Positions 1-64,000 of a DNA stretch of 64,000 nt are shown one piece after another; the stretch's first letter is position 1, and each line of letters starts with the position of its first letter. The stretch is from Gemmatimonadales bacterium (GTDB lineage: Bacteria; Gemmatimonadota; Gemmatimonadetes; Gemmatimonadales; GWC2-71-9). The notes beneath the pieces were generated by a model, which saw only the letters and a program-made list of their open reading frames with translations, was not told the DNA's origin and did not search any database. Made by a program: the position numbers and the translations under genes. The DNA is taken from the NCBI GenBank assembly GCA_035251445.1, contig DATFEG010000156.1, positions 3,528 through 67,527 on the forward strand. The letters are read 5' to 3'.

Positions 1-136
1 TGTGTCGTCGTCGGTGACCGCGTCGGCGCCGGTGTTTTCGGCGTCACCTCGTCGTACGATGAGTCCCCGGTTCCTGCGTGAGCACAGGTGGCGGCCGCTG
101 CGCATCCAACCACGCCCCTCAGCGAACCGCTAATCC

Positions 137-2227
137 GTGAGCCTGTTCACAGCAGCCCCGCATCGCATTGCGGGGCTGCTACTGTTTCTGGTCGTGCCGG
201 CAGGGATTAGCGTGGCGCAACGGCCATGTGATCCTCAGGCCGCGCTTGGGCCAAGTCACGATTTGTACTGCATCGAGCTCGTCCCAGCGCCGGGTGTCAC
301 CGGTGTGTCGGGACGGGTTGAACTGAGCAAGCCTCCTGGTCCGTTCACCGTCGCGGTTAGAGCCGACGGCCGGTCGCGGTACGTTCCGGTCGTCTCGCTG
401 AGCGGTCTCTCCGCAGGCCATCGGTACACTGCCTGGGTCGCCCGGCCGCAGATGGATTCGGTGATCACGCTCGGCCCCGTGAAGAACGGCACTGTCACCC
501 TGACGCGCGAGATTGATTTCGACAAGTTCACCGTCCTGATTTCAGAGGAACCATCGGGGCGCTACATCCTGCGGGGGCAGTCACCCAGCACACGGCTCTT
601 TCCGCCGGATTTGCTCGAGTTTTCGATCGGTGGGATGGGCCTGTCCGACACCGCAGCGCACCATCACGGCACGGCATCAGCGTGGCCGATGGTCCCCATG
701 CCACAAGGTCTCACGATGCTGCCGGCCGAGATGGCGCTGCGTCCTGAGGTCAGCCCCTATTTGCCATCCGACAGCACCGCGCCACGCGCGCGGCCTGGTT
801 CGAAACTACGCCTCGAGGACGGTGACACGCTGCGGCTCGAGGCGGCCGTCGTGCGTCGCGCGTTCAAAGGGCAGAGCTACACGATGTACGCGTTCAACGG
901 CCAGTATCCGGGCCCGCTGCTCGAGGCCGCACGCGGCGCCGAGATCGTTGTGTTGTTTACGAACAGTCTCGACGATTCCAGCACGGTGCATTGGCACGGG
1001 ATCCGGCTCGACAATCCTTTCGACGGCGTACCCGGCTTGACGCAGCGTGCTGTCGCACCTGGCGAGACATTCATCTACCACCTGCGCTTTCCAGATGCCG
1101 GCATTTATTGGTATCACCCGCACGTCCGCGAGGACATTCAGCAGGAGCTCGGTCTTTATGGGAATCTGTTGATTCGCGGATTGACCGGCGCAGACGTAAA
1201 CCGAGAGGAAATCCTGATTCTGGACGATCTCCTCGTTGGCGACTCGGGACCAATCCCCTTGGGCCGGGAAGCGCCAACCCACGCCTTAATGGGTCGCTTC
1301 GGGAATGTATTGCTCGTCAACGGCGAGCCGACGTACCAACTGGCCGTGCGACGCGGCGAGGTCGTGCGATTCTACTTGACCAACGCCTCGAACACGCGGA
1401 CGTGGAACCTCTCATTCACCGGCGCACGCATGAAAGTCGTCGCGTCGGATGTGGGGCCGTTCGAGCGTGAAGCGTGGGTCGAGAGTGTGGTCATCGGTCC
1501 GGCGGAGCGGTATATCGTGGATGTCCGGTTCGCCAATTCGGGTGCGAGTGCGTTCGTCAATCGCGTGCAGGGCCTCGATCACCTGTACGGGCGCTTCTTC
1601 TCGGAGATCGATACGCTCGGCACCGTGGCGATCGCGACACTGCCGGTGAGCCGGGACTTGGGCGTTACCTTCTCGAGGCTGCGGAGCGATTCCACCACGA
1701 TCCGTGAGGTCGCGCCGCTGCGCCGCTACCTCACCGCGGCGCCGGAGAAAGCCCTCGTCCTAACGCTGGAGACGGAAGACCTGCCCTTTGTAACTCAGCG
1801 TCTGATGCAGCTCGATTCGATCTACTTCGCGCCGGTCGAATGGAGCGGCACGATGCCGATGATGAATTGGGCCTCGACGGGGAAGCAGGTGCGCTGGATT
1901 CTGCGCGATCATGCCACAGGCCGGGAAAACACCGCCGTCGATTGGCGGCTCGAGCGCGGCTCACACGTCAAGATCCGTCTGGTGAACGAACGGCGCGCAT
2001 TTCACGGTATGCAACATCCGATGCACCTGCACGGCCAACGCTTCGTCGTGCTCGCGGTGAACGGCGTGCCCAGTGAGAATCTTGTCTGGAAAGACACCGT
2101 GCTGGTGCCGGCGGGCTCGACGGTGGATATTCTGCTCGAAGCGTCCAACCCCGGTCACTGGATGCTGCACTGCCACATTGCCGAGCACCTCTCGGCGGGC
2201 ATGATGACGCATTTCACTGTGAATTAA
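137..2227 (+). CDS. Multicopper oxidase (secreted, with extra N-terminal region)
   Basis: The 696-aa ORF carries the four copper-ligand motifs HWHG, WYHPH, HPMHLHG and HCHIAEH. It has an N-terminal hydrophobic signal-like segment and a GTG start. Confidence 0.85.
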   Translation: MSLFTAAPHRIAGLLLFLVVPAGISVAQRPCDPQAALGPSHDLYCIELVPAPGVTGVSGRVELSKPPGPFTVAVRADGRSRYVPVVSLSGLSAGHRYTAWVARPQMDSVITLGPVKNGTVTLTREIDFDKFTVLISEEPSGRYILRGQSPSTRLFPPDLLEFSIGGMGLSDTAAHHHGTASAWPMVPMPQGLTMLPAEMALRPEVSPYLPSDSTAPRARPGSKLRLEDGDTLRLEAAVVRRAFKGQSYTMYAFNGQYPGPLLEAARGAEIVVLFTNSLDDSSTVHWHGIRLDNPFDGVPGLTQRAVAPGETFIYHLRFPDAGIYWYHPHVREDIQQELGLYGNLLIRGLTGADVNREEILILDDLLVGDSGPIPLGREAPTHALMGRFGNVLLVNGEPTYQLAVRRGEVVRFYLTNASNTRTWNLSFTGARMKVVASDVGPFEREAWVESVVIGPAERYIVDVRFANSGASAFVNRVQGLDHLYGRFFSEIDTLGTVAIATLPVSRDLGVTFSRLRSDSTTIREVAPLRRYLTAAPEKALVLTLETEDLPFVTQRLMQLDSIYFAPVEWSGTMPMMNWASTGKQVRWILRDHATGRENTAVDWRLERGSHVKIRLVNERRAFHGMQHPMHLHGQRFVVLAVNGVPSENLVWKDTVLVPAGSTVDILLEASNPGHWMLHCHIAEHLSAGMMTHFTVN

Positions 2228-2238
2228 GCGGAGCTCTC

Positions 2239-3639
2239 ATGTACACACTGACACTGCTCCTCGCGCTCGTCGCGCAGCGTCCCGATTCCTTCGCCGCCGG
2301 TGTGCGCGAGTACATCACCTTCGATACATCCGTGCTCGCCCTGACGCATGTCCTACTGATCGACGGGACGGGCGCCGCTCCGAAGCCTGATCAAACAGTC
2401 GTGATTCGCGCGGGCAAGATAGCCGCCGTGGGTCCCGCCGGCTCGGTGCAAGTCCCCGCCGGCGCTCGCACGGTGGATCTGAACGGCTCAACGCTGATTC
2501 CGGGACTGATCGGCATGCATGACCACCTGTTCTATACGGCGGCCGGCGGGCGGGCGGTGCAGATGTCGTATACGGGGCCGCGGCTCTACCTCGGCTCGGG
2601 CGTCACGACGATCCGCACGACGGGGAGCCGATCACCGTACGCCGAGATCAACCTGAAGGATGTCGTCAATCGCGGCTTCGTACCCGGGCCGCGTATCCAT
2701 ATCACCGCGCCCTACATCACCGGCGCAGAGGGCGGCGGTGCCATGGCCGTCGTGATCTCGCCGGAAGCCGCGCGGCGCTTCGTGGCGTACTGGGCGGCGG
2801 AGGGTGCGACGTGGATCAAAGCGTACACCGACATCCGACGCGCCGACCTGGCCGCGGCCATTCAGGAAGCGCACAAGCTCGGCATCAAGGTGACCGGCCA
2901 TCTCTGCTCGGTCAGTTTTCAGGACGCGGTCTCCATCGGCATCGATAACCTCGAGCACGGAATGCTCACGGCGTCCGATCTGACGACCAGCAAGCAGGCG
3001 GACGTGTGCCCCGTCAATCTGATGGCGCAAATCAGCGCGGCCGATCCGAAAGGCAACGCGGCGCAGGCCACGGTACGCTCGCTCGTGCAGAACCGCGTCT
3101 CGATGACGTCCACGCTCGCTGTCTATGAGCCGTTCGTGGCGAATCGTCCGACCAAGGATGCGCGAGTGCTCGACGCGATGGACCCAGGGGTGCGGGAGAG
3201 CTACCTGAGGCTGCGTCAGCAAATCGATTCGAGCCGCGAGGGCTGGGTCAGCCAGGAAACGTTCAAGAATGCCATGGCATTCGAGCGGGCCTTCGTCGAG
3301 GCGGGTGGTCTCATGGCCGCCGGCGTCGATCCGACCGGCATTGGCGGCGCGTTAGCGGGGTTCGGCGACCAGCGCAACTATGAGCTGTTCATCGAAGCCG
3401 GCTTCACGCCGGCGCAGGCGGTGCAGATCATGACCTCGAACGGCGCGAAGATCCTCGGTGTGCAGCAAACGTTGGGGACCATCGAGACGGGCAAGCTCGC
3501 CGATCTGGTCGTCCTGCGCGGCAACCTGACCACCGACCCGTCGGTGATTCGCAGCCCGACAATTGTGTTTAAGGACGGGGTCGGCTACGATTCTGCCAAG
3601 TTGATCGCCTCAGTGCAGGGAAGGGTCGGCGTCAACTAG
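2239..3639 (+). CDS. Amidohydrolase family protein (metal-dependent hydrolase)
   Basis: The 466-aa ORF has the HxH metal motif (GMHDHLF) and a C-terminal GTIETGKLADLVVL-type amidohydrolase signature. It has a signal-like N-terminus. Confidence 0.8.
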   Translation: MYTLTLLLALVAQRPDSFAAGVREYITFDTSVLALTHVLLIDGTGAAPKPDQTVVIRAGKIAAVGPAGSVQVPAGARTVDLNGSTLIPGLIGMHDHLFYTAAGGRAVQMSYTGPRLYLGSGVTTIRTTGSRSPYAEINLKDVVNRGFVPGPRIHITAPYITGAEGGGAMAVVISPEAARRFVAYWAAEGATWIKAYTDIRRADLAAAIQEAHKLGIKVTGHLCSVSFQDAVSIGIDNLEHGMLTASDLTTSKQADVCPVNLMAQISAADPKGNAAQATVRSLVQNRVSMTSTLAVYEPFVANRPTKDARVLDAMDPGVRESYLRLRQQIDSSREGWVSQETFKNAMAFERAFVEAGGLMAAGVDPTGIGGALAGFGDQRNYELFIEAGFTPAQAVQIMTSNGAKILGVQQTLGTIETGKLADLVVLRGNLTTDPSVIRSPTIVFKDGVGYDSAKLIASVQGRVGVN

Positions 3640-3649
3640 CGCAGCGCGT

Positions 3650-3724
3650 GGCAGGGTAGCTCAGCCTGGTGAGAGCACGGCACTCATAATGCCGGGGTCG
3701 TGGGTTCGAATCCCACCCCTGCTA
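3650..3724 (+). tRNA. tRNA-Met (anticodon CAU), elongator-like
   Basis: I folded a 75-nt cloverleaf by hand. The acceptor is GGCAGGG/CCCTGCT (G1:U72), the anticodon stem-loop is CGGCA-CTCATAA-TGCCG, and the T arm is GTGGG-TTCGAAT-CCCAC. There is no 3xGC anticodon stem, so it is not an initiator. The lysidine-modified tRNA-Ile2 alternative cannot be fully excluded. Confidence 0.88.
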
Positions 3725-3985
3725 TATAAGACAAAGACTCGGAAGAAGGCGTCGAAGCAAAGGCGTCGAAGTGAAAGCGGTGAAGGAATGACGTCCCTCG
3801 CAATCCCCCCACCCATCACCACGCCGCCGTTGAGTTCGAAACAGGCTGGTCGTCATGGACAGCTTCATGGGGACGGCGAGGATCGCGCTGGTCGATCTGC
3901 GCTGACCTTTCGGAACCGGCCCTATCGCGCTTTCCTGACTGGCATCAGATTCTGAGCCTGTCATCCACCCCATAGGGGGGCCGTC

Positions 3986-4507
3986 ATGACGTTCCGCGTA
4001 CTGCTGCTCCTTGCCGGAGTGGCTGTCACCGGTGTGCTGCCGGCGACTGCTCAGAAACAAGGCTCGTTCGAAGTGGGTGCATTCGCGGGCTTCCTCAACG
4101 CTGACAACTCGCTCGCGGTAGGCAATGGGATCGGCTTCGGAGCACGCGCGGGAGTGAACGCGACGCCCTTCCTCGCTATTGAAGTCGACTACGCGTCATC
4201 CTCCCACAACGGGGCGAAGCACCAGCCGCTCCACGTGTGGGCTGTCTACCAGGTGCCCCCCACCAGCCGTGCCGAGGTCTTCTTTGGCATCGGGTACGTT
4301 CGCAACAAGTACACCGGGTCCTACGAAGCGGAGGACAGCGGCCTCGGTGGGATGGTCGGTATGCGACACCGCATCAACAACTCGGTGGCCGTGCGGCTGG
4401 ATGGGCGCGCCGACTTCATGCCCAACGCCGCCAACAAGTCGTACATCACCAGCTACAACGGCAACTGGGGCGTTCTGCTCGGCGTGAGCGCATTATTGAA
4501 TCGTTGA
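3986..4507 (+). CDS. Small outer-membrane beta-barrel protein (OmpX/OmpW-like size)
   Basis: The 173-aa ORF has a signal peptide ending ATAQ and alternating hydrophobic/Gly-rich beta-strand patterning typical of 8-stranded OMPs. Confidence 0.65.
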   Translation: MTFRVLLLLAGVAVTGVLPATAQKQGSFEVGAFAGFLNADNSLAVGNGIGFGARAGVNATPFLAIEVDYASSSHNGAKHQPLHVWAVYQVPPTSRAEVFFGIGYVRNKYTGSYEAEDSGLGGMVGMRHRINNSVAVRLDGRADFMPNAANKSYITSYNGNWGVLLGVSALLNR

Positions 4508-4553
4508 AAAACGCGTCAAACAAGAACCGTGGAATAGAAATCGTTGAATAATA

Positions 4554-4610
4554 ACCGTCGCATGAGGCGTCGAGCGAGAACGTAGTCTTCTCGACGTCTC
4601 ATGCGACGGT
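4554..4610. terminator. Long hairpin between convergent genes (candidate bidirectional terminator)
   Basis: A 21-bp stem pairs 4554-4574 with 4590-4610, with one G:U, around a 15-nt loop. T-rich tracts follow the stem on both strands. It lies in the only clearly low-GC spacer (4508-4663), between the OMP stop and the minus-strand SnoaL-like stop. Confidence 0.5.
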
Positions 4611-4663
4611 TCTTGTTCTACGGTTCTGATTCCACGGGTTTCTTGAACGCCCCTTTTCAACGC

Positions 4664-5113
4664 CTATTTAGGAATGTCCGAGTTGTAGATGTCCGTCGAG
4701 ATCAGCCATTTCCCATCCGGCTGCCGCCGCCGAATCTCCAGAAATTTTCCGTGATCGTTCAGTGCCGGCCGGCCGGCTGCCGGCGGCATCGCGAACGAAT
4801 ATGTACCGCGGACGTACGCGAGGTCGCCCCGACCGTCGATATCGACGTTCGTGAGGGTGAAGTCGGTCATCGCGGGTCCGACTTGGAAGTTGGCGAGGAT
4901 CGCCGGCCGGCCTTCCACGATCCCGGCGTTGGGCGGCATGAAGACCGCGTGCCGCGTGTACAGCCCTGCCAGGTCCGAGTCGCGGTTGGCGCGCATGTAC
5001 ACAACCAAGCTGTCGGTCACCGCGCGGATAGCCGCCTTGTCCGCGTCGCTGAGCGGGGGGGCGGTGGCCTGACAGGCGGCGAGCAGAACCAGCAGAGCGA
5101 TGAGGGGGCGCAT
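4664..5113 (-). CDS. SnoaL-like/DUF4440-type small lipoprotein
   Basis: Only the last 149 aa of the 439-aa track ORF look real. This part starts at MRPLIALLVLLAAC (a lipobox-like LAAC) at the ATG at 5113. The remainder resembles a NTF2/SnoaL-like fold, ending GKFLEIRRRQPDGKWLISTDIYN. Confidence 0.7.
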   Translation of the reverse strand: MRPLIALLVLLAACQATAPPLSDADKAAIRAVTDSLVVYMRANRDSDLAGLYTRHAVFMPPNAGIVEGRPAILANFQVGPAMTDFTLTNVDIDGRGDLAYVRGTYSFAMPPAAGRPALNDHGKFLEIRRRQPDGKWLISTDIYNSDIPK

Positions 5114-5115
5114 AC

Positions 5116-5715
5116 TCAGCTCCTTTTCCAGACGATCGGCTTGATGTGACGCGACAGCTCGGCGGCGAAGCGCTGCGCGTCCTGCAGCTTCGCCTCGTAC
5201 TCTGACCGCCATTCCGCCGGCATATTCGCTCGAAAATATGTCGCGGTGAGCAGCTCGCCGCGCGGCTCGAGGGTGGCGGCGCGGCCGCAGCCGACGGCCA
5301 TAATATCGCCCAAAAACAGCGTCGAGCTGCCGGTATCCATGACGTTCGCCACGTCGCATTCGAAGTGCGCGAAGCATTCGTCCAGCACCGGCACGCCTAG
5401 CTTGCCGGTGTGATGCGGGATGCCAGTCAGCTTCTCCTGGTCCCGGCCGCTGAGAAAACCTAACCGCCGCACGATGTCGAACTGCTTGGTGTGCAAGAGA
5501 TGCAGCCCGAATCGCCCCGTCTCGAAGATCATATCGTGACTGTAATTGAACTTGTGGATGTATACCGACAACCGCGGGGCTGTCGGGACGATGGATGCGC
5601 GCACGGCGGCATCGGAGATCATCCCGTTTTCCTTGCCGCCGCGTGCCGACGTAATGGCGACCACCGGCGACGTCAGATTGCGCAGTAGTTGGTAGGTAAG
5701 GTCGGGTTGGAGCAT
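5116..5715 (-). CDS. Flavin reductase-like (FMN-binding split-barrel) domain protein
   Basis: The 199-aa ORF has a pattern typical of the flavin reductase-like domain (VVAITSARGGKENGMISDAAVRASIVP). It lies 2 nt upstream of the SnoaL-like gene, so the two are probably co-transcribed. Confidence 0.72.
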   Translation of the reverse strand: MLQPDLTYQLLRNLTSPVVAITSARGGKENGMISDAAVRASIVPTAPRLSVYIHKFNYSHDMIFETGRFGLHLLHTKQFDIVRRLGFLSGRDQEKLTGIPHHTGKLGVPVLDECFAHFECDVANVMDTGSSTLFLGDIMAVGCGRAATLEPRGELLTATYFRANMPAEWRSEYEAKLQDAQRFAAELSRHIKPIVWKRS

Positions 5716-5727
5716 ACTTCAAGATAC

Positions 5728-7107
5728 ATGTCGAGTGTACAGTCGCTTCCACAGCGCTTCCTTGCGCACGTCCGCCAGACCCGACTGTTTCGCGAGCCCG
5801 GAGAGGCCATCGTTGCAGTGTCGGGCGGCGTTGATTCCGTGGTCTTGTTAGATCTGTTGAGCGGCCAGGCATCCGAACTTGGACTGTCGATTGTTGTTGC
5901 ACACGTGGATCACGGGATTCAGTCCGACAGTCTGAACGTCCGCCAGTCCGTCGCCGCTCTCGCTCAGAAGTACCAGCTGCCATTCGAGGTCACTGAGCTT
6001 CACCTGGGGCCGCAGGCCTCGGAGACCGACGCAAGGCGCGCGCGGTACGCATGGCTGCGAGAGGTCCAGCGCCGGCGCGGCGCGAAGTATCTCGTGACCG
6101 CGCACCACCAGGACGATCAGATCGAGACGGTGCTGCTTCGCACGCTGCGGGGCAGCGCGCCGGCCGGACTCGCGGGGATCGGACGACGCGCGCGCGGAGG
6201 CCTTGTGCGTCCGCTGTTACCGTTCACGCGCCGCGAGCTGGTTGACCACGCCACGGCTCGCGGACTGCCTGTGTACGACGACCCCGCCAACCGTGATCCC
6301 CGCCATCTCCGCTCCTGGGTGCGCGGGACATTATTGCCGCTGCTGAGCGAGCGGCTGGGATCGGCCCTCCGTGGGGATTTACTGGCGCTGGGCCGCCATG
6401 CGGCGAGTGATCGGGCCGCCTGGGATCGCGTTCTGGACTTAACTCCGGAAATCGGGCTCGTCGTGGAGGGCGAAAGCTTCGCCGTTGCCCGCAGGAGTAT
6501 CGCCCGCTATGATAACGCATTGTCTGTTGCGCTCTTGCGTGCGGCGGCCCGCCGAGCTGGCCTCGTACTCGGCCCCACGCGCGCTCGTCGTCTCGTGGCG
6601 CTGGCGCGGGGGCAGTCGGGACGGCGCCTGCCGTTAGGCGATGGGTGGTCTGCCGAAGTGGCGTTCGACCAGCTTCGGGTGAGTCGGCAGCGTAAGGGGA
6701 AGAGCGAGAACGCGCCGGTTGCCGTGCAGCTACACGGGGAATCGGGGTCGGCGCGCTTCGGTGAGTTCGAGATCAGCTGGTCACCGGCGCCGGCGCCCGA
6801 GCGCATCGAGCGTACTGCGTGGACGACCTGGGTGGAAGGCACGGGATGGCAGGTTCGGCCACCCCAGCCCGGCGATGAAGTCGCCCCGATTGGCGGCGTC
6901 GGCCATCGCCCGTTGCGACGGTTGTTGATGGAAGCGCGGGTCCCCCGCGGCGAGCGGGCGCGTTATCCCGTAGTTACGAGGGGAAAGACCATTCTCTGGG
7001 TGCCGGGCATCTGTCGTAGTGCGGAAGGGCTGCCGGCCCCTGGAACTTACGCGGTGAGGCTGGATGTTACAGAGCTCAACGCAGCTCAGGCAGACCGGCG
7101 GACGTGA
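5728..7107 (+). CDS. tilS: tRNA(Ile)-lysidine synthase
   Basis: It has the PP-loop motif SGGVDS and sits in the conserved tilS-hpt-ftsH order. I chose the ATG at 5728 because the track start at 5689 would overlap the divergent flavin reductase gene. Confidence 0.85.
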   Translation: MSSVQSLPQRFLAHVRQTRLFREPGEAIVAVSGGVDSVVLLDLLSGQASELGLSIVVAHVDHGIQSDSLNVRQSVAALAQKYQLPFEVTELHLGPQASETDARRARYAWLREVQRRRGAKYLVTAHHQDDQIETVLLRTLRGSAPAGLAGIGRRARGGLVRPLLPFTRRELVDHATARGLPVYDDPANRDPRHLRSWVRGTLLPLLSERLGSALRGDLLALGRHAASDRAAWDRVLDLTPEIGLVVEGESFAVARRSIARYDNALSVALLRAAARRAGLVLGPTRARRLVALARGQSGRRLPLGDGWSAEVAFDQLRVSRQRKGKSENAPVAVQLHGESGSARFGEFEISWSPAPAPERIERTAWTTWVEGTGWQVRPPQPGDEVAPIGGVGHRPLRRLLMEARVPRGERARYPVVTRGKTILWVPGICRSAEGLPAPGTYAVRLDVTELNAAQADRRT

Positions 7108-7618
7108 GCTGAAGCGCATCGTCTTTGATGAAGAGACGATCGCGCGACGCGTACGGGCACTCGGGCGGGAGATCACCGCGGCCTATCCCGACGGCGACCT
7201 GCTGGTGCTGGGGCTTCTGAAGGGCAGCTTCATCTTCTTGAGTGATTTGGTGCGGCGCATCGAGCGCCCCCTGCAGGTCGATTTTCTCGTAGCTTCGAGC
7301 TACGGCGAAGGGACGGTGTCGAGCGGGAACGTGCGGCTGGTGTATGACCCTGAAACCGAGCTGGAAGGCAAGCACATCCTGCTGGTCGAAGACATCATCG
7401 ACACCGGCAAGACGCTGAATAAGCTGGTTGCGCTGCTTCGCGAGCGCGGGCCGCAAAGCCTGGAGATCTGTGCGCTGTTAGACAAACACGTGGCTGAACA
7501 CCTGGAGCTGGAAGCAAAGTTCATCGGTCTCGATGCGCCGACGCTGTTCCTGGTCGGGTATGGCCTGGATCATGCGGAGAACTTCCGGCACCTTCCTTAT
7601 ATCGCGAGTCTGACGTAG
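7064..7618 (+). CDS. hpt: Hypoxanthine phosphoribosyltransferase
   Basis: It has the PRPP-binding motif LLVEDIIDTGKTL and typical Hpt length. The annotated ATG overlaps tilS by 44 nt, so the true start may be slightly downstream. Confidence 0.85.
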   Translation: MLQSSTQLRQTGGRELKRIVFDEETIARRVRALGREITAAYPDGDLLVLGLLKGSFIFLSDLVRRIERPLQVDFLVASSYGEGTVSSGNVRLVYDPETELEGKHILLVEDIIDTGKTLNKLVALLRERGPQSLEICALLDKHVAEHLELEAKFIGLDAPTLFLVGYGLDHAENFRHLPYIASLT

Positions 7619-9606
<1,988 letters not shown>

Positions 9607-9610
<4 letters not shown>

Positions 9611-10872
9611 GCGTCACGCCGACCACAGACCTTTCGAAGCTTCGAATCAATCGCGACGACCCACCGCCCGCGGTCAAACGGGCGCTGGGTCGTGTGCTTT
9701 GGATCGTCGCCGCAGCCGTCCTGGTATTCGTGGTCGTGATGCTCGTCGCGCGGCGGGGCGGCGCCGTGCCGGTGCAGGTGGTGACGGTCTCGACAACGAC
9801 CGGCGGTACAGGGGCGGTAGGGGGCGGTAGCGGATCTGTCGCGGTCGTCGCCAATGGCTACGTCGTGGCGCGCACGAAGGCGGCCGTTTCGGCCAAGATT
9901 CCCGGACGGCTGGCGACGCTCAACGTCAGCGAAGGCTCGCAGGTTCAGAAAGGCGACATCATCGCGCGTCTGGATAACGCCGACTACGCCGCCGCGGTGG
10001 GACAGGCGGAGGCGCAAGTCGCAAGCGCGAGGGCGACGCTGATCGAGACGCAGTCCGATCGCGATCAACTGCAGCGTGAACTCGTGCGGGTGCGCGACAT
10101 TCGCGCCCAAAACCCCACGCTCGTGTCGCAGCAGGAAGTCGAGAATGCGGAGAGCAAGGCGCGGCAAGGCGACGCGCGAGTCGACGCGCAGCAGGCCCGC
10201 ATCGATGCGGCCGGCGCCGGCCTCCGCGTCGCGCAGGCCAATCTCGAGAACACGTACATCCGCGCGCCGTTTACGGGCACCGTGTTGCGCAAGGAGGCCG
10301 AAGTCGGCGAGGTCGTAGCGCCGTCGGTGGGCGGCGGTCTGACGCGCGGCGCCGTCGTGACGATGGCCGATCTCGCGACCCTCGAGGTCGAGGTGGACGT
10401 CAACGAGGCCTACATCGCGCGGATTTCGAACGACCAGCAAGCGCGCATCACGCTCGACGCGTATCCCGATACCTCGTTTCGCGGCGCCGTGCGCCAGGTT
10501 GTGCCGACAGCCGACCGGCAACGTGCGACCGTACAGGTGAAGGTTTCCATCGTCGATCGCGATCCGCGGATTCTCACCGAGATGGGCGCCAAAGTGGAAT
10601 TCCTGCAGGCGCCCCGGCCGCAACCGGCCGGCGCACCACAGGCGGCCGAGCGACCCCGGATTATCGTGCCCGCGGAAGCGGTGCGCTCCGAGAATGGCCG
10701 CAACGTCGTCTGGATGGTGCGCGAAGGGCGGTTACAAAGTCGTGACGTTGACGCGGGTCCGGTCAGCGGTAATTTCCGCGAGATTCGGTCCGGACTGTCG
10801 GGTGGCGAGCAGCTGCTGGTGGGCGGCGTTGAAACTCCCAGAGAAGGCCAGCGCGTAAAGCTCACACCGTAG
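9607..10872 (+). CDS. Periplasmic adaptor subunit (HlyD/MacA-like) of an ABC efflux system
   Basis: It has an N-terminal TM anchor, a lipoyl/coiled-coil hairpin region and a beta-barrel domain pattern. Its start overlaps the ftsH stop as GTGA, and it is followed by an ATPase and FtsX permeases. Confidence 0.85.
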
Positions 10873-10873
10873 T

Positions 10874-10904
10874 CCCACGCACGACGCACCACGCACCACG
10901 CACG
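10874..10904 (+). repeat. Heptanucleotide tandem array (CCACGCA-type, about 4 units)
   Basis: The sequence cccacgc acgacgc accacgc accacgc acg fills most of the 48-nt spacer between the adaptor and the ABC ATPase. The same unit forms the ftsW/murG hairpin arms. Confidence 0.9.
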
Positions 10905-10920
10905 TTATCCCAGGACTCTC

Positions 10921-11625
10921 ATGGCCTTAGTCGAAATCCGCGACGTCCACAAATCATTCCAGCGCGAAGAACAGCGCATCGATGTCTTCACCGGGCTGAC
11001 GCTCGATATCGAGGCCGGCAGCTTCACCGCGTTGATGGGCCCGTCGGGCTCCGGCAAGTCGACGCTCCTCAACCTCATTGCTGGCCTCGACAAACCGACG
11101 CGCGGCACCGTGCGCGTGAACGGCGCCCAGGTCAGTGCGATGACGCCCGGACAACTGGCAGCCTGGCGGGCGCGTAACATCGGGTTCGTGTTCCAGTCCT
11201 TCAACCTCTTACCGGTGCTCACGGCGTATCAAAACATCGAGTTGCCGCTCCTGCTTACCAACCTCTCGGGTAAGGATCGCGACGAGCGTGTGAAGATCGC
11301 GCTCGACGTGGTCGGTCTTGCCGACCGCGCCGAACACTACCCACGCCAGCTCTCGGGCGGCCAGGAGCAACGGACCGCGATCGCGCGCGCCATCGTCGCC
11401 GATCCGACGGTGATGCTGCTCGACGAACCGACGGGGCAGCTCGACGCCAAGAGCTCACAGGAAGTGCTGGCGCTGCTGCAGCGGCTCAACAACGAGTTCA
11501 ACAAGACGATCATCATCGTCACCCACGATGCGCATGCGGCGGAGCGCGCCAAAACGACGCTGCACCTCGAGAAGGGCGATTTGATCGAGAAGCCACGCGC
11601 GCCCGCCGCCGCGGCGGCGCGGTGA
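10921..11625 (+). CDS. ABC transporter ATP-binding protein (MacB/LolD-like)
   Basis: It has Walker [10 protein letters not shown], the signature LSGGQEQR and Walker B MLLDEPT. Confidence 0.93.
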
Positions 11626-12764
11626 AGTATCTCAGGCTGGTTCTGGCCAACCTCGGCCGCCACAAGCTGCGGACGATTCTCACGATCCTGAGCGTCGCGC
11701 TGGCGTTGTTTCTGTTCGCCTCGCTCCGCAGCGTGACGACGACCCTCGCCGCGACGGCGCAGTTCGGAGGCGCGCGCCGGCTGGTCACCCTCAATGCGAC
11801 CGGCCTCGTGTTTCCGCTGCCACTCGCGTACGCGAACCGGATCAGGACGCTCAAAGGCGTGACGGGCCTGAGCTGGGCGAATTGGTTCGGCGGGAGATAC
11901 GGCGATGGCAAAGCCTTCTTTGCGAATTTCGCGGTAGATCCCGAGTCGTACCTCTCGATCTATCCCGAGATCATCCTCCCGGCCGATCAGAAGCAGGCGT
12001 TCATCCAGGACCGGACCGGGGCGATCATCGGCCAGCGGCTCATCGGCCGGTATGGCTGGAAGCTGGGGCAGAACGTGACGCTGCAGGGAACGATCTTCCC
12101 GGGCGACTGGACGTTCACGATCCGGGGCGTGTACACCCCCACCGATCCGGCCATCGGGGACGACGTGCTGATTTTTCATCACGCGTACTTCGATGAGCGC
12201 ATCGGCCGCGCCGGCATCGCGGGGTGGTACATCGTGGAAATCGATGATGCGGCGAACGCGGCGTTGATCGCCAAGTCGATCGACGACGTGTTCCGCAACT
12301 CCAGCTCGCCCACCAAGACGGGGACCGAGCGCGAATTCCAGGCGAGTTTCGCGACGATGTGGGGCAACGTCAGCTTTCTGATGAGCACGATCGGCCTCGC
12401 GGTCGTGTTCGCGATTCTGCTCGTCACGGCCAATGCGATGATGATGAGCGCTCGCGAGCGGACCGGTGAGATTGCGGTGCTGAAGACGGTCGGCTTTTCA
12501 GATCGCCTGTTGTTCGGGCTGGTCATGGTGGAGGCGGGAGCCATGGCGCTGACCGGTGCGGCACTCGGGCTTGGTGCGGCGTATCTGTTTTATCCGGCGA
12601 TCAACTTCAACGGCGCCGGCTTCCTCCCGGGATTCAAGGTCGCGACGAGCACGCTGATCGTCGGCGCCCTGGTCGCGCTCGGCCTGATGCTGGTGAGCGG
12701 CATCGTCCCGGCACTGCGGGCCGCGCGGCTACCGGTCGTCCAGGCGCTGCGGCACGTCGAATGA
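11622..12764 (+). CDS. ABC transporter permease, FtsX/MacB-type
   Basis: The 380-aa ORF has an N-terminal TM, a large periplasmic domain and three C-terminal TMs (FtsX-like topology). Its start overlaps the ATPase stop as GTGA. Confidence 0.85.
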   Translation: MKYLRLVLANLGRHKLRTILTILSVALALFLFASLRSVTTTLAATAQFGGARRLVTLNATGLVFPLPLAYANRIRTLKGVTGLSWANWFGGRYGDGKAFFANFAVDPESYLSIYPEIILPADQKQAFIQDRTGAIIGQRLIGRYGWKLGQNVTLQGTIFPGDWTFTIRGVYTPTDPAIGDDVLIFHHAYFDERIGRAGIAGWYIVEIDDAANAALIAKSIDDVFRNSSSPTKTGTEREFQASFATMWGNVSFLMSTIGLAVVFAILLVTANAMMMSARERTGEIAVLKTVGFSDRLLFGLVMVEAGAMALTGAALGLGAAYLFYPAINFNGAGFLPGFKVATSTLIVGALVALGLMLVSGIVPALRAARLPVVQALRHVE

Positions 12765-13921
12765 TCCCGATCGTTTACAACGTGCGCAGCGTCGTCCGTC
12801 GTCCGGTCTCGACCGCGCTCACTGCTCTTGGGGTCGGCATGGTCGTGGCCGTGTTTATCGGCATGCTGGCGCTCGCGAACGGCTTCCGCGCCGCCCTCCG
12901 GAAGACCGGTTCGGATGCCAACGCCCTCGTGCTTCGCAAAGGGGCCGATTCTGAGCTCTCGAGCGGACTCGGACGTGACGTGGCGAGTATCGTGGGCGCG
13001 GATCCGCACGTCGCGACCGGCACGGACGGTCGGCCCCTCGTGTCGCCCGAGGTGTACGTTCTGATCCCGCTCACGAAATCGTTCGACACAACGCAGATCG
13101 CGAACGTGGTCGTGCGCGGCATCAGCGATCAGGCGTGGCAGGTCCGGTCCAATGTCAGAATCACGGCGGGGCAGCGACCGACATCGGGACGGGCGGAAAT
13201 CTGCGTGGGCGATCGCCTGACGCAGCGCTTTCCCCACACCAAGGTCGGACAGACGCTACGGTTCGCCGGGAGGGACTGGGCGGTCACCTGCAACTTCACG
13301 GCCGCCGGCTCGGCGTTCGAATCGGAGATCTGGGGCGAGAACGAGCAGTTCATGCCGGTGTTCCGGGGGGAGGTCTTTCAGTCGATTTCGTTCCGGCTCA
13401 AGGACCCCGCCGCCTTTGAGGAGGCGCAGCGCGCGCTCCAGGCCGACAAGCGCATGACCGTCGACGTGCATCGCGAGTCCACGTTCTACGCGCAGCAATC
13501 GCAGCTGCTCAGCAACATCCTGAACATTCTCGCAATCGTCATCACCAGCATCATGGCTGTCGGCGCGGTATTCGGCGCGATCAATACGATGTACGCGGCG
13601 ATCTCCTCGCGCGCGCCGGAGATCGGCGTGCTGATGACGCTCGGATTCAAGCCCTGGACCGTGCTCGTGAGCTTCCTCGCCGAGTCCGCCTTCATCGCGC
13701 TCATCGGCGGCCTGCTCGGCTGCTTGTTCGCCCTGCCGTTGAACGGGATCGTCACCAGCACCACGAACTGGTCGAGCTTCAGCGAAATCGCCTTCAGTTT
13801 CCGTGTGACACCTATGCTGTTGTCGTTGGGCGTGGCGTTCGCCCTCGTAATGGGTGTCGTGGGCGGTTTCTTCCCCGCGCTTCGAGCCGCGAGGCTGCAG
13901 GTCGTTCAGGCGCTCCGGTAG
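12761..13921 (+). CDS. ABC transporter permease, FtsX/MacB-type (second copy)
   Basis: The 386-aa ORF has the same topology as the preceding gene and overlaps it as ATGA. Confidence 0.85.
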   Translation: MIPIVYNVRSVVRRPVSTALTALGVGMVVAVFIGMLALANGFRAALRKTGSDANALVLRKGADSELSSGLGRDVASIVGADPHVATGTDGRPLVSPEVYVLIPLTKSFDTTQIANVVVRGISDQAWQVRSNVRITAGQRPTSGRAEICVGDRLTQRFPHTKVGQTLRFAGRDWAVTCNFTAAGSAFESEIWGENEQFMPVFRGEVFQSISFRLKDPAAFEEAQRALQADKRMTVDVHRESTFYAQQSQLLSNILNILAIVITSIMAVGAVFGAINTMYAAISSRAPEIGVLMTLGFKPWTVLVSFLAESAFIALIGGLLGCLFALPLNGIVTSTTNWSSFSEIAFSFRVTPMLLSLGVAFALVMGVVGGFFPALRAARLQVVQALR

Positions 13922-13939
13922 CCCTGTTCCTGTCCCCAA

Positions 13940-13971
13940 CTCCCAGCTCCCAGCTCCTAGCTCCTGGCTCC
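13940..13971 (+). repeat. Heptanucleotide tandem array (CTCCCAG-type, about 4.5 units) abutting the folP start
   Basis: The sequence ctcccag ctcccag ctcctag ctcctgg ctcc ends at the base before the ATG at 13972. It is the reverse complement of the array at 14171-14202. Confidence 0.9.
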
Positions 13972-15156
13972 ATGAAGATCACCGCGCTCGCCGCGCACAC
14001 ACCGGAAGCGGTGCGCGCGGCGCTCGCGGGACGCGGCTGGGAGACGCAACCCGCCTGGTTTGCCGCCACCGGCATCCAGCCGCTTGTCATCCTCATCGAA
14101 GCAATCACCGAAGACGAGCGCGAAGCCCTCGTGCACTGGGGCACGAAGTCCGGCGCCGACGTGCTGACTGGGGGCTCGGAGTCAGGAGCCGGGAGCTGGG
14201 CCCTCGTGGCGGGTTCCGCCAGCCGCATTGCGCCACTCGCCCGTTACGATCGCACCCCGGTCGAATTGGCGCGTCTCGCCCCGGAGCTCGGCAAGGTACT
14301 CGCGGCGCGTGCGGAGCCGCCGCGCGCGTGGGCGATCAAGGGCGCCGAGTTGTCACTCGAAAACCCCGTGATCATTGGCATCATCAATGTCACGCCCGAT
14401 TCATTTTCCGATGGTGGTCATCTGGGCTCTGTGGAAGCCGCGATCGAACACGGCGCGGGGCTCAAGGCGGCCGGCGCACGTGTTTTAGATGTGGGCGGCG
14501 AGTCCACTCGGCCCGGGGCTGCACCTCTCCCTGTCCATGAAGAAATCAGCCGCGTTGTCCCGGTGATCGCAGGGCTTGTGAAGCGAGGCCACGGCCCGAT
14601 CTCGGTCGACACACGGAAAGCTGAGGTGGCGCGGGCTGCTCTCGACGCCGGAGCCGTAGTCGTGAACGACGTGTCGGCGCTGCAGTTCGACCGTGAGCTC
14701 GCCCAAGTCGTGCAGGAAACGGAGGCGGGCATCATCCTGATGCACATGCGCGGCACCCCGGCGACGATGGACGACCTGGCCAAGTATGACCATGTGGCGG
14801 CTGAGGTCGCCGGCGAGCTCGGCGACATGGCCGCCAAGGCCGAGCGCGCGGGTATCGCGCGCGAGCGGATCGTGCTGGACCCAGGTTTTGGTTTCGCCAA
14901 AACCGCCACCCAGAACCTTCGGCTGCTCGACGAACTGGCAACGATCGTGGCCGTTGGCTATCCTGTAGCGGTCGGCCCGTCGCGGAAGCGCTTTCTGGGG
15001 GCGGCGACCGGTCGGCCCGTGGAAGATCGCGATCGCGCCACGGCTGTTGCCTGCGCCTTTGCCTGGGAGCGAGGCGCCCGGTTGTTCCGGGTCCACGACG
15101 TCGCTCTGACAGTCGAAGCCCTTTCACTAGCGAGCGCTACGACCAAGCCAACGTGA
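13972..15156 (+). CDS. folP: Dihydropteroate synthase with ~125-aa N-terminal extension
   Basis: The DHPS core starts near aa 130 (IIGIINVTPDSFSDGG) and runs to the C-terminus. Residues 1 to ~125 are an additional region of unknown function in the same ORF. Confidence 0.85.
   Translation: MKITALAAHTPEAVRAALAGRGWETQPAWFAATGIQPLVILIEAITEDEREALVHWGTKSGADVLTGGSESGAGSWALVAGSASRIAPLARYDRTPVELARLAPELGKVLAARAEPPRAWAIKGAELSLENPVIIGIINVTPDSFSDGGHLGSVEAAIEHGAGLKAAGARVLDVGGESTRPGAAPLPVHEEISRVVPVIAGLVKRGHGPISVDTRKAEVARAALDAGAVVVNDVSALQFDRELAQVVQETEAGIILMHMRGTPATMDDLAKYDHVAAEVAGELGDMAAKAERAGIARERIVLDPGFGFAKTATQNLRLLDELATIVAVGYPVAVGPSRKRFLGAATGRPVEDRDRATAVACAFAWERGARLFRVHDVALTVEALSLASATTKPT
14171..14202 (+). 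repeat. Heptanucleotide tandem array (GGAGCNG-type) inside folP
   Basis: The sequence is ggggctc ggagtca ggagccg ggagctg ggcc. It is the inverted partner of 13940-13971 and shares the exact 16-mer gctcggagtcaggagc with the array in yggS. Confidence 0.88.
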
Positions 15157-15953
15157 ACGTTGACGCCTTCAGGTTTCTCTCCCCGCGGCTCTGGCCGGAT
15201 CTCTTCGAGATCCTGATCGTCGCGTTCGTCATCTATCGGTTTCTGCTGTTTCTCGTCGGGACGCGGGCCCTGCAGATCGTGATCGGCCTCGTGATTCTCT
15301 CGCTCACGTACTTCGTGGCCGTCTTCGCGAAGTTCACGATGATCAGCACGTTGCTGGGCGTGATCTTCACGTACGGCGCCTTTGCCGCCGTCGTCGTCTT
15401 TCAGCCTGAGCTTCGCAACGCCCTGGCGCGGCTCGGCCAGTCGCGCTTCATGCGGGCGTTTTCGCGGGGCGACCGGCAATCGGTCGCGGAGGAAATCGCG
15501 GAGGCGTTGGACCGGCTGTCGCGCGCCGGGACGGGCGCGATCATCGCGGTCGAGGGCGACATCGGCCTCGAGGAATTCATCACCACCGGCGTGCCGATGG
15601 AAGCGAAGGTCTCGGCCGATCTGTTGACCACGATCTTCACGCCATACTCTCCGCTCCACGATGGCGCGATCCTGATTCGGGGCGATCAGATCATCGGCGC
15701 GGGCTGCGTGCTGCCCCTGACGCAATTCAAGGTGGCCGACAAGTCGCTCGGCACGCGCCATCGGGCGGCGCTGGGTTTGTCGGAGGAAACGGATGCGACG
15801 GTCCTCGTCGTGTCGGAAGAGACCTCGACCATCTCCGTCGCGAGCCACGGCCTGCTGTACCGCCATCTCACCCCGCCACAGGTGCGCGATCTGCTCTCCG
15901 GTGCCGTCTCTCATCTCGAGGGCGGCGAGCGTGTAACTCAGCCTGCAACCTGA
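15153..15953 (+). CDS. cdaA: Diadenylate cyclase CdaA (c-di-AMP synthase)
   Basis: It has three N-terminal TM helices and a DAC domain with the DGAILI and GTRHRAA motifs. Its start overlaps the folP stop as GTGA. Confidence 0.9.
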   Translation: MNVDAFRFLSPRLWPDLFEILIVAFVIYRFLLFLVGTRALQIVIGLVILSLTYFVAVFAKFTMISTLLGVIFTYGAFAAVVVFQPELRNALARLGQSRFMRAFSRGDRQSVAEEIAEALDRLSRAGTGAIIAVEGDIGLEEFITTGVPMEAKVSADLLTTIFTPYSPLHDGAILIRGDQIIGAGCVLPLTQFKVADKSLGTRHRAALGLSEETDATVLVVSEETSTISVASHGLLYRHLTPPQVRDLLSGAVSHLEGGERVTQPAT

Positions 15954-16017
15954 TCTGGCGCAGCGCCCTCCGTACCGGGAGGCCGCGGTTGTCGCACTCC
16001 TGGTCCTCATCGGTTAT

Positions 16018-18216
16018 GTGATCACCCTCGCTCCCACCGTCACACTGTGGGATGCGGGCGAGTTCATCACCGCCGCCAAGGTGCTCGGCGTGCCTCATCA
16101 GCCGGGGACACCGCTATTCGTGATGCTGGGTCACGTCTGGGGCGACGTCGTGGCCATCGGTGAATACGCCTGGCGGCTGAACCTGATGAGCGCCTGCTTC
16201 TCGGCAGCGGGCGCGGGCTGCCTGTTTCTCGTCGCGGAACGAGTGCTCGCCGCGGAAACACGGATGATCCGCATTGGCGGCGCGGCCGCCGCCGCGACTC
16301 TGTCGGCGTTCGTATTCACCGCCTGGCAGAACAGCAACGAGACCGAGGTCTATACCATCGCGACGTTCAGTTTCGCCGCGATCTCCTGGCTCGCCGTGCG
16401 GTGGCGGGACGTGCGCGGCAGTCCGCACGCTCCACATCTGCTGCTCCTCATCATCTACCTCGGCGCACTGTCGATCGGCAATCACCTGCTCGCGCTGCTG
16501 GCGGGTCCCGCCGTGGTGCTGTTCATCTTCTACACACTGCGAACCGCACCATCACCCGATCCGCGGGAGCGGCGCTGCGAGTGGGCCGAGTGGGCATTGC
16601 TGGGCACGTTGTGGATCGCGCTCATCGCCGTCGGCCTGGGCAGCACGGGACTGATCATCGTTGGTGGAGTGCTGCTGCTTGGGGCGGTGGTAGCCTGCGT
16701 GATGGCGGGCTCGCGTGCGTTCCCCATTTTCGCGATTGCGATTGCCGCGGTCGGCATTTCGACGTACGCCTTCCTTTATATCCGCTCCGGCCTCCAACCG
16801 GTGCTCGACGAATCCGATCCCGAAACGTGGACGAACCTGCTGTCGATGATCCGGCGGGAACAGTTCGGCAGACGGGGAATCTTCGACAACCCGATGTTCT
16901 TCCCCGGGAAAGACAATCCGGGCCGCAGTATCATGCTTTTCTGGCAGCAGCTGATCAACTACTTCGTGTACTGCGGGTGGCAATGGGGCCGATCACTTCC
17001 GAACATCGCAATGGCCGCGGTGTCGCTGGTGTACGCGGCGCTCGGCTACTTCGGATTCGATCTGGCGCGTCGCCGCGACCGCGGTCTCACCTATTTCCTC
17101 GTCGCATCGTGGCTCATCACGGGTCTCGGTCTCGTCGTGTACATGAACTTCAAGCCCGGGTTCTCCCTGTTCTGGGATGTCTACCCATCGATGAGCCAGC
17201 ACGAAGTCCGGGAGCGCGACTACTTCTTTGTCGTGAGCTTCCAAATCTGGGGCGTGTTCGCGGGGCTCGGTCTCGTGGACGTTGCGCGGCGCGCGGTCGC
17301 GTCGCGGTGGATGGTGGCAGGTGCGGCGCTGATCGCGCTGCTGCCGTTCGGACTCAATTTCGCTGCCGCCACGCGGCGCGGGCCGGACGCGTATGTGGCG
17401 CGGGACTTCGCGTATAACCTGCTGCAATCGGTCGAGCCGTACGGCGCGCTGTTCGGTTTCGGTGACAATGATACGTTCCCCGTTTGGTATCTGCAGGAGG
17501 TGGAGGAAATCCGGCAGGACGTCACAATGGTGAACCTGTCGCTGGCCAATCTCGACTGGTACGTGAAGCAGCTCGCCGCTCGACCGGTGCGACCCTTCGA
17601 CACCGCGGGCGCGCCGGCCATCTACCGCACGCTCCAACTTCCCGCGCCGCCAGCCGGCACGCAGTTGGCGCTCACACCCGAACAGATCGCCGGCATGCAA
17701 CCCGGCCGCCTAAGCGACGACCTCGACTTTCGCGCCGCCGGGTTCTCATTGCGCGTTCCGCGGGGTACGTACCTACGCATTGCCGACCAGGTGATCCTGT
17801 ACACGCTCGGGTCATATCTCCCCGCGCGATCGGTCACGTTCGGACAGACGTCGGGGCGCGGGGCGTGGCTCGGTCTCGACTCGCAGCTGGTGTTCCAGGG
17901 TCTCGTCTTCAAGGTCGTGCCGCGCGCCGACACGGTGACTCGCTGGCCTGAGGGTATCCAGCGTACCAAGGTCGACACGGCACGAACCCGACTACTGGCG
18001 GACTCGGTGTTTCGATACGGAAGCCTGTTCTCGGTCGACACCCTGAAGCTGGAGCCGGCGGCGCAGCTGGTCGCCCGATCGTTCTCCGTGCCGTTTCTCG
18101 AGTTGGGGAATGGCGCACGCCTGCGGGGCGATACCACGCTCGCTCGCGCGTACCTGCGGCGGGCCTATCACCTGAATCCGAGCCAGGCACTCGCCGAGCT
18201 TCTGCGAGGCCCTTAG
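16018..18216 (+). CDS. DUF2723-family polytopic membrane protein (glycosyltransferase-like)
   Basis: It has the N-terminal signature TLAPTVTLWDAGEFITAAKVLGVPHQPGTPLF and many TM segments. The true start is probably upstream of the GTG at 16018, as discussed in the findings. Confidence 0.75.
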   Translation: MITLAPTVTLWDAGEFITAAKVLGVPHQPGTPLFVMLGHVWGDVVAIGEYAWRLNLMSACFSAAGAGCLFLVAERVLAAETRMIRIGGAAAAATLSAFVFTAWQNSNETEVYTIATFSFAAISWLAVRWRDVRGSPHAPHLLLLIIYLGALSIGNHLLALLAGPAVVLFIFYTLRTAPSPDPRERRCEWAEWALLGTLWIALIAVGLGSTGLIIVGGVLLLGAVVACVMAGSRAFPIFAIAIAAVGISTYAFLYIRSGLQPVLDESDPETWTNLLSMIRREQFGRRGIFDNPMFFPGKDNPGRSIMLFWQQLINYFVYCGWQWGRSLPNIAMAAVSLVYAALGYFGFDLARRRDRGLTYFLVASWLITGLGLVVYMNFKPGFSLFWDVYPSMSQHEVRERDYFFVVSFQIWGVFAGLGLVDVARRAVASRWMVAGAALIALLPFGLNFAAATRRGPDAYVARDFAYNLLQSVEPYGALFGFGDNDTFPVWYLQEVEEIRQDVTMVNLSLANLDWYVKQLAARPVRPFDTAGAPAIYRTLQLPAPPAGTQLALTPEQIAGMQPGRLSDDLDFRAAGFSLRVPRGTYLRIADQVILYTLGSYLPARSVTFGQTSGRGAWLGLDSQLVFQGLVFKVVPRADTVTRWPEGIQRTKVDTARTRLLADSVFRYGSLFSVDTLKLEPAAQLVARSFSVPFLELGNGARLRGDTTLARAYLRRAYHLNPSQALAELLRGP

Positions 18217-18249
18217 GCTGCCAGCGCACAGGCTCTATATTCAACGGCT

Positions 18250-18942
18250 ATGAGTTTCGAGGCCCTCCCGGAGCGTTTGGCCCAGGTGAGGGCCGAAGTT
18301 GCGCGGCTCGCCTCACATCCAGTGACGATCGTCGCAGTGACGAAAGGTTTCGGCAGCGAGGCGATTCGTGCGGCTGTCGCTGCTGGTGTGGGGGACATCG
18401 GAGAGAATCGCGTTCAGGAGGCGCTGGAAAAGCAGCAGGAGTTAGGAGCTCGGAGTCAGGAGCTGGGGATTCGTTGGCATCTGATCGGGCATCTTCAGCG
18501 CAACAAGGCGAAGCATGTGCCCGGTCGCTTCGAGCTCGTGCACTCGGTCGATTCGCTGGCACTCGCCACCGAGCTCGACAGGCGCGCTTCTGGATTGCGC
18601 GTGCTGCTGCAGGTGAACGTGGCCGGCGAGGAGCAGAAGAGCGGGTGCGCGCCGCTGGAGGCGACAGCCCTCGCGCGACACATCGCCGCACTGAGGAATC
18701 TGCGGCTCGAGGGATTGATGACGGTGGCTCCATTCACTGATGATGTGGACGTGCAGCGCCGGGTGTTTCGTGGCCTGCGCGTGCTGCGTGATACGATCAA
18801 GGAGGAGAACGGAGTATGGCTGCCGACCCTCTCGATGGGGATGTCCGGCGATTACGCTACGGCGCTCGCGGAGGGAGCGACGGTGATTCGCCTGGGTACC
18901 GCACTATTCGGCCCGAGGATAGTGAAGGAGACAGGCCCGTGA
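18250..18942 (+). CDS. yggS: YggS-family PLP-binding (PLP homeostasis) protein
   Basis: The 230-aa ORF has VTKGF, GENRVQE, WHLIGHLQRNK and SMGMSGDY motifs, colinear with E. coli YggS as I recall it. Confidence 0.88.
   Translation: MSFEALPERLAQVRAEVARLASHPVTIVAVTKGFGSEAIRAAVAAGVGDIGENRVQEALEKQQELGARSQELGIRWHLIGHLQRNKAKHVPGRFELVHSVDSLALATELDRRASGLRVLLQVNVAGEEQKSGCAPLEATALARHIAALRNLRLEGLMTVAPFTDDVDVQRRVFRGLRVLRDTIKEENGVWLPTLSMGMSGDYATALAEGATVIRLGTALFGPRIVKETGP
18437..18469 (+). repeat. Heptanucleotide tandem array (AGGAGCT-type) inside yggS
   Basis: The sequence aggagtt aggagct cggagtc aggagct gggga encodes QELGARSQELGI. Confidence 0.88.
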
Positions 18943-19409
18943 CCGACAACGCCTTCACGCTCACGCCGCTCGACATTCGCAAACAGGAGTTTCGCAAGAG
19001 CCTGCGCGGTTACGAGACCGAGGGCGTCGAAGACTTCCGCGTGCGCGTGGCGGACGCGCTGGAGCGCGCGATCCGCGACCGTCAGGTGCTGGAGGAGCGC
19101 GTGGCGGCGGTGACGGAGCAGCTGCGGGTTTTCCGGGAGCGCGAAAGGGCCATGAATGAAGCCCTCGTCGCGGCGCAGCAGCTGCGGCAGGACACCCGCG
19201 CGGCCGCGGAGCGTGAGGGGCAGGTGATCGTGCGCGAAGCGGAAGCCGCAGCTAAACGGCTGCTCGACGAAGCGCACAATGCCGAAACCGCGGTCAAGGT
19301 GCGCTTGGCGGAGACCGAGCGCCAGTTCCAGCAGTACGTCGGCGGATTTCGCGCCCTGCTCGAGCGGCAACTCGCCGAGCTCCGCGCCCTCGACGGCAAG
19401 CACGACTGA
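18939..19409 (+). CDS. DivIVA domain protein
   Basis: The GTG at 18939 overlaps the yggS stop as GTGA. The N-terminal DivIVA signature LTPLDIRKQEFRKSLRGYETEGVEDF is followed by a coiled coil. Confidence 0.8.
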   Translation: MTDNAFTLTPLDIRKQEFRKSLRGYETEGVEDFRVRVADALERAIRDRQVLEERVAAVTEQLRVFRERERAMNEALVAAQQLRQDTRAAAEREGQVIVREAEAAAKRLLDEAHNAETAVKVRLAETERQFQQYVGGFRALLERQLAELRALDGKHD

Positions 19410-20217
19410 TGGTCGTGGCTGACGCCGTTCGCGCGATCAAGGCGCGAACGTCGGTTTCTCCGGACATCGCCGTCATTCTGGGCACCGGCCTCGGCGCGCT
19501 CGCCGACGAGCTCAAGGCCGAGACCACTCTTTCGTATCCGGACATTCCCGGCTTCCCGACTCCGACCGTCGAGACGCATGCCGGCCGGCTGCTGTTTGGC
19601 AAACTGGGCAACCGGCGCGTGGCCATCATGCAGGGACGGTTCCACCGTTACGAGGGCTACACCCTCCAGCAGGTCGCATTCCCCGTGCGCGTGCTGAAGG
19701 CGCTCGGCGCGAAAACACTGATCGTGTCCAATGTGTCGGGCGGCATGCATCCCCTCTGGTCCACGGGCGATTTGGTGCTCATCGTCGATCATATCAACCT
19801 GCTCGGCGACAATCCGCTCGTCGGGCCGAACGTCGACGCCGAAGGCCCGCGGTTTCCCGACATGTCGGCGGCGTACGACCGGGAGCTGCGCCGCCTGGCC
19901 CGCGCTGTCGCGCTCGAAAACAAGATCGTGCTGCGCGAAGGCGTCTACGTCGCGGTGCCTGGCCCCAATCTCGAGACCGCGGCCGAGTACCGGATGCTGC
20001 GGGCGCTGGGAGCGGACATCGTCGGCATGAGTACCGTCCCGGAAGTCATCACGGCCGTGCACCAGGGTATGCGCGTACTGGGTCTTTCGATCATCACCGA
20101 CAACTGCCTGCCGGACGCGCTGGAGCCGACGTCGGTCGAGCGGATCATCGCGGTCGCCCGCGCCGCCGAGCCGCGCCTCGCGACGGTTGTGCGGGGCGTG
20201 GTGGAGCGCCTGAACTG

Positions 20218-20218
<1 letters not shown>
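19409..20218 (+). CDS. Purine nucleoside phosphorylase (PNP/PunA family)
   Basis: The 269-aa ORF has GRFHRYEGY and GMSTVPE motifs. Its start overlaps the preceding stop by 1 nt. Confidence 0.88.
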
Positions 20219-23402
<3,184 letters not shown>

Positions 23403-23403
<1 letters not shown>

Positions 23404-23828
23404 TGCCGACAAAGTCGACCAAAACAGCCGCAAAGACCAAGGGCCTGAACAAGAAGCAGCTGAGCCATCTGGAAAAGCGGCTGCTGGAAGAGCGGGCCCG
23501 GGTGATCAAAGAGCTGGGCCACTACGGCGAGTCCTTCAACTCGAGCCTCCAGGCGTCCGACGGCGACCTCTCGAGCTACTCCTTCCACATGGCGGATCAG
23601 GGCACCGACGCCATGGAGCGCGAGAAGGCATTCCTCTTCGCGTCGCAGGAGGGGCGCTACCTGTGGCATGTCAATGAAGCGCTGCGGCGGCTGTACAGCT
23701 CGCCCGATCGCTTCGGCCGGTGCGAGCAATGCGGCGAGGAGATCGGGTTCGACCGCCTCGATGCGCTTCCACACGCCCGTCTGTGCATCAAGTGCAAGGC
23801 GAAAGAGGAAGATGGAAAGCGCCGCTGA
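23403..23828 (+). CDS. DksA/TraR-family C4 zinc-finger protein
   Basis: The 141-aa ORF has a coiled-coil region followed by the zinc finger CEQCGEEI...CIKC. Confidence 0.8.
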
Positions 23829-24330
23829 GCGCCGGCTCTTCTGGGGCACGGCGATCACGGTTGTCGTCGCTGATATGATCACCAAACTGATCGCCGAGTC
23901 ACTGCTCGCGCGGCGCCTGCCGCTGGCAGTGATCGGCGATATCGTGCAGCTCCGCCTGGTCTACAACGAGGGCGCCGCGTTCGGGCTCCACGTGGGCGAA
24001 AACTCGCGCTGGATCTTTCTCGGCCTGGCCATCGTGGCCCTCTTCGTGCTGGGCTCGCTGGTGCGCGGGACGCGCCCCGGCGATCGCTTTCGCCTCGCCG
24101 CGCTCGCGCTTGTGTGCGGCGGCGCGGTCGGCAACTTGATCGACCGCATTCGCAGCGCGCAAGGTGTCGTTGACTTCCTGGACATCGGCGTCGGCGCGTG
24201 GCGCTGGCCCACGTTCAACGTCGCCGACTCGGCCATCACCATCGGCGCCATCGCCCTCGGCGTCTCGCTCTGGCAGGAAGGCCGCGCCCAGCAGCGGGCG
24301 AAGGAGGCGCGCGCAGCCGAACCTTCTTGA
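23812..24330 (+). CDS. lspA: Lipoprotein signal peptidase (signal peptidase II)
   Basis: The internal ATG at 23812 (MESAAERRLFWG...) gives a 172-aa four-TM protein with the NxGAAFG-like and FNVADS motifs. The longer track ORF would overlap the dksA-like gene. Confidence 0.88.
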   Translation: MESAAERRLFWGTAITVVVADMITKLIAESLLARRLPLAVIGDIVQLRLVYNEGAAFGLHVGENSRWIFLGLAIVALFVLGSLVRGTRPGDRFRLAALALVCGGAVGNLIDRIRSAQGVVDFLDIGVGAWRWPTFNVADSAITIGAIALGVSLWQEGRAQQRAKEARAAEPS

Positions 24331-25331
24331 ACATCACATTCTGTGTCGTAGCCAATACCGACCGTCTCGATCGATTTCTCGCCGACCAGCTCAGCATCTC
24401 CCGTACTCAAGCCGGACGTCTCATAGCCGATAAGCGCGTCACCGCACGCGGCAAGGCGCTCCGCGCGTCCGCCATCCTCGAGCGCGGTACGGAAGTCACA
24501 GTCGAGATTCCTGAGGAAGAGCCCCCACGCAGTTACACGCCGTCGCACGCCGACTTGACATTCGTCTACGAAGACGAGCACCTCGCGGTGCTGGACAAAC
24601 CGGCCGGCCTCGTGGTGCATCCGGGGCCGGGACACTGGAACGACTCGCTCGTCAATGTGTTGGTGGGGCGGGGCACGGAGCTGTCGCGCGGATCCACCGA
24701 GGGACGTCCCGGGATCGTGCATCGCCTCGACCGCGATACGTCGGGGCTGCTCGTGGTGGCGAAAAGCGATCTCGCGCATCGCCGGCTTGCGGGCGCGATC
24801 GAGCGGCGCCAGGTCAGGCGCGTCTATGCGGCCCTCGTTTGGGGACATCTGCGAAAGAGCCCGGTGGACATCGAAGCGCCGATCGCGCGCCACGCGAAGG
24901 AGCGCAAGCGCATGACGGTGGCCGAGGGCGGCCGCCATGCGGTGACGCACGCCGCGGTTGTGGCGCGCTTCGCGCACTGCGATCTGCTGCGCGTGCGGCT
25001 CGGCACGGGGCGCACTCATCAGATTCGCGTCCATCTCGCCCACGTCGGCTGCCCTATCGTGGGGGATCGCGAGTACACCTTCGGCGGCAGCCGCCGCGTT
25101 ACGCCGTCGGCTCGCGGAGAAGCGGAGCGACTGGAGTCCCTCGCGCCGCGACAACTGCTGCACGCCGCCGCGCTGTCGTTCACGCATCCGGTCACCGGCG
25201 CGCCGGTCACGCTCACGTCGGAATGGCCGGCGGATTTGCGTCCGGCGCTCGCCGCCGCAGCAGGGGACGCGAATTTACTTGCTCAGGTTAAACCGTTGCA
25301 GTATCTTGGCTTCTTCGCATCCGATGAGTGA
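24327..25331 (+). CDS. rluD: RluA/RluD-family 23S rRNA pseudouridine synthase
   Basis: It has an S4 domain and the catalytic motif HRLDRDTSGLLVVAK. The likely TTG start at 24327 overlaps the lspA stop. The start choice is uncertain. Confidence 0.83.
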   Translation: MNITFCVVANTDRLDRFLADQLSISRTQAGRLIADKRVTARGKALRASAILERGTEVTVEIPEEEPPRSYTPSHADLTFVYEDEHLAVLDKPAGLVVHPGPGHWNDSLVNVLVGRGTELSRGSTEGRPGIVHRLDRDTSGLLVVAKSDLAHRRLAGAIERRQVRRVYAALVWGHLRKSPVDIEAPIARHAKERKRMTVAEGGRHAVTHAAVVARFAHCDLLRVRLGTGRTHQIRVHLAHVGCPIVGDREYTFGGSRRVTPSARGEAERLESLAPRQLLHAAALSFTHPVTGAPVTLTSEWPADLRPALAAAAGDANLLAQVKPLQYLGFFASDE

Positions 25332-25854
25332 CCAAAACCTCGCGCCCGTTCCCACTGCGCGCTTGCTCGTGTTTCGCGTGGGAGTGCTGTCATGCGCGGC
25401 CGAGGTCGATCAAGTGCGGGAGATTCTCCCGCGCCTCCCAACGACGCGTATTCCGGGCGCGCCTCCGGTCGTCGCAGGTCTCGTAAATGTTCGCGGCACG
25501 CTGGTGACCGTGGTGGAAGGGTGGCGTGCGTTAGGGCAGGACCCTCCGACGACGCCTCCGCTTCCCGATGCCACTGCAGGGTCGACGATCATCCTCGAGC
25601 TGGAGCGTTCCAGCTCGGCGGAAGGGGCGAACGAGCGCAGCCGGAAACTCATCGGGTTTACAGTGGACGCAGTGGTGGACATGCTGGCGGTGGGCGATGC
25701 CACGCTGGAGCACCGCGAAAGCCTCCCCGGCGTCGATCCCACGCTGGTAAAGGCGGTCGGGCGCCGCCAGGTTGGGGACGACTCTGGCGGGGGGAGCAAC
25801 CTGTTCATCGTGCTGAACGTGGCAGCTCTGCTGGGTCCGGTTCTGTCTAACTAA
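25324..25854 (+). CDS. cheW: CheW-like coupling protein (copy 1)
   Basis: The ATG at 25324 overlaps the rluD stop by 8 nt. The CheW fold pattern LLVFRVGVLSCAAEVDQVREILP...VNVRGTLVTVV is present, with a Pro-rich insertion. Confidence 0.85.
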   Translation: MSDQNLAPVPTARLLVFRVGVLSCAAEVDQVREILPRLPTTRIPGAPPVVAGLVNVRGTLVTVVEGWRALGQDPPTTPPLPDATAGSTIILELERSSSAEGANERSRKLIGFTVDAVVDMLAVGDATLEHRESLPGVDPTLVKAVGRRQVGDDSGGGSNLFIVLNVAALLGPVLSN

Positions 25855-25864
25855 GGAGCGTGCC

Positions 25865-26227
25865 GTGAGCCACACGGTTCTCGTCTGTGATGACGCCATC
25901 TTCATGCGGACTATGATCACGGATATCCTCGCGCAGGCAGGCTTCGAAGTGGTCGGCGAGGCCGAAACCGGGACGCAAGCCGTGGAGAAATACCGCCAGC
26001 TGAAGCCCGACCTGGTGACGATGGACATCGTGATGCCCGGCATGGGGGGTATCGATGCGGTTCGCGAGATCGTGAAGCACGACCCCGACGCGAAGATTCT
26101 CATGTGCAGCGCGATGGGGCAGCAGGCCCTCGTCGTCGAAGCGATTCAGGCCGGCGCCAAAGACTTCGTTGTCAAGCCGTTCCAACCCTCCCGCGTGCTC
26201 GAAGCCGTCCAGCGCGTTTTGGGATAG
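25865..26227 (+). CDS. cheY: CheY-like single-domain response regulator
   Basis: The 120-aa receiver has the DD, D(57)-equivalent MDIVMP and K (VVKPF) residues. GGAGCG lies 6 nt upstream of the GTG start. Confidence 0.92.
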   Translation: MSHTVLVCDDAIFMRTMITDILAQAGFEVVGEAETGTQAVEKYRQLKPDLVTMDIVMPGMGGIDAVREIVKHDPDAKILMCSAMGQQALVVEAIQAGAKDFVVKPFQPSRVLEAVQRVLG

Positions 26228-26233
26228 CACGCA

Positions 26234-28141
26234 ATGGACCTGTCGCAGTACGCCGAGCTGTTCCTGGCTGAGAGTCGGGAGCACTTGAGCGCCTGCAATC
26301 AGCTGCTGCTCGAGTGGGAACGCCGGCCATCGTCTCCCGAGCCGGTGAGCGGGATCTTCCGCGCGGTGCACACGATGAAAGGGATGGCGGCGACCATGGG
26401 ATATGGTCGCGTTGCCGACCTCGCGCATCGCATGGAGAATCTGCTGGACCAGCTAAGGCGCGGCGGCAAGCCACCGACTGATGCTACTCTGGAACTGCTC
26501 TTCCGTGCGACCGACGCGTTGGAGAAAGCGGTCGCTCTGGCGGTGGCCGGCCGCGAGCGCGAGCTCGACATCGCGTCGCTCGTCGCAGAATTTGACCACG
26601 CTGTCTCGGCCGGCGCTTCACCCGCCGCCGCTTCATCTACCGTCGCCTCATCTACCGTCGCCTCACCTCCCGTCGCCTCATCTCCCGTCGCCTCATCTCC
26701 CGTCGCCTCACCCGCTCGCCTCATTCACGTAGCCATCCGCCCTGAAACGCCGTTAAAAGGCGGCCGCGCCATGCTCGTGCTTCGTAAGGCGCAGACCCTG
26801 GGGACGGTGCAGCGGGTTCAGCCGCCCCCCACAGCGTTCGAGTCGGACGATTTCGATGGGAATGTGGCGTTCGAGCTGCACAGCTCCGCTGCGTCCCCTG
26901 AGATCGAGGCGGCGCTGCATGCGGTCGGCGACGTGGAGCGCGTCTCGATCGGCGGTAGTGAGGGCCGAGTCGATGACGCCGCGGGCGGGCGCAGCCGGCA
27001 CATCCGCGTCGACTTACGTCGCCTGGATACGCTGATGGACCTGATCGGGGAGCTCGTGACCGAGCGCGGCCGTCTGAACGAGGTGGCGGGCCGCTTGGCT
27101 GGTCAGGATCAGGCGATCGACGATATCGCGGTCCAGATCTCGCGCCTGTCCGCCGATCTCCAGAACGAGATCATTCAGGCACGCATGACGCCGGTGTGGC
27201 AGATCTTCGACCGTTTTCCGCGGCTCGTGCGCGACGTCGCGCGCCAGCTGGACAAAGACGTCGCGTTGCGCGTGGAAGGAAAGGAGATCGAGCTTGATCG
27301 GGCCATTCTCGACGAGCTCGGTGACCCGTTGGTGCACCTGCTGCGGAATGCCGTCGATCATGGAATCGAGCCACCCGCTGAACGCAAGCGGCACAAGAAG
27401 AACCCCGAAGGCCAGATCGTGCTCGCCGCGGTCCGTGAGCGCAACAGCGTCGCGATCAGCATCTCCGATGACGGCCGCGGTATCGATCGAGCGAGCATTC
27501 TCCAAAAAGCGAAGCGCGAGGGGATCGTGTCACCGCATGTCGAGTCGCTGTCCGACGATCAGCTCCTGCGCGTGCTCGCCCGGCCGGGCTTCACGACGGC
27601 CGGCACGGTCACGGCGGTGTCGGGCCGGGGCGTGGGAATCGATGTCGTCATGACGCGGCTCCGCACGCTCGGGGGATCGATCGAGATCCGGACGGAAACA
27701 GGGAAAGGCACGACGTTCATGCTGCGGCTTCCCGTCACGCTCGCCATCGTGCGCGCGCTGATCGCGGCCGTCGGGCACGAGCGGTACGCGCTGCCCCTGA
27801 CGTACGTCGCCGAAACGGTGGAGTTCGGTACGACCGCGCGGACGACGATGGAAGGGCGGGATGCGATCGTTCTGCGGGACCGCGTGGTGCCCCTCGTGGA
27901 TCTCCGCACGCTGCTGGGAACAAACGGCGGCGCTCCCGCGCCCCCTCCGCGGCGCCCCGTTATCGTGCTCGAAATGGGTGAGCGCCGCGCGGGTATCGTC
28001 GTCGACGGAATGCTCAGCCAGCAGGAGATTGTGGTGAAGGGATTCGACGCACCGCAGGGCACGTTGCCGATATTCAGCGGCGCCACGATCCTGGGGGATG
28101 GCGTGCCGACGTTGATATTGGATGCGGCGGGGCTGGTGTGA
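26234..28141 (+). CDS. cheA: Chemotaxis histidine kinase CheA
   Basis: It has an Hpt domain (FRAVHTMKGMAATMG), a dimerisation region, an HATPase domain (N, G1, G2 boxes) and a C-terminal CheW-like domain. A repetitive Ala/Ser/Pro linker follows P1. Confidence 0.95.
   Translation: MDLSQYAELFLAESREHLSACNQLLLEWERRPSSPEPVSGIFRAVHTMKGMAATMGYGRVADLAHRMENLLDQLRRGGKPPTDATLELLFRATDALEKAVALAVAGRERELDIASLVAEFDHAVSAGASPAAASSTVASSTVASPPVASSPVASSPVASPARLIHVAIRPETPLKGGRAMLVLRKAQTLGTVQRVQPPPTAFESDDFDGNVAFELHSSAASPEIEAALHAVGDVERVSIGGSEGRVDDAAGGRSRHIRVDLRRLDTLMDLIGELVTERGRLNEVAGRLAGQDQAIDDIAVQISRLSADLQNEIIQARMTPVWQIFDRFPRLVRDVARQLDKDVALRVEGKEIELDRAILDELGDPLVHLLRNAVDHGIEPPAERKRHKKNPEGQIVLAAVRERNSVAISISDDGRGIDRASILQKAKREGIVSPHVESLSDDQLLRVLARPGFTTAGTVTAVSGRGVGIDVVMTRLRTLGGSIEIRTETGKGTTFMLRLPVTLAIVRALIAAVGHERYALPLTYVAETVEFGTTARTTMEGRDAIVLRDRVVPLVDLRTLLGTNGGAPAPPPRRPVIVLEMGERRAGIVVDGMLSQQEIVVKGFDAPQGTLPIFSGATILGDGVPTLILDAAGLV
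26633..26720 (+). repeat. 15-nt in-frame tandem repeat (about 5.8 copies) in the CheA P1 linker
   Basis: The unit tcatctaccgtcgcc and its variants encode SSTVA SSTVA SPPVA SSPVA SSPVA SP. Confidence 0.92.
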
Positions 28142-28257
28142 TGATGGTTCGTGATTCGTATTTCAACACCCTAAAGGGTGTGCTCGGCAAAGCGCTGCCC
28201 TTAAGGGCAGTGATGGCCGAGCGCACGCTTCAGCGTGTCGAAATGGGAGCGTGACAC

Positions 28258-28875
28258 GTGGAAGACGTTCGTGATCTAAAAGCACTGCAGCTCGATGCGC
28301 TCAAGGAAGTCGCCAACATCGGCGCGGGTCACGCGGCGACCGCACTGTCGCAGCTGACGCAGCGCCGCGTGATGATCTCCGTTCCCGAGATCAACATCGC
28401 GCGACTCGAAGACGTCGCTGGCGTACTCGGCGATCCTCAGGAAGTGGTGGCCGCCGTGTTGATGCACATGCTCGGCGACTTGACCGGGCGGACGCTGCTG
28501 CTCTTTCCCGAGCCCGTCGCACGGCGGCTGTGCGACATGCTTCTCAAGCGCCCACTGGGAACAACCAAGGAATTTGGCACGCTCGAGCAATCCTGTCTGA
28601 AGGAGTCCGGCAACATTCTCTCGGGTGCCTACATGAACGCGTTGTCGGAATTCATGGGCATGCTGCTCCTGCCGTCCGTGCCGAGTCTCGTTGTCGATCT
28701 TTCGGCGGCGGTCTTGACGACGACGTATTTGAATTTCGGGCACGACCGCGACGTCGTCTTTTGTGTCGAGACGGAATTCAGAATCGACAGCCGGGACGGC
28801 CTGCGCGGTCATTTCCTGCTCCTGCCCGATCTGGCGTCTCTCAAGGCTATTTTCGACGCCATCCGCTTGACTTGA
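28258..28875 (+). CDS. cheC: CheC-family CheY-P phosphatase
   Basis: It has two D/S-x3-E-x2-N-x22-P active-site motifs (DALKEVANIG...VP and SCLKESGNIL...VP). It starts with GTG, and GGGAG lies 7 nt upstream. Confidence 0.85.
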   Translation: MEDVRDLKALQLDALKEVANIGAGHAATALSQLTQRRVMISVPEINIARLEDVAGVLGDPQEVVAAVLMHMLGDLTGRTLLLFPEPVARRLCDMLLKRPLGTTKEFGTLEQSCLKESGNILSGAYMNALSEFMGMLLLPSVPSLVVDLSAAVLTTTYLNFGHDRDVVFCVETEFRIDSRDGLRGHFLLLPDLASLKAIFDAIRLT

Positions 28876-31580
28876 TCGTCTCCGAGCGCGACCTCACGGT
28901 GTTGAGGTCATTTTCCCGCCGGATCGACCCGTCGGACGCGGGCGCGCACAACAATCTCGGCGTTTTGTACTACCAGAAGGGACTCGTCCCCGAGGCCATC
29001 GAGCAGTTTACGCGCGCGCTCGAGCTCGACCCGCGCATGCAGGTGGCGCAGCGTAACCTCGAGATTGCCTATCACAACACGGGCTACTACGACCGGCGCG
29101 TCGCCGAGCTGCAGGAGCGGCTGCGCCAGGCGCCCGACGATCGCGACGCGCGCTGGGAGCTGGGCCGCACGTACGCCATCCTCGCTGCCTTCGACGAAGC
29201 GGTGGCGGAGTTCGAGGAGCTGCTCGCCCATAAGCCGAACGACGTCGCGGCGATCATTCAGCTGGGACTCGCCGAGAAAGCGCGCGGCCGGCTGGAGGTC
29301 GCGACGGAGTGGTTCAGCCGCGCGGTCGAGCAGGATCCCGCGTCGACGGTCGTCCACTTTTACCTGGGCGAGGTTTACTACAACCGCGGGCTGAACGAGC
29401 CCGCGCTCGCGGCGCTCGAGCGCGCGGTCTCGCTGAACCCCGACAACGCCAATGCGCACTATTTGATGGCGTTCGTCCTCGGCGACATGGGGCGCCACCA
29501 GGATGCACGCGCCGCGTCCAAGCGGGCGATTCAACTCAATCCACCCCTCGCCCGCGCGCAGACGAACCTGTCGCTGGAGCGCTATCGCGCCGAGCGGCAA
29601 TCGGCCGAGCACCGCCTGCGGGCGAGTCCCGCCCCGGAGGTCGCCGAAGGTCACGAGCTGGCCCACTTCAACCTCGGGCTCGCGTTCCGGCAGAAAGGCT
29701 ATTACACGGAGGCGTTGCGCGAATATCGGCTGGCCCTCGAGCGCGGCGAGGACCGCCGGCTGGTGCGTCAGGCGATGGCCGAAGTGCACCTGCTGAAACA
29801 CGACGTTGCCGACGCGCTCGAGCTGTATGAAGCGCTGATTCACGAGGTGCCGGACTCGCCGAAGCTGTGGAACGAGCGCGGCGTGGTATTGCACCAGGCG
29901 GGTCGCGCGGCGGAGGCGCTGGCCTCGTATCGGCAGGCGACCGACGTCGATCCACGCTACGCGCTGGCGTGGAACAACGTCGGTGTCGTGCTCGCGCATC
30001 AGCGCGACGCCGAAGACGCGATCCAGGCGTTTCGCAAGGCGTTGCAGCTGTCGTCCGCCTTCGCTGCCGCGCGGCTCAATCTCGCGTTATTGCTCACCCA
30101 TCTGCGCCGCTTCCAGCTCGCGCTCGAGGCCTATCGGCAAGTGCTGTCGGATCAACCGGCGTCTGCGCCCGCGTGGAACGGCGTCGGGCTCGTGCTCGTC
30201 GAGTTGAAGCGTTTTGTGGATGCGCGGAACGCATTCGTGCGCGCGGTCGAGGCGGACCCGCAGAACGCCGGTGCGCACTACAACCTCAGCTTCACACTTT
30301 CGAATCTCGGCGATTTCGACGGCGCGTTGCGTGCCACCAAGCGCGCGCTCGAGCTCGACCCCTATTACGTCTCGCAGAAGTTCGCGCTCGCCATCGACCT
30401 GCAGTACGAAACGGTCTCGATCGGGATCATCCCGGAGATCTCCGCCGACGTCGCTGCCGAGAGCCTTGCAGGCGAGTTTGCATTCGACCAGCGGCTGCTC
30501 GACAACATCTTCAAGGAGCTGGCGCCCGCGGCGGCCGCGGCCACGACCGCGCCGCAAGCGCCCGCCGGCATCGCGAAGCGGGCCGAGGACCCCCTGGCGC
30601 TCGCCCGTGACTATGTGAGCAAGGGAATGATGGATCTCGCGGTCGCCGAGACGATGCGCGCCGTGCAGCGCGGCGCCGATCGCGGCCGCGCGGCCACGCT
30701 GCTGGGCGAGATCTACGCGCGTCGCGGCTTGCACGGCGAGGCGCTGGAGCGCTACGGCGAAGCCCGCACACTCGATGCTGCCAATGCCGCCGCGGCGCTC
30801 GGGGAAGTGAAGAGCCTGCTCGCAATGCAGCGCCCCACCGAGGCGCTGCCCCTCGCCGAAGCCCTCGTGACCCGCATGCCCGATGATGTCGAGGTGCTGG
30901 TTGGTGTTGCGAAGGCGCGCGCCGCGACCGGGGACGCCGCCGGCGCGCTGACCGCGTTGCAGCGGGCCCAGACGCGCGCACCCGCGCGCGCCGATCTGCA
31001 CAAACTGCAGGGCGACATCGCGCTCAAGGTGGGCGAGCGCCAGGGCGCGCGGCAGGCGTATCGTGCCGCGCTCGATCTGGATAAGGGCTTCGTGCAGGTC
31101 TGGCTCGATCTCGGCCGGCTGCACGAGCACGACGAAGAGTGGCGGCTGGCGCAGCAGGCGTATGAAGAGGCGCTCGAGGCGTTGCCCACGTTTCACGAGG
31201 CGTCGCTCGCGCTGGCCGACCTGTTGCGCCGCACCGGCAGCGTGCGCTCCGCCGTCGTGCGGCTCGCGGACATGCTGGAGCAGGATCCGTACGATCTCGA
31301 CGCGTTGCTGCTCCTGGGCCGCGCGCTGCTGGATGACAAGCGCAACGAAGAGGCGCTCGAGGCGTTCCGGCGTGTGCTCAAATTCGACGCCGAGCACGCG
31401 GGTGCGCTTTTCTACCTGGGCGCGACGCTCGCGCGCCTGCAGCGCTACGCCGACGCCGTCGACGCCTGGGAGCGCGTGACGCGCCTCGATCCGGGGGGTC
31501 CCTTCGCGCAACGCGCGCGGATGCACGCGCGGACCGCGCTCGATCTGCAGCACATCTTCTCCACGCCGGATGCGGCCTGA
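28872..31580 (+). CDS. Large TPR-repeat protein (~900 aa)
   Basis: TPR motifs (A/G/Y/W periodicity, xxAxxxYxxALxxxP) run continuously throughout. The probable TTG at 28872 overlaps the cheC stop, with GTG at 28899 as an alternative. The upstream 114 codons of the track ORF overlap cheC and are discounted. Confidence 0.8.
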   Translation: MIVSERDLTVLRSFSRRIDPSDAGAHNNLGVLYYQKGLVPEAIEQFTRALELDPRMQVAQRNLEIAYHNTGYYDRRVAELQERLRQAPDDRDARWELGRTYAILAAFDEAVAEFEELLAHKPNDVAAIIQLGLAEKARGRLEVATEWFSRAVEQDPASTVVHFYLGEVYYNRGLNEPALAALERAVSLNPDNANAHYLMAFVLGDMGRHQDARAASKRAIQLNPPLARAQTNLSLERYRAERQSAEHRLRASPAPEVAEGHELAHFNLGLAFRQKGYYTEALREYRLALERGEDRRLVRQAMAEVHLLKHDVADALELYEALIHEVPDSPKLWNERGVVLHQAGRAAEALASYRQATDVDPRYALAWNNVGVVLAHQRDAEDAIQAFRKALQLSSAFAAARLNLALLLTHLRRFQLALEAYRQVLSDQPASAPAWNGVGLVLVELKRFVDARNAFVRAVEADPQNAGAHYNLSFTLSNLGDFDGALRATKRALELDPYYVSQKFALAIDLQYETVSIGIIPEISADVAAESLAGEFAFDQRLLDNIFKELAPAAAAATTAPQAPAGIAKRAEDPLALARDYVSKGMMDLAVAETMRAVQRGADRGRAATLLGEIYARRGLHGEALERYGEARTLDAANAAAALGEVKSLLAMQRPTEALPLAEALVTRMPDDVEVLVGVAKARAATGDAAGALTALQRAQTRAPARADLHKLQGDIALKVGERQGARQAYRAALDLDKGFVQVWLDLGRLHEHDEEWRLAQQAYEEALEALPTFHEASLALADLLRRTGSVRSAVVRLADMLEQDPYDLDALLLLGRALLDDKRNEEALEAFRRVLKFDAEHAGALFYLGATLARLQRYADAVDAWERVTRLDPGGPFAQRARMHARTALDLQHIFSTPDAA

Positions 31581-32719
31581 TGGCAATCGAAGGACCGCTG
31601 CGCGAGCTCGGCATCCACGACGTCTTCCAGCTGCTCGACCTGAGCCGGAAGACGGGCGCGCTGCGCGTCACCTCGGAGCTGCGTCATAACGAAGGGACGG
31701 TCTACTTCGACAACGGCGTCGTCGCCTCCGCCGAGATCCGCAGCAACCCTCATCCGTTGGGCGCGCTGCTCCTCCGGACCGGCAAGATCGCCGAGGCCGA
31801 CCTCGAGCGCGCGCGCGACATGCAGCAGCGCCTCGGCGACAAACGCCGTCTCGGCGAGATTCTCGTGAGCCTCGGTGTGATTACGCAACGTGAGGTGGAG
31901 CGGCAGGTCCGCTTTCAGATCGAGGAGGTCGTGTTCGAGGTGATGAGCTGGAACGAGGGCTACTTCTCTTTCAACGAGCAACCGCCGACGACATTCCCGA
32001 CCGAGGTATCGGTCCGCATTCCCGTCGAAGCGCTGTTGATGGAAGGCGCGCGGCGCATCGACGAATGGTCGCGGATCGAAAGCCGGATTCCGCACATCGG
32101 CGTAGTGCCCTCGCTCGCCCCTGCGCCGGAAGCGGGCGGGGGGGAGCTGGATCTCCTGCCGCCGGAATGGGAAGTGCTGGCGCTGATCGACGGCGCGCGG
32201 TCGGTGCGGGATCTCGCGAGCGAGCTTGGCCGCTCGGACTTCGAGGTGTCGAAAACGCTGTTTGGTCTCGAGAGCGCCGGCGTCATCGTCATCATGGATC
32301 CGGGGAGCGCCCGGCGCGGCCGGGCCGGCGTGAGCGCCGACCTCACGGAGCTCGTGGCGAAGGCTGAGCGCGCGCTGCACGCGAAAGACCTCGATGCCGC
32401 TCGCGCCGCGGCGGAACAGGCGGGCGCGCTGCAGCCACACGACGCGACCATCTACTTGCTGCTCGGTCGCGTCCATCTGGCCCAGGGTCACGCGTCGTCG
32501 GCGGCGGAACAGCTCCGCCGCGCGGTGCGGCTGGACCCGCTCTTGCCCGCGGCGTATCGCGTGCTCGGTTTCGCGCTTATCGCGATGGGCCGCTTTGCCG
32601 AAGCGCTGGCGAGCTGGGATCAGTGGGATCGCCTCGCGGCCCGCAGTGCCGACGAAGAAGCGCAGCGTCCCAACGTCGAGCGCGCGCGCCAGGCGGCCAG
32701 GGTGTTCGCCTTTGGCTGA
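31580..32719 (+). CDS. DUF4388 (PATAN-like) domain protein with C-terminal TPRs
   Basis: It has the N-terminal signature GxLxExxxxDVxQLLxLxxKTGxLxV, which I recognise as DUF4388, followed by a winged-helix-like middle region and TPRs. It is a paralogue of the gene at 36937. Confidence 0.72.
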   Translation: MAIEGPLRELGIHDVFQLLDLSRKTGALRVTSELRHNEGTVYFDNGVVASAEIRSNPHPLGALLLRTGKIAEADLERARDMQQRLGDKRRLGEILVSLGVITQREVERQVRFQIEEVVFEVMSWNEGYFSFNEQPPTTFPTEVSVRIPVEALLMEGARRIDEWSRIESRIPHIGVVPSLAPAPEAGGGELDLLPPEWEVLALIDGARSVRDLASELGRSDFEVSKTLFGLESAGVIVIMDPGSARRGRAGVSADLTELVAKAERALHAKDLDAARAAAEQAGALQPHDATIYLLLGRVHLAQGHASSAAEQLRRAVRLDPLLPAAYRVLGFALIAMGRFAEALASWDQWDRLAARSADEEAQRPNVERARQAARVFAFG

Positions 32720-33551
32720 CGACATCCGCGCGCTTTCCGCGCAGCTCGCACAGGACCCGCAGAGTCTGGTCTTCCTGCGCCTCGGTGAAGCGCTGCGCCG
32801 CAAGGGCCAGCTGGATGCGGCTCTGCGTGTGGCGGTCAACGGCCTCGAGCGGCATCCGCACCTGGCCGACGCGCACGATCTCTACGCCCGGGTGCTGACC
32901 GATAAGCACGATTACGAGCGGGCGTTCGACGAATGGGACATGGCCGTCCGCATCGCCCCGAAGCACACCGGGGCTCTGAAAGGGCTCGCGTTTCTCTATT
33001 TCAAGGTCGGGGACCTCGCGCAGGCCGAAGCGCACCTCGAGGCCGCGCGCAAAGTGGAGCCGGATGATCCGAGCATCGACCAAGCGTTTGAAATGATTCG
33101 CGGCGGTGCCAAAGCAGTTGCCGCTCCCCCCCCCTCGCCGCCGCCTCAATCGCCGCCCTCCGCCGCCCCAGCGAGCGGCGGGACTCTCGATGAGGCACGA
33201 GTGTTCGCCGGCCTCGACGGCGCCAATGAAGGCCTGCTCCTCATCGACGGCGCGGGGCGAGTTCTCGGCGGCGCGTTGCGCGACAAGTCCGGCACGGATG
33301 TGACCGACGCGGTCGCGGCGTACCTTGGAGGTGTCTCCCAGGAGGCGGCGCGCACGGCAAAGCTGCTCGGCCTCGGCGCGTGGAATGGACTCTCGGCCGA
33401 AGGTCAGCAGGGGAACGTGCATCTCGCCCATCCCACGGCCGACGCTCTCTTGCTGGTCGTGCGCGAGCGCGGCGTTCCGCTCGGCCGGCTCACCATTTTG
33501 GCGCAGCGGGCCACCCTGATGGCGCGTCGCTGGTTGGAGAAAGAAACGTGA
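32712..33551 (+). CDS. TPR + Roadblock/LC7-like fusion protein
   Basis: The TTG at 32712 overlaps the preceding gene by 8 nt. N-terminal TPRs and a PPPSPPPQSPP linker are followed by a C-terminal ~110 aa with the Roadblock-like pattern (GLLLIDGAGRVLGG...ALLLVVRERGVPLGRL). Confidence 0.62.
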   Translation: MADDIRALSAQLAQDPQSLVFLRLGEALRRKGQLDAALRVAVNGLERHPHLADAHDLYARVLTDKHDYERAFDEWDMAVRIAPKHTGALKGLAFLYFKVGDLAQAEAHLEAARKVEPDDPSIDQAFEMIRGGAKAVAAPPPSPPPQSPPSAAPASGGTLDEARVFAGLDGANEGLLLIDGAGRVLGGALRDKSGTDVTDAVAAYLGGVSQEAARTAKLLGLGAWNGLSAEGQQGNVHLAHPTADALLLVVRERGVPLGRLTILAQRATLMARRWLEKET

Positions 33552-33895
33552 GTGCCGCGCTCGACCTGATCACGCGCGTCCGCGGAGTGCGCGGGGCGAT
33601 GCTCGTCTCAGCCGAGGATGGGCTCATCGTCGCCGAACAGTTGATGGAAGGCATCAAGGGCCGGGCGGTGGCCGCGTTGGCGGCGAGCCTCGCGGGCCGG
33701 CTGCAGCGCGCGATGGCGGCCGCGGGCATCGGCTCGAGCGTATTTTGGCACTTGCAAGGCGAGCAGGGGGCGTTGCTGGTCGTCCCGGGTGGCACCGCCG
33801 CGGGAGGCATTTTGGTCGTCGCCGTCGCGGAGCCCGACGTGAACATCGGACTCGTGCGACTGGAGCTGCTGCGCGCCGCCGAGGCGTTTGTATGA
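33548..33895 (+). CDS. Roadblock/LC7 domain protein
   Basis: The GTG at 33548 overlaps the preceding stop as GTGA. The 115-aa ORF has the classic Roadblock pattern VRGVRGAMLVSAEDGLIVAE...GILVVAVAEPDVNIGLVRLEL. Confidence 0.72.
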   Translation: MSAALDLITRVRGVRGAMLVSAEDGLIVAEQLMEGIKGRAVAALAASLAGRLQRAMAAAGIGSSVFWHLQGEQGALLVVPGGTAAGGILVVAVAEPDVNIGLVRLELLRAAEAFV

Positions 33896-34368
33896 GCCCG
33901 CACACGCGCGCGGTCGAGAGCTGGACGCTGCAGCCGCTCACCGATTTCGTACGCGAGGCCTCGGTCCGCATGGTGCTGGTGTTGACCCCAGCGGGGCAGG
34001 TGTTGGCGCAGTCGGGCTTTTCGCGCGCAGTCGACGTGATGTCGGCGGCAGCGCTCGCGGCAGCGATCGTCGCGTCCACCGGCGAGCTGGCGCGCCAGCT
34101 GCGACAACCGCCGTTTGCTGCACTGAGCCACCAGGGCCGCAAGCACGGGTTCTTCCTCGCGTCCTCTTCGTCCGAGCGCGGGACGCTGGCGGTGCTCGCC
34201 GTGTACGATCTCGACGTTTCATCGCTCGGGTTGGTGCAGTTATTCTATGAGCAACTTGCAGCGGACCTGAAGGCGGCCAGCCCCAAAGGTGCCGTACCGA
34301 AGCAGGTGCTGGCCGCTGACTTCGAGCGCGAGCTCACGGACAGCCTCAATACGCTGTTTGGGAGATAG
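33892..34368 (+). CDS. mglB: MglB-like Roadblock protein (putative MglA GAP)
   Basis: The ATG at 33892 overlaps the preceding stop as ATGA. The 158-aa ORF lies immediately upstream of mglA, as in the Myxococcus mglBA operon. SLGLVQLFYEQLAADL and the C-terminal TDSLNTLFG mirror MglB SLGLVRLRIKKASDEL and DDIDNLFSE as I recall them. Confidence 0.68.
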   Translation: MSPHTRAVESWTLQPLTDFVREASVRMVLVLTPAGQVLAQSGFSRAVDVMSAAALAAAIVASTGELARQLRQPPFAALSHQGRKHGFFLASSSSERGTLAVLAVYDLDVSSLGLVQLFYEQLAADLKAASPKGAVPKQVLAADFERELTDSLNTLFGR

Positions 34369-34370
34369 CC

Positions 34371-34973
34371 GTGTCCCTGGTCAACTTCACGAGCCGCGAG
34401 ATCACCTGCAAAATCGTCTACTACGGACCGGGCCGGTCCGGGAAGACGACCAATCTCCATTACATCTACGAGCGCGTACCGGAGACCCGTCGCGGCCGCA
34501 TGGTGTCGCTCGCCACGCAGACCGACCGCACGCTGTTCTTCGATTTCCTGCCGATCGACCTAGGTCAGATCTCCGGCTTTTCCACGCGCTTTCAGCTCTA
34601 CACCGTGCCGGGGCAGGTTTACTACAACGCCACTCGGCGACTCGTCCTGCAGGGCGCCGACGGTGTGGTGTTCGTTGGCGACAGCCAGGCGCGCCAGCTC
34701 GACGAGAATATCGAGAGCCTCCAAAACCTCCACAGCAACCTGCTGGAACACGGCGTCGACGTGCGCACGATGCCGCTGGTGATGCAATACAACAAACAGG
34801 ACCTGCCACGCGAGCTGATTCTCACGCCCGCCGAGCTGGACGACTCGCTGAACTTTCGCTCGGTGCCGTCCTTTTCGGCCGACGCGCTCCACGGCAAGGG
34901 AGTATTCGAGACACTGAAGAGCATCTCGGAGCTCGTGCTGAAGAAGCTGGCTGCGGGGAGCCCGGCGGCATGA
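34371..34973 (+). CDS. mglA: MglA-family Ras-like small GTPase
   Basis: The 200-aa ORF has REITCKIVYYGPGRSGKTTNLHYIY (P-loop), DRTLFFDFLP, YTVPGQVYY (switch 2) and QYNKQDL (NKxD). It is near-colinear with M. xanthus MglA. Confidence 0.92.
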   Translation: MSLVNFTSREITCKIVYYGPGRSGKTTNLHYIYERVPETRRGRMVSLATQTDRTLFFDFLPIDLGQISGFSTRFQLYTVPGQVYYNATRRLVLQGADGVVFVGDSQARQLDENIESLQNLHSNLLEHGVDVRTMPLVMQYNKQDLPRELILTPAELDDSLNFRSVPSFSADALHGKGVFETLKSISELVLKKLAAGSPAA

Positions 34974-36937
34974 CCACCACGCTCAACCCCCGCTTCACGT
35001 TCGACACCTTCGTGGTGGGCGCGGCCAACCGCCTGGCGGTCACTGCCGGCCGGACGGTGGCCGAGAATCCCGGCTTCGCCTACAACCCGCTCTTCATCTA
35101 TAGTGGGTCTGGTCTCGGAAAGACGCATGTCATGATGGGGATCGGCCACGCGGCCAAGTCGCTCGCGCCGCAGCTGAACATCGAATACCTGACGTTGGAC
35201 GAATACGTCGAGGCATTTCACGCCGCCATCGCCGCGGGGCAGGGCGACGCCTTCCGGCGGCGCTTCCAAAACGTGGGCGTGCTGCTCGTCGACGACGTGC
35301 AATTCCTCACGAACCGCAAAGAGATGCAGGCCGAGCTGCTACGCCTGACCGAAGCGCTGCAGCAGGCCGGCCATCAGATTGTGTTGGCCAGCGACCGGCC
35401 GCCCGCCGAAATCGCTGACCTCGACGAACGGCTGATTTCCCGGTTCTCCGGCGGTCTGGTTGTCGACATCGGGGTCCCGGACTATGAGACGCGCGTCGCG
35501 ATTTTGCGGCGCAAAGCGGAGGGGCGGGGGATCGCGTTCCAGCCGGGTGTGCTCGAGACGATTGCGAAAATCGAGTTCCCGAATGTGCGCGAGCTGATGG
35601 GTGCGCTGAACCGGGTTGTGGCCTTCCAGGCCGTGCACGACTCGCCCGTCAACGAAGAAGCGGTGCGCAAGGTGCTCGGCGTCCCGGCCGCTGCCTCATT
35701 GGCCGCTGCCTCATCGGCCGCTGCCTCATCGGCCGCCGCCTCTCCGGCCGTCGCCTCACCCGACGAGTTCTCGCAGTTTCTCACTGACGTCACCGCCAAT
35801 GTGGGAAAGGCCGTCGAGGCCTGGCGCGCGCGCGTGGCCGAAGCGGTGATGCGTTGGCAGGGGGAAGGCTATCGTACCGGACGTCTCGAGCAGCTCCTGG
35901 ATCGAAACAAGCCGGCGGCGGTGGACGACGAGATCGACGCCTACGTACGGGATGTGGAGCGGCTCAAGGCGCTCGAGGCGGAAGTCGCGACGCTGGATCC
36001 GCGGGTCGCGGGTGACAAAGTCTTCCACGATCCGGACCGCATGGACGAAGCCGAAGCGGCCGCCGCCCGGGTGCGCGAGGGCGCGGCGCCGCCGCCTGCC
36101 CCGTCGGGTGCGTTTCCGCTCGAAAGTTTTCGCGCGGGCCCGTCCAACGAGGTCGCGCTCAGCGCGGCGCGCGATGTCATTGCGAAACCGGGCAAGAAGT
36201 ACAATCCGCTCGTCATCGTCGGCAACAGCGGGCTGGGGAAGACGCACCTCCTGAACGCAATCGGCCTGGAGCTGTCGAAGAAAAGAGGCGCGATCGTGGC
36301 GTGTCTGTCCACGCAGGCGTTTGTGGACGAGCTGATCGCGGCGATCGACGGCAACCGCGTGGATTGGTGGCGCGCACGCTATCGGCGGTGCACGGCGCTC
36401 GTGCTCGATGACATCCAGCTTCTCGCCGGCAAGCAGCGCACGCAGGAAGAGCTGTTCAATCTCTTCAACCAGTTCCTCGACGCCGAGCGCCAACTTGTGT
36501 TCTCCGCGCCCGCGCATCCCAAGACCCTGGAAGGGCTGGAGGAGCGCATTGTGTCCCGGCTCGAGGGCGGGCTCGTCGCGGAGCTGGGTGAGCCCGACAA
36601 GGACGTGCGCCGCAGCGCGCTGGAGGGCCTGCTCCGGCAGCAACGCGTGATGACGGATTCCGCGTTGCTGGATTATCTCGCCGACCGCCCGGTGGATTCT
36701 GTCCGCAGCCTGACGGCACTCGTGCAGCGGGTCCTCGAGGCGGCGGCCGCGCAAGACGCGCCGGTCACGGCGGCTCTCGCGCGGGACGTGCTCGAAGGCT
36801 CAGTTGCGGCGCGCCGCTCGCTCGGTGCCCGGACCAGCGGCCTCGTGGTCTCGAGCGCGGGCGGCGTGCGCAGCCGCGAAAAGATGGTGTGGGATTGGCC
36901 GACGGCCGCCGACCGCGTCATTGAGGACATCCGCTGA
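34970..36937 (+). CDS. Tandem DnaA-like AAA+ ATPase (two Bac_DnaA-type modules, no DNA-binding domain IV)
   Basis: The ATG at 34970 overlaps the mglA stop as ATGA. Module 1 has NPRFTFDTFVVGAANRLA, Walker A GSGLGKTH, Walker B LLVDDVQFL, LASDRPP, SRFSGGLVVDI and NVRELMGALNRV. Module 2 has ESFRAGPSNEVA, GNSGLGKTH, LVLDDIQLL, SAPAHP, SRLEGGLVAEL and SVRSLTALVQRV. A repeat linker and a coiled-coil-like segment separate them. The protein ends without a DnaA_C helix-turn-helix. Confidence 0.8.
   Translation: MTTTLNPRFTFDTFVVGAANRLAVTAGRTVAENPGFAYNPLFIYSGSGLGKTHVMMGIGHAAKSLAPQLNIEYLTLDEYVEAFHAAIAAGQGDAFRRRFQNVGVLLVDDVQFLTNRKEMQAELLRLTEALQQAGHQIVLASDRPPAEIADLDERLISRFSGGLVVDIGVPDYETRVAILRRKAEGRGIAFQPGVLETIAKIEFPNVRELMGALNRVVAFQAVHDSPVNEEAVRKVLGVPAAASLAAASSAAASSAAASPAVASPDEFSQFLTDVTANVGKAVEAWRARVAEAVMRWQGEGYRTGRLEQLLDRNKPAAVDDEIDAYVRDVERLKALEAEVATLDPRVAGDKVFHDPDRMDEAEAAAARVREGAAPPPAPSGAFPLESFRAGPSNEVALSAARDVIAKPGKKYNPLVIVGNSGLGKTHLLNAIGLELSKKRGAIVACLSTQAFVDELIAAIDGNRVDWWRARYRRCTALVLDDIQLLAGKQRTQEELFNLFNQFLDAERQLVFSAPAHPKTLEGLEERIVSRLEGGLVAELGEPDKDVRRSALEGLLRQQRVMTDSALLDYLADRPVDSVRSLTALVQRVLEAAAAQDAPVTAALARDVLEGSVAARRSLGARTSGLVVSSAGGVRSREKMVWDWPTAADRVIEDIR
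35686..35760 (+). repeat. 15-nt in-frame tandem repeat (5 copies) in the linker of the DnaA-like protein
   Basis: The unit ggccgctgcctcatc and its variants encode AAASL AAASS AAASS AAASP AVASP. Its 3-prime end cgtcgcctcaccc is identical to the end of the CheA repeat. Confidence 0.92.
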
Positions 36938-38553
36938 TGGCGATCAAGGGCTCGCTGAAGGAAGCCTCGCTGCCGGACGTGCTCCAGCTGCTCGCGCTCG
37001 GGCAGAAAACCGGCTGCCTCTCGATCGCCGACCGCTCGAACTTCGGATACATCTACTTTGACCGGGGACGCATTGCCTACGCCTCCATCGTGAATCGCCG
37101 CGATCGGCTCGGCGACATTCTCGTCAAGCACGAGAAGATTTCGCAGGAGCAGCTGGATGCCGCGATCCACCGCCAGTCCAGGGAGCGCGACAGGAAGCTG
37201 GGCGAGATCCTCGTGACGCAAAGCGTGCTCACGCAACAGGAGCTCGAGCGCTACATGCGCATGCAGATCGAGGAATCGGTGTTCTACCTGTTCACGTGGA
37301 CACAAGGGACCTTCAATTTCGAGGCGGACGTTCGTCCGGAGCAGCAGGATTTCCTCGTCTCCATCAATCCCGAGTCGCTCCTGCTCGAGGGCGCGCGCCG
37401 CGTCGACGAATGGGGACTGATCGAGAAAAAGATTCCTTCCTTCGATCTCATCTTCCTCGTCGATCGGGACCGCCTCGCGATCAGTGATTCCACACTCACG
37501 GACGTGCAGGAGCGCCTGCTGGCGCTGCTGGACGGCTCGCGTGACGTGAATCAGGTCATCGAGGATTCCGGCCTGGGGGAGTTCGAAGTCGGCAAGGCGT
37601 TGTACGGCCTCGTCACCGCGGGCTTCCTGCATCGCGCGGGCCGAACGGCGGGAGCGGAAGACGCGAAGATGACGGACGCGCGCGTCGAAGAGCACCGTAA
37701 TCTCGGCATCGCCTTCTACAAGACGGGCATGTTGGACGAGGCCGCCCGGGAATTCCGCCGGGTGGCGGAGTTGCGGCCCGTCGACGGCAACGCGCACTTC
37801 TTCATCGGTCTCGTCGCGCTGAAGCAGGCGCGTTGGCGCGAGGCGATGGAGGCGCTGCGACTCGCGGCGGAGAAAGGCGGCTCGCGGCCCGCGGTGCTGC
37901 ACAACCTGGGACTCGCCTACGAGCAACTCGGTCGGCTCGCGGAAGCGGAGGCCGCCTACGCGGAGGCGGCGACGCGCGCCAAGACCGATCCGCGCGTGTA
38001 TGTGGGATGGGGTGTCGTGGCACTGAAGCGCGGTGACTACGCCGGTGCCGCGGGGCGACTCGACCGCGCGCGTGAGCTCTACGTGCAGCACGTGCCGCCG
38101 ATATGGTACTGGGCGCGCGTGCTGGCCGCCGCCGGCGCGGGCGATTTCGAGACGGCCGAGCAGATGGCGGGACAGGCGGTGGAGGCGTACCCGCAGAACG
38201 GCGTGCTACGCAACAACCTCGCCGTGCTGCTCGAGCTCGCGGGCGACTTGCCGCAGGCGGAGAATTTGGCGCGCGCCGCGCTCCGCGACGAGCCGTCACT
38301 GCCTCAGCTGTCCAAAAACCTCGGCGACCTCGCCTATCGCGCCTCCCGCTACGACGAGGCGTGGACTCTCTACCAGCGCGCGATCGAGCTCGCGCCCGAG
38401 TTGGGGGACGACATCTACTTCAAGCTCGGGAACATTGCGTACAAGCAAAACGACCGGCAGCAGGCGAGCGACCTCTGGCGCCGGGCACTCGAGCTGAATC
38501 CCAAGCACGAGCTCGTGAAAGCGAATCTCGACACGTTGAGCACGTTGTCGTGA
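36937..38553 (+). CDS. DUF4388 (PATAN-like) domain protein with C-terminal TPRs (second paralogue)
   Basis: Its N-terminus MAIKGSLKEASLPDVLQLLALGQKTGCLSI parallels MAIEGPLRELGIHDVFQLLDLSRKTGALRV in the gene at 31580. It has the same middle region and a longer TPR tail. Its start overlaps the preceding stop by 1 nt. Confidence 0.75.
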   Translation: MAIKGSLKEASLPDVLQLLALGQKTGCLSIADRSNFGYIYFDRGRIAYASIVNRRDRLGDILVKHEKISQEQLDAAIHRQSRERDRKLGEILVTQSVLTQQELERYMRMQIEESVFYLFTWTQGTFNFEADVRPEQQDFLVSINPESLLLEGARRVDEWGLIEKKIPSFDLIFLVDRDRLAISDSTLTDVQERLLALLDGSRDVNQVIEDSGLGEFEVGKALYGLVTAGFLHRAGRTAGAEDAKMTDARVEEHRNLGIAFYKTGMLDEAAREFRRVAELRPVDGNAHFFIGLVALKQARWREAMEALRLAAEKGGSRPAVLHNLGLAYEQLGRLAEAEAAYAEAATRAKTDPRVYVGWGVVALKRGDYAGAAGRLDRARELYVQHVPPIWYWARVLAAAGAGDFETAEQMAGQAVEAYPQNGVLRNNLAVLLELAGDLPQAENLARAALRDEPSLPQLSKNLGDLAYRASRYDEAWTLYQRAIELAPELGDDIYFKLGNIAYKQNDRQQASDLWRRALELNPKHELVKANLDTLSTLS

Positions 38554-39413
38554 GCCTGGAGGGCACGCTCGGGAAAGACGAACAGGGCTTCCACCAGCTC
38601 ACCGAGAAGGTCTCACGCGAGCGGGGCATCAGCTGCGGATCATACAAAGAAAAGTGTTTACGCCGCCGCATCGCGGTCCGCATGCGCGCGCGCGGCGTCC
38701 ACAGCTACGCCGATTACGCCCGGTTGCTCGATCGGGACGCGGGCGAATATCAAGAGCTCCTCGATGCGCTCACCATCAACGTCACGAAGTTCTTTCGCAA
38801 CGCCGAAACATGGGATGCGTTGCGTCCCTACCTTGTAGAGTTGTGGGCTGCCCGGCGGAGGGAAGGCGAGCCGCTCCGGATCTGGTCGGCGGGATGTGCC
38901 TCGGGTGAAGAGCCATACACGATCGCCGTGCTGCTCGCCGAAATCTTGGGCGAGGATCTCCGGCGGTCGTTCATCGATGCGACCGATATCGACCGGCTGA
39001 GCCTCGAGCGCACCCGCCAGGCGCAATACCCCGAGACCGCCTTCTCGGAGATGCCGGTGCACCTGAAGCGCCGCTACTTTGTGGACGGACGTCCGGTCGC
39101 GCGGATCGGCGAGGTCGTGCGGGTGCTCCACCACGATCTGACGCGGGAGCCGCCGCCGCGTTCCGTCTACGATCTCATCGTGTGTCGCAATGTCGCCATC
39201 TACTTCGAGCGCGACGCACAGGAGCGGCTGTATGGGACGTTCGCCACAGCCTTGCCGCCAGGCGGCGCGCTGCTGCTCGGGAAGGTCGAGACGCTGTTCG
39301 GCCCGGCGCGCGAGCGGCTCACACTCCTCGACCCGCGCGAGCGGATCTATGTGAAGCCGATCGGCAAAGCCTCGGCCCACCTCTCTGGAACCGAGAGGAT
39401 GGGTGAGGCCTGA
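38550..39413 (+). CDS. cheR: Chemotaxis protein methyltransferase CheR
   Basis: The GTG at 38550 overlaps the preceding stop as GTGA. It has the CheR N-terminal helical domain and the SAM site IWSAGCASGEEPYT. Confidence 0.9.
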   Translation: MSLEGTLGKDEQGFHQLTEKVSRERGISCGSYKEKCLRRRIAVRMRARGVHSYADYARLLDRDAGEYQELLDALTINVTKFFRNAETWDALRPYLVELWAARRREGEPLRIWSAGCASGEEPYTIAVLLAEILGEDLRRSFIDATDIDRLSLERTRQAQYPETAFSEMPVHLKRRYFVDGRPVARIGEVVRVLHHDLTREPPPRSVYDLIVCRNVAIYFERDAQERLYGTFATALPPGGALLLGKVETLFGPARERLTLLDPRERIYVKPIGKASAHLSGTERMGEA

Positions 39414-39421
39414 AGGAAATA

Positions 39422-39892
39422 GTGGTCACCGTGGCTGACTGGGCAGCCGAGCGCGGGGATGGAGTCCTGGTGACCCTGGGGCTCGGCTCATGTGTCGCCA
39501 TCATGCTGCATGATCCGGAGAGCGGGGCCGGTGCGCTGGCTCACGTGCTCCTTCCCTCGACCAGCCTGGCACGCGACACCAGCAATCGCGCGAAGTTTCC
39601 GGAAACCGCCGTGCCGCTGATGATTGAACGCCTCACAGCACTTGGCGCCGATCCGCGACGCCTGTGCGCAAAGCTCGCCGGCGGCGCCAGCATGTTCAGC
39701 CAGCTCGTTACGCCCGGCACGATCCAGATGGGTGAGCGCAACGTGCTCGCGGCGCGCACCGCGCTGCGCCGCGCTGCCATTCCCATCGTTCGCGAAGCGG
39801 TCGGTGGGGAGCTCGGCCGCAGCATCCGCTTTCATGTGAAGGACGGCCGCGTCGAGATTCGGTCGGTGGGCGCCGATGTCCAGGTGATCTGA
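39422..39892 (+). CDS. cheD: Chemoreceptor glutamine deamidase CheD
   Basis: The 156-aa ORF has the [13 protein letters not shown] catalytic Cys region and HVLLP. Confidence 0.88.
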
Positions 39893-39897
39893 CCGCC

Positions 39898-40998
39898 ATG
39901 CCATCCGAGCCGCGCCCGGCCGCCACCCGGCCCACGGTGCTCGTCGCCGACGACAGCGCCCTGATGCGGCGGGTGCTCGTCGATGTGCTCGGCGACGAGT
40001 TTCAGGTGGTCGCGACCGCACGCGACGGCATCGACGCGATCCGCAAGACCCACCGGTACAATCCCGACGTCGTCACGCTCGACCTCGAGATGCCGCAGCT
40101 CGACGGCCTCGGCGCCATCGGCTACATCATGTCGGAATCCCCGCGCCCCATCGTCGTCGTGAGCGCACACGCGGGGCCGGGCACAGCGACGGCCATCCGC
40201 GCGCTCGAGCTGGGTGCGGTCGAAATCGTCGCCAAGCCCCCACCGCCGGCTCACGCCCTCGCGCACTCGCGCGCCGCGCTCGCCACCTTGGGGCCTCAGC
40301 TTGTCACCGCGATTCATCGCGCGCTCGCAGCCGACGTTTCGCACGTCAAAGTGCTGGCTCGTCCACCGGCGCCCGTCGTGCATCCACCGGAGGTGGCATT
40401 GCGGGGCCGGGCGGGTCTGGTCGTTGGTGTTGCGGCGTCCACCGGTGGACCGCGCGCGCTCGCTGAGGTGATCCCGCGTCTGCCGACCGGCCGCGGCGCC
40501 GCGGTGCTCATTGTGCAGCACATGCCGCCCAAGTTCACGCGCAGTCTCGCCGAGCGACTCGATTCGATCAGCGCGTTGCGCGTTGTGGAGGCGGACGACG
40601 GAGCGCCGATCGTCGCCGACACGGCATACGTGGCGCCGGGCGATTATCATATGCGAGTGCGAACCGCTCACGATGGCCCGGTCATCGCGCTCGATCAGTC
40701 GACTCCCATCTGGGGCGTTCGTCCGGCCGCCGATCTCCTGTTCCACTCCATCGCGCAAGTGTACGGCGCGCGTGGCGTCGGTGTCGTGTTGACGGGGATG
40801 GGCCGGGACGGCGCGGAGGGGTTGCGCGCCATGCACGACGCAGGGGGCGCTGGTCTAGCCCAGGACCGCGAAACCGCCGTCACGCACGGGATGCCCGCGG
40901 CCGCGGTGCAGGCGGGTGGGGTCGATGCGGTGCTGCCGTTGGAGAAGATCGCGGACCGGGTCTGGGCGGAGTTGATGAAGAGGAATCCGCAGCGATGA
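39898..40998 (+). CDS. cheB: Chemotaxis response regulator protein-glutamate methylesterase CheB
   Basis: It has a receiver domain ([12 protein letters not shown]...TLDLEMP) and a methylesterase domain (ASTGGP, HMP, GMGRDGA). Confidence 0.93.
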
Positions 40999-41414
40999 AG
41001 GGCTATCTGCTGGTTCGCTCCGAGGGGAAAACCTACGGCCTTCCCGTCGCGCGCGTGCTCGAAGTCGGCGATGCGACGGAAGTGCTCGCCGTGCCGCGCA
41101 AGCTTGCCGCGGTGCGCGGGCTCACGCCACTGCGCGGCCGCCTGGTTCCGCTCATTCATCTCGGGGCTTTCCTGACGGGACAGGCAGCGCCTGACACAGG
41201 GCCCGCGGGCGTTAGAACGATCGTGCTCGTCGAGATCAAGGGCCGACACGTCGCGCTCGAGGTCGATGATGTCGACGCGGTGGTTCGAGAACAGCCGCTC
41301 CCCGTTCCCCACGGGCAGACGCTGCCGTGGGCGAGCGCAGTGGCGCCTCAAGGCCAGAGCGGCGGGCTCGTGCCGATTCTCGATCTCGACGCCTTGGGAG
41401 ATCGCATAGGATGA
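40995..41414 (+). CDS. cheW: CheW-like coupling protein (copy 2)
   Basis: The 139-aa ORF has the CheW-like pattern [21 protein letters not shown]...[12 protein letters not shown]. It overlaps cheB as ATGA. Confidence 0.78.
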
Positions 41415-41881
41415 ATCTTGCGGGCGCCGCCGGCGATGAAGTCCAGCTCGTGACCTTCAAGGTGGGCGGTCAGGATTTCGCGTTCAACATCTTTCAGGTC
41501 GAGCGCATCCTGCGCTACGAAGCGCCCGCGCCCTTGCCGAAGGCGCCCGAGTTTCTCGAGGGGGTGGTGCGCTACGGGGGCGGCGCGGTGCCGCTCATCG
41601 ATCTGCGCAAGCGACTGGGGACGACAGCCCCGCTGCGCGAAGACACTCGCACCATCATTCTCGAGTTCGAGGGAGGCAAGATCGGCATCATCGTCGATGC
41701 GGTGACTGAAGTACTGCAGGTGGCGGCGCAGTCCGTTACGCCACCACCGGGAATCGTGAAAGGCCTGGCCGCGGAATACATCGCCGGTCTCGTCGTGCAA
41801 AATGGGCGCACGATTATCGTGTTGAATACGAACAAGCTGCTGACTTCGCAGGAGAAACTGGCATTGCAGGGAGCGACGTGA
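41411..41881 (+). CDS. cheW: CheW-like coupling protein (copy 3)
   Basis: The ATG at 41411 overlaps the preceding stop as ATGA. It has the pattern LVTFKVGGQDFAFNIFQVERILRYE...VVRYGGGAVPLIDLRKRLG. Confidence 0.85.
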   Translation: MNLAGAAGDEVQLVTFKVGGQDFAFNIFQVERILRYEAPAPLPKAPEFLEGVVRYGGGAVPLIDLRKRLGTTAPLREDTRTIILEFEGGKIGIIVDAVTEVLQVAAQSVTPPPGIVKGLAAEYIAGLVVQNGRTIIVLNTNKLLTSQEKLALQGAT

Positions 41882-42744
41882 TGGTGGATTCGCCGGTTGC
41901 GGCACTGCGGCGGGAATACGACGCGATCGCGCGTCAGCTCGCGGGCGCGCCGGGCGCGGCCGAGCAGGAAGCGGCCAAGCGTGAGATCATCGCGTATTTC
42001 AAGAAGGTCGATGGCATGCTGGCGGAGCTCTCGCATCTGAAAGAGGACATCCGCCAACTCGTCGATCGCTACAAGCAACTCGCCGCCGACACCAAGCAGG
42101 CCGCGGCGCCGCAGTTCACTGGCGCGCGTCCGGCGGTGCACGCCGATCACATCGGCGCTTCCACGTTCATCGAAAAAGGATGGAGCCTGATCTCGTTGGG
42201 CGATCACGCCGGCGCGATTCAGGCGCTCACGAAGGCGCTGCAGCTGTCCCCGGGCGAGACGCAGGCGGAGAACCTGCTCGGATGGGCGCAGATGCTGAAC
42301 GAGTTATACGACGACGCGCTCCAGACGTTTTCCAAGGTTCTGATGAAGGAGCCCGCGAACTCGCTCGCACGAATCAATGTGGGCTACATCTGTCTGAAGA
42401 AAAAGATTTTTGGTGAAGCTATCGAGCACCTCTCGAAGGCCATCCGGCTCGATAACGACAAGAAAGCAACGCTGTACGCGCACTTCTATCTCGGGCTCGT
42501 GTATCTGCAGCGCGAGATGTACGAAGATGCGCAAGTGTTCTTCGAGAAGACTCTGAAGCTCGGTCCAAACCTGATCGAGGCGTACTACGAGCTGGGGCGA
42601 GCGCACTGGTTCACAGGCGATCAGCGCATGGCCAAGTCCATCTGGGAAGACGGCTTCAAGGCGAACAAGTTCAATCCGTGGGGCAAGAAGTGTCAGGAGA
42701 TGCTCGAGCTTGTCGCCAGGGGCGAGGAGCCGCCGCGAAACTAG
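41878..42744 (+). CDS. TPR-repeat protein (last gene of the che operon)
   Basis: The 288-aa ORF has an N-terminal coiled coil and C-terminal TPRs. Its start overlaps cheW3 by 4 nt. Confidence 0.7.
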   Translation: MMVDSPVAALRREYDAIARQLAGAPGAAEQEAAKREIIAYFKKVDGMLAELSHLKEDIRQLVDRYKQLAADTKQAAAPQFTGARPAVHADHIGASTFIEKGWSLISLGDHAGAIQALTKALQLSPGETQAENLLGWAQMLNELYDDALQTFSKVLMKEPANSLARINVGYICLKKKIFGEAIEHLSKAIRLDNDKKATLYAHFYLGLVYLQREMYEDAQVFFEKTLKLGPNLIEAYYELGRAHWFTGDQRMAKSIWEDGFKANKFNPWGKKCQEMLELVARGEEPPRN

Positions 42745-43613
42745 TCCTCATCGCCCTGCTGTTGCAGGCACCGACGGCCACCGAGGTCGGGCGCGTCACT
42801 GCGGTCGCGTGGCCCGGACAGGAGCGTCTCGCCACCGCCGTTGCCGAAATGGCGGACCACGCCACGGGATTTCCGGGCATCGGCCCATTGCCCGACCGGC
42901 CGATTCGCATCATCCTCGCGCCCACCCGCGAGCTCTATGATTCGCTCACGCGCGGGCGGTTGCCGCTGTGGAGCGAAGGCGCCGCGTTCCCCGAGGCCGG
43001 TACGATCGTCCTACTGTCCGATGGTCCGTCGGTCCAACGCTCCAACGCTCTTCGCCACGAGCTCGCTCACCTGGCGCTGCGGTGGCACGCCGGTCGACGC
43101 GCCCCGCTGTGGTTCGAAGAGGGGTATGCGGCGGTGGCAGCGCGGGAGTGGGATCGGCTCGACGCGCTGCAGCTCAACTGGCAGCTCGCCCGCGGCGTTC
43201 GGATGACGCTCGACGAAGTCGATCGCGCGTTACGTGGCGCCCGCGCGGACGCGCAGACCGGCTACGCACTTGCCGCAACGGCCGTTCTGTTACTCGAGCG
43301 GTGGGGAGGAGAGCGCGGTCTCGAGCCGCTGCTGACGAAGCTGGCGGGGGGCGCCTCGTTCGATGCCGCCCTGCGTGACACTTATCACATCACGGCGAGC
43401 GACTTCGAAGAGCGCTGGCACCGCGACGTCGCATCCCGGTACGGCTGGGTCGCCTGGGCGGGCGCGATGGGCTTCTTCTGGCTCGCTATCGGCGCGATCC
43501 TTGCTGCGCTCGTGGTGCTGCGTCGGCGGCGCCAGCGGGAAAAGCGCGCCGCGCTCGCGGCGCGCGATGCTGAGGAAAGCCAAGTGCTTGACGATCTTGG
43601 GATTAACGAATAG
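42678..43613 (+). CDS. Peptidase-MA-like (HExxH...EG) protein with C-terminal TM anchor
   Basis: The HELAH motif is followed 14 aa later by WFEEGYA, which fits a gluzincin/Peptidase_MA_2-like pattern. It has a C-terminal TM segment and an RRRRQREKR tail. The start is uncertain, because the track start overlaps the TPR gene by 67 nt. Confidence 0.55.
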   Translation: MGQEVSGDARACRQGRGAAAKLVLIALLLQAPTATEVGRVTAVAWPGQERLATAVAEMADHATGFPGIGPLPDRPIRIILAPTRELYDSLTRGRLPLWSEGAAFPEAGTIVLLSDGPSVQRSNALRHELAHLALRWHAGRRAPLWFEEGYAAVAAREWDRLDALQLNWQLARGVRMTLDEVDRALRGARADAQTGYALAATAVLLLERWGGERGLEPLLTKLAGGASFDAALRDTYHITASDFEERWHRDVASRYGWVAWAGAMGFFWLAIGAILAALVVLRRRRQREKRAALAARDAEESQVLDDLGINE

Positions 43614-43618
43614 ACTCC

Positions 43619-43840
43619 GTGCCCTATATGCCTGAGCACGGGTTCGCGCGTTCTCGTCTGCGCTTTGGACCGAGGAACTATGTGGTCTTGGGCGCAGCAA
43701 TAGTGTCACTTGCACTTGGTTACTGGCGGTTGTCGCAGGGATCAACGACGCTCGCGCCGGTGCTGCTCGTACTGGGCTACTGCGTTTTGTTTCCGGTAGG
43801 CTTGGCCCTCCGCTTGCCCGAAAATGGCACGGGCGAATAG
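43619..43840 (+). CDS. Possible small two-TM membrane protein
   Basis: The 73-aa ORF has two hydrophobic segments. Its stop lies inside the 5-prime end of tRNA-Val, and a TTGACG-17-TAGACT promoter-like pair sits just upstream at 43588-43616. Support is weak. Confidence 0.3.
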   Translation: MPYMPEHGFARSRLRFGPRNYVVLGAAIVSLALGYWRLSQGSTTLAPVLLVLGYCVLFPVGLALRLPENGTGE

Positions 43841-43904
43841 CTCAGCGGTTCAGAGCGCCTGCCTTACACGCAGGATGTCGGGGGTTCGAATCCCTCTTCG
43901 CCCA
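43831..43904 (+). tRNA. tRNA-Val (anticodon UAC)
   Basis: I folded a 74-nt cloverleaf by hand. The acceptor is GGGCGAA/TTCGCCC, the anticodon arm is CCTGC-CTTACAC-GCAGG, and the T arm is GGGGG-TTCGAAT-CCCTC. Confidence 0.9.
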
Positions 43905-43938
43905 TTGGTGTAGCAGCCTGTAACGGAGGAAAGAATAG

Positions 43939-45750
43939 GTGAGAGCGTTATACGTGGTGTTGGCGCTGTCCGCGGCGGTTGTCGTACCGGCGACGGCGCA
44001 GCTCGCTGCGCCGCAGGCGCCGAGTCAGAGACTTCTCGTTTTGCCCTTCCAGGCGGCAGCCGCGGACTCGGCCGGCAGCATTGCGTTGGCCGACGCGGTG
44101 CGTGATCGCGTCACGGCTCTAACAAAGAATAAAGTCAGCGTGGTTCCGAAGGCCAAGCTGTGCGAAGCGCTAAAGGCCTCCGGGTTCCCGTGCGACGGGT
44201 TGCTCGAGGATCAGCAGTCGCGGCAGCTGGCGCGGTTTCTTCAGGTGCACTCCTTCGTGACCGGCTCGTACGCGAAGAAAGGCACCACGCTCGAGGCGGA
44301 GGTCCGTCTGAACGACATCGCCAGCTCGGGCATGGCGGGCGCGTTCAGGATGTCTGACGCCAATCCGGGCACGATTGCGGCGCTGGCCGAACTCATTGCG
44401 CAAAAGGTCGCGTCGATCGTGCGGCTCAGCGAGCCGATCCGGAATTGCAACGAGGAGCGCAAGAAGGGGCAGTTCAACCGCGCGCGCAATGAGGCAGGGA
44501 AGGCGTTGGCGGTCGATCCGAATTCCACTGGCGCGTGGCTCTGCATTGCGACGATTCACGAGGCCATGCGCCACCCAGTCGACAGCGTCATCGCGGCATC
44601 GAGGAACGCGCTCAAAGGTGACTCGTGCAGCGGCGTAGCGTGGGAAAACATCGCGCGTGGTTATCAGCAAAAGGGCGACACCGCGCAGATGATTGACGCC
44701 TTCATCTCACAGCTCTGCGCCGAGCCGAACAACATCAGCAAGTACCTGGGGATCGCGCAGCTGCTTCGCCAGCAGAAGAACTTTGACAAGGCTGTCGAGG
44801 TCCTCGACCGAGGTCTCGCGGTGGCGCCGAACGAGCAGCAGCTCACGGACCTGAAGCTCACCATCTGCAATGAAGCAGGTAAATACGCCTGCTCGGCGCA
44901 GGTTTTCTACGCAAAAGCGCAGCACGACACGGTCCTGCTCGCGGACACGATGTTCATCAAGCCGGCCATCGGCGCGGCGCAGCAGGCGTCGGACACGGTA
45001 GCGTTGGACTTCTTCACACGGGAATCGGTAAAGCGCTATCCGAACAATGCCAGTTTCGCACGCACTCGTGCGGCGTCGTATCAAATGCGCGGCAAGCCCG
45101 ACTCGGCGCTCGTCCTGTTGCTGGCCGCACTCAAGCTCGAGCCCAACGACGTCCCGACCAATTTGCAGATCGCGCAAACGATGGTCGACCGCGCGGTATG
45201 GGATACAGCCGCGGCGAACAGGGCGAAAGGCGATACCGCGGCGCAGGCTCGCATGCGCGCAGGTTTTGCGCAGAAGATCGATTCGGTCAAGCCCTATCTG
45301 CGTCCAGGTCTTGCGTCCAGTGATTCCACACAACGGCTTGCCGCCTCGGTGATCATGCTGACCGCCGGCTCCAAGTTGGCACAGGCCCAGGCGTACAGTG
45401 CCGCTTACCCGTGGCTTGATACGCTGCTTCAAGTGACCGCGCCGAGATCGTCGTCGGATACGGTTGGCCCCAAGCAACAGGTCCGTGTGAACGGCAGCTT
45501 CTGGTATGGACTGTCATCGGTGCTGACACTGCAGGGTCCGTACAAACACATGACCGAGGTCAAAGGCGCTGCTCGCTGTCCGACAGCGCGTGATGTCTTC
45601 GATCGGCTGACAAGGACGAAGAATGCACTGATGCTGGGACGTCGGGTGCATCCTCCAACGGCGGACCAGATGCTGGGCTTCGTCGCGCAGTACGAAAAGG
45701 CAAAGCCCCAGGTCCAGAAAGCGTATCAGTGCAAGCCGGCGATAAGTTGA
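43939..45750 (+). CDS. Secreted TPR-like/helical-repeat protein of unknown function
   Basis: The 603-aa ORF has the signal peptide MRALYVVLALSAAVVVPATAQ and helical repeat character. It starts with GTG and is bracketed by two tRNA genes. Confidence 0.6.
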   Translation: MRALYVVLALSAAVVVPATAQLAAPQAPSQRLLVLPFQAAAADSAGSIALADAVRDRVTALTKNKVSVVPKAKLCEALKASGFPCDGLLEDQQSRQLARFLQVHSFVTGSYAKKGTTLEAEVRLNDIASSGMAGAFRMSDANPGTIAALAELIAQKVASIVRLSEPIRNCNEERKKGQFNRARNEAGKALAVDPNSTGAWLCIATIHEAMRHPVDSVIAASRNALKGDSCSGVAWENIARGYQQKGDTAQMIDAFISQLCAEPNNISKYLGIAQLLRQQKNFDKAVEVLDRGLAVAPNEQQLTDLKLTICNEAGKYACSAQVFYAKAQHDTVLLADTMFIKPAIGAAQQASDTVALDFFTRESVKRYPNNASFARTRAASYQMRGKPDSALVLLLAALKLEPNDVPTNLQIAQTMVDRAVWDTAAANRAKGDTAAQARMRAGFAQKIDSVKPYLRPGLASSDSTQRLAASVIMLTAGSKLAQAQAYSAAYPWLDTLLQVTAPRSSSDTVGPKQQVRVNGSFWYGLSSVLTLQGPYKHMTEVKGAARCPTARDVFDRLTRTKNALMLGRRVHPPTADQMLGFVAQYEKAKPQVQKAYQCKPAIS

Positions 45751-45775
45751 AATGATCTGACCCCGCGTCTATATT
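45747..45775 (+). promoter_or_regulatory. Sigma70-like promoter candidate for tRNA-Asp
   Basis: TTGAAA (45747-45752), a 17-nt spacer and TATATT (45770-45775) sit 21 nt upstream of the mature tRNA 5-prime end. Confidence 0.45.
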
Positions 45776-45795
45776 CCGGCGCTCTGTCAGGGCTA

Positions 45796-45869
45796 GGGGC
45801 TGTAGCTCAGCTGGTTAGAGTGCCGGTCTGTCACACCGGAGGTCGCGGGTTCGAGCCCCGTCAGCCCCG
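45796..45869 (+). tRNA. tRNA-Asp (anticodon GUC)
   Basis: I folded a 74-nt cloverleaf by hand. The acceptor is GGGGCTG/CAGCCCC, the anticodon arm is CCGGT-CTGTCAC-ACCGG, the T arm is GCGGG-TTCGAGC-CCCGT, and the discriminator is G. Confidence 0.9.
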
Positions 45870-45896
45870 CTCAGCGTCGGACGATCATCCATGAAG

Positions 45897-45924
45897 CCCC
45901 CGCCCCTTACGGCGGGGGTTTTCT
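45897..45924 (+). terminator. Rho-independent terminator after tRNA-Asp
   Basis: An 8-bp all-GC stem (ccccgcc.. / ..ggcgggg; 45897-45904 pairs with 45911-45918) with a 6-nt loop is followed by ttttctt. Confidence 0.7.
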
Positions 45925-45959
45925 TATGTTTGAGAGTGCCATTGGTGGCTGAACGCGTG

Positions 45960-46883
45960 ATGCCTTTTCATGTCCCGGTCCTGGCGGAGGCGGTCCGCAG
46001 GTGGGCAGCCGCCAGTCGCCGTGCCGTGGACGGCACGCTGGGCGGCGGTGGACACGCCGCCATTCTGCGCGATGTAGGCGCGCGTGTTCTCGGCATCGAT
46101 CGCGATCCCGCCGCTCTCGCCACCGCGCGCGCGCACCTCGGCACCGCGGGAATCGAATACCTCGAAGGCTCGTTTGGCGACCCTGCCGTCCTTACTGCCA
46201 TTCAGTCATTCACCCCCGATCGCATTCTGCTCGACCTCGGTGTCAGCTCACATCAGATCGATTCCGCTGAGCGCGGCTTCACGTTCCGTCCGGGCGCGCC
46301 GCTCGATATGCGGATGGAGGGAGCAGGGAGCAGCGAGCGGGGAGCAGTGACGGCGCGGGACATACTGAACTCCTGGCCTGTCGAACGCCTCGCGACTGTT
46401 TTCCAGGACTACGCCGACGAGCGGCGGGGACGCGCCCTCGCTAAGGAGATCGTGCGGCGCCGTCTGACTGCCCCGTTTGCCGTCAGTGACGACGTCGTCA
46501 ATGCGATCCGAGCCGTGCTGGGCCCGCGGTCCGGCCCGTCCGATTTCGCGCGTCTGTTTCAGGCGCTTCGGATCGCCGTCAACGACGAGCTCGATGTGCT
46601 CGCGACCGCGCTGCCGGCGCTGCGGGATGCCCTCGATCCTGGCGGGCGGATCGGGGTAATCACCTACCACTCGGGCGAGGATCGCATCGTCAAGCACGCG
46701 TTCCGCGAGTGGGCGCGCGACTGCATCTGTCCGCCGCGGCAGCCCGTCTGCACGTGCCGGGGCCATGCGCTCGGACGCGTGCTCACCCGAAAGCCTATCG
46801 TTCCCGACGCGAACGAGATCGCCACCAATCCGCGCGCTCGCTCGGCGCAGTTTCGCGTCTTTGAGGTCGGGAATGGCCGTTAG
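45960..46883 (+). CDS. rsmH: 16S rRNA (cytosine1402-N4)-methyltransferase RsmH (MraW)
   Basis: It has HVPVL, DGTLGGGGH, DLGVSSHQ and YHSGEDR motifs. I chose the ATG at 45960 because the track start at 45891 would read through the tRNA terminator. Confidence 0.92.
   Translation: MPFHVPVLAEAVRRWAAASRRAVDGTLGGGGHAAILRDVGARVLGIDRDPAALATARAHLGTAGIEYLEGSFGDPAVLTAIQSFTPDRILLDLGVSSHQIDSAERGFTFRPGAPLDMRMEGAGSSERGAVTARDILNSWPVERLATVFQDYADERRGRALAKEIVRRRLTAPFAVSDDVVNAIRAVLGPRSGPSDFARLFQALRIAVNDELDVLATALPALRDALDPGGRIGVITYHSGEDRIVKHAFREWARDCICPPRQPVCTCRGHALGRVLTRKPIVPDANEIATNPRARSAQFRVFEVGNGR
46319..46346 (+). repeat. Heptanucleotide tandem array (GGGAGCA x4) inside rsmH
   Basis: The sequence gggagca gggagca gcgagcg gggagca encodes GAGSSERGA, just after the conserved DMRM motif. 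Confidence 0.88.
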
Positions 46884-47187
46884 GGGCCGGCATTGGATCG
46901 CGCTCTGGCTTGTGGCGTTGCTGGCGGCGCTCTGGGCGGTGATCGCCCGGCAGACCGCGGCGTTGAATGCCGCCCGCGCGCTGGCAGACCTGCGGGAGGA
47001 GCGAGGGACACTGGAAGGGCGGCGCGGAGATCTGGAGCGGCGGGTGCGCACCGCGCAGAGCCGCGCGGTCCTCTTGCCGCGCGCTCAACGCCAGGGACTG
47101 CGCTTGCCCGCTGATACGGAGATCATTCTGATCCCGGCCCCGAGAGAAGCTCCACCACCACCACAACATCCGGAGCGGCCCTTCTAA
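46873..47187 (+). CDS. ftsL: FtsL-like small bitopic division protein
   Basis: The 104-aa ORF sits between rsmH and ftsI. It has a single TM (WIALWLVALLAALWAVIA) followed by a coiled coil. The call rests mainly on position and architecture. Confidence 0.6.
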   Translation: MAVRGRHWIALWLVALLAALWAVIARQTAALNAARALADLREERGTLEGRRGDLERRVRTAQSRAVLLPRAQRQGLRLPADTEIILIPAPREAPPPPQHPERPF

Positions 47188-49128
47188 GTGGCGAAACCGC
47201 TGGTCCGGTTGCGTGTCATCGAAGTCGGTCTCGGGCTCGCCCTGCTCGCCCTCGTGTTGCGCGCGGCCCAGGTGCAGCTGATCAAGGGGCCGCGCTACGC
47301 GGCCAGCGCGGCTGCGCAGCGAACCGAACGCGTTGTTCTGGAGGCGCGCCGGGGGACGTTGTACGACCGTCACGGCACAGCGATCGCGCTGACGCAGGAG
47401 ACCTATCATGTCGGGATCGCGCCCAACGAGCTGCGCGACGCAAAGCGTGACATAGCCATGATCGCCCGCCGGCTGCGACTCGCGCCGCGCGAAGTCGACC
47501 GCATCATGCAGCGGCGCTATGCGTGGTTCGCCGGCCCCTTCACGGCCCTGGACGTGCAGCCGCTGCGCGCGATGCGCGGAGTGCATCTCGAGCCCGTCCT
47601 GCGGCGCTTTTACCCGTCGCCCGAATTCGCCCGCGCCATCATCGGACGTTTGGGAGAAGACGCCTCCGCCGGTCTGGAGCGCATGCTCGACACGCTGCTC
47701 GCGGGCAGATCGGGAGCAGCGGTCGTTTTGAAGGATCGGGAAGGGCGCGAATACACATCGCCCGCTCGCGTGATCGCGCAGCCGGTCGCGGGCCACGACG
47801 TCGTCCTCACGCTGGACGCCGGCCTTCAGGAGATCGCGCAGCGAGCACTCGATGATGCCATCGACGCCATGGAAGCCGAAGGCGGCGACGTCGTGATGCT
47901 CGACCCCGCCAGCGGCGAGGTGCTGGCGGTCGCCTCCCGACGCGCCGACGGCAGCATGCGCCCGAGTGCATTCACCGAGACTTTCGAGCCGGGGTCGGTC
48001 GCGAAGATCTTCGCGGCGGCCGCCCTCATTGCGCACGATCGCGTAGGCCCAAGCGAGCGGGTATCGGGCGAGGGTGGGCGGTATCGCCTGCCCGATCGTA
48101 TCGTCACCGACGAGCACCCGTTGCCGTCACTGACCTTGGCGGACGCCATTCGTGTCTCGAGCAACATCGCGCTGGTGAAGTTCTCGGCCCGGCTGCGACC
48201 CGCCGAGCAGTATGACATGCTGCGCGCATTCGGGTTCGGCGCGCCGACCGGCATCGAATTTCCCTCGGAATCACCGGGCCGGCTGCGGCCGCCCCACGAA
48301 TGGTCACGTCCGAGCTCGGCAAGCCTCGCGATCGGATATGAGGTGGCGGTGACCCCCATCCAGCTCGCGGCCGCCTACGGCGCCATCGCCAACAATGGCG
48401 TGCTGCTGCAACCGACGCTGATCCGTGAAGTGCGCTCCCCGAACGGCGCTGTGCGCTTTCGACATGATCCCGAGCCGGTTCGCCGCGTCGTCACATCCGA
48501 GGTCGCGGCGCAGCTGCGGATGCTGCTGCGCGGCGTGGTCGAGACGGGGGGCACGGGGCGGCGCGCGGCTCTCGCGAATTTCCAGCTGGCCGCCAAGACC
48601 GGAACCTCACGTCGTGTCGTCGGTGGGCGGTATGCAGCGGGACAGTACACGGCGTCGTTTGCGGCGCTGTTTCCCGCCGGCGAGCCTCAGCTCGTCGTCG
48701 TCATGAAGATCGACAATCCGAGGAAGGGCAGTTACTTCGCCGCGCAGACCGCCGCACCGGTGACGCGCTCGATGCTGGAGCAGGCGCTCGCCGCGCGCAC
48801 CGTCGCAATCGATCGGGCCCGCCTCGCGAACGTGGCGCCGGCTATGGAGCGCGCCAACGATGCGCTGCGCGAGACGGACGGGGTGGTCCCCTATGTGTTG
48901 CCGTGGCCGTACGTGCCCGACTCCGCGCCGGCGCAGCCGGATCAAGCGGTCCCCGATGTCACGGGCAAATCACTGCGCGATGCCGTCCGCGAGCTGCACC
49001 GGCGCGGTTTTCACGTGGTGATCAAGGGCTGGGGCCTGATTCACCATTCCTGGCCGGCCGCCGGTGACACAGCCCCCGCCGGCGCGACCGTGACGCTGTT
49101 CGCGGAACCACCGCCGATCAACCGATGA
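47188..49128 (+). CDS. ftsI: Division-type class B penicillin-binding protein (FtsI/PBP3) with C-terminal PASTA domain
   Basis: It has a TM anchor, a dimerisation domain and a transpeptidase with SxxK (GSVAK), SSN and KTG(T/S) motifs. The C-terminal sequence VPDVTGKSLRDAVRELHRRGFHVVIKG...GATVTLF matches the PASTA pattern. Confidence 0.92.
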   Translation: MAKPLVRLRVIEVGLGLALLALVLRAAQVQLIKGPRYAASAAAQRTERVVLEARRGTLYDRHGTAIALTQETYHVGIAPNELRDAKRDIAMIARRLRLAPREVDRIMQRRYAWFAGPFTALDVQPLRAMRGVHLEPVLRRFYPSPEFARAIIGRLGEDASAGLERMLDTLLAGRSGAAVVLKDREGREYTSPARVIAQPVAGHDVVLTLDAGLQEIAQRALDDAIDAMEAEGGDVVMLDPASGEVLAVASRRADGSMRPSAFTETFEPGSVAKIFAAAALIAHDRVGPSERVSGEGGRYRLPDRIVTDEHPLPSLTLADAIRVSSNIALVKFSARLRPAEQYDMLRAFGFGAPTGIEFPSESPGRLRPPHEWSRPSSASLAIGYEVAVTPIQLAAAYGAIANNGVLLQPTLIREVRSPNGAVRFRHDPEPVRRVVTSEVAAQLRMLLRGVVETGGTGRRAALANFQLAAKTGTSRRVVGGRYAAGQYTASFAALFPAGEPQLVVVMKIDNPRKGSYFAAQTAAPVTRSMLEQALAARTVAIDRARLANVAPAMERANDALRETDGVVPYVLPWPYVPDSAPAQPDQAVPDVTGKSLRDAVRELHRRGFHVVIKGWGLIHHSWPAAGDTAPAGATVTLFAEPPPINR

Positions 49129-50606
49129 GCGCGTCGCTCCAGCTGATCGTCGGCGCGCTGGCCCGTGCCGGCCTGCTGAGCGAGTCCGCGGATGGCTCAT
49201 CCATGCCGCAGATCACCGGCCTCACCGCGGATGCCCGCCGGTTGCAGCCCGGCATGCTGTTTTGTGCCGTGCATGGCGCGGTGCTGGACGGACACAAGTT
49301 CGTCGCCGACGCCGCGGCGCGCGGCGCCGCCGCCGCGCTCGTAGAGTCGCGGCAACCCGCTTCCATTCCGCAGGTCCTGGTCCGCAACGGCCGGCGCGCC
49401 GCCGCCGTCGCCGCCGAAGCGTGGTATGGGCGGCCGGCCGCACGGCTCCAGCTGATCGGGGTGACGGGCACCAACGGCAAGACGACCTCGGTCATCCTCA
49501 CGCGCCACGTCCTTGGCGCGCGGTGGCCGATGGGCGCCATCGGCACGCTGGGGTGCTTCGATCCCGCGGGGGCCATGGTCGAGAGCGAAGCCGGGAATCT
49601 CACGACGCCCGGCCCGATCGACCTGCAGGCGACACTCGCCGCGCTGCGCGATCGGGGCGCAGCCGGCGTCGCGATGGAAGTCTCCTCGCATAGCCTCGAC
49701 CAGGGTCGGATCGATGGCCTGATCTTTCGCGCGGCGATCTTCACAAATCTCACGCGCGACCATCTCGACTACCACGAAACGTTCGAGGCATACTTCGCGG
49801 CGAAAGCCAAGCTCATCGGATACCTCGCCGATGCAGGACTCGCGGTCATCAACGCCGATGACGCCGCCTGGGCTCGGTTGCCACGCACGCCGCGGCGCAT
49901 CACGTTTGGCGTCGGCGCGAACGGCAAGACGCCGCGACCGGACGTCGGTGCTCGAGACATCCACGTCGATGCCTCCGGCGCCCGCTTTCAGCTCGTCACA
50001 CCCGATGGCACTCATCCCGTCGCGCTGCCGTTGTTGGGACGCTTCAACGTGGCCAACGCGCTCGGCGTGGCTGCGTGCGCCGTCGGGCTCGAGGTGCCGA
50101 CGCCGGTTGTCGCCGAGCGACTGTCCACTGCGCCGCAGGTCCCCGGCCGGATGGAGCGGATCGCCGTTGACCCGTGCGTGGTGCTGCGCGACTACGCGCA
50201 CACGCCCGACGCGCTGGAGCGGGCGCTCGAGACGATTCGGGAGGTCACGCCGGCCGGCGGACGCGTGATCGTCGTGTTCGGCGCCGGCGGGGATCGGGAT
50301 CGGGGCAAACGGGCGCCGATGGGCGAGATCGCGGTGCGTCTTGCCGATGTCGCCCTCGCGACCTCTGACAATCCCCGGACCGAAGACCCGGAGCGCATTC
50401 TCGACGATATCGAAGCGGGCATGACGGGGAAGCCTCATTACCGCATCATCGACCGCCGGGCCGCGATCGGCCAGGCGTTAGACCTCGCGCGCCAGGGCGA
50501 CACCATCCTTCTCGCGGGCAAGGGCCACGAGACTTATCAGATCATCGGGACAGCCAAGGAGCCGTTCGACGAGCGTGAGGTGGTTCGCGCGCTGGGGGCG
50601 AACTGA
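49125..50606 (+). CDS. murE: UDP-N-acetylmuramoyl-L-alanyl-D-glutamate--2,6-diaminopimelate ligase
   Basis: It has GVTGTNGKTT, a Mur ligase central domain and a DNPR motif (TSDNPRTEDP) consistent with mDAP specificity. Confidence 0.93.
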   Translation: MSASLQLIVGALARAGLLSESADGSSMPQITGLTADARRLQPGMLFCAVHGAVLDGHKFVADAAARGAAAALVESRQPASIPQVLVRNGRRAAAVAAEAWYGRPAARLQLIGVTGTNGKTTSVILTRHVLGARWPMGAIGTLGCFDPAGAMVESEAGNLTTPGPIDLQATLAALRDRGAAGVAMEVSSHSLDQGRIDGLIFRAAIFTNLTRDHLDYHETFEAYFAAKAKLIGYLADAGLAVINADDAAWARLPRTPRRITFGVGANGKTPRPDVGARDIHVDASGARFQLVTPDGTHPVALPLLGRFNVANALGVAACAVGLEVPTPVVAERLSTAPQVPGRMERIAVDPCVVLRDYAHTPDALERALETIREVTPAGGRVIVVFGAGGDRDRGKRAPMGEIAVRLADVALATSDNPRTEDPERILDDIEAGMTGKPHYRIIDRRAAIGQALDLARQGDTILLAGKGHETYQIIGTAKEPFDEREVVRALGAN

Positions 50607-51979
50607 TGGCGGCTGGGGGGGTGGGCCTCGCGATCGGGCGATCCTGGACGAGCGATGAGGTGGCGGCGGCGTTGGGTGTACGCTCGCCTGCGAAACTCAC
50701 GTTCAAAGCGATCGCAACCGATACCCGATACCCGATACCCGATAGCCTGTTTGTCGCTCTCAAGGGCGAGAACTTCGACGCGCACAACTTCCTCGAGAAA
50801 GCAAAGGAGCAGGGAGCAACGGCTGCCATCGTGCGCCGCGGCACGGCTCCCATCGCCGGTCTGCCGTTCTTCGAGGTCAATGACACGCTCGAGGCGCTCG
50901 GATTACTGGCGCGCGCGCGGCGGCGGCTCTTTCCCGAGGGCACACCGGTTGTTGCGATCACGGGCTCGAGCGGCAAGACCAGCACCAAGGAGATGATCCG
51001 GGCCGCCCTCGGCGCTCGGTACCGTGTCCACGCGACATCCAGGAATCTCAACAATCGCGTGGGCGTGCCGCTCACGATTCTCAGCGCGCCCGATGATACG
51101 GAGGCGCTCGTCGTGGAAGCTGGGGCCAGCGTCCCGGGAGAGATCGCGAAGCTGCGGGACATCATCGAGCCGACGATCGCGGTCATCACCAACATCGGCT
51201 ACGCGCACGTCGAGGGTTTCGGCTCGCTGGAAGGCGTAATGGCCGAAAAGCTGTCGCTGCTCGACCGCGCGCCCGTCGCGATCCTTGGGTCGGGTCCAGA
51301 TCTGATGTGGCCCGAGGCGCGGCGCCGGACGCGGGTCATTCCGGCGGCGCTTCCGGGCAAGAGCGGGGACGACCGCTTGCTCGACCGCTACCTCGATGCA
51401 GACGGCCACCCCCGCCTGACGCTCCACTCGGGGGAGCAGGTCACGCTGCCGGCCCTGGGGATTCACCAGCTCGAGAATGCACAGATCGCGCTGGCCGTGG
51501 CGCAGCGCGCCGGGGTCGAGCACGACGCCGCGGCGCGCGCCCTGGCCGGGCTCCAGCTGCCGGAAGGGCGAGGGGACGTGCGGGAGATCGGCAGCCTGCT
51601 TGTGATAGACGACAGCTACAACGCCAACCCGGCCTCCATGCGGCGGGCGGTGCAGACGGCCGCCTGGCTGGCGGGGCGGCAGCGGCGGCCGCTCGTGGTG
51701 GTGGTGGGCACGATGTTGGAGTTAGGGCCGGAAAGTGCAAGATTGCACGCCGAAGCCGCGCGCGAAATTGCCCGGCGCAAGCCGGCACTCGTCGCTGCCG
51801 TCGGGACGTTCGCGCGCGCGTTCGAACCCCTGCGCGAAGAGTTGGGAGGACGCCTGATCACCGCAGCCGATGCCAACGCCCTTGGCCCGAAACTCAAATC
51901 GGCGCTGCGCGGCAACGAGCTTCTATTGCTCAAGGCGTCCCGGGGCGTGGCACTCGAACAGGTGCTGCGGCACATCTAA
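50606..51979 (+). CDS. murF: UDP-N-acetylmuramoyl-tripeptide--D-alanyl-D-alanine ligase
   Basis: It has TDTR...LFVALKGENFDAH and ITGSSGKTSTKEM. Confidence 0.92.
   Translation: MAAGGVGLAIGRSWTSDEVAAALGVRSPAKLTFKAIATDTRYPIPDSLFVALKGENFDAHNFLEKAKEQGATAAIVRRGTAPIAGLPFFEVNDTLEALGLLARARRRLFPEGTPVVAITGSSGKTSTKEMIRAALGARYRVHATSRNLNNRVGVPLTILSAPDDTEALVVEAGASVPGEIAKLRDIIEPTIAVITNIGYAHVEGFGSLEGVMAEKLSLLDRAPVAILGSGPDLMWPEARRRTRVIPAALPGKSGDDRLLDRYLDADGHPRLTLHSGEQVTLPALGIHQLENAQIALAVAQRAGVEHDAAARALAGLQLPEGRGDVREIGSLLVIDDSYNANPASMRRAVQTAAWLAGRQRRPLVVVVGTMLELGPESARLHAEAAREIARRKPALVAAVGTFARAFEPLREELGGRLITAADANALGPKLKSALRGNELLLLKASRGVALEQVLRHI
50719..50747 (+). repeat. Heptanucleotide tandem array (CGATACC x4) inside murF
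   Basis: The sequence cgatacc cgatacc cgatacc cgatagc c encodes TDTRYPIPDS and overlays the conserved TDTR motif. Confidence 0.92.
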
Positions 51980-53100
51980 TGCTCTATCATTGGCTCGCGC
52001 CGCTCGCTCGAGAGCACATTGTTTTCAATCTCTTCAACTATATAACCTTTCGCGCGGCGGGTGCGACCGTCACCGCGCTGTTGCTGGCCTTCGTGGTCGG
52101 CCCCTGGGTCATCCGGAAGCTGCGTGACCACCGCATCGGGCAAATCGTGCGTGCAGAAGGTCCGACCAGCCACCACGGCAAGCGCGGCACGCCCACCATG
52201 GGCGGTCTCATCATCATCCTGGCGACGGTTGTGCCGACCCTGCTGTGGGCGCGCCTGGACAGTCGCTACGTGACGGTGGCGGTGGTGGCGACGCTGTGGA
52301 TGGGCCTCATCGGATTTCTCGACGATTTTCTCAAGATCGTCCGCGGCCACTCGCAGGGACTTGTCGCGCGTTGGAAGCTCGTGGGGCAGATCTCTTTCGG
52401 AGTTGGGCTGGGGGCGTATCTGTTGCTCTTTCCGCTGACCACCAGCGCGCCCCCGTCAGCGACGCAGCTGCCGTTCTTCAAGTACATCGTGTTGGCGCTT
52501 CCGTGGCCGCTCTATCTCGGGTTCGTGACTTTCGTGACGACTGCCAGCTCGAACTCGGTCAATCTGACCGATGGACTGGATGGCCTTGCCACCGGGCTCA
52601 CGGTGATCGCCGCCGGCGCGTTCGCGATCTTCTGCTATCTCTTCGGACGCGTCGACGCGGCCCGCTATCTCGGCGTGCTGCACCTCCCGGGCGCGGGGGA
52701 GCTGACGATTTTCTGTGGAGCGCTCATGGGTGCCTCGCTCGGGTTTCTATGGTTCAACGCGCACCCCGCGCAGGTCTTCATGGGCGACACCGGCGCGCTC
52801 GCGATCGGGGGCGCGCTGGGCACTGTGGCGATTCTGCTCAAGACCGAGTTCTTGCTCCTCATCGCGGGCGCGGTGTTTGCGGCGGAGACAGTGTCGGTAT
52901 TGATCCAAACGACGACCTACAAGTACCGCAAGAAAAAGTATGGGAAGGAGTACGCCGACGCCCACAAGGTTTTTCGGATGGCGCCGCTCCACCATCATTT
53001 TGAAAAACTGGGGTGGGCCGAGCCACAGGTAGTCATGCGGTTCTACATCCTGGGGGTCATGTGCGCGATGATCGCGCTGGCTACGCTCAAGGTGCGATGA
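51979..53100 (+). CDS. mraY: Phospho-N-acetylmuramoyl-pentapeptide-transferase
   Basis: The ATG at 51979 overlaps the murF stop by 1 nt. It is a polytopic protein with NSVNLTDGLDGLA and HHHFE motifs. Confidence 0.96.
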   Translation: MLYHWLAPLAREHIVFNLFNYITFRAAGATVTALLLAFVVGPWVIRKLRDHRIGQIVRAEGPTSHHGKRGTPTMGGLIIILATVVPTLLWARLDSRYVTVAVVATLWMGLIGFLDDFLKIVRGHSQGLVARWKLVGQISFGVGLGAYLLLFPLTTSAPPSATQLPFFKYIVLALPWPLYLGFVTFVTTASSNSVNLTDGLDGLATGLTVIAAGAFAIFCYLFGRVDAARYLGVLHLPGAGELTIFCGALMGASLGFLWFNAHPAQVFMGDTGALAIGGALGTVAILLKTEFLLLIAGAVFAAETVSVLIQTTTYKYRKKKYGKEYADAHKVFRMAPLHHHFEKLGWAEPQVVMRFYILGVMCAMIALATLKVR

Positions 53101-54473
53101 TCGAGCCCCTGATACCCGATTCCTGGCGCCGGGGCGGCGTCGTTGCGGTGATTGGTCTGGGGAAAAGCGGTGTCGCGGCTACGCAGCTGCTGGCGCGCCA
53201 CGGCCTCCGTGTGTATGCCAGCGACGCGTCGGACCATCCCTACGCGGGCGAGGCAGTGACCGCCCTCCGGCACTTGTCGGGTGTAGAAGTCGACGTGGGC
53301 CGTCACGACCTCGCGAAGATTCGGCAGGCGATCGGCGTGGTGGTCTCGCCCGGTGTGCCTCCCGATGCGCCGCCGATCGCCGCGGCCCGCCACGCGGGCG
53401 TGGAGATTGTGTCCGAGCTGGACGTGGGGTTCCGCGGTCTGGCGGCTGCCGGTGCGGCGACGCGCTGTGTTGCCATCACCGGCACGAACGGAAAGACCAC
53501 CACGACCGCGCTGATCGCGCATCTCTTGAGCAGCGCGGGTCTGCAGGCGACGACGGCAGGCAACATCGGCCGGCCGATGACCGACCTCGTGCTCGCCGGC
53601 GAGCGGTTTGACTGGCTGAGCGTCGAAGTCTCCTCGTTCCAGCTGCACGACAGCCCAAACTTCGCGCCGGAGATCGGCGTGCTGACGAATCTCGCGCCCG
53701 ACCATCTTGATCGGTACCCCTCCGCCGAGGCGTACTACGCGGACAAACGGCTGCTCTTCCGGAACGCTCGGGCCGAGAGCGTCTGGGTCCTCAACGCCGA
53801 CGATCCATTGGTGCTGAAGCTCTCGAATGGCGTTGCCGGCCGCCGGGCGCTGTTTTCACTCGCAACGAGCGCCGACGCCTCGTACGACCGCTCGAGCCGG
53901 ACGCTGCACCTCGGTCGGGAGGTCCTGCTGAAACGCGACGAGCTCCATCTGCTCGGCGATCACAACATCGCCAATGCATTGGCCGGCGCCCTCGCGGTAC
54001 ACGAAGCCGGTGTGCCGGCGGGGCGCATCGCCGAAGGACTGCGCTCGTTCCGGCCGCTCCCACATCGACTCGAGCCCGTTGGCGAGCGTCATGGGATATT
54101 GTGGATCAATGACTCCAAGGCCACGAACATCGCCGCGACGACAGTCGCCCTCGTCGCGATGGAGCGGCCGTACGTGCTGCTATTGGGCGGACGTCACAAG
54201 GGCGAGCCGTACACGAGCCTCGCGCCGCTCCTTGCCGATCGCTGCCGGCTGGTGATCGCGTACGGGGAGGCGGGGCCGCTCGTGGAGGGGGATTTGAAGG
54301 GGAAGGTGCCACTCGAGCGGGGTACGACGTTCGAGGACGTCATCGCGCGCGCGCGCCGGTCCTCACGGCCGGGAGACGCCGTGCTGCTGTCTCCAGCGTG
54401 CTCCAGTTACGACATGTTCAAGAACTATGAAGAGCGGGGGGCCACATTCCGGCGGCTCGCGCAAGGGGAGTAG
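53097..54473 (+). CDS. murD: UDP-N-acetylmuramoylalanine--D-glutamate ligase
   Basis: The ATG at 53097 overlaps the preceding stop as ATGA. It has GLGKSG and ITGTNGKTTT. Confidence 0.93.
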   Translation: MIEPLIPDSWRRGGVVAVIGLGKSGVAATQLLARHGLRVYASDASDHPYAGEAVTALRHLSGVEVDVGRHDLAKIRQAIGVVVSPGVPPDAPPIAAARHAGVEIVSELDVGFRGLAAAGAATRCVAITGTNGKTTTTALIAHLLSSAGLQATTAGNIGRPMTDLVLAGERFDWLSVEVSSFQLHDSPNFAPEIGVLTNLAPDHLDRYPSAEAYYADKRLLFRNARAESVWVLNADDPLVLKLSNGVAGRRALFSLATSADASYDRSSRTLHLGREVLLKRDELHLLGDHNIANALAGALAVHEAGVPAGRIAEGLRSFRPLPHRLEPVGERHGILWINDSKATNIAATTVALVAMERPYVLLLGGRHKGEPYTSLAPLLADRCRLVIAYGEAGPLVEGDLKGKVPLERGTTFEDVIARARRSSRPGDAVLLSPACSSYDMFKNYEERGATFRRLAQGE

Positions 54474-55573
54474 TGACCTGGGAGGGACGACTGCTCGCGG
54501 TCGTGACCGCGGTGCTGGTCGTCTTTGGTCTCGGGGCGGTGTACGGCGCCTCGAGTCTCGTCAACGTCGCGGGAGGACAGGTCGGCGCGAGCTTCGCCTT
54601 GCGCCAGGCCGTCGGTGCCGTCGTCGGCGGACTGCTCGCGATTGTGTGTGCGCGCCTGGATTACCATCGCTGGCGGCGCTGGGCCTGGCCGTTCCTTGGC
54701 GTCACGGTCTTCCTGCTGTTGATCCCGTTGCTGCCGTTCACGCACGCGATCACGCCCACGATCAATGGTGCGCGCCGCTGGGTGAACCTCGGTGTGCTGA
54801 CGCTGCAGCCCTCCGAGCTCGCCAAGTTCGCCGTCGTCGTGTGGTGCGCGATGCTCGCGGCCAAGAAAGGCGAGCAACTGCGCGACTTCAAACAGGGCGT
54901 ACTCCCATTCCTCGTGATTCTCGTCCCGGTCATCGGTCTGATCTTCCTCGAGCCGCATCTTTCAATGGCGCTCCTCGTCGCCATCCTGGCCGGGAGCGTG
55001 CTGTTTACCGCCGGCGCGCGCATCGGCCACTTCCTTGCGCTGGGCGCGGCCGCGGGACCGCTCCTGTTCGGCGCCATCGCGTCGGCGCAGTACCGGATGG
55101 CGCGGGTTCTCACTTTTCTGAATCCGGGCGCCACGCCCCAAGAAGCGTCCTGGCAAGTGCATCAATCGCTCACCGGCATCGGAGCGGGACAGGTGCTCGG
55201 TGTGGGATTCGGTCAAGGGCAGCAAAAGCTGGGGTATCTGCCATACGCGTATTCTGACTTCATCTTCTCAACGATCGGGGAGGAATGGGGCTTTGTCGGG
55301 GTCCTCGCGATCGCGCTGCTCTTCGGGACGTTCCTGTGGCTCGGCTTCCGCATCGCCCGGAACGCTTCCGATCCCTTCGGCCAGCTGCTGGCGACGGGGA
55401 TCACCGTGATGATCGGCTTGAGCGTGGTCCTGCACGTCGGCGTCAGCCTCGCGGTGATTCCGGCGACGGGTGTGACGCTGCCGTTCATGTCGTATGGACG
55501 CTCCTCTCTGATCGTTGCGCTAGCAGCAACCGGTGTGCTTGCGAGCGTCGGACGTGCACGACGAACTGCATAG
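54473..55573 (+). CDS. ftsW: SEDS-family peptidoglycan polymerase FtsW
   Basis: The 366-aa polytopic protein has PSELAKF and PYAYSDFIFSTIGEEWG motifs and sits in the expected dcw position. Confidence 0.93.
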   Translation: MTWEGRLLAVVTAVLVVFGLGAVYGASSLVNVAGGQVGASFALRQAVGAVVGGLLAIVCARLDYHRWRRWAWPFLGVTVFLLLIPLLPFTHAITPTINGARRWVNLGVLTLQPSELAKFAVVVWCAMLAAKKGEQLRDFKQGVLPFLVILVPVIGLIFLEPHLSMALLVAILAGSVLFTAGARIGHFLALGAAAGPLLFGAIASAQYRMARVLTFLNPGATPQEASWQVHQSLTGIGAGQVLGVGFGQGQQKLGYLPYAYSDFIFSTIGEEWGFVGVLAIALLFGTFLWLGFRIARNASDPFGQLLATGITVMIGLSVVLHVGVSLAVIPATGVTLPFMSYGRSSLIVALAATGVLASVGRARRTA

Positions 55574-55651
55574 TGCGTGGTGCGTGGTGCGTGGGCTCGA
55601 GGTGGGATCCGTAAACCCACGCACCACGCACCACGTACCACGCACTTTTTT
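55573..55651 (+). terminator. Heptamer-array hairpin with T6 tail (terminator-like) between ftsW and murG
   Basis: The left arm is (GTGCGTG)x3 plus GG at 55573-55595. The right arm is CC(CACGCAC)-type x4 at 55616-55645. The potential stem is about 23 bp with a 20-nt loop, followed by tttttt at 55646-55651. Confidence 0.6.
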
Positions 55652-55654
55652 CAC

Positions 55655-56737
55655 GTGAGGCTTTTGATAGCAGGCGGCGGCACCGGCGGTCATCTCATGC
55701 CAGCGCTCGTATTAGCGCGCGTCGCCGCGGATGAAGGTCACGAGGTGGTTTTGGCCGGCGCCGCGCGCGGCATCGAAGCCCGCGTTCTCCCGCGCCATCC
55801 GTTTCGTTTCCATCTCTTGCCCATGGAGCCGCTGTACCGGCAGCAGTGGTGGCGCAACGCGTTGCTTCCGCTGGTGTGGCTGCGCGCGACGCAGTCGTCT
55901 CAGCGCGTGCTTCGGGATGAGCAGCCGCAGATCGTGATCGGCACGGGGGGCTACGCGGCCGGCCCGATCGTGTGGCGCGCGCAGCGGCTAGGGATCCCGA
56001 CCGTCCTTCAGGAGCAGAATGCGTTTCCCGGCCTGACGACGCGATGGTTGGCTCGCGGCGCCCGGCAGATCCATCTGGGGTTTCCGGAAGCGCGTGACCG
56101 GCTGTCCGTGGGACCGGGGACCCAGGTTTTCGTGTTTGGAAATCCGATCACTCCCCCGGGCCGCATCGATACGCACGTCGCGCGCGCCGAGTTCGGCCTT
56201 TCGGCGCACGAGCGGACCGTGTTGATCTTCGGCGGCAGCCAGGGCGCGCGCGCGTTGAACGAAACCGTCGCGCGCGCGATCGGACGGGGCCTGCTCAAGG
56301 ACGTGAGCCTCTTGTGGGGAACCGGCACCGCTCACGAGGAGCGCTACGCGTCGCTTGCCGTGCCCGGTCGCATTGTCGTGCGGGGGTTTTTCGATCCGAT
56401 CGCGACCGCCTACGCCGCGGCCGACCTCGTGGTCGCGCGGGCGGGCGCGATGACCGTGTCCGAGCTCTGCGCATGGGGGAAGCCCAGCATCCTGGTGCCG
56501 CTCCCGACGGCAGCGGCGGATCACCAGACCTTGAACGCACGGGCGCTCGCGACGGCCGGCGCGAGTGTGCTCGTACTCGAAAGCGAGTTAGCGCCCGATT
56601 CGTTTTCCAAGACCGTCAGCGCCCTGGCTCGCGACGAGGAGCGCCTGGCTGAACTCGGTCAAACGGCCCGAAAAAGGGGTCACCCGAACGCCGCCCGAAC
56701 CATCTTTGCCAAGATCGTAGAGCTTTTGCAAGTTTAG
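55655..56737 (+). CDS. murG: UDP-N-acetylglucosamine--N-acetylmuramyl-(pentapeptide) pyrophosphoryl-undecaprenol GlcNAc transferase
   Basis: The GTG at 55655 gives the canonical N-terminus VRLLIAGGGTGGHLMPAL. The track start at 55577 would translate the hairpin. Confidence 0.9.
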   Translation: MRLLIAGGGTGGHLMPALVLARVAADEGHEVVLAGAARGIEARVLPRHPFRFHLLPMEPLYRQQWWRNALLPLVWLRATQSSQRVLRDEQPQIVIGTGGYAAGPIVWRAQRLGIPTVLQEQNAFPGLTTRWLARGARQIHLGFPEARDRLSVGPGTQVFVFGNPITPPGRIDTHVARAEFGLSAHERTVLIFGGSQGARALNETVARAIGRGLLKDVSLLWGTGTAHEERYASLAVPGRIVVRGFFDPIATAYAAADLVVARAGAMTVSELCAWGKPSILVPLPTAAADHQTLNARALATAGASVLVLESELAPDSFSKTVSALARDEERLAELGQTARKRGHPNAARTIFAKIVELLQV

Positions 56738-56764
56738 TAAATTCGCTATATTAGCTGCCCACAG

Positions 56765-58177
56765 ATGACCTTGTTTCGAACCGGGGATCCCCGACCCATC
56801 CATCTCATGGGCATAGCCGGGGCGGGGATGAGCGCCTTGGCTCTAATTGCCAGGCACCGGGGCGTCGCCATAACTGGTTGTGATACTGACACTTCTGGGG
56901 CCGGGATCGCTGATCTGGCTGCCTTGGGAGTTGCTGTTTCTCAGGGCCACGACCCCAGCCATGTGGATGGGGCGCGGGCGGTTATCGTGACTGCGGCGGT
57001 GCCGCCGAACCATCCCGAGCTGCAGCGGGCGAGGGCCTTGAACATACCGGTCGTGCGACGCGCCGACGCCCTGGGGGAGCTGGTTTCGGGTGGCGGCGGA
57101 GCGAGCCTCGTGGCGGTCGCCGGAACACACGGCAAGACGACCACCACGGTCATGATGACGGAGGCACTCGCGGCCGCCGGGCGAAACCCAACAGGACTCG
57201 CAGGCGGCCGAGTCGCTACATGGGGTGGCAATGCGCGCATCGGCGGGGACGGCTTGTATGTCGTCGAGGCCGACGAGTACGACAAGGCCTTCCTCTCGCT
57301 CCGCCCGACTGTTGCGGTCGTGAACAACGTCGAGGCGGATCACCTCGAGTGCTATGGGAGTGTAGAAGCACTTGAGGCGGCGTTCGTTGAGTTTGCGGGC
57401 CGGGCACAGCGGGTGATTGTGGGCGCGGACGATGCGGGAGCCGATCGAGTCGCGTTGCAACTGGAGGCGCCCCTATGGCGCGTCGGTATCGGAGCGATGG
57501 CGGACGTGCGCATTCGCGCGGTCAGGCTCGAGCCGAGTGGCTCGCGTGCGACGATCACGCTGCCGGGCGGCGACAGCGTCGAGCTGAAGCTCGCGGTTTT
57601 GGGAATGCACAACGTGCGCAACGCGGCGGTGACGCTGGCGGCATTGCACGCGCTCGGCGCGGACGTGCATGCGGGTGCGCGCGCGTTGGGCGAGTTCCAC
57701 GGCGTGGGCCGGCGGTTCGAGCGGCTCGGTGACGAGCGCGGTGTGACGGTCGTCGACGACTACGCGCATCACCCGACGGAAGTCGCGGCGACGCTGTCGT
57801 CGGCGCGGCAGGCGTATCCGGGGCGGCGCGTCGTCGCGGTGTTTCAGCCGCATCTCTATTCGCGCACCGCGCTGCACGGGGAAGCGCTTGGCAAGGCGCT
57901 CGCCGCGGCCGACATGGTGATCGTCGCACCGATCTATGGCGCGCGCGAACAGCCGCTCGAGGGCATCACGCATCATCTCGTCGTGCGTGCCGCGACCCGG
58001 GCGGGTGCCGCGACGGTAGCAGTGCGAGATCGCAGCGCGCTGACGAATCACGTCGCGCGCGCCGTGCGCGGAGGTGACGTCGTGTTCACGCTGGGCGCGG
58101 GGGACGTGACGCGCGTCGGGCCTGAGCTGCTGACAATTCTTCGGGCACGGAACGGCGAGCAGGGAGCAGTCGCATGA
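56765..58177 (+). CDS. murC: UDP-N-acetylmuramate--L-alanine ligase
   Basis: It has HLMGIAGAGMSALA and AGTHGKTTTT. Confidence 0.93.
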   Translation: MTLFRTGDPRPIHLMGIAGAGMSALALIARHRGVAITGCDTDTSGAGIADLAALGVAVSQGHDPSHVDGARAVIVTAAVPPNHPELQRARALNIPVVRRADALGELVSGGGGASLVAVAGTHGKTTTTVMMTEALAAAGRNPTGLAGGRVATWGGNARIGGDGLYVVEADEYDKAFLSLRPTVAVVNNVEADHLECYGSVEALEAAFVEFAGRAQRVIVGADDAGADRVALQLEAPLWRVGIGAMADVRIRAVRLEPSGSRATITLPGGDSVELKLAVLGMHNVRNAAVTLAALHALGADVHAGARALGEFHGVGRRFERLGDERGVTVVDDYAHHPTEVAATLSSARQAYPGRRVVAVFQPHLYSRTALHGEALGKALAAADMVIVAPIYGAREQPLEGITHHLVVRAATRAGAATVAVRDRSALTNHVARAVRGGDVVFTLGAGDVTRVGPELLTILRARNGEQGAVA

Positions 58178-58911
58178 AGTGGAAGTTTCGTGCCGTGCGG
58201 CTGGCACGGGTGTCATGGAGCGTGTTGATCTGGGCCAGCGCAGCTATCGTGGTGATGGTCGCGTGGACAGCGGCACCGCTCGCGCTCCGGCGGCTCGAGT
58301 TCTTCCGGGTGCGCCAGGTCGAGCTGCTCGGGATTCGTTATCTCGACGCGGACCGTGTACTCGGAACGTTAGGCTTGGCGGCGGAGGCGAGCGTGTTCGA
58401 CGACCTGAACGTGCTCGTGGACCGGTTGCGGGGATTGGACGGCGTCGCCGACGTGGCCGTGACACGCCATCCCCCTGGTTCGTTGCAGGTGATTATCCGG
58501 GAGGTCGAGCCGGTCGCGCTCGTCGCGAACGAGCGAGGCGCGCTCAGCGTCGTCGATGCCGGCGGGCGCGCCCTGCCATTTAAGCTCGTGAGTCTCGATC
58601 TTCCAGTGGTCCAGGCTGCCGACACCGTCGTAGTCGGCGTCCTCGCGCGGGTCCAGGTGTTCGATCCCGCGCTGTTTCAGACGATCGATGCCGCGCGGCG
58701 TGTCGATGCGCAGCACGATGTCCTCCTCGAGCTGGGCGCCCGTCGTGTCCTATTGGCACGCGACGCGGGGCCGGAGGTGATTCAGGCGGTGGTGTTGGTC
58801 GCACAAGACCTGGCGGCGAAAGCGCGCCCCTATGCCGAGCTCGACGCCCGCTTTGCGGGACAGGTCGTCGTGCGCCGCCGCGCGAGGACACCGGGGACGC
58901 GGACCTCATGA
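58174..58911 (+). CDS. ftsQ: Cell division protein FtsQ (POTRA domain)
   Basis: It has a single TM and a POTRA-like segment (FRVRQVELLGIRYLDADRVL), and lies between murC and ftsA. It overlaps murC as ATGA. Confidence 0.75.
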   Translation: MKWKFRAVRLARVSWSVLIWASAAIVVMVAWTAAPLALRRLEFFRVRQVELLGIRYLDADRVLGTLGLAAEASVFDDLNVLVDRLRGLDGVADVAVTRHPPGSLQVIIREVEPVALVANERGALSVVDAGGRALPFKLVSLDLPVVQAADTVVVGVLARVQVFDPALFQTIDAARRVDAQHDVLLELGARRVLLARDAGPEVIQAVVLVAQDLAAKARPYAELDARFAGQVVVRRRARTPGTRTS

Positions 58912-60155
58912 CCGACCGCCGTCTCGTCGCCGGGCTCGATCTCGGCAGCACGAAGACCTGCGCGGTGATCGCGGAGCTGCAGGGCGACCTGCCGCGGGCG
59001 CCGCTCGCCAAGATTCTCGGCGTCGGGGTCGCCAAGAACAGCGGCGTGCGCCGGGGCATGGTGCGGGACATCGACGAGACGATGCGCTCCGTCGGCGCGG
59101 CGCTGAAGGACGCCGAGCGCATGGCCGGCGCGCGGGTGCCCGACGTCACCTGTGGGATCGCGGGCGAGCACGTCTCTGCCCGCAGCTCGGCGGGCGTCGT
59201 CGCGGTCAGCAGCGACGAGATCACGCCGCAGGATGTAGCGCGCGTCAATGAGGTGGCCCGCGCGGTCTCGCTCGGCCGCGATCACGAGCTGCTGCACGAC
59301 ATTCCGCAGGAATACATCGTCGATCAGCAGCACGGCATCTCCGATCCCGTCGGGATGACGGGGACGCGACTCGAAGTGGAGATGTATCTCGTGACGGCGC
59401 AAGCGACGGCCGCCCAGAATCTGCGCAAGAGCGTGCAGCGGGCCGGCTACCGCGTCGCCGATCTCGTGCTCGAGCCGCTGGCCGCCTCGTATGCGATTCT
59501 CACGGACGACGAAAAAGAGCTGGGCGTTGCGCTGGTGGAAGTCGGCGGGAGCTCCACCGGGGTGTCGATTTTTCACGAGGGGAAGATTCGTCATCTCGCT
59601 TCGCTCAAGTACGCCGGCTCGCATGTCACGAGCGATCTGGTGCAAGGGCTGGGCGTGACGCAGTCCGACGCCGAGCGGCTGAAAGAGCGGCACGGCTCGG
59701 CGTATTCGCCGCTGGTGGACGCCGCGGAAATGGTGAATCTCCCGTCCACGCCGGGCCAGGGGGCGCGCACCGCGTCCCGCGAGCTGTTGGCGCACATCAT
59801 TCATCAGCGCGTCGATGAGATCTTCCAGCTCGTCACGCGCGAGTTCGAGCGAGCAGGATACGGAGCGGGTCGCTTGCCCGCCGGCGTGGTGTTGAGCGGC
59901 GGCACGGCGCACCTCCCGGGAATGGTCGAGCTGGCGCGCGAGGTCTTCGCGGTTCCGGTGCGCGCCGGACATCCCGAGCTCGGCATTTCGGGTCTTGTCG
60001 ACAGTGTGCAGGCACCGCGCTTCGCGGTGCCGGTTGGGTTGGTGCTGTACGCGGCGCGCAAGAGCGCGCAGGGCTCCGCTCCCGGTGTGTTATTCGGCGG
60101 CGCTCCCGAGAAGCTTTTTGGACCTCTCAAGAGATGGTTGCAAGACTTCTTCTGA
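58908..60155 (+). CDS. ftsA: Cell division protein FtsA
   Basis: It has an actin-like fold with GLDLGSTKTCAVIA and VLSGGTAHLPG, and a C-terminal amphipathic tail (LKRWLQDFF). Confidence 0.93.
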   Translation: MTDRRLVAGLDLGSTKTCAVIAELQGDLPRAPLAKILGVGVAKNSGVRRGMVRDIDETMRSVGAALKDAERMAGARVPDVTCGIAGEHVSARSSAGVVAVSSDEITPQDVARVNEVARAVSLGRDHELLHDIPQEYIVDQQHGISDPVGMTGTRLEVEMYLVTAQATAAQNLRKSVQRAGYRVADLVLEPLAASYAILTDDEKELGVALVEVGGSSTGVSIFHEGKIRHLASLKYAGSHVTSDLVQGLGVTQSDAERLKERHGSAYSPLVDAAEMVNLPSTPGQGARTASRELLAHIIHQRVDEIFQLVTREFERAGYGAGRLPAGVVLSGGTAHLPGMVELAREVFAVPVRAGHPELGISGLVDSVQAPRFAVPVGLVLYAARKSAQGSAPGVLFGGAPEKLFGPLKRWLQDFF

Positions 60156-60171
60156 GCCCTAGGGGAGAACC

Positions 60172-61350
60172 ATGATCTTCGAACTCGAAGAAACCGTTAC
60201 GCAGAACGCGCGGATGAAAGTTGTCGGCGTCGGGGGAGGGGGCGGCAACGCTCTCAACCGGATGATCGACGAGCACGTGAGCGGGGTCGAGTTCATCTCG
60301 GTGAACACCGATGCGCAGGCGCTGCTGACCAACAAGGCCGACGTGAAGGTGCAGATCGGCAAGAAGCTGACACGCGGGCTCGGCGCCGGCGCGCGGCCGG
60401 AGATCGGCCGTCAGGCGATCGAAGAAAACCGCGACGAAGTCCTGCACGCGCTGCAGGGCGCAGACCTCGTGTTCGTCACGTGCGGCATGGGCGGAGGCAC
60501 CGGAACGGGCGCGGCGCCGATCATTTCACAGATCGCCCGCGATCTCGGCGCCCTCACGATCGGGATCTGCACCAAGCCGTTCCTGTTCGAAGGGCGAAAG
60601 CGCATGCGTCAGGCGGAGATGGGCATCGCCGAGATGCGCAAGCACGTGGACACGATGATCGTCGTGCCGAACGAGCGGCTGCTCGCGGTGGTCGGCAAGG
60701 GCATTCCGTTCCAGGACGCACTGAAAAAAGCGGATGAAGTGCTGCTCCACGCGACGCAGGGCATTTCGGCGCTCATCTGTGTGACGGGGTTGGTGAATGT
60801 AGACTTCGCGGACGTGCGCACCGTTATGCAGAACGGCGGCGCGGCGTTGATGGGAACGGGCACGGGACGCGGCGAAAACCGCGCGATGGAAGCGGCGCAG
60901 CAGGCGATCTCGAGTCCGCTGCTCGACAACATCTCGATCGCCGGCGCCACCGGCGTGTTGATCAACATCACCGGCGGCGAAGACCTGACGCTCGGCGAAG
61001 TGACGCAAATCAGCGAAGCAATTCACGATGCCGCCGGCGACGAGGCGGAGATCATCTTCGGCGCCGTGAACGATCCCGCCATGCATGGCGAGGTCCGGAT
61101 CACGGTCATCGCGACCGGGTTCGACAAAACCGGCGCGCTGGCGGATGCATTGGCGGGCGGCGTGCCGCAGCGGTCGGCCGCCGGCGTGTTGCCGTTCCGC
61201 GACCGCGCGACGAAGCAGACGCCTGCGACACCGGCGGGAGGATTCGTCAAGCCGGCCGAGGCGCCCAAGCGGGGAAGCCCGCAGATGCCGCTGAATCCCG
61301 AGCTGGGTGAGATGGAGATTCCGACTTTCATCCGGAGACAGATGGACTGA
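60172..61350 (+). CDS. ftsZ: Cell division protein FtsZ
   Basis: It has the tubulin signature [17 protein letters not shown], and a C-terminal conserved peptide (EIPTFIRRQ). Confidence 0.98.
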
Positions 61351-62651
61351 TGCCGTGGCCGGCGTGGGGAGCGCGGACGAGTCATTACGTCGCGGCCGGC
61401 GTCTTGACGACCGTGATGCTGGGGTGGGCAGTGCACGAGGCGTGGCCGTCGCGCGAGATTCCGGTCGCCCTGCCCATTGTCGTAACGAGCGCGTACGACG
61501 AATGGGCTGACACGCTCGGCCGCCAGGAGATGCTCGCCGACGTCCTGGAGCGCGCGGGCATCACCGGCCGCGAGTATATCGCGTTCATGCGGGCGGCTCG
61601 CGTCCTGAATCCCCGGCGCATGCAGCCGGGACTCATTTTTGAAATCCGTCGCCAGAAGGGGCGGCCGGTCGCGAACCGGCTGGGCGTGCGCCTCGATCCG
61701 GAGCGGCGCCTGTGGATGATGCGGCTCGGCGGCGACTCCGGCTGGCAGGAAGTCATCGTCGACATCCCCTGGACGACGGAGCGCCTGCGCACCACAGCCG
61801 TGATTCAATCGAACCTGTACGACGCGCTCGACGCGGCGATCGCCGATTCGTTCCTGCCGGCCCGCCAGCGCGTCGGTCTCGCCTGGGCAATCGCCGATGT
61901 CTACGACTGGGAAATCGATTTCACGCGCGATCTTCGTCCGGGCGATCGCGTCGAGGTCTTGATCGAGCGCCGGCAATCACCCGAGGGCGAACGGCGTCTC
62001 GGTCGCATTCTGGCGGCTCGGGTCGAAGTCGGAGGCTCGCCGAGCTACGCCTTCGCGTTCGAGCCGCGGCCGGGGCAGATCGTCTTTTATGACGAACGCG
62101 GACGATCGTTGCGTCGTGCGTTCCTGCGCGCGCCGCTGCGCTTCAATCATATCTCGAGCCGCTTCGGCGGCCGCTACCATCCTATTCTCAGACGGTGGCG
62201 GTCACATCAAGGGACCGATTACGCCGCGGCGTACGGGACCCCGGTGCGCGCAACTGCCGACGGCGTCGTCACCGACGTGGGACGAAGCGGCGGCTACGGC
62301 AACCTGATCGAGCTGCGGCACGCCAATGGGATCCGGACCCGCTACGGGCATCTGTCGCGGTTCGCGACAGGACTGCATGTGGGACAGCGGGTGACGCAGG
62401 AACAGACGATTGGCTACGTCGGCTCAACGGGGCTGTCGACCGGACCGCATCTGCACTACGAGTTTCTGGTGAACGGCCGCCCGACGAACCCGCAGCGAAA
62501 GGACGCGGGTGCCGGCGAGGCCGTGCCGGGAAAGCTGCGGGCCGTATTCGACAGCGCGCGCGTGAGCCTGTTGGCCGAGCTGAGCCCCACGGTGGTGCCG
62601 TTCTCGAAGCCGTCGCTGGGCGCGGCGGCGAGTCCGGCTCGCGACGACTAA
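61350..62651 (+). CDS. M23-family peptidoglycan metalloendopeptidase
   Basis: It has an N-terminal TM and a C-terminal M23 domain with HQGTDYAA and TGPHLHYEF. Its start overlaps the ftsZ stop by 1 nt. Confidence 0.85.
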   Translation: MPWPAWGARTSHYVAAGVLTTVMLGWAVHEAWPSREIPVALPIVVTSAYDEWADTLGRQEMLADVLERAGITGREYIAFMRAARVLNPRRMQPGLIFEIRRQKGRPVANRLGVRLDPERRLWMMRLGGDSGWQEVIVDIPWTTERLRTTAVIQSNLYDALDAAIADSFLPARQRVGLAWAIADVYDWEIDFTRDLRPGDRVEVLIERRQSPEGERRLGRILAARVEVGGSPSYAFAFEPRPGQIVFYDERGRSLRRAFLRAPLRFNHISSRFGGRYHPILRRWRSHQGTDYAAAYGTPVRATADGVVTDVGRSGGYGNLIELRHANGIRTRYGHLSRFATGLHVGQRVTQEQTIGYVGSTGLSTGPHLHYEFLVNGRPTNPQRKDAGAGEAVPGKLRAVFDSARVSLLAELSPTVVPFSKPSLGAAASPARDD

Positions 62652-62675
62652 CCTTTCAGTCCACACTACATACTC

Positions 62676-63362
62676 GTGGAGCTCTATCCCGCCGTCGACA
62701 TAGAAGGCGGGCGCGTGGCACGCGCTCACGGGCGGGCGGCCGACCCGGTGGTTGCGCTCGACGAGTTCACGCGGGCCGGCACGCGCTGGATCCATCTCGT
62801 GGACATGGATCGCGCCTACGGGCGGACCGACAACCACGCCTTGATCGGCGCCGTGCTCAATGCGGCGACGGTGCGCGTTCAAGTCGGCGGCGGCCTGTTT
62901 CGCGAAATCGACATAGACCAGATGTTCACGCTGGGCGCCACGCGCGTCGTGATCGGGCCGCGCGGCGCCATCGACGCCGCCCTCGTCGAGCGACTGCTTG
63001 CGCGGCACGGCGCGAACCGGCTCGCCGTGGGCATCGACGCGAAAAACGGTCACGTTGCGCCACGCGGAACGAAAGAGATTCTCGACATGAGTGTGCGGGA
63101 GTTGGCGACGCGCGTGACCGGAGCCGGCATCCGGACGATCATCTATAACGAAGTGACCCGGGATGGGGCGCTCACCGGTCCCGACATCGAGGGCGCGACC
63201 GGGCTGCTCCCGCTCGGCGCCGATGTGATTGTTTCGGGGGGCGTCGGCTCGCTGGAAGACTTGCGCGCGGCGCGAGCCGCGGGGCTCGCGGGGGCGTGCG
63301 TCGGGCGCGCGCTCTATGACGGGCGGTTCACTATCGCGGAGGCCCTCGCGTGTCTCTCATGA
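62676..63362 (+). CDS. HisA/PriA-like (beta/alpha)8 isomerase family protein
   Basis: It has the N-terminal YPAVDIEGGRV, VGGGL and SGGVGSLEDL phosphate-binding motifs typical of HisA. It is isolated from any his operon in this window. Confidence 0.72.
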   Translation: MELYPAVDIEGGRVARAHGRAADPVVALDEFTRAGTRWIHLVDMDRAYGRTDNHALIGAVLNAATVRVQVGGGLFREIDIDQMFTLGATRVVIGPRGAIDAALVERLLARHGANRLAVGIDAKNGHVAPRGTKEILDMSVRELATRVTGAGIRTIIYNEVTRDGALTGPDIEGATGLLPLGADVIVSGGVGSLEDLRAARAAGLAGACVGRALYDGRFTIAEALACLS

Positions 63363-64000
63363 TTTTGAGAGGACTGGCCATGCTCGGGCTGATCCTGCTG
63401 CTGTGGAATCCCGCCAGCTCCCGCATCCTGCCGACCAGCGATCAGCCGATCGTGCTGCTCGATGCCTCGCTCAGCATGAGCGCTTCCTGGCGGGCTGCGC
63501 TGGACAGCGTACGGCCAATGATGGGTCGGCGCGCGGTGGTGTGGCGGTTCGGCCGCACGGTGGCCGGGTTCGATTCGGTGCCGCCGGGCGACGGCGCGAC
63601 GCGCCTCGCACCGGCGTTGGAGGCTGCCGCGGGCCGCGCCGGCGAGGTGGTCGTTGTGTCAGACGGTGCTGTGGAGGATGCGGCGTCGATCCCGCCGGAT
63701 CTGTTGCGCCGCCCCCGTGTCGTCCTGCTGCCGCGCGCTCCCTTTTTCGATGCCTTCATCGCGTCAGTCGAGGGCACGAAACATGTGACCCGCTCCGACA
63801 CCGTACGCTTGAAGGTGAGCTACGGAACTGCCGGGAGGCGGGAAACGGGGAACGGGAAACGAGGGACGCTGGCGGTCCGGATCGGTGAGCGCGACCTGGC
63901 GTCGCAGCGAGTGCCGCTTCCAGACAGTGGGACGATTACAACCGAGCTCACGTTTCCCGTTTCCCGTATCCCGTCTCCCGGTTGGTCTGTACTCGAGATT
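63359..64000 (+). CDS. Membrane-anchored vWA-like protein, 3-prime partial (runs off the window)
   Basis: This frame is open from the ATG at 63359 (ATGA overlap with the HisA-like stop) to the window end, and it is not in the supplied track. It has an N-terminal TM (LAMLGLILLLW) and a MIDAS-like DxSxS (LLDASLSMS). The track ORF 63229-63888 is in another frame and looks spurious. Confidence 0.5.
   Translation, partial: MILRGLAMLGLILLLWNPASSRILPTSDQPIVLLDASLSMSASWRAALDSVRPMMGRRAVVWRFGRTVAGFDSVPPGDGATRLAPALEAAAGRAGEVVVVSDGAVEDAASIPPDLLRRPRVVLLPRAPFFDAFIASVEGTKHVTRSDTVRLKVSYGTAGRRETGNGKRGTLAVRIGERDLASQRVPLPDSGTITTELTFPVSRIPSPGWSVLEI
63833..63868 (+). repeat. Heptanucleotide tandem array (GGGAAAC-type, about 5 units) inside the partial CDS
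   Basis: The sequence is gggaggc gggaaac ggggaac gggaaac gagggac g. It is the inverted partner of 63951-63981. Confidence 0.88.
63951..63981 (+). repeat. Heptanucleotide tandem array (CGTTTCC-type, about 4.5 units) inside the partial CDS
   Basis: The sequence cgtttcc cgtttcc cgtatcc cgtctcc cgg is the reverse complement of the 63833-63868 array. Confidence 0.88.

Follow-up and report, generated by a model that had tools for sequence, protein, structure and literature searches.

Heptamers have been known as the commonest class of long simple-sequence repeats (SSRs) in many bacteria since a survey in 2007 (PMC4692102; PMC4679880). The window analysed here, a whole stretch of 64,000 nt from a Gemmatimonadales MAG, represents a clade that is particularly instructive in this respect, with tandem 7-nt units not only in spacers but also inside conserved housekeeping genes. 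The host is called a soil Gemmatimonadales bacterium, and its genome is very compact. Every array in such a genome adjoins or sits in a conserved gene, and thus orthologous sites can be aligned across dozens of metagenomic relatives.

Heptanucleotide arrays in the window

The first-pass annotation described ten heptamer arrays dispersed through spacers and conserved genes. Tandem Repeats Finder (TRF) calls nine of them with period 7 (10875–10903, 13935–13971, 18436–18464, 46318–46347, 50718–50744, 55573–55594, 55617–55645, 63839–63861 and 63951–63980), and TRF together with our own scan gives 3.1–4.6 head-to-tail copies at the ten sites. In our scan of the window, six period-7 arrays reach a score of at least 12, against 0.01 expected from 100 dinucleotide shuffles, and none of the other periods from 4 to 13 yields an array at this score. 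With a codon-preserving null, seven arrays reach a score of at least 10, whereas 200 shuffles average 0.12 and never exceed 2. No non-codon period other than 7 is enriched, and the dispersed arrays are real and far above chance by TRF and by both nulls. Among 43 distinct arrays, 23 are intergenic and about half lie in genes, housekeeping genes included; by crude gene calls, spacers make up just a few percent of the genomes concerned, so the arrays are enriched in non-coding DNA. As tandem 7-nt copies over-represented relative to both chance and other unit lengths, they behave as long SSRs. Regarding the host genes, Pfam supports the ABC ATPase, FolP, YggS-type and RsmH assignments and PDB homology supports MurF, while the last, partial gene has no Pfam match and its earlier label, vWA-like, is unconfirmed.

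All features below are given on the + strand. A single array of four CCACGCA units (10874–10904; TRF) fills the 48-nt spacer between the stop codon of an HlyD-type gene (10872) and the ATG of the ABC ATPase (10921), and is unstructured as RNA (fold z +0.9). Five CTCCCAG units (arm B, 13935–13971; TRF) lie between the stop codon of an FtsX-type permease gene (13921) and the folP ATG (13972), which they adjoin; in most relatives this junction is instead a stop/start overlap (GTGA). Arm C (14171–14202), in folP codons 67–77, consists of degenerate GGGAGCW units that read GGGGGCT CGGAGTC AGGAGCC GGGAGCT, too degenerate for TRF. It is nevertheless real, as seen from the protein alignment, the DNA and its covariation with arm B: clearer arrays occupy the same codons in relatives, and it is complementary to 13935–13971. 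Arm C is an 18-nt (6-aa) loop insertion, VLTG[GSESGA]GSWALV, in the protein alignment of 50+ relatives. The GGAGYYN array of the yggS-type gene (18437–18469; TRF periods 7 and 14) encodes QELGARSQELG in a loop of 4, 7 or 10 aa (alignment and DNA, 31 relatives), and yggS arrays terminate in the resident sequence GGGATTCG. The exact 16-mer GCTCGGAGTCAGGAGC, noticed earlier as common to the folP and yggS arrays, occurs at 14174 and 18448 and nowhere else; the sharing of so irregular a sequence suggests conversion between arrays. Other units also recur, CCACGCA in two spacers of the window and CCGATAC in murF and in a spacer of L118.

Four AGGGAGC units in rsmH (46318–46347; TRF) encode the EGAGSSERGA loop after the DMRM motif. 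Compared with the Thermus thermophilus homologue (PDB 1wg8), this array adds 6 aa, and the site carries GGGGAGR in L003 and GGGAAGG in L004, while L002 has a shorter loop and no array. The murF array (50718–50747), 3.9 perfect copies of CCGATAC (TRF, 100% matches), encodes TDTRYPIPDS and is length-neutral: there is no indel relative to L003, L011 or Escherichia coli MurF, to which it aligns gap-free at TDTRKLTPGC. The MurF TDTR codons, ACC GAT ACC CGA, are a proto-repeat that has been extended downstream without an indel. These two genes show that the arrays are lineage-specific and not conserved protein motifs. In the ftsW–murG gap, three GTGCGTG units (55573–55594) begin at the final base of the ftsW stop codon and form the left arm of a hairpin; the right arm, four CCACGCA units (55617–55645), is followed by TTTTTT and, about 10 nt on, by the probable GTG start of murG (55656). 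The last partial gene contains GGGAAAC-type units (arm 1, 63833–63868), encoding GRRETGNGKRG, and GTTTCCC-type units (arm 2, 63951–63981), encoding TFPVSRIPSPG.

Clade specificity, unit turnover and stability

The density of arrays per 100 kb is 9.4 in the window, 7.8 in L002–L004 and 7.0 in relatives with at least 76% FolP identity; it falls to 1.5 at 61–75% identity and to 0 at 50% or less. In 1.45 Mb from other phyla it is 0.07, so that the window is about 100-fold denser. The arrays are lineage-specific, and their density tracks phylogeny. Less than 1 Mb of related sequence holds at least 15 unit types, and no single unit dominates.

The orthologous sites show that arrays stay in place while their units change. 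The ftsW–murG hairpin, which has orthologues in L002–L004, is built from GTGCGTG, GTGCGGC, GTGYGGC or TGCGGAT depending on the lineage. The HlyD–ABC spacer carries CCACGCA, ATCAATG, CCGATAS or GATAGCC, while in other relatives it is a 28-nt perfect palindrome or only 8 nt with an AGGAG Shine–Dalgarno sequence, the last being the ancestral state. The rsmH, yggS and folP loops likewise carry different units at the same site. Differing 7-nt units in arrays at an orthologous position represent concerted evolution. The first-pass picture of one dispersed family with four unit classes holds only in part, since the unit differs between relatives at orthologous sites and the coding arrays are seeded from resident sequence. 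For example, at site D, in a FolP helix of relatives, a CACGGCG or GAYGGCT array arises from CGGCTCGTGGCCGACGGGTGC without an indel. Net insertions within genes are +9 or +18 nt, which are not multiples of 7 or 21. The coding arrays are of two kinds, small in-frame loop insertions (rsmH, yggS and folP) and length-neutral rewrites of conserved stretches (MurF TDTR and, in relatives, the FolP helix). In intergenic arrays the unit number also differs among relatives, as in the ATCAATG hairpin with 2–5 units per arm.

Between close strains, the arrays are stable. Two ENA assemblies, ERZ27257131 and ERZ27257135, share 99.9% identity with the window; the former has an unchanged murF array, and both have an unchanged ftsW–murG hairpin. 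Counted over three independent assemblies of this identity, the murF array is the same in one (L001) and the hairpin in two (L170 and L171), and at these two sites the consensus shows no ±7 variation. Therefore, the arrays are not artefacts and are not hypermutable on that time scale. A non-triplet repeat in a reading frame, in which a change of one unit could switch the gene off, resembles a phase-variable contingency SSR, and the frameshift hazard pointed out earlier is real in principle. However, we see no unit-number change in any coding array, and every reliable homologue preserves the reading frame, with anchor distances of 105 or 108 nt. The frameshifts in the homologue contigs L162 and L165 are of sizes other than 7 nt, also occur at non-array sites and look like assembly errors. 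A contingency locus, which sits in a variable and usually surface gene, is rejected given the housekeeping hosts (murF, folP and rsmH), the conserved frame and identical arrays in near-identical strains.

Inverted pairs and the origin of the arrays

The three inverted-repeat pairs reported earlier all fold into long stems of 25–33 bp, far more stable than shuffles: the 55573/55617 pair has −59.4 kcal/mol (z −7.6), the 63833/63951 pair forms 31 bp (z −6.3) and the folP B:C pair (13940/14171) forms about 33 bp closing 200 nt (z −3.8). For the remaining four of the ten arrays, no inverted counterpart lies within 700 nt. In the last-gene hairpin, 90.8% of cells are paired and 10 pairs are changed on both sides (0 of 500 shuffles; slid controls 36–65%), covariation that spans six lineages. 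The folP B:C stem shows periodic CG→UA compensations. Arms and complementarity are kept across lineages of only 57–73% protein identity, and many lineages have only arm B or only arm C of folP. In four species the ftsW–murG hairpin fits its gap exactly, beginning at the ftsW stop and ending about 10 nt short of the murG start, and no Shine–Dalgarno motif is visible there in those species. Wherever a single array precedes a start codon, its sense strand is poor in G and unstructured. The antisense strand folds as well as the sense, and this lack of strand asymmetry is in line with a process acting on DNA. An Rfam search of the window returns only three tRNAs at gathering score, and no family matches the arrays. 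A conserved intrinsic terminator at ftsW–murG is rejected, since the window has T6 but L002–L004 lack a U-tract, and a simple terminator scan does not call the hairpin.

The reading that we favour, at a probability of roughly 55%, is that the arrays are clade-specific long SSRs driven by slippage or template switching and filtered by selection. During DNA synthesis, slipped-strand misalignment or template switching would lengthen a short proto-repeat of the resident sequence while keeping a 7-nt register. At length-tolerant sites (intercistronic spacers and surface loops) such copying would yield insertions; at length-fixed sites (the MurF TDTR region and the FolP helix), neighbouring bases would be overwritten, either through misalignment and subsequent realignment or through short-patch conversion. 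The same copying would homogenize the units within an array, and template switching within an intrastrand hairpin would homogenize the two inverted arms, so that lineages may come to differ in their units and yet retain the arrays and the complementarity of the arms. We infer that selection then lets arrays survive in three settings only: G-poor unstructured leaders directly ahead of start codons, perfect hairpins exactly filling intercistronic gaps, and in-frame Gly/Ser/Arg-rich loops. Several results count against slippage or template switching. Across 21 kb aligned four ways, isolated substitutions private to one lineage do not tend to reproduce the base 7 nt away (the ratio, 0.87, resembles those at lags 4, 5, 8 and 10), the arrays are identical in the 99.9% identical assemblies, and the in-gene insertions are of +9 and +18 nt. 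In addition, selection on structure explains at least as easily the persistence of arms at such low protein identity, a purely local origin does not predict the recurrence of CCACGCA and CCGATAC at unrelated sites, and the model gives no reason for register 7.

The arrays, and the inverted pairs above all, might instead be selected nucleic-acid structures in polycistronic mRNA, a reading that we consider possible on a minority view. The hairpins may then affect operon mRNA as RNase III-type processing or stability sites, or may bring stop and start codons together for translational coupling; single G-poor arrays would be unstructured leaders, a bias shared with Xanthomonas, and tandem repetition would be the route by which stems are built and kept. 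The stability of the stems relative to shuffles, the strong compensatory covariation at conserved sites, the exact fit of the ftsW–murG hairpin with no visible Shine–Dalgarno motif and the stability of arrays between near-identical strains all agree with this. However, such selection would not account for folds without strand asymmetry, four partnerless arrays, lineages with one folP arm alone, an ftsW–murG U-tract that is not conserved or the lack of an Rfam match, and in two of the hairpins at least one arm is coding, so that translating ribosomes would open the stem. The proposal made for the GGGNATC arrays of Xanthomonas and Nostoc, regulatory repeats that form G-quadruplexes, is very improbable here. 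GGGAAAC, GGGAGCW, GGGAAGG and GGGGGAC do contain a GGG run, and arrays of 4–5 units (63833–63868 and rsmH of L004) satisfy four G3N4 repeats, with about four units being typical as in Xanthomonas. However, CCACGCA, CGATACC, ATCAATG, CACGGCG, TGCGGAT and GCAGATG have no G3 run on either strand, most sampled arrays lack four G3 tracts (the G-rich strand of 13935–13971 has only two GGG runs), and inverted partners would favour duplex.

We give equally little weight to the insertion, at hot spots, of REP/MITE-like or other small mobile elements, or to scars left by an element that duplicates a 7-bp target. Spacers of 31–80 nt in place of 0–8 nt in relatives, the palindrome in the HlyD–ABC spacer of other relatives, and the units and 16-mer common to separate sites would suit them, and stable hairpins in intercistronic operon spacers are a trait of REP/BIME. 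REP/BIME have a conserved family sequence and RAYT genes, whereas the stems here are built from tandem heptamers with lineage-specific units. We find no conserved element sequence, terminal inverted repeats or flanking target-site duplication at the arrays, and no transposase or RAYT is evident among the 16 of about 57 window genes scanned against Pfam. Furthermore, the units differ by site and lineage, the murF and folP site D arrays arise without length change, coding arrays are seeded from resident codons, and an insertion–excision cycle within murF would be lethal. Least probable of all is selection for repeated peptides with the DNA periodicity as a by-product. The coding arrays do encode flexible-looking, Gly/Ser/Arg-rich loops (GSESGAG, EGAGSSERG and RRETGNGKRG), but one site freely encodes differing peptides (RETGNGK, RDGGRGTGK and LRGSGLGARN) with no loss of DNA periodicity or arm complementarity. 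At the peptide level, a period of 7 aa arises from 7-nt units only once 21 nt have been read, in arrays of just 3–5 units, and about half of the distinct arrays are intergenic. We conclude that mobile elements, protein motifs and artefacts do not account for the arrays.

A bolder reading, which we put forward as unlikely, is that templated copying or conversion proceeds with register 7 in this clade, or that selected hairpins exploit such a process. It would rewrite resident DNA into arrays without length change (the conserved helix of FolP, the dihydropteroate synthase, and the segment by MurF TDTR) and keep distant inverted arms complementary over long evolutionary periods, even when both are coding. 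This would amount either to a mechanism of mutation or gene conversion not described before, or to structured elements of a new class, intragenic as well as intercistronic, that are made of tandem repeats. The alignments constrain any model through birth from resident proto-repeats, length-neutral growth and co-evolving inverted arms. If the driver is mutational, it acts on DNA with enough force to alter the amino acids of essential enzymes; if it is selective, long repeat-built hairpins in operons and genes are an uncharacterized regulatory device. The question 'why seven?' becomes testable in this clade.

Comparison with known heptamer repeats

The arrays are a clade-specific counterpart of the cyanobacterial STRR and the Xanthomonas GGGAATC repeats, with some unusual evolutionary behaviour. 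Like the STRR of Calothrix and Nostoc, they are dispersed, mainly intergenic heptanucleotide arrays with several unit classes per genome. STRR belong to another phylum and occur in low-GC genomes as longer arrays than those here; we know of no in-frame STRR arrays in essential genes. The characteristic STRR units of heterocystous cyanobacteria are CCCCAGT, TTGGTCA and CAACAGT. Membership is rejected, as the host is a Gemmatimonadales bacterium and CCACGCA, CTCCCAG, CCGATAC, GGGAAAC and the other units differ from these.

The first-pass annotation knew of no GC-rich, partly coding equivalent, but one had been published. Xanthomonas has about 185 GGGAATC arrays, typically of four units and mostly between co-oriented ORFs, of which 70–75 are in inverted pairs and 7–11% are intragenic (Rehm et al. 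2015, PMC4692102). With these, in a genome of about 65% GC, and with the GGGGA(C/T)T repeats of Nostoc, the arrays share tandem 7-nt units in about four copies, strong over-representation against other unit lengths, a concentration in short spacers that separate co-oriented genes, with the C-rich strand in the transcript just upstream of the ORF, many convergent inverted pairs able to form stem-loops, and the same intergenic sites in related species with varying length and sequence. Only a minority of the Xanthomonas and Nostoc repeats is intragenic, in contrast to about half here, and the many units here are mostly unable to form G-quadruplexes. No array contains GGGAATC or GGGGAYT (the nearest is GGGATTC, in L164 and L090) and most units lack G3 runs, so the arrays do not belong to the GGGNATC family. 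Arm covariation and length-neutral growth, documented here, are apparently not described for these repeats in the accounts consulted.

According to Mrazek, Guo and Shah (2007), as cited in PMC4679880 and PMC4692102, heptamers prevail among long SSRs especially in large GC-rich genomes of non-pathogens, and slippage of a polymerase whose footprint covers about 7 nt was put forward as the source. That work is a statistical survey, which treats neither orthologous-site unit turnover nor hairpin covariation nor length-neutral growth and, as far as could be found, includes no Gemmatimonadota. Finally, the TAACTGA direct repeats of marine Beggiatoaceae are 2–6 tandem heptamers directly upstream of start codons, for which a role in translation has been suggested, with cold-shock proteins as proposed readers that would each bind a single heptamer (MacGregor 2015, PMC4679880). 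Heptamer arrays just upstream of start codons are common to both systems; however, TAACTGA is one fixed unit across phyla and related heptamers are not repeated, whereas many units are used here and turn over.

Period-7 arrays in the window and its relatives

The window is very compact and 63–69% GC, with stop and start codons that overlap in many genes, and nearly all of its genes lie on the + strand (55 of the 57 called). All 4-kb bins from 1 to 64000 show positive GC skew, which together with the gene orientation fits a single replichore whose genes are strongly co-oriented with replication. The first-pass annotation had claimed ten arrays of tandem heptamers here, and Tandem Repeats Finder calls period 7 at nine of these sites. 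The tenth (14171–14202, units GGGGGCT CGGAGTC AGGAGCC GGGAGCT) is degenerate; we accept it as an array because the same codons hold clearer arrays in relatives and because it is complementary to 13935–13971. A simple lag-match scan finds six period-7 arrays with a score of at least 12, against 0.01 expected from dinucleotide shuffles, and none with such a score at any other period from 4 to 13. Codon shuffling within genes (200 trials) yields on average 0.12 arrays scoring at least 10 and never more than 2, against seven in the window; the period-7 excess holds under both null models that the annotation had proposed. The exact 16-mer that it reported as common to the folP and yggS arrays is also present, and the exact 14-mer CCACGCACCACGCA has no match in the other loci searched. 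Since the array calls, both shuffles and the shared 16-mer agree, the observation is correct and far beyond chance. An origin by chance or composition is ruled out by the two kinds of shuffle and by a cross-phylum control.

Two independent ENA assemblies, ERZ27257131 and ERZ27257135, are a few SNPs away from the window. The murF array is identical in ERZ27257131 (locus L001), the hairpin in the ftsW–murG spacer is identical in both (L170 and L171), and JGI and NCBI contigs hold orthologous arrays. Thus, the arrays are reproducible in independent assemblies, as had been asked of them, and an assembly artefact is ruled out. Judged from consensus sequences, they are also stable among strains that are nearly identical.

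The genomes closest to the window are three Gemmatimonadales soil MAGs (L002–L004), with a MurF identity of 84–85%. In the same scan, the density of period-7 arrays per 100 kb is 9.4 in the window, 7.8 in the three MAGs, 3.7 in 75 soil-metagenome relatives fetched via FolP and 0.07 in 77 loci that represent other phyla, where 1.45 Mb yielded a single array. Periods other than 7 are not conspicuous in any of the four sets. Among the FolP relatives, the density falls from 7.0 at 76% identity or more to 1.5 at 61–75% and to zero at 50% or less. In the close-relative tier, arrays of period 8 show a mild excess (seven in 559 kb). Alignments with relatives and PDB homologues rule out a conserved protein motif as the origin of the arrays. 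The feature is real and lineage-specific.

Regarding position, 23 of the 43 distinct arrays in the clade are intergenic, yet only a few percent of the sequence is spacer, and nearly all of these 23 lie 0–38 nt upstream of a start codon. The sense strand of single arrays upstream of starts is G-poor and unstructured; that of coding arrays is G-rich and encodes loops rich in Gly, Ser, Arg and Glu.

Arrays inside genes and unit turnover

The coding arrays follow two modes, small in-frame loop insertions and length-neutral rewriting. In the first mode, the array adds six residues to RsmH compared with the Thermus thermophilus homologue (PDB 1wg8), six residues at folP codons 67–77 compared with most relatives, and three or six residues to a loop of YggS; the net insertions are thus +9 or +18 nt and not multiples of 7. 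The array that directly precedes the folP ATG is likewise an inserted spacer, at a point where the permease stop codon overlaps the folP start in most relatives. In the second mode, the MurF segment TDTRYPIPDS of the window aligns without gaps to TDTRQLTPGT in L003 and TDTRKLTPGC in Escherichia coli. The conserved TDTR motif is encoded by ACC GAT ACC CGA, which already amounts to 1.6 repeat units, and the array runs downstream from these codons. Similarly, where distant lineages have AQAERLVADGCE as a conserved FolP helix, relatives carry, with no indel, either a run of 4.5 CACGGCG units (EHGARLTAHGAR) or a GAYGGCT array. Coding arrays thus arise from resident proto-repeats and can alter the amino acids of conserved enzymes; the peptides at one site vary freely among relatives, and the DNA periodicity is kept.

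Two of these genes show further features. FolP carries a 134-residue N-terminal extension ahead of its pterin-binding domain (13972–14373). This extension matches nothing in Pfam and shows high conservation in the clade (e.g. PEAVRAALAARGWExQPAWFAA); one of its loops holds the array at 14171–14202. Just upstream of rsmH lie a tRNA gene (45796–45869) and, after it, a terminator-like hairpin (45893–45922) that has a T-run, so the mechanical ORF start at 45891 over-extends the gene, and the start is likely at 45942. Further tRNA genes lie at 3650–3724 and 43831–43904.

In relatives, orthologous positions are occupied by arrays of other heptamers. The ftsW–murG spacer holds a heptamer-armed hairpin in all four species, built from GTGCGTG/CCACGCA in the window, GTGCGGC in L002, GTGYGGC in L003 and TGCGGAT/AATCCGC in L004, and each of the four folds far better than its shuffles. 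The loop of rsmH carries AGGGAGC in the window, GGGGAGR in L003 and GGGAAGG in L004, and L002 is without an array; that of yggS has GGAGYYN, GGGDTCG or GGGGTTR and spans 4, 7 or 10 residues. The spacer between the HlyD and ABC genes (10873–10920) is only 8 nt long in more distant relatives, with a canonical AGGAG Shine–Dalgarno motif for ribosome binding, and 31–80 nt long in the clade of the window, where it contains CCACGCA, an ATCAATG/CATTGAT hairpin, CCGATAS, GATAGCC, an octamer array (NTTCCAAC three times, in L091) or, in L096, L102, L106 and L112, the perfect 28-nt palindrome GTAGGGGCGCAGCATGCTGCGCCCCTAC. Units are uniform within a lineage and unlike between lineages, which is the signature of concerted evolution.

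Inverted pairs and hairpins

Six of the ten arrays pair up as the three inverted pairs that had been claimed, and all three form stems; the other four have no inverted partner within 700 nt. The ftsW–murG pair (55573/55617) folds at −59.4 kcal/mol (z = −7.6) into roughly 25 bp. The last-gene pair (63833/63951) forms 31 bp around an interval of about 90 nt (z = −6.3), and the folP pair (13935–13971/14171–14202) forms some 33 bp around an interval of 200 nt in which the start codon lies (z = −3.8). A conserved terminator at ftsW–murG is ruled out, as the T-run after the window hairpin is not conserved in relatives. No Rfam family matches.

We compared the last-gene hairpin in the DNA of six lineages whose proteins are only 57–73% identical. 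Four unit types (GGGAAAC, GGGGGAC, GGGACGR and GGGSYTC) build up the arms, which are complementary throughout, with 90.8% of cells paired and ten pairs changed on both sides. None of 500 shuffles matches these values, and slid controls pair at 36–65%. Among more distant homologues, one is without both arms and another has the first arm only. The folP stem also shows periodic CG→UA compensations among the window, L082 and L150, and some lineages have one folP arm of the two. In a strand comparison meant to show whether the hairpins act as RNA or as DNA, the G·U and A·C counts are 39 and 6 for the sense strand and 34 and 11 for the antisense strand, with no consistent asymmetry. Both strands fold equally well overall, and the energy favours either one, site by site, so the pairing may matter in RNA or in DNA.

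The last gene (63380–64000, continuing in protein P0001) encodes a hydrophobic segment at the N-terminus and a DxSxS-like motif, DASLS. Its earlier label, vWA-like, is unconfirmed, because it belongs to no Pfam family and its only occurrences are in metagenome sequences of Gemmatimonadales type. Arm-to-arm frameshifts in the homologues P0017 and P0043 are rejected as unit-number changes, since the shifts are of 1–2 nt and additional ones lie outside the arrays. The homologues at L162 (JGI Ga0609855_1135) and L165 (WNGI01215978.1) are frameshifted several times, by 1–2 nt and in part away from the arrays. Assembly errors or pseudogenes are the most likely reason for such frameshifts, not unit-number variation.

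Origin of the arrays and other features of the window

In many bacteria, heptamers are the commonest class of long simple sequence repeats, for which polymerase slippage has been put forward (see the summaries in PMC4692102 and PMC4679880). The GC-rich Xanthomonas genomes hold about 185 GGGAATC arrays with four units preferred, mostly between co-oriented ORFs and with the C-rich strand in the transcript when upstream of an ORF; 70–75 are in convergent inverted pairs and 7–11% are intragenic (PMC4692102). The first-pass belief that no GC-rich equivalent is known is therefore outdated. A literature search on heptamer repeats in Gemmatimonadota found nothing relevant. The feature belongs to the known bacterial heptanucleotide repeats, with unusual and well-resolved evolutionary behaviour. 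Compared with Xanthomonas and earlier reports, the many units and their turnover, the high intragenic share in housekeeping genes, the hairpins with coding arms and demonstrable covariation, and the length-neutral array growth appear to exceed what has been described.

We favour, with a probability of about 55%, a clade-specific simple-sequence-repeat process that combines slipped-strand or template-switch copying in a 7-nt register with selection. Such copying would extend resident proto-repeats and homogenise their units, intrastrand hairpin switching would keep inverted arms alike, and selection would retain only products that preserve the reading frame and operon expression. Several observations count against this process. 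Near-identical strains have stable arrays, net coding insertions depart from multiples of 7, one identical unit recurs at unrelated sites, and paired arms last over long evolutionary time. In addition, the isolated lineage-specific substitutions (4,252 derived changes, taken from a four-way alignment spanning 21 kb) show no lag-7 templating bias, in what is a weak test at about 78% identity. These five points keep alive an explanation in which the arrays are themselves selected structures, e.g. double-strand RNase sites or stop/start juxtapositions for translational coupling, which we consider less likely. Explanations by quadruplexes, mobile elements or peptide selection each fail on most arrays.

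Apart from the heptamers, the window holds two in-frame 15-nt tandem arrays (26610–26724 and 35685–35758, 5.7 and 4.9 copies), which share the core GCCTCAT and encode (V/A)ASS(P/T) pentapeptide linkers. One separates the Hpt domain from the P2 domain in a CheA-type kinase; the other separates the two halves of a protein that contains a pair of Bac_DnaA ATPase domains. This 655-residue protein (34970–36937, gene start uncertain) matches Pfam Bac_DnaA in two stretches (E = 9e-101), DnaA domain IV is not reported, and the tandem architecture is unusual.

Follow-up and report, generated by a model that had tools for sequence, protein, structure and literature searches.

A conserved che gene block of Gemmatimonadota that encloses an MglA/MglB module and a tandem DnaA-type ATPase

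Can a chemosensory pathway and the polarity GTPase that it might control be encoded as a single device? The question is raised by a gene cluster at positions 25324-42744 of a 64,000-nucleotide stretch of DNA from a Gemmatimonadota contig (hereafter the window, meaning the whole stretch that was analysed). An initial annotation of this DNA had proposed that a complete che core is split here by an MglA/MglB module, forming a hard-wired switch from chemosensing to the GTPase. The cluster comprises 18 genes (g1 to g18), all transcribed in one direction on the forward (+) strand, as are all features described below. Their content and order are as originally listed, and the gene models match those called independently on a contig of 99.9% identity, except that the start of g18 is shifted by one codon and that cheA differs by 15 nt in repeat copies.

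The cluster opens with cheW (g1, 25324-25854, 176 aa; Pfam CheW, 69.8 bits), cheY (g2, 25865-26227, 120 aa; a single receiver domain, Response_reg 109.9 bits), cheA (g3, 26234-28141, 635 aa; Hpt, P2, dimerisation, HATPase and CheW domains) and cheC (g4, 28258-28875, 205 aa; CheY-P phosphatase family, two repeats, Pfam CheC 74.2 bits). It closes with cheR (g13, 38550-39413; CheR 153 bits plus CheR_N), cheD (g14, 39422-39892; CheD 99.1 bits), cheB (g15, 39898-40998; receiver plus methylesterase), two further cheW genes (g16, 40995-41414; g17, 41411-41881) and a gene for a 288-aa TPR protein (g18, 41878-42744), the last four assigned by domain search. All the Che calls of the initial annotation were thereby confirmed, including the three CheW proteins. 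The core is nevertheless incomplete in cis, contrary to what had been claimed, since domain searches detected no receptor (MCP) gene in the cluster or beside it. CheA, in which the domain search found no receiver, has E. coli CheA and Thermotoga maritima CheA as its best solved relatives. Across the phylum the identity of CheY is about 90%; to the CheY of T. maritima it is 68%, and the alpha4-beta5-alpha5 regions of these two are almost identical.

Between cheC and cheR, the first gene encodes a large TPR protein (g5, 28872-31580, 902 aa) that matches many TPR families. Two PATAN proteins were correctly recognised from the outset, with DUF4388 scores of 112 and 134 bits for a cut-off of 25 bits. 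The first (g6, 31580-32719, 379 aa) combines PATAN with an MshEN-type insert and TPRs, carries the motif RLGEILVSLGVITQREVERQVRFQ at residue 90 and scores 38 bits against NF053729, exactly the cut-off of that model. The second (g12, 36937-38553, 538 aa) combines PATAN with tandem MshEN-type motifs and TPRs, and reaches 51.3 bits for the same cut-off; its solved sequence relatives are only MshE-N, PilF and PilB. Both thus contain MshEN-type c-di-GMP motifs, and their inserts resemble MshEN, the module with which pilus ATPases bind c-di-GMP, in sequence (5HTL, E = 1.8e-4) and in the structural model.

The PATAN genes enclose the GTPase module, whose Roadblock, MglB-like and MglA assignments all held. 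The first protein (g7, 32712-33551, 279 aa) consists of TPRs and a C-terminal Roadblock-like domain that was missed by Pfam and weakly matched by an MglB model (residues 198-272); profile-profile alignment with g8 using hhalign supports it (probability 93%, E = 3.6e-7). A single-domain Roadblock/LC7 protein follows (g8, 33548-33895, 115 aa; Robl_LC7 35.4 bits), with the Robl_LC7 protein 7f8m as its best solved relative, and then an MglB-like Roadblock protein that is extended at its C terminus (g9, 33892-34368, 158 aa; Robl_LC7 33.6 bits), whose best eight solved matches are MglB chains without exception (best E = 1.2e-7). The group-1 MglA GTPase (g10, 34371-34973, 200 aa) matches solved MglA with E = 3.5e-73 and is 57% identical to Myxococcus xanthus MglA. 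Its catalytic motifs are intact (GPGRSGKTT, R53, TVPGQ and NKQD); the P-loop, TVPGQ and NKQD are retained in all 11 orthologues checked, and the TDRT (R53) motif was not found in two of them (L007 and L086).

The remaining product (g11, 34970-36937, 655 aa) is an AAA+ ATPase with two DnaA-domain-III modules in one chain (Bac_DnaA x2, 335 bits), as the initial annotation had described. The modules are joined by a helical linker (266-371) and followed by a disordered segment (612-635) and a conserved C-terminal helix; the family alignment shows a conserved C-terminal motif, REKxVWxWP...DRLIEE. DnaA domain III is the top Foldseek match (TM 0.95) of the AlphaFold2 model (pLDDT 86.5). In the Foldseek alignment the N-terminal module is 45% identical to domain III of Bacillus subtilis DnaA, and it retains the Walker A/B, sensor and arginine-finger positions. 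Domain and motif searches found no DNA-binding domain IV, domain I or clamp-binding motif. Both halves thus belong with the DnaA/Hda/IstB initiator clade, from which the protein differs by its two modules per chain, its family-specific linker and the missing domains I and IV and clamp motif. Public records annotate the family only as 'DnaA/Hda family protein'.

How tightly are these genes bound together? A recount of the 17 junctions reproduced the earlier tally exactly (11 overlaps of 1-8 nt, five gaps of 2-10 nt and one spacer of 116 nt), and the ATGA, GTGA and TGATG sites quoted as examples lie at the coordinates given. On their own, however, the junctions do not show that the genes form a single translationally coupled unit: the end of the upstream gene rluD and the start of g1 share 8 nt, and overlaps of this kind also connect the housekeeping genes further upstream, so that junction structure does not set the 5' limit of the unit. 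The cheA-cheC spacer (28142-28257) holds a long hairpin without a T-run (dG -66 kcal/mol, z = -5.9) and is lineage-specific, cheA and cheC abutting or overlapping in relatives. Terminator-like sites showed no excess (10 found vs 10.8 expected). The genes may be co-transcribed.

Comparative genomics gives the order more weight. The interleaved arrangement is conserved in related Gemmatimonadota: 91 of 91 loci, among them that of the complete chromosome CP070666.1, are collinear with the window and occupy the same place in the chromosome, and 16 of them hold all 18 genes. Collinearity persists where the ATPase is only 34-43% identical, with 34-36% as the lowest values, and the junctions are still tight in a lineage at 34%. 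MglA, MglB and both extra Roadblock genes lie between the two PATAN genes in every one of these loci, and g18 is retained even in variants that lost cheB or cheW. Median identities are highest for the candidate interface proteins, namely MglA (93.5%), CheC (91%), MglB and the g12 PATAN-TPR protein (90% each) and CheY (89%); CheA (77%) and CheR (71%) are lower. Among metagenome contigs the cluster is frequent and strongly conserved, and its closest named relatives are MAGs with SMAG isolate names, which we take to refer to a soil MAG catalogue.

The split of the che genes by the MglA/MglB module stands for Gemmatimonadota, without being the deepest pattern. Two distant loci (L082 and L089, 'Cloacimonetes 4572_55'-like; CheY 70% identical) carry cheW-cheY-cheA-cheC-TPR-PATAN-tandem ATPase and lack mglA and mglB, and a reduced locus (L085) keeps only Roadblock, ATPase and PATAN/TPR genes, with no che genes at the site. 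Next to the tandem ATPase there is a PATAN gene in the version of Gemmatimonadales, in L085 and in L082/L089, and the g5 orthologue adjoins the ATPase in L082, L088 and L089. What is more deeply conserved is thus a core of the tandem ATPase and PATAN, usually accompanied by the large TPR protein and CheA/W/Y/C. MglA and MglB consequently seem to have joined a Che/PATAN/ATPase system that is older than their arrival.

Several known systems share parts of this design. Like the Myxococcus Frz-MglA system, the cluster pairs a Che-type phosphorelay with MglA, sharing its catalytic motifs, and a Roadblock-type GAP; the extra Roadblock proteins recall MglC. In Myxococcus, however, che and mgl genes are unlinked rather than interleaved, and Frz employs a CheA-receiver fusion (FrzE), a dual-receiver protein (FrzZ) and a cytoplasmic receptor (FrzCD), whereas the cluster has a receiver-less CheA, a T. 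maritima-type CheY, no RomR, RomX or FrzZ, and additional PATAN-TPR proteins and tandem ATPase. The cyanobacterial Tax/Pix systems (PatA-type PATAN-REC) also encode PATAN within a che-like cluster, as an output domain; in Synechocystis, PilB1 and PilC, proteins of the pilus motor, are binding partners of PATAN domains. Here, by contrast, PATAN is fused to TPRs instead of a receiver, the single-domain CheY has a gene of its own, and the cluster also encodes MglA/MglB and the ATPase. The set of Che components and the CheA domain order match the Thermotoga/Bacillus-type flagellar pathway, from which the cluster departs by eight non-Che genes between cheC and cheR and by a lineage mostly without flagella; no receptor, CheV or flagellar genes were found near it. 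Streptomyces conservons likewise encode a kinase-based sensor, a Roadblock protein and an MglA-family GTPase (the likely output) together; their kinase is a membrane histidine kinase and their MglA belongs to group 2, where the cluster has a full Che pathway and a group-1 MglA. PATAN genes are often neighbours of MglA/MglB genes, and this association is already on record in a 2014 supplementary table, which lists "PATAN>MglA>-PATAN" in Gemmatimonas aurantiaca. Beyond that entry, our literature search found no paper describing the cluster.

The union of che genes, MglA with its regulators and the tandem ATPase in one conserved block of this probably soil-dwelling bacterium suggests a built-in link between sensing and polarity which, if true, would have no earlier description in the literature that we found. 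We consider it most likely, at about an even chance, that the block works as a polarity switch for type IV pili that is built on MglA, driven by the Che relay and gated by c-di-GMP. A conventional relay (CheA, three CheW, CheY, the phosphatase CheC, and CheD/CheR/CheB for adaptation, with receptors encoded elsewhere) would lie alongside its probable output device (MglA, MglB, two more Roadblock domains, TPR scaffolds, two PATAN-TPR proteins and the ATPase). Receptor signals would set CheA activity; CheY-P, reset by CheC, would act on the Roadblock/MglB complex or the PATAN-TPR scaffold and alter the nucleotide state or location of MglA; MglA-GTP and the PATAN-TPR proteins would then direct a polar machine, most likely the type IV pilus motor, to one pole; and the switch may be gated or timed by c-di-GMP, via the PATAN inserts, and by the tandem ATPase through its ATP state. 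Every protein-protein step, the co-transcription of the genes and the pilus output are what we infer. Type IV pili are favoured because soil Gemmatimonadota mostly lack flagella: among the more than 400 Gemmatimonadota genomes of one survey, flagellar genes appeared in only one or two soil genomes, some freshwater and wastewater members being flagellated, and type IV pilus genes occurred in genomes of all environments except marine (PMC10581226). The binding of PATAN to pilus motor proteins, the frequent proximity of PATAN and MglA/MglB genes and the MshEN-like inserts also speak for a pilus output. Against this explanation we count that domain searches found no RomR, RomX, FrzZ-type regulator or pilus gene in the cluster. 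The absent cis receptor gene and the tight junctions between unrelated housekeeping genes are counted likewise.

A credible if rather unlikely alternative is ordinary flagellar chemotaxis, in which CheY-P would bind the motor switch and the embedded MglA, Roadblock, TPR, PATAN and ATPase genes, instead of being its output, would mark the pole for the chemoreceptor array or the flagellum or position either of them. ParC/ParP or PpfA ATPases, encoded inside che operons elsewhere, are comparable, and such nucleotide-dependent positioning ATPases are an established precedent in its favour. The likeness of CheY to the flagellar-type T. maritima protein, with CheC, CheD and a P2-bearing CheA that are typical of flagellar pathways, could point to a flagellar output, and flagellated freshwater and wastewater relatives exist. 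Yet flagellar genes appeared in only one or two soil genomes while the cluster is common and its closest named relatives carry SMAG names, L085 keeps Roadblock, ATPase and PATAN-TPR genes with no che genes at the site, and experiments tie PATAN to pilus motors, not arrays.

It is improbable that the unit consists of Che, TPR, PATAN and the tandem ATPase, with CheY-P acting on the PATAN/ATPase pair, and that MglA, MglB and the Roadblock proteins merely ride along in this lineage, sharing its promoter but not directly coupled to the phosphorelay. L082 and L089 argue for this, since in versions without MglA/MglB the Che proteins may signal to PATAN and the ATPase instead, as does the tight packing of unrelated genes in the same genome. 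Against it, MglA, MglB and both extra Roadblock genes hold one internal position in 91 of 91 loci, few genes of the block are as well conserved as those for MglA and MglB, and L085 retains a Roadblock gene beside the ATPase. The proposed switch from chemosensing to the GTPase remains the best-supported reading, given the 91-locus order and the intact MglA motifs, and is weakened by the missing MglA/MglB of the distant versions. That the ATPase is an Hda- or DnaA-like replication or cell-cycle regulator, the block coupling replication or division to polarity, is very improbable: its DnaA-like N-terminal module with intact ATPase positions and the location between cell-division gene blocks (divIVA-ileS-lspA-rluD on one side, mraW-ftsI-mur genes on the other) fit this idea, yet domains I and IV and the clamp motif are missing, the constant neighbour is PATAN, mostly with che, rather than replication genes, and the division genes on both sides belong to a conserved backbone, which L085 has around it too.

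Downstream, one gene adds to the original list of 18. A possible nineteenth member (42690-43613), it encodes a Peptidase_MA_2-like membrane protein that carries a HELAH motif and, at either end, hydrophobic segments. The gene shares 55 nt with g18 and is followed by tRNA-Val; it always trails the cluster, the reduced locus L085 included.

The cluster comprises 18 genes on the forward strand (25324-42744) and joins systems of familiar type to a single component family that is uncharacterised. Its order, as already read in the initial annotation, is cheW, cheY, cheA, cheC, a large TPR protein, a first PATAN-TPR protein, a TPR-Roadblock protein, a Roadblock protein, an MglB-like protein, mglA, a tandem DnaA-type ATPase, a second PATAN-TPR protein, cheR, cheD, cheB, two cheW and a TPR protein. 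The gene models agree with those called independently on ENA ERZ27257135, a metagenome contig of 99.9% identity.

Pfam and NCBIfam searches bore out the assignments of CheW (three copies), CheY, CheC, CheR, CheD and CheB, and CheA displays Hpt, P2, dimerisation, HATPase and CheW domains without a receiver domain. The che core had been described as complete, which holds for the CheA/W/Y/R/B/C/D set, i.e. the component set of a flagellar-type Che pathway, and not for a receptor, the same searches having revealed no chemoreceptor gene in the cluster or its flanks. In the scheme of Wuichet and Zhulin (2010), a flagellar-type pathway with CheC/CheD falls into class F1. The cluster does not encode a Frz pathway: Myxococcus FrzE is a CheA-receiver fusion whereas the CheA of the cluster lacks the receiver, and neither the dual-receiver FrzZ nor the receptor FrzCD was found in the cluster or flanks. 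Within cheA, the linker between P1 and P2 (26667-26696) contains one tandem copy more of the 15-nt unit CTCCCGTCGCCTCAT than the sister contig L001, so that the two CheA proteins differ by five residues in length.

Group-1 MglA proteins are characterized by a P-loop, an intrinsic arginine finger (R53), the replacement of Asp by Thr in the G3 motif (TxxGQ with Q82) and an NKxD motif (Wuichet and Sogaard-Andersen 2014). The mglA product harbors all of these (GPGRSGKTT, TDR53T, T78VPGQ82 and NKQD), which upholds its assignment, and the motifs are kept in the orthologues checked, with the exception of TDRT, not found in two of 11. It obtained weak scores on the Pfam Arf/Ras models and matched the solved structures of MglA from Myxococcus xanthus (E = 3.5e-73, 57% identity) and Thermus thermophilus (E = 3.2e-69). 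The preceding gene, whose stop codon lies 2 nt ahead of mglA, encodes a Robl_LC7 protein (33.6 bits against a cut-off of 23) whose eight top-scoring solved matches are MglB chains without exception (E = 1.2e-7 for the first), in line with its earlier MglB-like label; it is predicted to be the MglB partner of this MglA, with a putative GAP role. Two Roadblock/LC7 proteins of the cluster were retrieved by Pfam as expected, while the C-terminal Roadblock proposed for the TPR-Roadblock protein gave no Pfam hit and was recovered by hhalign against the family of the adjacent Roadblock protein (probability 93%, E = 3.6e-7, 96 columns), along with a weak match to the MglB model (E = 1.8e-4).

Both PATAN-TPR proteins (31580-32719 and 36937-38553) scored well beyond the PF14332 cut-off of 25 bits, with 112 and 134 bits, respectively, and thus retain their initial assignment. 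PatA-type regulators are PATAN-receiver fusions, whereas these two proteins lack a Response_reg match and carry TPR repeats instead. A helical insert of the PATAN domain (residues about 54-115) contains the tandem 24-residue MshEN motif RLGxx(L/V/I)(L/V/I)xxG(L/V/I)(L/V/I)xxxxLxxxLxxQ, in two copies in the second protein (51.3 bits in NCBIfam NF053729, where 38 is the cut-off) and as one strict plus one relaxed copy in the first (38 bits, equal to the cut-off), and most orthologues checked retain it. At the sequence level, solved matches to the N-terminal region of the second protein are limited to MshE-N (5HTL, in complex with c-di-GMP), which ranks best, T. thermophilus PilF and PilB; a low-confidence model built from two sequences (pLDDT 66) gave the same top matches, 5HTL superposing with an rmsd of 1.3 Å over 56 columns at a weak E-value of 0.11. 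[quoted passage not shown]

The initial annotation had recognized a double DnaA-like AAA+ protein, and the corresponding product (655 aa) indeed holds two Bac_DnaA ATPase domains (335 bits). It belongs to a family of about 650 residues whose full-length members reach down to 32% identity, the value also separating its own two halves. The N-terminal half is 45% identical to domain III of Bacillus subtilis DnaA (predicted model, TM 0.95). Across the family, each half preserves Walker A and B, and conservation also covers the sensor-II arginine of the first half and the arginine-finger position of the second. The likeness to the replication initiator is restricted to this AAA+ domain III, present in two copies: the chain starts straight with domain III, and neither the DNA-binding domain IV nor domain I was detected (no Bac_DnaA_C or DnaA_N match at E <= 0.01). 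Features specific to the family are a helical linker (DEFxxFLSxV...WR..ILRWxxEGxRTxRLE), a disordered segment and, at the C-terminus, a conserved motif (REKxVWxWP..DRLIEE), a type of short tail that might dock on a TPR partner. Public databases annotate its members as ‘DnaA/Hda family protein’ or ‘chromosomal replication initiator’, and the latter label, carried by thousands of environmental sequences, is probably wrong. Named relatives are Gemmatimonadales or Gemmatimonadota MAGs, and a search for cultured carriers through sequence-cluster names returned only MAG or metagenome names. The cluster provides a first functional context for this widespread but unstudied family.

To our knowledge, the chemosensory control of a small GTPase polarity switch is known in detail from Myxococcus only, where the two systems are genetically unlinked and the steps connecting the chemosensory pathway to the GTPase have been hard to find. 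The present cluster gathers candidate connectors in one place, namely the Roadblock proteins, the PATAN-TPR proteins and the DnaA-derived ATPase. In the mechanism that we favor, CheY-P from the Che phosphorelay would act on a Roadblock/MglB-PATAN-TPR assembly, this assembly would set the state or location of MglA, which would in turn determine the polarity of type IV pili, with c-di-GMP and the ATPase as possible additional gates on the MglA switch. We consider this scheme, whose coupling steps we infer, to have roughly even chances of being correct. The preference is due to three observations: in Synechocystis, PATAN serves as the output domain, with the pilus motor proteins PilB1 and PilC as its binding partners; mglA/mglB are known neighbors of PATAN genes, found near some group-1 mglA (Wuichet and Sogaard-Andersen 2014); and soil Gemmatimonadota are rarely flagellated. 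Among more than 400 Gemmatimonadota genomes surveyed, flagellar genes were encountered in just one or two soil genomes, and type IV pilus genes were reported from every environment but marine (PMC10581226). The same scarcity weighs against the main rival, an ordinary flagellar chemotaxis pathway in which a positioning system is embedded, which otherwise fits the 68% identity between the CheY of the cluster and that of Thermotoga maritima as well as the CheC/CheD set. If the pilus-polarity mechanism is true, the co-encoding of both systems in another phylum and with another Che type would represent an independent case, the coupling having arisen more than once; within Myxococcales, Frz was proposed to be a late addition to MglA/MglB/RomR (Keilberg et al. 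2012).

Full-text searches yielded no description of the cluster. A supplementary table of Wuichet and Sogaard-Andersen (2014) lists ‘PATAN>MglA>-PATAN>’ at GAU_1409 of Gemmatimonas aurantiaca, an entry that mentions neither che genes nor the ATPase. A full-text literature search with G. aurantiaca locus tags found nothing. The 2014 entry may open the hypothesis to tests in a species available in culture.

The neighborhood survey covered 91 loci: species-representative genomes contributed nine, a divergent lineage two and metagenomes 80. Scanning genomes with the ATPase alignment recovered nine true loci among matches dominated by ordinary DnaA genes, because the patterns used for searching coincided with the Walker A region; scanning metagenomes with an alignment of the family-specific linker avoided DnaA and brought close relatives only (77-89% identical), i.e. 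depth and not breadth. Collinearity with the window extends to all 91 loci, 16 of which have the complete set of 18 genes, and real variants drop adaptation genes only (cheB and two cheW in one case, cheD and two cheW in another). Median identities are highest for MglA (93.5%), CheC (91%), MglB (90%), the second PATAN-TPR protein (90%) and CheY (89%), and lower for CheA (77%) and CheR (71%). Synteny persists on the complete chromosome CP070666.1 (ATPase 43% identical) and in a lineage whose ATPase is 34% identical, where junctions are still tight and the flanks match those of the window, with rluD upstream and the peptidase, the TPR protein and mraW downstream. Collinearity and common flanks over divergent lineages indicate that the block is old and vertically inherited. 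A mobile island was rejected, since the base composition resembles that of the surroundings and the flanking genes are constant over divergent lineages. An anti-phage defence role was likewise discarded, PADLOC giving only trivial P-loop and TPR matches.

More distant versions lack the GTPase. In a lower-GC lineage that includes ‘Candidatus Cloacimonetes bacterium 4572_55’, a homologue of the ATPase (30% identical) is the last gene of a block ordered cheW-cheY (70% identical)-cheA-AAA_22 ATPase-long cheW-cheC-TPR (826 aa)-PATAN-ATPase, from which mglA, mglB, cheR, cheB and cheD are absent. In its two representatives, two additional genes lie between cheA and cheC (L082 4035-5923; L089 3743-5493), one for an AAA_22/STAND-like ATPase of 272 aa and the other for a long CheW extended at its N-terminus by about 170 residues. 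A reduced locus on a high-GC Gemmatimonadota contig (L085) holds just Roadblock-ATPase-PATAN/TPR between rluD and the peptidase, and in a marine Gemmatimonadota MAG (L088) the ATPase is accompanied by the large TPR protein only. PATAN and the large TPR protein thus emerge as constant partners of the ATPase, usually together with CheA/W/Y/C. The main Gemmatimonadota version is characterized by MglA/MglB and the additional Roadblock proteins. The che core split by an MglA/MglB module, as initially described, is thus present in the 91 collinear loci and not in the distant versions; likewise, the hard-wired chemosensory-to-GTPase switch proposed from it is partly supported, in a picture refined by the absence of MglA/MglB from the distant versions. 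Tentatively, and with rather low confidence, the ATPase family might be a signalling ATPase of a new type for which the replication initiator was recruited, forming with PATAN the conserved output module of a Che pathway in Gemmatimonadota as well as in related lineages of the FCB group; the module would have captured MglA/MglB in Gemmatimonadota, and a three-nucleotide switch (ATP for the ATPase, GTP for MglA, c-di-GMP for the MshEN-type inserts of PATAN) would set polarity from receptor input. In the marine MAG, two bactofilin genes (L088 3765-4667) lie about 3-5 kb upstream of the large-TPR/ATPase pair; in Myxococcus, bactofilins and SofG, an MglA-like GTPase, act jointly in placing the pilus motors.

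The junction count of the initial annotation proved exact: start and stop codons overlap by 1-8 nt at 11 junctions, gaps of 2-10 nt occur at five more and a 116-nt spacer separates cheA from cheC (16 of 17 junctions thus <=10 nt), and the ATGA, GTGA and TGATG sites were found where it had placed them. Terminator-like and promoter-like sites in the cluster are not in excess over shuffled sequence. Together with the short junctions, the lack of a terminator excess bears indirectly on a putative single operon. Upstream, rluD overlaps the first cheW by 8 nt and closes a housekeeping chain (ylmE-divIVA-PNP-ileS-dksA-like-lspA-rluD, 18250-25331) joined throughout by start/stop overlaps of the same kind. 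Tight packing is therefore the style of this genome and sets no limits to a functional unit, so that of the ‘one translationally coupled unit’ first deduced from the junctions, the packing stands and the boundary does not. The spacer (28142-28257) folds into a long imperfect hairpin without a T-run (dG -66 kcal/mol, z = -5.9); it is missing from all relatives compared except the near-identical sister contig, and no further copy exists within the window. A known RNA element was rejected, as an Rfam search gave no match and relatives lack the spacer, and a 37-aa ORF called there on the sister contig was taken to be spurious, given that the spacer is confined to this lineage. The spacer may represent a palindromic element that was inserted, or a site for mRNA processing or stability.

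Downstream, a gene for a Peptidase_MA_2-like membrane protein (42690-43613), which carries a HELAH motif and has hydrophobic segments at either end, overlaps the last TPR gene of the cluster. This gene always follows the cluster, even in the reduced locus devoid of che and mglA, and its product may be part of the system or of a conserved backbone. Next come tRNA-Val(TAC) (43831-43904), a 603-aa TPR protein (43939-45750) that separates the cluster from the dcw genes, tRNA-Asp(GTC) (45796-45870) and mraW-ftsI-murE-murF-mraY-murD (45891-54473). The cluster sits between two cell-division-related blocks, the upstream one resembling B. subtilis in gene order. Further upstream, a gene with a DAC domain (c-di-AMP synthase; 15153-15953) adjoins folP, followed by a housekeeping run with tilS, ftsH and a macAB-like exporter, and nearly all genes of the 64-kb window lie on the forward strand.

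Follow-up and report, generated by a model that had tools for sequence, protein, structure and literature searches.

Three distinct Roadblock-fold genes, instead of one, precede mglA within a chemotaxis operon of Gemmatimonadales

The closest described relatives of the locus reported here are the MglA/MglB switches of Myxococcus xanthus and Thermus thermophilus, with which it shares the adjacent mglB and mglA genes and a group-1 MglA carrying an intrinsic arginine and the TVPGQ motif. Further components of such systems are already known: one GTPase can be coupled to two MglBs, PATAN proteins can be encoded next to them, and MglC is an accessory Roadblock protein without GAP function that sits stacked on the MglB dimer and connects it to a scaffold (PMC10329633). 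MglA-GTP disrupts the MglC2:(MglB2)2:RomR stack, and the analogy of MglC/MglB with the eukaryotic Ragulator has been drawn explicitly (PMC10329633). Like the present locus, gene neighbourhoods surveyed by Wuichet and Sogaard-Andersen (2015) contain multiple Roadblock genes and PATAN neighbours alongside a group-1 MglA, as in the Chloroflexus arrangement <PATAN>MglA<MglB-MglB. However, the survey lists two coupled MglB homologues at the most and no embedding among che genes, a TPR-Roadblock fusion is not in it, its main text lacking the word TPR, and its only Gemmatimonadetes genome, that of G. aurantiaca, has MglB>MglA> and PATAN>MglA>-PATAN>, unlike the present arrangement. The actinobacterial conservons (CvnA-D) likewise join an MglA-family GTPase, a Roadblock protein and a sensory kinase in one operon. 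Their GTPase belongs to group 2, however, the kinase is a membrane histidine kinase, only one Roadblock protein is used, a DUF742 protein is present, and TPR, PATAN and Che components are lacking.

We analysed a window of 64,000 nucleotides from a Gemmatimonadales bacterium, in which three distinct Roadblock-fold genes, encoding a TPR fusion, a minimal Roadblock protein and a true MglB, are found before mglA instead of one. Indeed, the three coupled Roadblock-type ORFs that the preliminary description had placed before mglA lie with it on the + strand, namely ORF1 (32712..33551, 279 aa), ORF2 (33548..33895, 115 aa), ORF3 (33892..34368, 158 aa) and mglA (34371..34973, 200 aa). Its view that this set is encoded back-to-back with mglA is borne out by overlapping or near-abutting stop and start codons and by a conserved gene order. 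The TTG start of ORF1 at 32712 overlaps the stop codon of the upstream gene (32717-32719) by 8 nt. ORF1 and ORF2 have a GTGA in common (GTG at 33548, TGA at 33549-33551; GGAG 9 nt upstream), ORF2 and ORF3 an ATGA (33892-33895; GAGG upstream), and the GTG start of mglA at 34371 is 2 nt past the mglB stop, with GGGAG upstream. The arrangement is a real, uncharacterised elaboration of the known polarity switch, because all related Gemmatimonadota loci examined have it and because it is set inside a chemotaxis operon.

ORF3, previously called MglB-like, is by its sequence an MglB orthologue that combines a Roadblock core (PF03259, 33.6 bits) with a conserved C-terminal tail (...ADFERELtDSLNTLFGR). 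It matched M. xanthus MglB in the PDB with an E-value of 1.2e-7, and the only significant PDB matches of its family profile were MglB chains (3.6e-14 for M. xanthus, 1e-9 for T. thermophilus). The NCBIfam MglB model NF052242 was aligned to its end (18-161/161) with an E-value of 2.7e-8, below the 200-bit cut-off. The mglA product matches M. xanthus MglA (3.5e-73) and T. thermophilus MglA (3e-69) over the full length, and its start has an offset of 0 in 78/78 orthologues. The P-loop GPGxSGKTT and the TVPGQ motif are retained, as is the intrinsic Arg of TDRTLFFDF; the protein is a group-1 MglA with its own arginine finger. Compared with the characterised switches, the locus nevertheless differs in that two more Roadblock genes precede mglB in one unit, in that the Gly or Ala of characterised MglBs (G68/A72) is replaced by a conserved Glu in ORF3, and in that it is embedded in a che operon, whereas Myxococcus mglBA is unlinked to frz.

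ORF1 consists of a TPR region with three Pfam TPRs (residues 1-137; 32712-33122), a Pro/Ala-rich disordered linker (approximately residues 138-159; 33123-33188) and a Roadblock domain with a C-terminal helix (approximately residues 160-279; 33189-33548), hereafter ORF1c. The tethering of one Roadblock domain to TPRs, as first described, is supported by the AlphaFold2 model of full-length ORF1, which shows two confident domains joined by a flexible linker with pLDDT <50. The expected PF03259 matches were obtained for ORF2 and ORF3 but not for ORF1 alone, which remained sub-threshold at 15.4 bits (E 0.016, cut-off 23); isolated ORF1c reached 17.7 bits (E 0.003). The Roadblock domain of ORF1 is thus a cryptic one, for which the family profile and structure prediction provide the only evidence, its own Pfam match not being significant. 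PF03259 was matched by 53/53 family members at E<=1 (best 1.3e-9), and with a profile of these 53 members the top-ranking PDB matches were exclusively Roadblock/MglB chains (7f8m, 3.6e-7; Thermus MglB, 1.4e-5). The ORF1c model (pLDDT 90.4, pTM 0.83) has a predicted alpha-beta-beta-alpha-beta-beta-beta-alpha topology, and all 50 Foldseek PDB matches listed for it are Roadblock, MglB or LAMTOR chains (TM 0.59-0.76).

ORF2 is a minimal Roadblock/LC7 protein without a C-terminal extension (PF03259, 35.4 bits) and it matched the Thorarchaeota Roadblock 7f8m in the PDB (2e-7). Its family profile scored 5.6e-12 against the Asgard Roadblock, 2e-7 against dynein light chain roadblock and only 7e-4 against MglB, placing ORF2 nearer to generic, dynein or Asgard Roadblocks than to MglB. 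Among the three, ORF1c and ORF2 are mutual closest relatives (hhalign 93%, E 2.7e-7), whereas ORF1c against ORF3 gave an E-value of 0.011 only. ORF1 and ORF2 are two further, anciently diverged Roadblock-fold proteins beside MglB. Such old and dissimilar paralogues are difficult to reconcile with the idea that the three form alternative, independent homodimers, that is, paralogous MglB-type regulators for different conditions or cell sites that would each bind MglA. This idea is in keeping with the homodimeric nature of the characterised bacterial Roadblock proteins MglB and MglC, and with published surveys in which Chloroflexi, Chlorobi and group 3 systems have a single MglA with two coupled MglBs. 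Yet MglB-specific features, including the C-terminal tail, are kept in ORF3 only, translational coupling through the 4-nt overlaps points to subunits assembled together in a fixed ratio more than to alternatives, and none of the three genes is missing from any orthologous locus. We consequently consider independent homodimers rather improbable.

The three genes are under purifying selection and their order is fixed. Median dN/dS values against 81-82 orthologues were 0.137 for ORF1, 0.123 for ORF2 and 0.145 for ORF3, and the 4-nt overlaps are conserved as GTGA in 74/82 loci (ORF1/ORF2) and as ATGA in 77/81 (ORF2/ORF3). These data bear on the possibility that ORF1, ORF2 or both are not real genes, being either mis-called ORFs, long spurious examples of which are frequent in high-GC DNA, or decaying duplicates. 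The TTG and GTG starts and the sub-threshold Roadblock match of ORF1 would fit that possibility. However, the dN/dS of 0.12-0.14 over 82 orthologues, the confident fold predictions for ORF1 and the size of the family (263 clusters at 50% identity) speak against it, as do the start codons, which are conserved and mostly ATG in orthologues. The ORF1 start is at the same position in 75/82 orthologues, 67 of them with ATG, and homologues start with M-x-D-D-I-R, aligning to ORF1 residue 2; for ORF2, GTG is found in 46 orthologues and ATG in 35. The start codons assigned in the preliminary description (TTG 32712, GTG 33548) thus hold, and an identical 279-aa ORF1 protein is present in the NCBI annotation. 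The conservation data already refute spurious or decaying genes, a reading to which we attach practically no probability.

The genes upstream and downstream of the set are likewise conserved. All are on the + strand. The two halves of the che operon were assigned from Pfam matches, ORF translations and the conserved order in related loci. The 5' half (25324..31580) comprises cheW (about 25324-25854), cheY (25865-26227), cheA (26234-28141), cheC (28258-28875) and a gene for a TPR protein of ~900 aa (about 28878-31580). It is followed by a PATAN (DUF4388)-TPR gene (31580..32719, 379 aa; PF14332 E 2.4e-32 plus TPRs), which lies directly 5' of ORF1 wherever the contig reaches upstream, including in two distant loci, L081 and L082. 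Downstream of mglA are a gene for a tandem DnaA/Hda-like AAA+ protein (34970..36937, 655 aa; PF00308 twice, E 9e-101), coupled to the mglA stop by an ATGA overlap, and a second PATAN (DUF4388)-TPR gene at a conserved position (36937..38553, 538 aa; PF14332 3.4e-39 plus TPRs). The 3' half of the operon (38544..41881) contains cheR (about 38544-39413), cheD (39422-39892), cheB (39898-40998) and two cheW genes (40995-41414 and 41327-41881). The NCBIfam c-di-GMP motif NF053729 was matched at the cut-off by the upstream PATAN-TPR protein and with 51.3 bits (cut-off 38) by the second one. The PATAN-TPR ... PATAN-TPR module and the complete che operon enclosing it had been left out of the first account of the locus.

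PATAN-TPR > TPR-Roadblock > Roadblock > MglB > MglA was present in 80/80 Gemmatimonadales loci retrieved. The order cheY-cheA-cheC-TPR-PATAN-ORF1-ORF2-ORF3-mglA-2xDnaA-PATAN-cheR-cheD-cheB recurs unrearranged across 80 Gemmatimonadales species genomes, each locus being covered up to the end of its contig. Thus, in Gemmatimonadales, the Roadblock-mglA set lies inside the che operon and is followed by the AAA+ gene and the second PATAN-TPR gene. The core PATAN-TPR > TPR-Roadblock > Roadblock is also found in L081 and L082 (protein relatives annotated as Longimicrobiales; ORF1 identity 31-35%), and L081 goes on through MglB and MglA.

ORF1 and ORF2 might regulate the AAA+ protein rather than MglA/MglB, since the Roadblock superfamily is described as a general family of NTPase regulators (Koonin and Aravind 2000, as cited in later work). 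The ATGA-coupled AAA+ gene is indeed kept in the Gemmatimonadales loci whose contigs extend that far. Its product matches TIGR00362 and Hda models, with no match to a DnaA N- or C-terminal domain. On the other side, mglB and mglA separate both ORFs from the AAA+ gene, and the contig of L081, the only distant locus extending beyond mglA, ends before the position of the AAA+ gene. We know of no precedent for Roadblock-AAA+ regulation and regard this reading as very unlikely.

The explanation that we favour, to which we give about an even chance, is a Gemmatimonadota-specific elaboration of the MglA/MglB switch in one translationally coupled unit, with ORF3 as GAP and ORF1/ORF2 as a second, non-GAP Roadblock layer. 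Most likely, ORF3 is the GAP; as the usual MglB homodimer, it would use its alpha2 platform to bind MglA-GTP. [quoted passage not shown] The layer would most simply be an ORF1:ORF2 heterodimer, since their Roadblock domains are mutual closest relatives, and it may dock on the MglB dimer, whether free or carrying MglA, as MglC does on MglB or LAMTOR under the Rag GTPases. MglC differs in being a homodimer encoded away from mglBA, and romR is absent from the operon. Likewise, Ragulator has several different Roadblock-fold subunits acting on one small GTPase, but the resemblance is confined to the fold (16-20% identity), the heterodimer is putative here and the GTPase has no Roadblock domain fused to it.

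The available evidence argues against ORF1 and ORF2 as extra canonical GAP platforms, because a conserved alpha2 Arg occupies a site where Arg, in double substitutions, cripples MglA binding and GAP activity. An invariant Arg of ORF1c (R65 of alignment A1) and a conserved Arg of ORF2 align to Thermus MglB A72/Myxococcus G68, a register that rests on alignments at ~20% identity. In MglB, the A68/72R and A64/G68R double substitutions made MglA binding tenfold weaker and abolished GAP function (PMC3199381). It should be noted that the bulky-residue argument is weak, because ORF3 itself has the conserved Glu at this position. The same Arg counts against the GEF-like or co-GAP idea of the preliminary description, in which ORF1/ORF2 would be a Ragulator-like heterodimer that, instead of being a passive adaptor, itself alters the nucleotide state of MglA as GEF or co-GAP. 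The ORF1c model does match MP1/p14 and LAMTOR subunits (Foldseek E ~3e-5), although not better than other Roadblocks, since MglB and Asgard Roadblocks score higher among the Foldseek matches listed. In favour of this alternative, ORF1/ORF2 are strictly co-transcribed with mglB and mglA, both GAP and GEF behaviour has been reported for MglB itself, and the operon has no evident RomX- or RomY-like gene, so that an exchange or co-GAP function would need another source. However, both the Arg finger and the Gln are intrinsic to group-1 MglA, and therefore no catalytic residue need be supplied. We judge direct action on the nucleotide state to be unlikely.

Several observations were counted against the adaptor model. 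ORF1c and ORF2 show no MglC-specific similarity, no MglC-named chain being present among the PDB profile matches or the Foldseek matches listed. By alignment, the MglC-binding KRK patch of Myxococcus MglB is not kept in ORF3 (R115 replaced by Gln, K119/K120 by Glu/Gln). The Glu of ORF3 at G68/A72 was also counted here, as were the presence of cheC and cheD, which are typical of flagellar-type Che systems, and the lack of pilus or gliding genes within the window. Under the adaptor model, the TPR arm of ORF1 would connect the complex to the PATAN-TPR proteins, the large TPR protein and the tandem DnaA-like ATPase of the operon; alternatively, the arm itself might bind MglA-GTP, as TPR effectors do. 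The Che pathway, possibly with c-di-GMP, could then set where or when MglB inactivates MglA, and thereby control cell polarity or surface motility. Precedents for such links are the TPR proteins SgmX and Bd2492, which are bound by MglA, and PATAN proteins, which adjoin mglA/mglB elsewhere and bind PilB/PilC in Synechocystis.

The three Roadblock-encoding ORFs and mglA follow one another on the forward strand of the window (ORF list and raw sequence), which has a G+C content of about 65% and derives from a Gemmatimonadales metagenome-assembled genome. ORF1 (32712-33551), the 279-residue product of which has an NCBI entry at 100% identity, starts with TTG and overlaps the stop of the upstream gene by 8 nt. 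ORF2 (33548-33895) starts with the GTG of a GTGA overlap and has a GGAG 9 nt upstream, ORF3 (33892-34368) starts with the ATG of an ATGA overlap and is preceded by GAGG, and mglA (34371-34973) starts with a GTG located 2 nt past the ORF3 stop, with GGGAG upstream. These junctions are conserved. The start of ORF1 is aligned identically in 75 of 82 orthologous loci, 67 of which use ATG, and the N-terminus of its homologues reads M-x-D-D-I-R, aligned with residue 2 of ORF1. The orthologues of ORF2 start with GTG (46) or ATG (35), some of them with 5-9 additional N-terminal residues. The 4-nt overlap between ORF1 and ORF2 is found in 74 of 82 loci and that between ORF2 and ORF3 in 77 of 81, and the spacer between ORF3 and mglA measures 1-7 nt in 77 of 78 loci, the remaining one having a 1-nt overlap. 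Median dN/dS values relative to the window copy are 0.137 for ORF1, 0.123 for ORF2, 0.145 for ORF3 and 0.067 for mglA. The positions of the two non-ATG starts chosen in the preliminary description, TTG for ORF1 and GTG for ORF2, are borne out by the orthologue starts, the overlaps and the dN/dS values and, judging from their sequences, all four ORFs are expressed genes under selection. A scan for promoters and terminators between 24.5 and 44 kb gave 2 and 10 hits, respectively, against shuffled expectations of 1.6 and 10.8, and these counts are neutral with regard to a single transcription unit.

A match to the Robl_LC7 family (PF03259, gathering score 23 bits) had been anticipated for the first two ORFs. 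This was the case for ORF2, which scores 35.4 bits over profile positions 6-89 of 91 and is a member of the family, but not for ORF1 taken alone, which scores 15.4 bits (E 0.016) as a full protein and 17.7 bits as a domain, both under the gathering score and, by themselves, a borderline result. ORF1 does have clear TPR matches in Pfam. When its C-terminal 130 residues were compared with all PDB sequences, only three matches were obtained at E<10, all of them Thermus MglB chains (E 0.06-0.34). A search of 1.84 billion representative proteins with this C-terminal domain (ORF1c) retrieved 263 clusters at E≤1e-3, in which the domain forms the C-terminus of proteins of 250-400 residues. The profile of a 53-member alignment of this family (A1) matched the Thorarchaeota Roadblock protein 7f8m (3.6e-7) and Thermus MglB (1.4e-5), with Myxococcus MglB, CvnB5 and further Roadblock entries also among its matches. 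Roadblock-family names are borne by all of the top 14 PDB matches but Rv3364c, which has an entry as a serine protease inhibitor. PF03259 is matched by 53 of the 53 family members at E≤1, with a best value of 1.3e-9. An AlphaFold2 model of ORF1c made with A1 (pLDDT 90.4, pTM 0.83) consists of a short helix, two strands, a long helix, three strands and a long C-terminal helix, which is the alpha-beta-beta-alpha-beta-beta-beta sandwich of the Roadblock fold with a C-terminal helix added, and the 50 PDB matches listed by Foldseek for this model are all Roadblock, MglB or LAMTOR proteins (TM-scores 0.59-0.76). The model of full-length ORF1 contains confident helical repeats at residues 2-136 and a Roadblock domain at residues 160-277, separated by a linker with a pLDDT of less than 50; its pTM of 0.56 is as expected for beads on a string. 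Because the family profile, the PF03259 matches across members, AlphaFold2 and Foldseek agree, we conclude that ORF1 is a TPR-linker-Roadblock fusion, as originally proposed, and that its Roadblock domain is cryptic to Pfam in the branch of the family to which the window protein belongs.

The other two Roadblock proteins fall into different classes. The family profile of ORF2 matches an Asgard Roadblock protein (5.6e-12) and the dynein light chain roadblock (2e-7) ahead of MglB, which reaches only 7e-4; ORF2 has no C-terminal extension, and neither ORF1 nor ORF2 has the C-terminal tail of MglB. ORF3 scores 33.6 bits against PF03259, above the 23 bits required, and the significant PDB matches of its family profile are all MglB chains (3.6e-14 for Myxococcus xanthus and about 1e-9 for Thermus thermophilus), with nothing else under an E-value of 0.3. 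The NCBIfam MglB model aligns with ORF3 over positions 18-161 of 161, to its very end (E 2.7e-8), at a score of 34 bits that lies far under the 200-bit equivalog cut-off. The tail of ORF3, ADFERELtDSLNTLFGR, is almost invariant. The earlier reading of ORF3 as an MglB-like protein with a characteristic tail is supported by these matches, and we assign the 158-residue protein as an MglB orthologue. The gene adjoins a group-1 mglA, the 200-residue product of which (group-1 criterion about 195 residues) aligns with Myxococcus MglA at E 3.5e-73 and retains both tdRtlffdf, with the intrinsic Arg (R53 in Myxococcus), and ytvpgq, corresponding to the TVPGQ G3 motif with Gln82. On this alignment, MglA classifies as a textbook group-1 protein. 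The best-supported reading is that ORF3 would act as its GAP.

In profile-profile comparison, ORF1c is closest to ORF2 (93% probability, E 2.7e-7), ORF2 and ORF3 are related at 57% (E 1e-4), and the match between ORF1c and ORF3 is marginal (E 0.011). By this measure, the three Roadblock proteins are ancient paralogues and not recent duplicates; no further Roadblock or MglA paralogue was found within the 64-kb window. With such divergence, a reading of the three as independent homodimeric regulators appears improbable. ORF1 and ORF2, whose Roadblock domains are mutually closest, may most simply form a heterodimer, as an accessory Roadblock layer.

Neither ORF1 nor ORF2 displays MglB-specific similarity together with a permissive alpha2 patch (profiles, hhalign). 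R65 of A1, an Arg that is invariant in the ORF1c family, aligns on A72 of Thermus MglB in two independent alignments (about 20% identity), and in the hhalign alignment this column, which corresponds to G68 in Myxococcus, also holds a conserved Arg from ORF2. In Thermus MglB, the A68/72R double substitution in the hydrophobic alpha2 patch, equivalent to A64/G68R in Myxococcus, lowered the affinity for MglA tenfold and removed GAP stimulation (PMC3199381). The Arg in this column therefore suggests that ORF1 and ORF2 do not present the canonical MglA-binding platform. It should be noted that this argument is weak, because the alignments are at about 20% identity and ORF3 itself has a conserved Glu there: the A64 equivalent of ORF3 is Ala, and the G68/A72 equivalent in the MglB of Gemmatimonadota is this Glu. 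The same alignments bear on a Ragulator-like GEF or co-GAP role of ORF1 and ORF2, of the kind that the preliminary description had entertained. The likeness to Ragulator lies in the fold match of ORF1c to MP1/p14 and LAMTOR and in the mutual kinship of ORF1c and ORF2, and is known here from monomers. We consider a GEF or co-GAP role rather unlikely, and prefer ORF1 and ORF2 as an accessory layer.

Front-rear polarity in Myxococcus rests on stacked dimers of the Roadblock proteins MglB and MglC, the contact between which is controlled by MglA-GTP. To our knowledge, the route from the Frz chemosensory system to this polarity module is still unsettled. MglC is encoded by an unlinked gene, and its homodimer is sandwiched between RomR and two MglB dimers, a stack that the authors likened to Ragulator and the Rag GTPases, where Roadblock heterodimers are stacked (PMC10329633). 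With ORF1 and ORF2, MglC shares only a functional analogy. Membership of ORF1c or ORF2 in the MglC family was considered and rejected, there being no MglC chain among the sequence and fold matches listed. By profile alignment, the ORF3 equivalents of the KRK patch, through which MglB binds MglC in Myxococcus, are Gln/Glu/Gln (Gln/Gln for R115/K120), and the MglC-type interface is not conserved in ORF3 as judged from these residues. The likeness to MglC is therefore one of logic and not of family membership.

Closer examination of the surroundings revealed that the preliminary description had the three-Roadblock core correctly placed, but that this core lies in the middle of a conserved unit of greater extent. 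Enclosing the mglA module is a complete che operon (window 25324-45750; Pfam, ORF translations), which begins with cheW, cheY, cheA, cheC, a gene for a TPR protein of about 900 residues and one for a PATAN(DUF4388)-TPR protein, continues with ORF1, ORF2, mglB, mglA, a gene for a tandem DnaA/Hda-like AAA+ protein and a second PATAN-TPR gene, and ends with cheR, cheD, cheB, two cheW genes and genes for a TPR protein, a peptidase-MA-like protein and another TPR protein. Most junctions in the unit are overlapping or nearly abutting, and its neighbours are ileS-lspA-rluD at one end and an mraW-ftsI-mur cluster at the other. Despite the presence of cheR, cheB and cheD, no methyl-accepting chemotaxis protein signature was detected in the cluster or anywhere else in the 64-kb window. 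The nearby AAA+ gene raises the option that ORF1 and ORF2 regulate its product; with mglB and mglA standing between them and that gene, we regard this as very unlikely and retain MglB and MglA as their probable context.

Relatives of ORF1 were sought in one genome per species (GTDB) with a narrower alignment of seven sequences (A3). This yielded 212 relatives; almost all of the top 80 bear the label Gemmatimonadales, Gemmatimonadaceae or Gemmatimonadota, and in these 80 the order cheY-cheA-cheC-TPR-PATAN-ORF1-ORF2-ORF3-mglA-2xDnaA-PATAN-cheR-cheD-cheB is the same as far as the contigs reach. In two distant members (Roadblock-domain identity 31-35%), the order is PATAN-TPR, TPR-Roadblock, Roadblock (115 residues), and the longer of the two contigs continues with MglB (164 residues) and MglA (202 residues). 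Relatives of these two are assigned by annotation to Longimicrobiales, the phylum's other major lineage, and for many of them both PF03259 and the name "roadblock/LC7 domain-containing protein" are already on record. The Gemmatimonadales branch is annotated only as "tetratricopeptide repeat protein", and Pfam-based surveys will therefore under-count the Roadblock partners of MglA. Outside Gemmatimonadota, no member of the ORF1 family occurs among the relatives listed, save three contigs in Rokubacteria and Myxococcales bins (L031, L046 and L079). All three contain the cluster, their ORF1 shares 70-83% identity with the Gemmatimonadales query alignment, and they are probably mis-binned Gemmatimonadales contigs. 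Three apparent Rosetta-stone fusions of ORF1c and ORF2 (P0177, P0204 and P0140) have tails that look out of frame, and in an MglB/ORF1c chimera (P0148) the gene order is wrong; all four probably stem from frameshifts or assembly errors where the genes overlap by 4 nt, and were not counted as evidence.

In the survey of Wuichet and Sogaard-Andersen, an MglA gene usually has a single coupled MglB homologue, a small subset of group 1 has two, PATAN genes are occasional neighbours, as in the Chloroflexus arrangement <PATAN>MglA<MglB-MglB, and TPR fusions are not mentioned (PMC4316618). The single Gemmatimonadetes genome covered, Gemmatimonas aurantiaca T-27, has two group-1 MglAs of 225 and 229 residues in the contexts MglB>MglA> and PATAN>MglA>-PATAN> (Supplementary Table S2, PMC4316618), neither of which matches the three-Roadblock locus. 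Within the literature library searched, no paper combines Gemmatimonadota with MglA. The observation that three Roadblock-fold proteins, one of them with TPRs, are coupled to mglA is confirmed and is extended here from one contig to the phylum, and the interpretation first placed on it is supported in part: the locus is a phylum-wide variant of the MglA/MglB(/MglC) system and not a separate kind of system. It brings together three distinct Roadblock proteins, MglA, TPR/PATAN scaffolds and a full Che pathway, in fixed order and with translational coupling, in a phylum other than that of Myxococcus, and it supports the idea of an ancient origin of multi-layer Roadblock assemblies around small GTPases.

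MglA-GTP is known to bind TPR proteins, namely Bd2492, and SgmX through its three C-terminal TPRs. PATAN domains, which have been noted as mglA/mglB neighbours, interact in Synechocystis with PilB and PilC, the motor proteins of the pilus. We infer all protein-protein contacts at the present locus, as well as any output of the system, be it in pili, gliding, flagellar placement or another process. Through the TPR arm of ORF1, the accessory layer could tie MglB and MglA to the operon's TPR and PATAN proteins, and thereby to Che signalling. More tentatively, as a possibility that we hold with low confidence, the operon might encode, as a single transcription unit, the whole of a chemosensory-to-polarity switch. 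In this switch, a TPR-Roadblock:Roadblock heterodimer would be layered on the MglB dimer as a bacterial counterpart of Ragulator-Rag, and the assembly would follow the MglA nucleotide state as well as Che or c-di-GMP input arriving via the PATAN-TPR proteins. If so, bacteria would for the first time provide an example of an obligate heterodimer of Roadblock proteins, and a Che pathway would be linked to MglA by direct physical contact. The locus provides a small group of candidate partners that could be reconstituted in vitro.

Both PATAN-TPR proteins (31580-32719 and 36937-38553) match the NCBIfam model of an MshE-related c-di-GMP-binding motif inside the PATAN insertion, at 38.0 and 51.3 bits, respectively (cut-off 38), which suggests that c-di-GMP input via these proteins is possible. 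A strict MshEN regular expression gave no match, and by eye the 24-residue motifs agree only in part; the suggestion is based on the NCBIfam matches. The AAA+ gene (34970-36937), which is translationally coupled to mglA through an ATGA and conserved in the Gemmatimonadales loci reaching that far, encodes a 655-residue protein with two DnaA/Hda-like domains, each having a GxxGxGKT Walker A and a DD Walker B motif. Models of the DnaA N-terminal and DNA-binding domains do not match it, and it may be mis-annotated as DnaA because its summed score exceeds the NCBIfam DnaA cut-off. Finally, a DivIVA gene is located upstream of the cluster (18816-19409), and the dcw cell-division cluster (mraW, ftsI, murE, murF and a murD-like gene; 45891-56737) lies directly downstream of it.

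Follow-up and report, generated by a model that had tools for sequence, protein, structure and literature searches.

The window analyzed here, a 64-kb stretch of DNA from a Gemmatimonadales (soil) bacterium, carries on its forward strand a cluster of signalling genes that includes the gene for a 655-residue protein, here called DnaA2x, which consists of two DnaA domain III modules in tandem. The genes of the cluster are as follows.

25330–28141, + strand: CheW (~25330–25854), CheY (25865–26227) and CheA (26234–28141), head of the cluster
28530–31580, + strand: all-TPR protein, 1016 aa, present in 61 of 80 related loci
31580–32719, + strand: PATAN (DUF4388)-TPR protein a (PF14332, E 2e-32)
32715–33551 (start approximate), + strand: TPR protein with a C-terminal Roadblock-like region recognized by eye
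33548–33895, + strand: second Roadblock/LC7 protein, ~115 aa (PF03259 on a longer ORF; PDB 7f8m, Robl_LC7)
33892–34368, + strand: mglB homologue, Roadblock/LC7, 158 aa (PF03259; 35 bits to Myxococcus xanthus MglB)
34371–34973, + strand: mglA, 200 aa, Ras-like GTPase (full-length match of 248 bits to M. xanthus MglA)
34970–36937, + strand: DnaA2x, 655 aa (ATG at 34970, stop at 36935–36937)
36937–38553, + strand: PATAN (DUF4388)-TPR protein b (PF14332, E 3e-39), present in 77 of 80 related loci
38550–41881, + strand: CheR (to 39413, start approximate), CheD (39422–39892), CheB (39898–40998), CheW (40995–41414) and a second CheW (to 41881), syntenic

The mglA stop codon and the DnaA2x ATG share the sequence ATGA, and the DnaA2x stop shares TGATG with the start of the downstream DUF4388/PATAN-TPR gene; both overlaps had been described in an earlier sequence-only reading of this DNA, and both are real. 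That reading also named the upstream gene mglA, and the gene does encode a true MglA, which scores 236 bits against Thermus thermophilus MglA in addition to the M. xanthus match given above, and which is 92–96% identical among the syntenic loci listed. Each of the two PATAN-TPR proteins contains an MshE-type c-di-GMP motif, located in the PATAN insertion of protein a, where the NF053729 score of 38.0 bits lies at the model cutoff of 38, and at residues 57–110 of protein b, where the score is 51.3 bits. The TPR protein with the Roadblock-like region is syntenic in all 68 of the 68 loci whose span reaches its position. The operon is placed between divIVA and the dcw/ftsZ cluster, and neither an MCP gene nor any type IV pilus gene is found within the 64-kb window.

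Domain content of the tandem protein

The features of DnaA2x, all on the + strand, are listed below.

34970–35680: module 1, a complete DnaA domain III, aa 1–237 (207 bits to B. subtilis DnaA domain III; pLDDT >90)
35105–35128: module 1 Walker A, G46–H53 (K51)
Module 1 residues: Walker B D108/D109; sensor I D142; box VII R154/R158; sensor II R207
35685–35758: (AAASS)n linker, a 15-bp tandem repeat in 4.9 copies, aa ~240–265, disordered
35765–36082: helical middle domain, aa ~266–371, ~105 aa (pLDDT ~80–90; conserved; no Pfam match)
36095–36805: module 2, DnaA domain III, aa 376–612 (135 bits to B. subtilis DnaA domain III; pLDDT ~90–96)
36221–36247: module 2 Walker A, G418–H426 (K424)
Module 2 residues: Walker B D480/D481; Arg finger R530; sensor II R579
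36875–36934: C-terminal tail motif REKMVWDWPTAADRVIEDIR, aa 636–655, conserved in the family and preceded by disordered aa 612–635

The sequence-only reading had proposed two tandem DnaA-like AAA+ modules with neither domain I nor domain IV, and this architecture is borne out by Pfam, by comparison with PDB sequences and by the structural model; all of the motifs that it quoted are present where it placed them. The Pfam search matches PF00308 (Bac_DnaA) in two stretches with E 9e-101, so that both modules and not just one score as AAA+, while PF11638 (DnaA_N) and PF08299 (Bac_DnaA_C) give no match at E<=0.01, which is the profile result that had been expected. Module 1 begins at residue 3–5 of the protein, and the chain ends soon after module 2, as had been noted, with only 43 aa remaining, 24 of which are predicted to be disordered.

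The two modules, which are 32% identical to each other, align almost without gaps to B. subtilis DnaA domain III (8bv3), with 46% identity for module 1 and 35% for module 2, whereas module 2 scores only 26–27 bits against the Hda chains in the PDB. The DnaA model TIGR00362 reaches a summed score of 486.6 bits, above its cutoff, while the Hda model TIGR03420 gives 174.3 bits, below its cutoff of 194.8. Judged by these scores, both modules are of the DnaA type and not of the Hda type, and the earlier description “DnaA/Hda-like” therefore holds for its DnaA part and not for its Hda part (135 bits against about 27 for module 2). Many proteins of the same family carry the JGI name “chromosomal replication initiator protein DnaA”; the probable cause is that the scores of both modules, once summed, exceed the TIGR00362 cutoff. 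Two further assignments were rejected: a DnaC/IstB-type helicase loader or IS21 helper, as the NF038214 score of 89.8 falls short of the model's cutoff of 200 and neither a transposase nor dnaB is seen in the operon; and an anti-phage defence NTPase, as the PADLOC matches are only at the P-loop level, at no more than 27 bits, and cover no full stretch.

Predicted structure

The AlphaFold2 model has a mean pLDDT of 85.4 and contains two DnaA domain III folds, for which the best Foldseek match is 8bv3/8btg (rmsd 1.2–1.4 A, target-normalized TM-score 0.95), so that the structural comparison with DnaA proposed earlier gives the DnaA fold for both modules. The helix pair characteristic of initiator-type AAA+ proteins lies between beta2 and beta3 in each module (H76–88/H92–100 in module 1, H448–460/H464–472 in module 2), and the alignment to DnaA is gap-free across this region in both. 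The helix pair, as seen in the model, places both modules in the initiator clade of AAA+ proteins (DnaA/Orc/Cdc6/DnaC). With a pTM of 0.48, the model does not predict how the modules are positioned relative to each other.

The region between the modules had been described as an (AAASS)n repeat followed by a charged helical segment. The repeat is present; residues 240–267 have pLDDT <50, and the (AAASS)n region is gapped in family alignments. The helical segment proves to be a conserved and confidently folded domain with predicted helices at residues 266–299, 304–311, 318–342 and 355–371. This middle domain is 113–115 aa long in most family members and contains the motifs DEFxxFL, W296, EGYRT and FxDPD, with F270, W296, G300, L306, L332, D354 and P355 nearly invariant in the family alignment. 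The last 20 residues, which are modelled at low confidence, form a motif conserved family-wide with a constant spacing to the C-terminus (consensus xEKxVWxWPDxxxRxIEELR-COOH): EKx[VIL]WxWP followed by exactly 11–12 aa to the end of the chain occurs in 254 of 321 family-sized proteins.

A conserved family

More than 300 homologues are equal in length to DnaA2x. The DnaA2x family is defined here by two DnaA domain III modules, a helical middle domain of ~114 aa, and EKxVWxWP plus 11 aa at the C-terminus, all of which the window protein possesses; members extend down to 32% identity with it, and those named by organism all come from FCB-group lineages, mostly Gemmatimonadota. Literature searches found no paper describing the family, and on these sequence comparisons the tandem architecture constitutes a large unstudied family. 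Pairwise identity comparisons support positional orthology, each module being orthologous across the family to the module at the same position, and this indicates one old duplication; in neighbour-joining trees the two module clades reach only moderate values in a strict bootstrap, 21/60 (module 1) and 38/60 (module 2). The dN/dS ratios of 0.04–0.15 for module 1 and 0.09–0.30 for module 2 indicate that both modules are under purifying selection.

These data bear on the reading in which the two-module ORF is an artefact of gene calling or assembly fusion, or in which module 2 is a functionless pseudo-domain of a decaying gene. Some database relatives are indeed chimeric or frameshifted (P0261, P0204 and the copy at locus L027), and the module 2 P-loop is degenerate in one subclade. 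Against this, an ORF of ~650 aa is repeated in hundreds of independent assemblies, K424 and D480 are invariant in a 59-sequence alignment, both modules are under purifying selection, and both fold confidently, so that this reading is refuted for practical purposes.

The active-site residues are not conserved equally. In module 2 the sensor I Asp is replaced, D142 of module 1 aligning with P514. Among 52 family representatives, which include metagenome fragments and were counted without regard to phylogeny, the Walker A Lys is kept in 52 for module 1 and in 42 for module 2, and the Arg finger (R158 in module 1) in 37 for module 1 and in 46 for module 2. If the residues are combined into composite sites, site A (the P-loop and Walker B of module 1 with the Arg finger of module 2) is intact in 43 of the 52 and the reciprocal site B in 27, while site B alone is intact in a single representative.

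Conserved genomic context

The gene order CheW-CheY-CheA, TPR, PATAN-TPR, three Roadblock proteins, MglA, DnaA2x, PATAN-TPR, CheR-CheD-CheB-CheW recurs in 80 genomes, and is identical in all 80 related loci as far as each locus reaches. It is also kept at 34% identity, and at locus L086, which encodes a shorter relative of 599 aa. In the clade at 32% identity the DnaA2x gene is adjoined by CheW-CheY-CheA, CheC, TPR and PATAN proteins, with a PATAN gene overlapping its start, and neither MglA nor Roadblock genes are found beside it. In a third context an 867-aa TPR gene lies directly upstream of the DnaA2x relative. A 200-aa gene that follows the copy at locus L085 was considered as a possible MglA and rejected (BLASTP E = 2.1, no Pfam or NCBIfam match).

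A large TPR neighbour is thus present in every family context examined, and PATAN and Che genes in all but one. Because TPR and PATAN proteins are the most conserved neighbours, MglA may act only indirectly, and as far as gene content can tell it is not a universal partner of DnaA2x. The link to a GTPase/che operon that had been drawn from the window therefore stands with respect to the Che, TPR and PATAN context, but does not extend to MglA as a general partner. DnaA domain III also occurs in independent fusions: at the C-terminus of TPR arrays (P0243, P0244 and P0248), and in MshEN-DnaA-III proteins from other FCB-group bacteria, whose genes cluster with those for PilD, PilB, PilT, PilC and PilS/R. 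Neither replication genes nor DNA-processing genes are seen in the conserved DnaA2x contexts and operons.

Possible roles in replication or DNA handling

The window does not have the properties of a replication origin. It contains neither dnaN nor a separate dnaA, its cumulative GC skew is monotonic with no turn, and its DnaA-box-like sites (5, compared to 2.6 expected) form no cluster and no enrichment; on the absence of DnaA-box enrichment and of a GC-skew turn the origin reading was rejected. Two proteins considered as candidates for a canonical DnaA were rejected, P0261 being an assembly chimera and P0204 an out-of-frame read-through.

DnaA2x could nevertheless influence replication, by co-oligomerizing with genuine DnaA through domain III and, like Hda, capping DnaA filaments, poisoning them or stimulating ATP hydrolysis in them, so that chemosensory and polarity signals would be coupled to initiation. 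The similarity of module 1 to B. subtilis DnaA domain III, with R158, the box VII residue R154 and the sensor II residue R207 kept, is consistent with such a role, as are the TIGR00362 score and the location of the operon between divIVA and the dcw/ftsZ cluster. We regard it as unlikely, however: the conserved contexts have no replication genes; DnaA domain III is found fused to TPR domains and, within a pilus cluster, to MshEN domains, and not to replication proteins; the Hda model score is below its cutoff, and the PDB Hda chains reach only 27 bits; and the N-terminus (MTTTLNPRFTF) has no Hda-type beta-clamp-binding motif similar to QL[SD]LF or QLxLPL. The more specific proposal that the tandem protein mimics DnaA, joining or capping genuine initiator filaments upon signals from MglA, Che and c-di-GMP such that the polarity/chemosensory pathway directly gates replication, is likewise regarded as improbable; if true, it could bear on the budding, asymmetric division that has been reported for Gemmatimonas.

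The modules might alternatively handle nucleic acid, forming a DnaA-like spiral on ssDNA or RNA, for example in pilus-dependent DNA uptake, with the signalling genes playing only a regulatory part. The residues in question correspond to the ssDNA-contact positions of DnaA, presumably V211, K243 and R245 in E. coli, for which module 2 has I, K and R. These hydrophobic and basic residues are kept in module 2 (I/V in 32 and R in 35 of the 52 representatives) and in the TPR-fused and MshEN-fused modules (I/V in 10 of 10), and related MshEN-DnaA-III genes lie within a type IV pilus cluster. In module 1, however, the hydrophobic contact residue is lost (H84, a position variable in the family), the operons have no DNA-processing genes, and the residues kept in module 2 may be retained for the structure of the helix pair alone; a nucleic-acid-handling role is accordingly given little weight here.

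A proposed role in polarity and motility signalling

The reading preferred here, to which we assign a probability of about 0.55, is that DnaA2x is not a replication initiator but an ATP-dependent switch or assembly scaffold. It would work within a signalling module of PATAN-TPR, MglA/MglB and Che proteins, whose most likely function in Gemmatimonadota is the control of cell polarity and of surface motility of the type IV pilus type. The broader component of this reading, a reuse of the initiator ATPase fold outside replication, has good support from comparative evidence: domains I and IV are missing, dnaN, a DnaA-box cluster and a GC-skew turn are absent nearby, the signalling context is invariant in 80 genomes, a large TPR neighbour is kept in every family context examined, and the fold is also fused to TPR and MshEN domains. 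The sequence-only reading had suggested both a repurposed fold and a scaffold or switch; the comparative evidence favours the first of these, and the second we only infer.

A mechanism of the following kind can be envisaged. The nucleotide pocket and the initiator helix pair are kept in both modules. By analogy with DnaA the modules would associate head to tail, in open dimers or short spirals and not in closed rings, and the asymmetry of conservation suggests that the main active site is composite, formed by the P-loop and Walker B of module 1 with the Arg finger of module 2. Because the reciprocal site is often degenerate, the protein may act as an asymmetric, slow “timer” ATPase whose nucleotide state would govern the binding of partner proteins. 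The acidic C-terminal peptide of invariant length (EKxVWxWP...IEELR-COOH), carried on a disordered linker, could be the docking element for one of the neighbouring TPR or PATAN-TPR proteins. Candidate inputs are MglA-GTP, CheA/CheY phosphorylation, and c-di-GMP sensed through the MshE-type motif of the PATAN domains; the output would be the localization or activation of a polar machine. There are precedents for parts of this scheme: in M. xanthus, MglA-GTP activates type IV pili by binding SgmX, a protein made entirely of TPRs, at its C-terminal repeats (PMC7668184); according to work cited in PMC9090330, the pilus motor PilB1 is a binding target of PATAN response regulators; and an earlier paper remarked on PATAN genes in the vicinity of mglA and mglB (PMC4316618).

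Comparison with known systems

The modules share with DnaA (TIGR00362; PDB 8bv3/8btg, 2z4r and 1l8q/2hcb/3r8f) the Walker A and B motifs, box VI, the box VII Arg finger, sensor II and the helix pair. DnaA2x differs from DnaA in having two copies of domain III per chain without domains I/II and IV, in the addition of the helical middle domain and the C-terminal motif, and in its signalling context, DnaA being associated with dnaN and oriC. Hda/HdaA (TIGR03420) is likewise a DnaA paralogue reduced to the AAA+ domain, with no domain IV, but it has a single module and acts at the replisome via the beta-clamp, while DnaA2x has two modules and no clamp motif was seen in it. DnaA domain III is seen as a module devoted to replication, and to our knowledge Hda and DnaC/IstB are the only offshoots of it that are well known. 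DnaA2x represents a widespread and strongly conserved family in a major soil phylum, wired into an operon of MglA/MglB, PATAN, TPR and Che genes. If the preferred reading is correct, the family would provide a new class of ATP-driven component for bacterial polarity and motility signalling and a natural “domain III only” system for the study of DnaA-type oligomerization, and a recurrent misnaming of these proteins as initiators by JGI would be corrected.

Like the MglA/MglB-SgmX and Frz systems of Myxococcus xanthus, the DnaA2x operon combines MglA, an MglB homologue plus extra Roadblock proteins, large all-TPR proteins and a Che pathway; unlike them, it has all components in one tightly coupled operon, together with PATAN proteins and DnaA2x. 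We know of no DnaA-type ATPase among the described components of the Myxococcus polarity system. With respect to the PATAN regulators (PatA, PixG/PixE) and the MshEN receptors, PATAN proteins with an MshE-type motif adjoin DnaA2x or are translationally coupled to it; the PATAN proteins known so far carry receiver domains as fusion partners and interact with PilB, as cited in PMC9090330. Literature searches found no report linking PATAN or MshEN to a DnaA-type ATPase.

Two AAA+ modules per chain, one of which is often catalytically weaker, are also found in the type II AAA+ proteins p97/Cdc48, NSF and ClpB. These are classic-clade proteins that assemble into closed double hexameric rings equipped with pore loops, whereas the DnaA2x modules fall into the initiator clade, which is characterized by open spirals. 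In a Foldseek comparison of the whole DnaA2x chain with p97, E is ~1e-13 and the TM-score is only ~0.27.

Architecture and fold of the tandem DnaA domain III protein

DnaA2x, the protein under study, carries two modules of the DnaA domain III (AAA+) type, module 1 (residues 1-237) and module 2 (residues 376-612), and is encoded by a gene which overlaps its neighbours at both ends.

34970-36937, (+) strand: DnaA2x ORF, ATG at 34970 to TGA at 36935-36937, 655 aa
35685-35758: 15-bp tandem repeat encoding (AAASS)n, 4.9 copies, 88% matches

The ATG shares ATGA with the TGA of an upstream 200-aa gene (...GGCGGCATGACC...), and the stop shares TGATG with the ATG of the next gene (...ATCCGCTGATGGCG...). 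Both overlaps, which had been reported in the sequence-only reading, are seen in the sequence, and that reading's observation of two DnaA-like modules is confirmed because every motif which it quoted lies where it had been placed.

The assignment of both modules to DnaA domain III is far beyond chance, and it draws on Pfam, on PDB sequences and on the modelled fold. PF00308 (Bac_DnaA) matches DnaA2x in two stretches with an E-value of 9e-101, and the same Pfam search returned neither PF11638 (DnaA_N) nor PF08299 (Bac_DnaA_C), exactly as had been predicted from the sequence. Among PDB sequences, domain III of B. subtilis DnaA (8bv3) aligns with residues 4-233 of module 1 at 207 bits and 46% identity without a gap, and with module 2 at 135 bits and 35% identity with one 1-residue gap, whereas Hda chains match module 2 at only ~27 bits; modules 1 and 2 share 32% identity. 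An AlphaFold2 model generated from a 59-sequence alignment of the family, that is, of proteins with the DnaA2x architecture, has a mean pLDDT of 85.4 and contains two confident DnaA domain III folds, which superpose on the top Foldseek matches, 8bv3 and 8btg, at an rmsd of 1.2-1.4 Å; the geometry between the modules is not fixed by the model (pTM 0.48).

The catalytic residues retained in both modules are the Walker A Lys (K51 and K424), the Walker B residues (D108/D109 and D480/D481), the box VII Arg finger (R158 and R530) and the sensor II Arg (R207 and R579), while the DnaA-type sensor-I Asp is gone from module 2, where P514 aligns with D142. Both modules of the model contain the initiator-specific pair of helices between beta2 and beta3, which in AAA+ proteins of the initiator clade biases assembly towards open spirals and away from closed rings. 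DnaA2x can be described as an AAA+ ATPase of the initiator clade whose architecture and functional setting are both new.

The modules are separated by a predicted disordered linker (residues 240-267), which holds the (AAASS)n stretch and is gapped and variable in this region across homologues, and by a helical middle domain (residues ~266-371), which is modelled confidently and has no Pfam match. The length of the middle domain is nearly constant in the family (113-115 aa), and F270, W296, G300, L306, L332, D354 and P355 are conserved family-wide. Module 2 is followed by a disordered stretch (residues 612-635) and then by a 20-aa tail, REKMVWDWPTAADRVIEDIR, the consensus of which, xEKxVWxWPDxxxRxIEELR-COOH, is a signature of the family: in 254/321 family-sized proteins EKx[VIL]WxWP stands exactly 11-12 residues before the C-terminus.

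Extent and age of the family

The 120 closest clusters at 90% identity all have lengths of ~650 aa, and those members which bear organism names are Gemmatimonadales MAGs. When 1.84 billion cluster representatives were scanned exhaustively, full-length two-module relatives were found down to 32% identity; the named members belong to Gemmatimonadales, Gemmatimonadaceae, other Gemmatimonadota and "Candidatus Cloacimonetes bacterium 4572_55", all of the FCB group. Relatives are labelled "DnaA/Hda family protein" by NCBI and often "chromosomal replication initiator protein DnaA" by JGI, probably because the two modules of such a protein, summed to 486.6 bits on TIGR00362 in DnaA2x, pass the cutoff of 343.9.

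In a neighbour-joining tree the module 1 sequences of the family form one clade and the module 2 sequences another, with internal topologies that mirror each other and moderate bootstrap values (21/60 and 38/60, respectively). Module 1 is more similar to module 1 of another member than to its module 2 in 97.6% of protein pairs, and the corresponding figure for module 2 is 71%. Together, the clades and the pairwise identities indicate that the duplication is old and took place before the family diversified. Selection on both modules is purifying (dN/dS 0.04-0.15 in module 1, 0.09-0.30 in module 2). That the two-module ORF is an artefact is scarcely credible, and is refuted by the ~650-aa clusters, 80 syntenic loci, the family alignment, the confident model and the purifying selection; DnaA2x is a conserved, selected protein which lacks the DNA-box-reading and domain I functions of DnaA.

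Several relatives in the databases are artefactual: P0261 appears chimeric, with a DnaA domain I of alphaproteobacterial type spliced to a family module 1 at Walker A; P0204 begins with an out-of-frame read-through of mglA; and at locus L027 (L027:8001-) a frameshift close to the tail makes the copy read as 737 aa.

Asymmetry of the active sites

If the two modules pair, each nucleotide pocket could be completed by the Arg finger of the other module, and the conservation of the two composite sites can be compared.

Active-site conservation in 52 family representatives (raw counts, kinship ignored)
Module 1 Walker A Lys: kept in 52/52
Module 2 Arg finger: kept in 46/52
Module 2 Walker A Lys: kept in 42/52
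Module 1 Arg finger: kept in 37/52
Composite site A (module 1 pocket + module 2 finger): intact in 43/52
Composite site B (module 2 pocket + module 1 finger): intact in 27/52
Site B intact without site A: 1/52

This asymmetry fits an arrangement in which the module 2 Arg finger would act on ATP bound by module 1, the modules being placed head to tail as in adjacent DnaA protomers and the second interface being frequently degenerate. In one subclade (P0160, P0180, P0184, P0189, P0196, P0208, P0240 and P0245) Walker A and Walker B of module 2 are fully degenerate, for example WSPDGAAARA and LLVHGAEDL, yet its members retain the Arg finger of module 2 as well as the tail motif at the C-terminus.

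Genomic context

The gene upstream of DnaA2x is a genuine mglA, the product of which scores 248 bits against MglA of M. xanthus, and 5' of it lie genes for an MglB homologue, a second Roadblock protein and a TPR protein. The full cluster, in which most junctions overlap or abut, reads CheW, CheY, CheA, 1016-aa TPR, PATAN-TPR (PATAN being the DUF4388 domain), TPR, Roadblock, MglB, MglA and DnaA2x, followed by PATAN-TPR, CheR, CheD, CheB, CheW, CheW, TPR, MA-family peptidase and TPR. It is flanked by housekeeping genes (divIVA, ileS, dksA, lspA and rluD) on one side and by the dcw/ftsZ cluster on the other.

25330-45750: complete Che set (three CheW, CheY, CheA, CheR, CheD, CheB), interleaved with MglA/MglB, PATAN and TPR genes
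45891-62651: dcw cluster (rsmH, ftsI, murE, murF, murD, ftsW, murG, murC, ftsA, ftsZ, then an M23 peptidase)

No MCP (PF00015) was found in the cluster or in the other scanned ORFs of the window, and the 64-kb window contains no dnaA, dnaN or pil genes. Gene order is identical in 80/80 related genome loci (66-93% identity), as far as each reaches; the signalling-operon context of DnaA2x is fixed. DnaA2x very probably is not the replication initiator, and it is likely to function within the signalling module; a role as a replication regulator that mimics DnaA is unlikely.

The order TPR, PATAN-TPR, TPR, Roadblock, Roadblock, MglA, DnaA2x is kept at 34% identity and also at locus L086, which encodes a shorter, 599-aa relative. 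In a clade at 32% identity, which includes the "Cloacimonetes 4572_55" MAG, the order is CheW, CheY, CheA, AAA_22 ATPase, CheW, CheC, 826-aa TPR, 241-aa PATAN, DnaA2x, and neither MglA nor Roadblock genes occur in these loci. In a third context the gene directly 5' of DnaA2x encodes an 867-aa TPR protein. Across these distant contexts, therefore, the invariant neighbour of DnaA2x is a TPR protein of large size; the next most consistent are PATAN and Che genes, and MglA/MglB are confined to some lineages. The 272-aa AAA_22/STAND-like P-loop protein between CheA and CheW in the clade without MglA/MglB (L081:4035-4853 and L084:3743-4561) may take the place of the GTPase module.

Fusions with TPR and MshEN domains

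In other proteins, DnaA domain III modules are joined to TPR or MshEN domains. Very long TPR-rich proteins (1110-1754 aa) with a single module at the C-terminal end (P0243, P0244 and P0248, the last at L088:1-3786) are apparent fusions of two gene types that neighbour each other in the window, and the same scan of 1.84 billion representatives also returned giant proteins (1876-1990 aa) in which an MshEN domain at the N-terminus is combined with two modules.

L087:4309-15923 (GCA_030620115.1): three adjacent MshEN + DnaA domain III genes, 983, 398 and 1990 aa

These three genes lie inside a type IV pilus cluster with prepilin peptidase (PilD), PilB (MshEN + T2SSE), PilT, PilC and PilS/PilR, and one homologue of the 398-aa form carries the name Candidatus Fermentibacteria. 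NF053729, the NCBIfam model of an MshE-related c-di-GMP motif (cutoff 38), matches the PATAN-TPR proteins at 36937-38553 (51.3 bits) and 31580-32719 (38.0 bits), in both cases inside the PATAN helical insertion, which suggests that both PATAN domains of the window are c-di-GMP receptors; PATAN proteins of the distant clade match below the cutoff. DnaA domain III therefore recurs fused to, or encoded beside, TPR arrays and MshE-type c-di-GMP-binding elements, and this recurrence is Rosetta-stone-type evidence for physical partnership.

Module 2 and the fused modules retain the hydrophobic and basic residues through which DnaA contacts ssDNA; this would favour an ATPase that handles ssDNA or RNA, a role we regard as decidedly improbable for DnaA2x.

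Proposed function

DnaA2x would be an ATP-dependent switch or scaffold, the main site of which would join the module 1 pocket to the module 2 finger, and its tethered acidic C-terminal peptide would dock on a TPR or PATAN-TPR partner, in a pathway that would integrate MglA, Che phosphorylation and c-di-GMP in the control of a polar machine, probably type IV pilus-like. We assign this switch or scaffold reading as a whole a probability of roughly 0.55; the specific mechanism of site and tail is more tentative and falls short of even odds. The earlier proposal that the initiator fold has been repurposed is partly supported: it holds as regards reuse outside replication, but DnaA2x probably has TPR and PATAN proteins, and not MglA, as its direct partners.

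The SgmX protein of M. xanthus consists only of TPRs; binding of MglA-GTP to its C-terminal TPRs renders type IV pili active at the leading pole, and in Bdellovibrio a TPR protein is co-purified with MglA (PMC7668184). In Synechocystis the pilus motor PilB1 is a binding partner of PATAN-receiver proteins, according to work cited in PMC9090330, and PATAN genes close to mglA and mglB have been noted earlier (PMC4316618). The literature searched contained no mention of a DnaA-type ATPase in MglA/TPR/PATAN systems, and the full-text search found no description of the tandem family.

The divIVA gene (18816-19409) ends ~6 kb before the signalling cluster, which is followed directly by the dcw cluster. 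A DisA_N/DAC-domain protein, a putative c-di-AMP cyclase, is encoded at 15153-15953 next to folP and is unrelated to DnaA2x.
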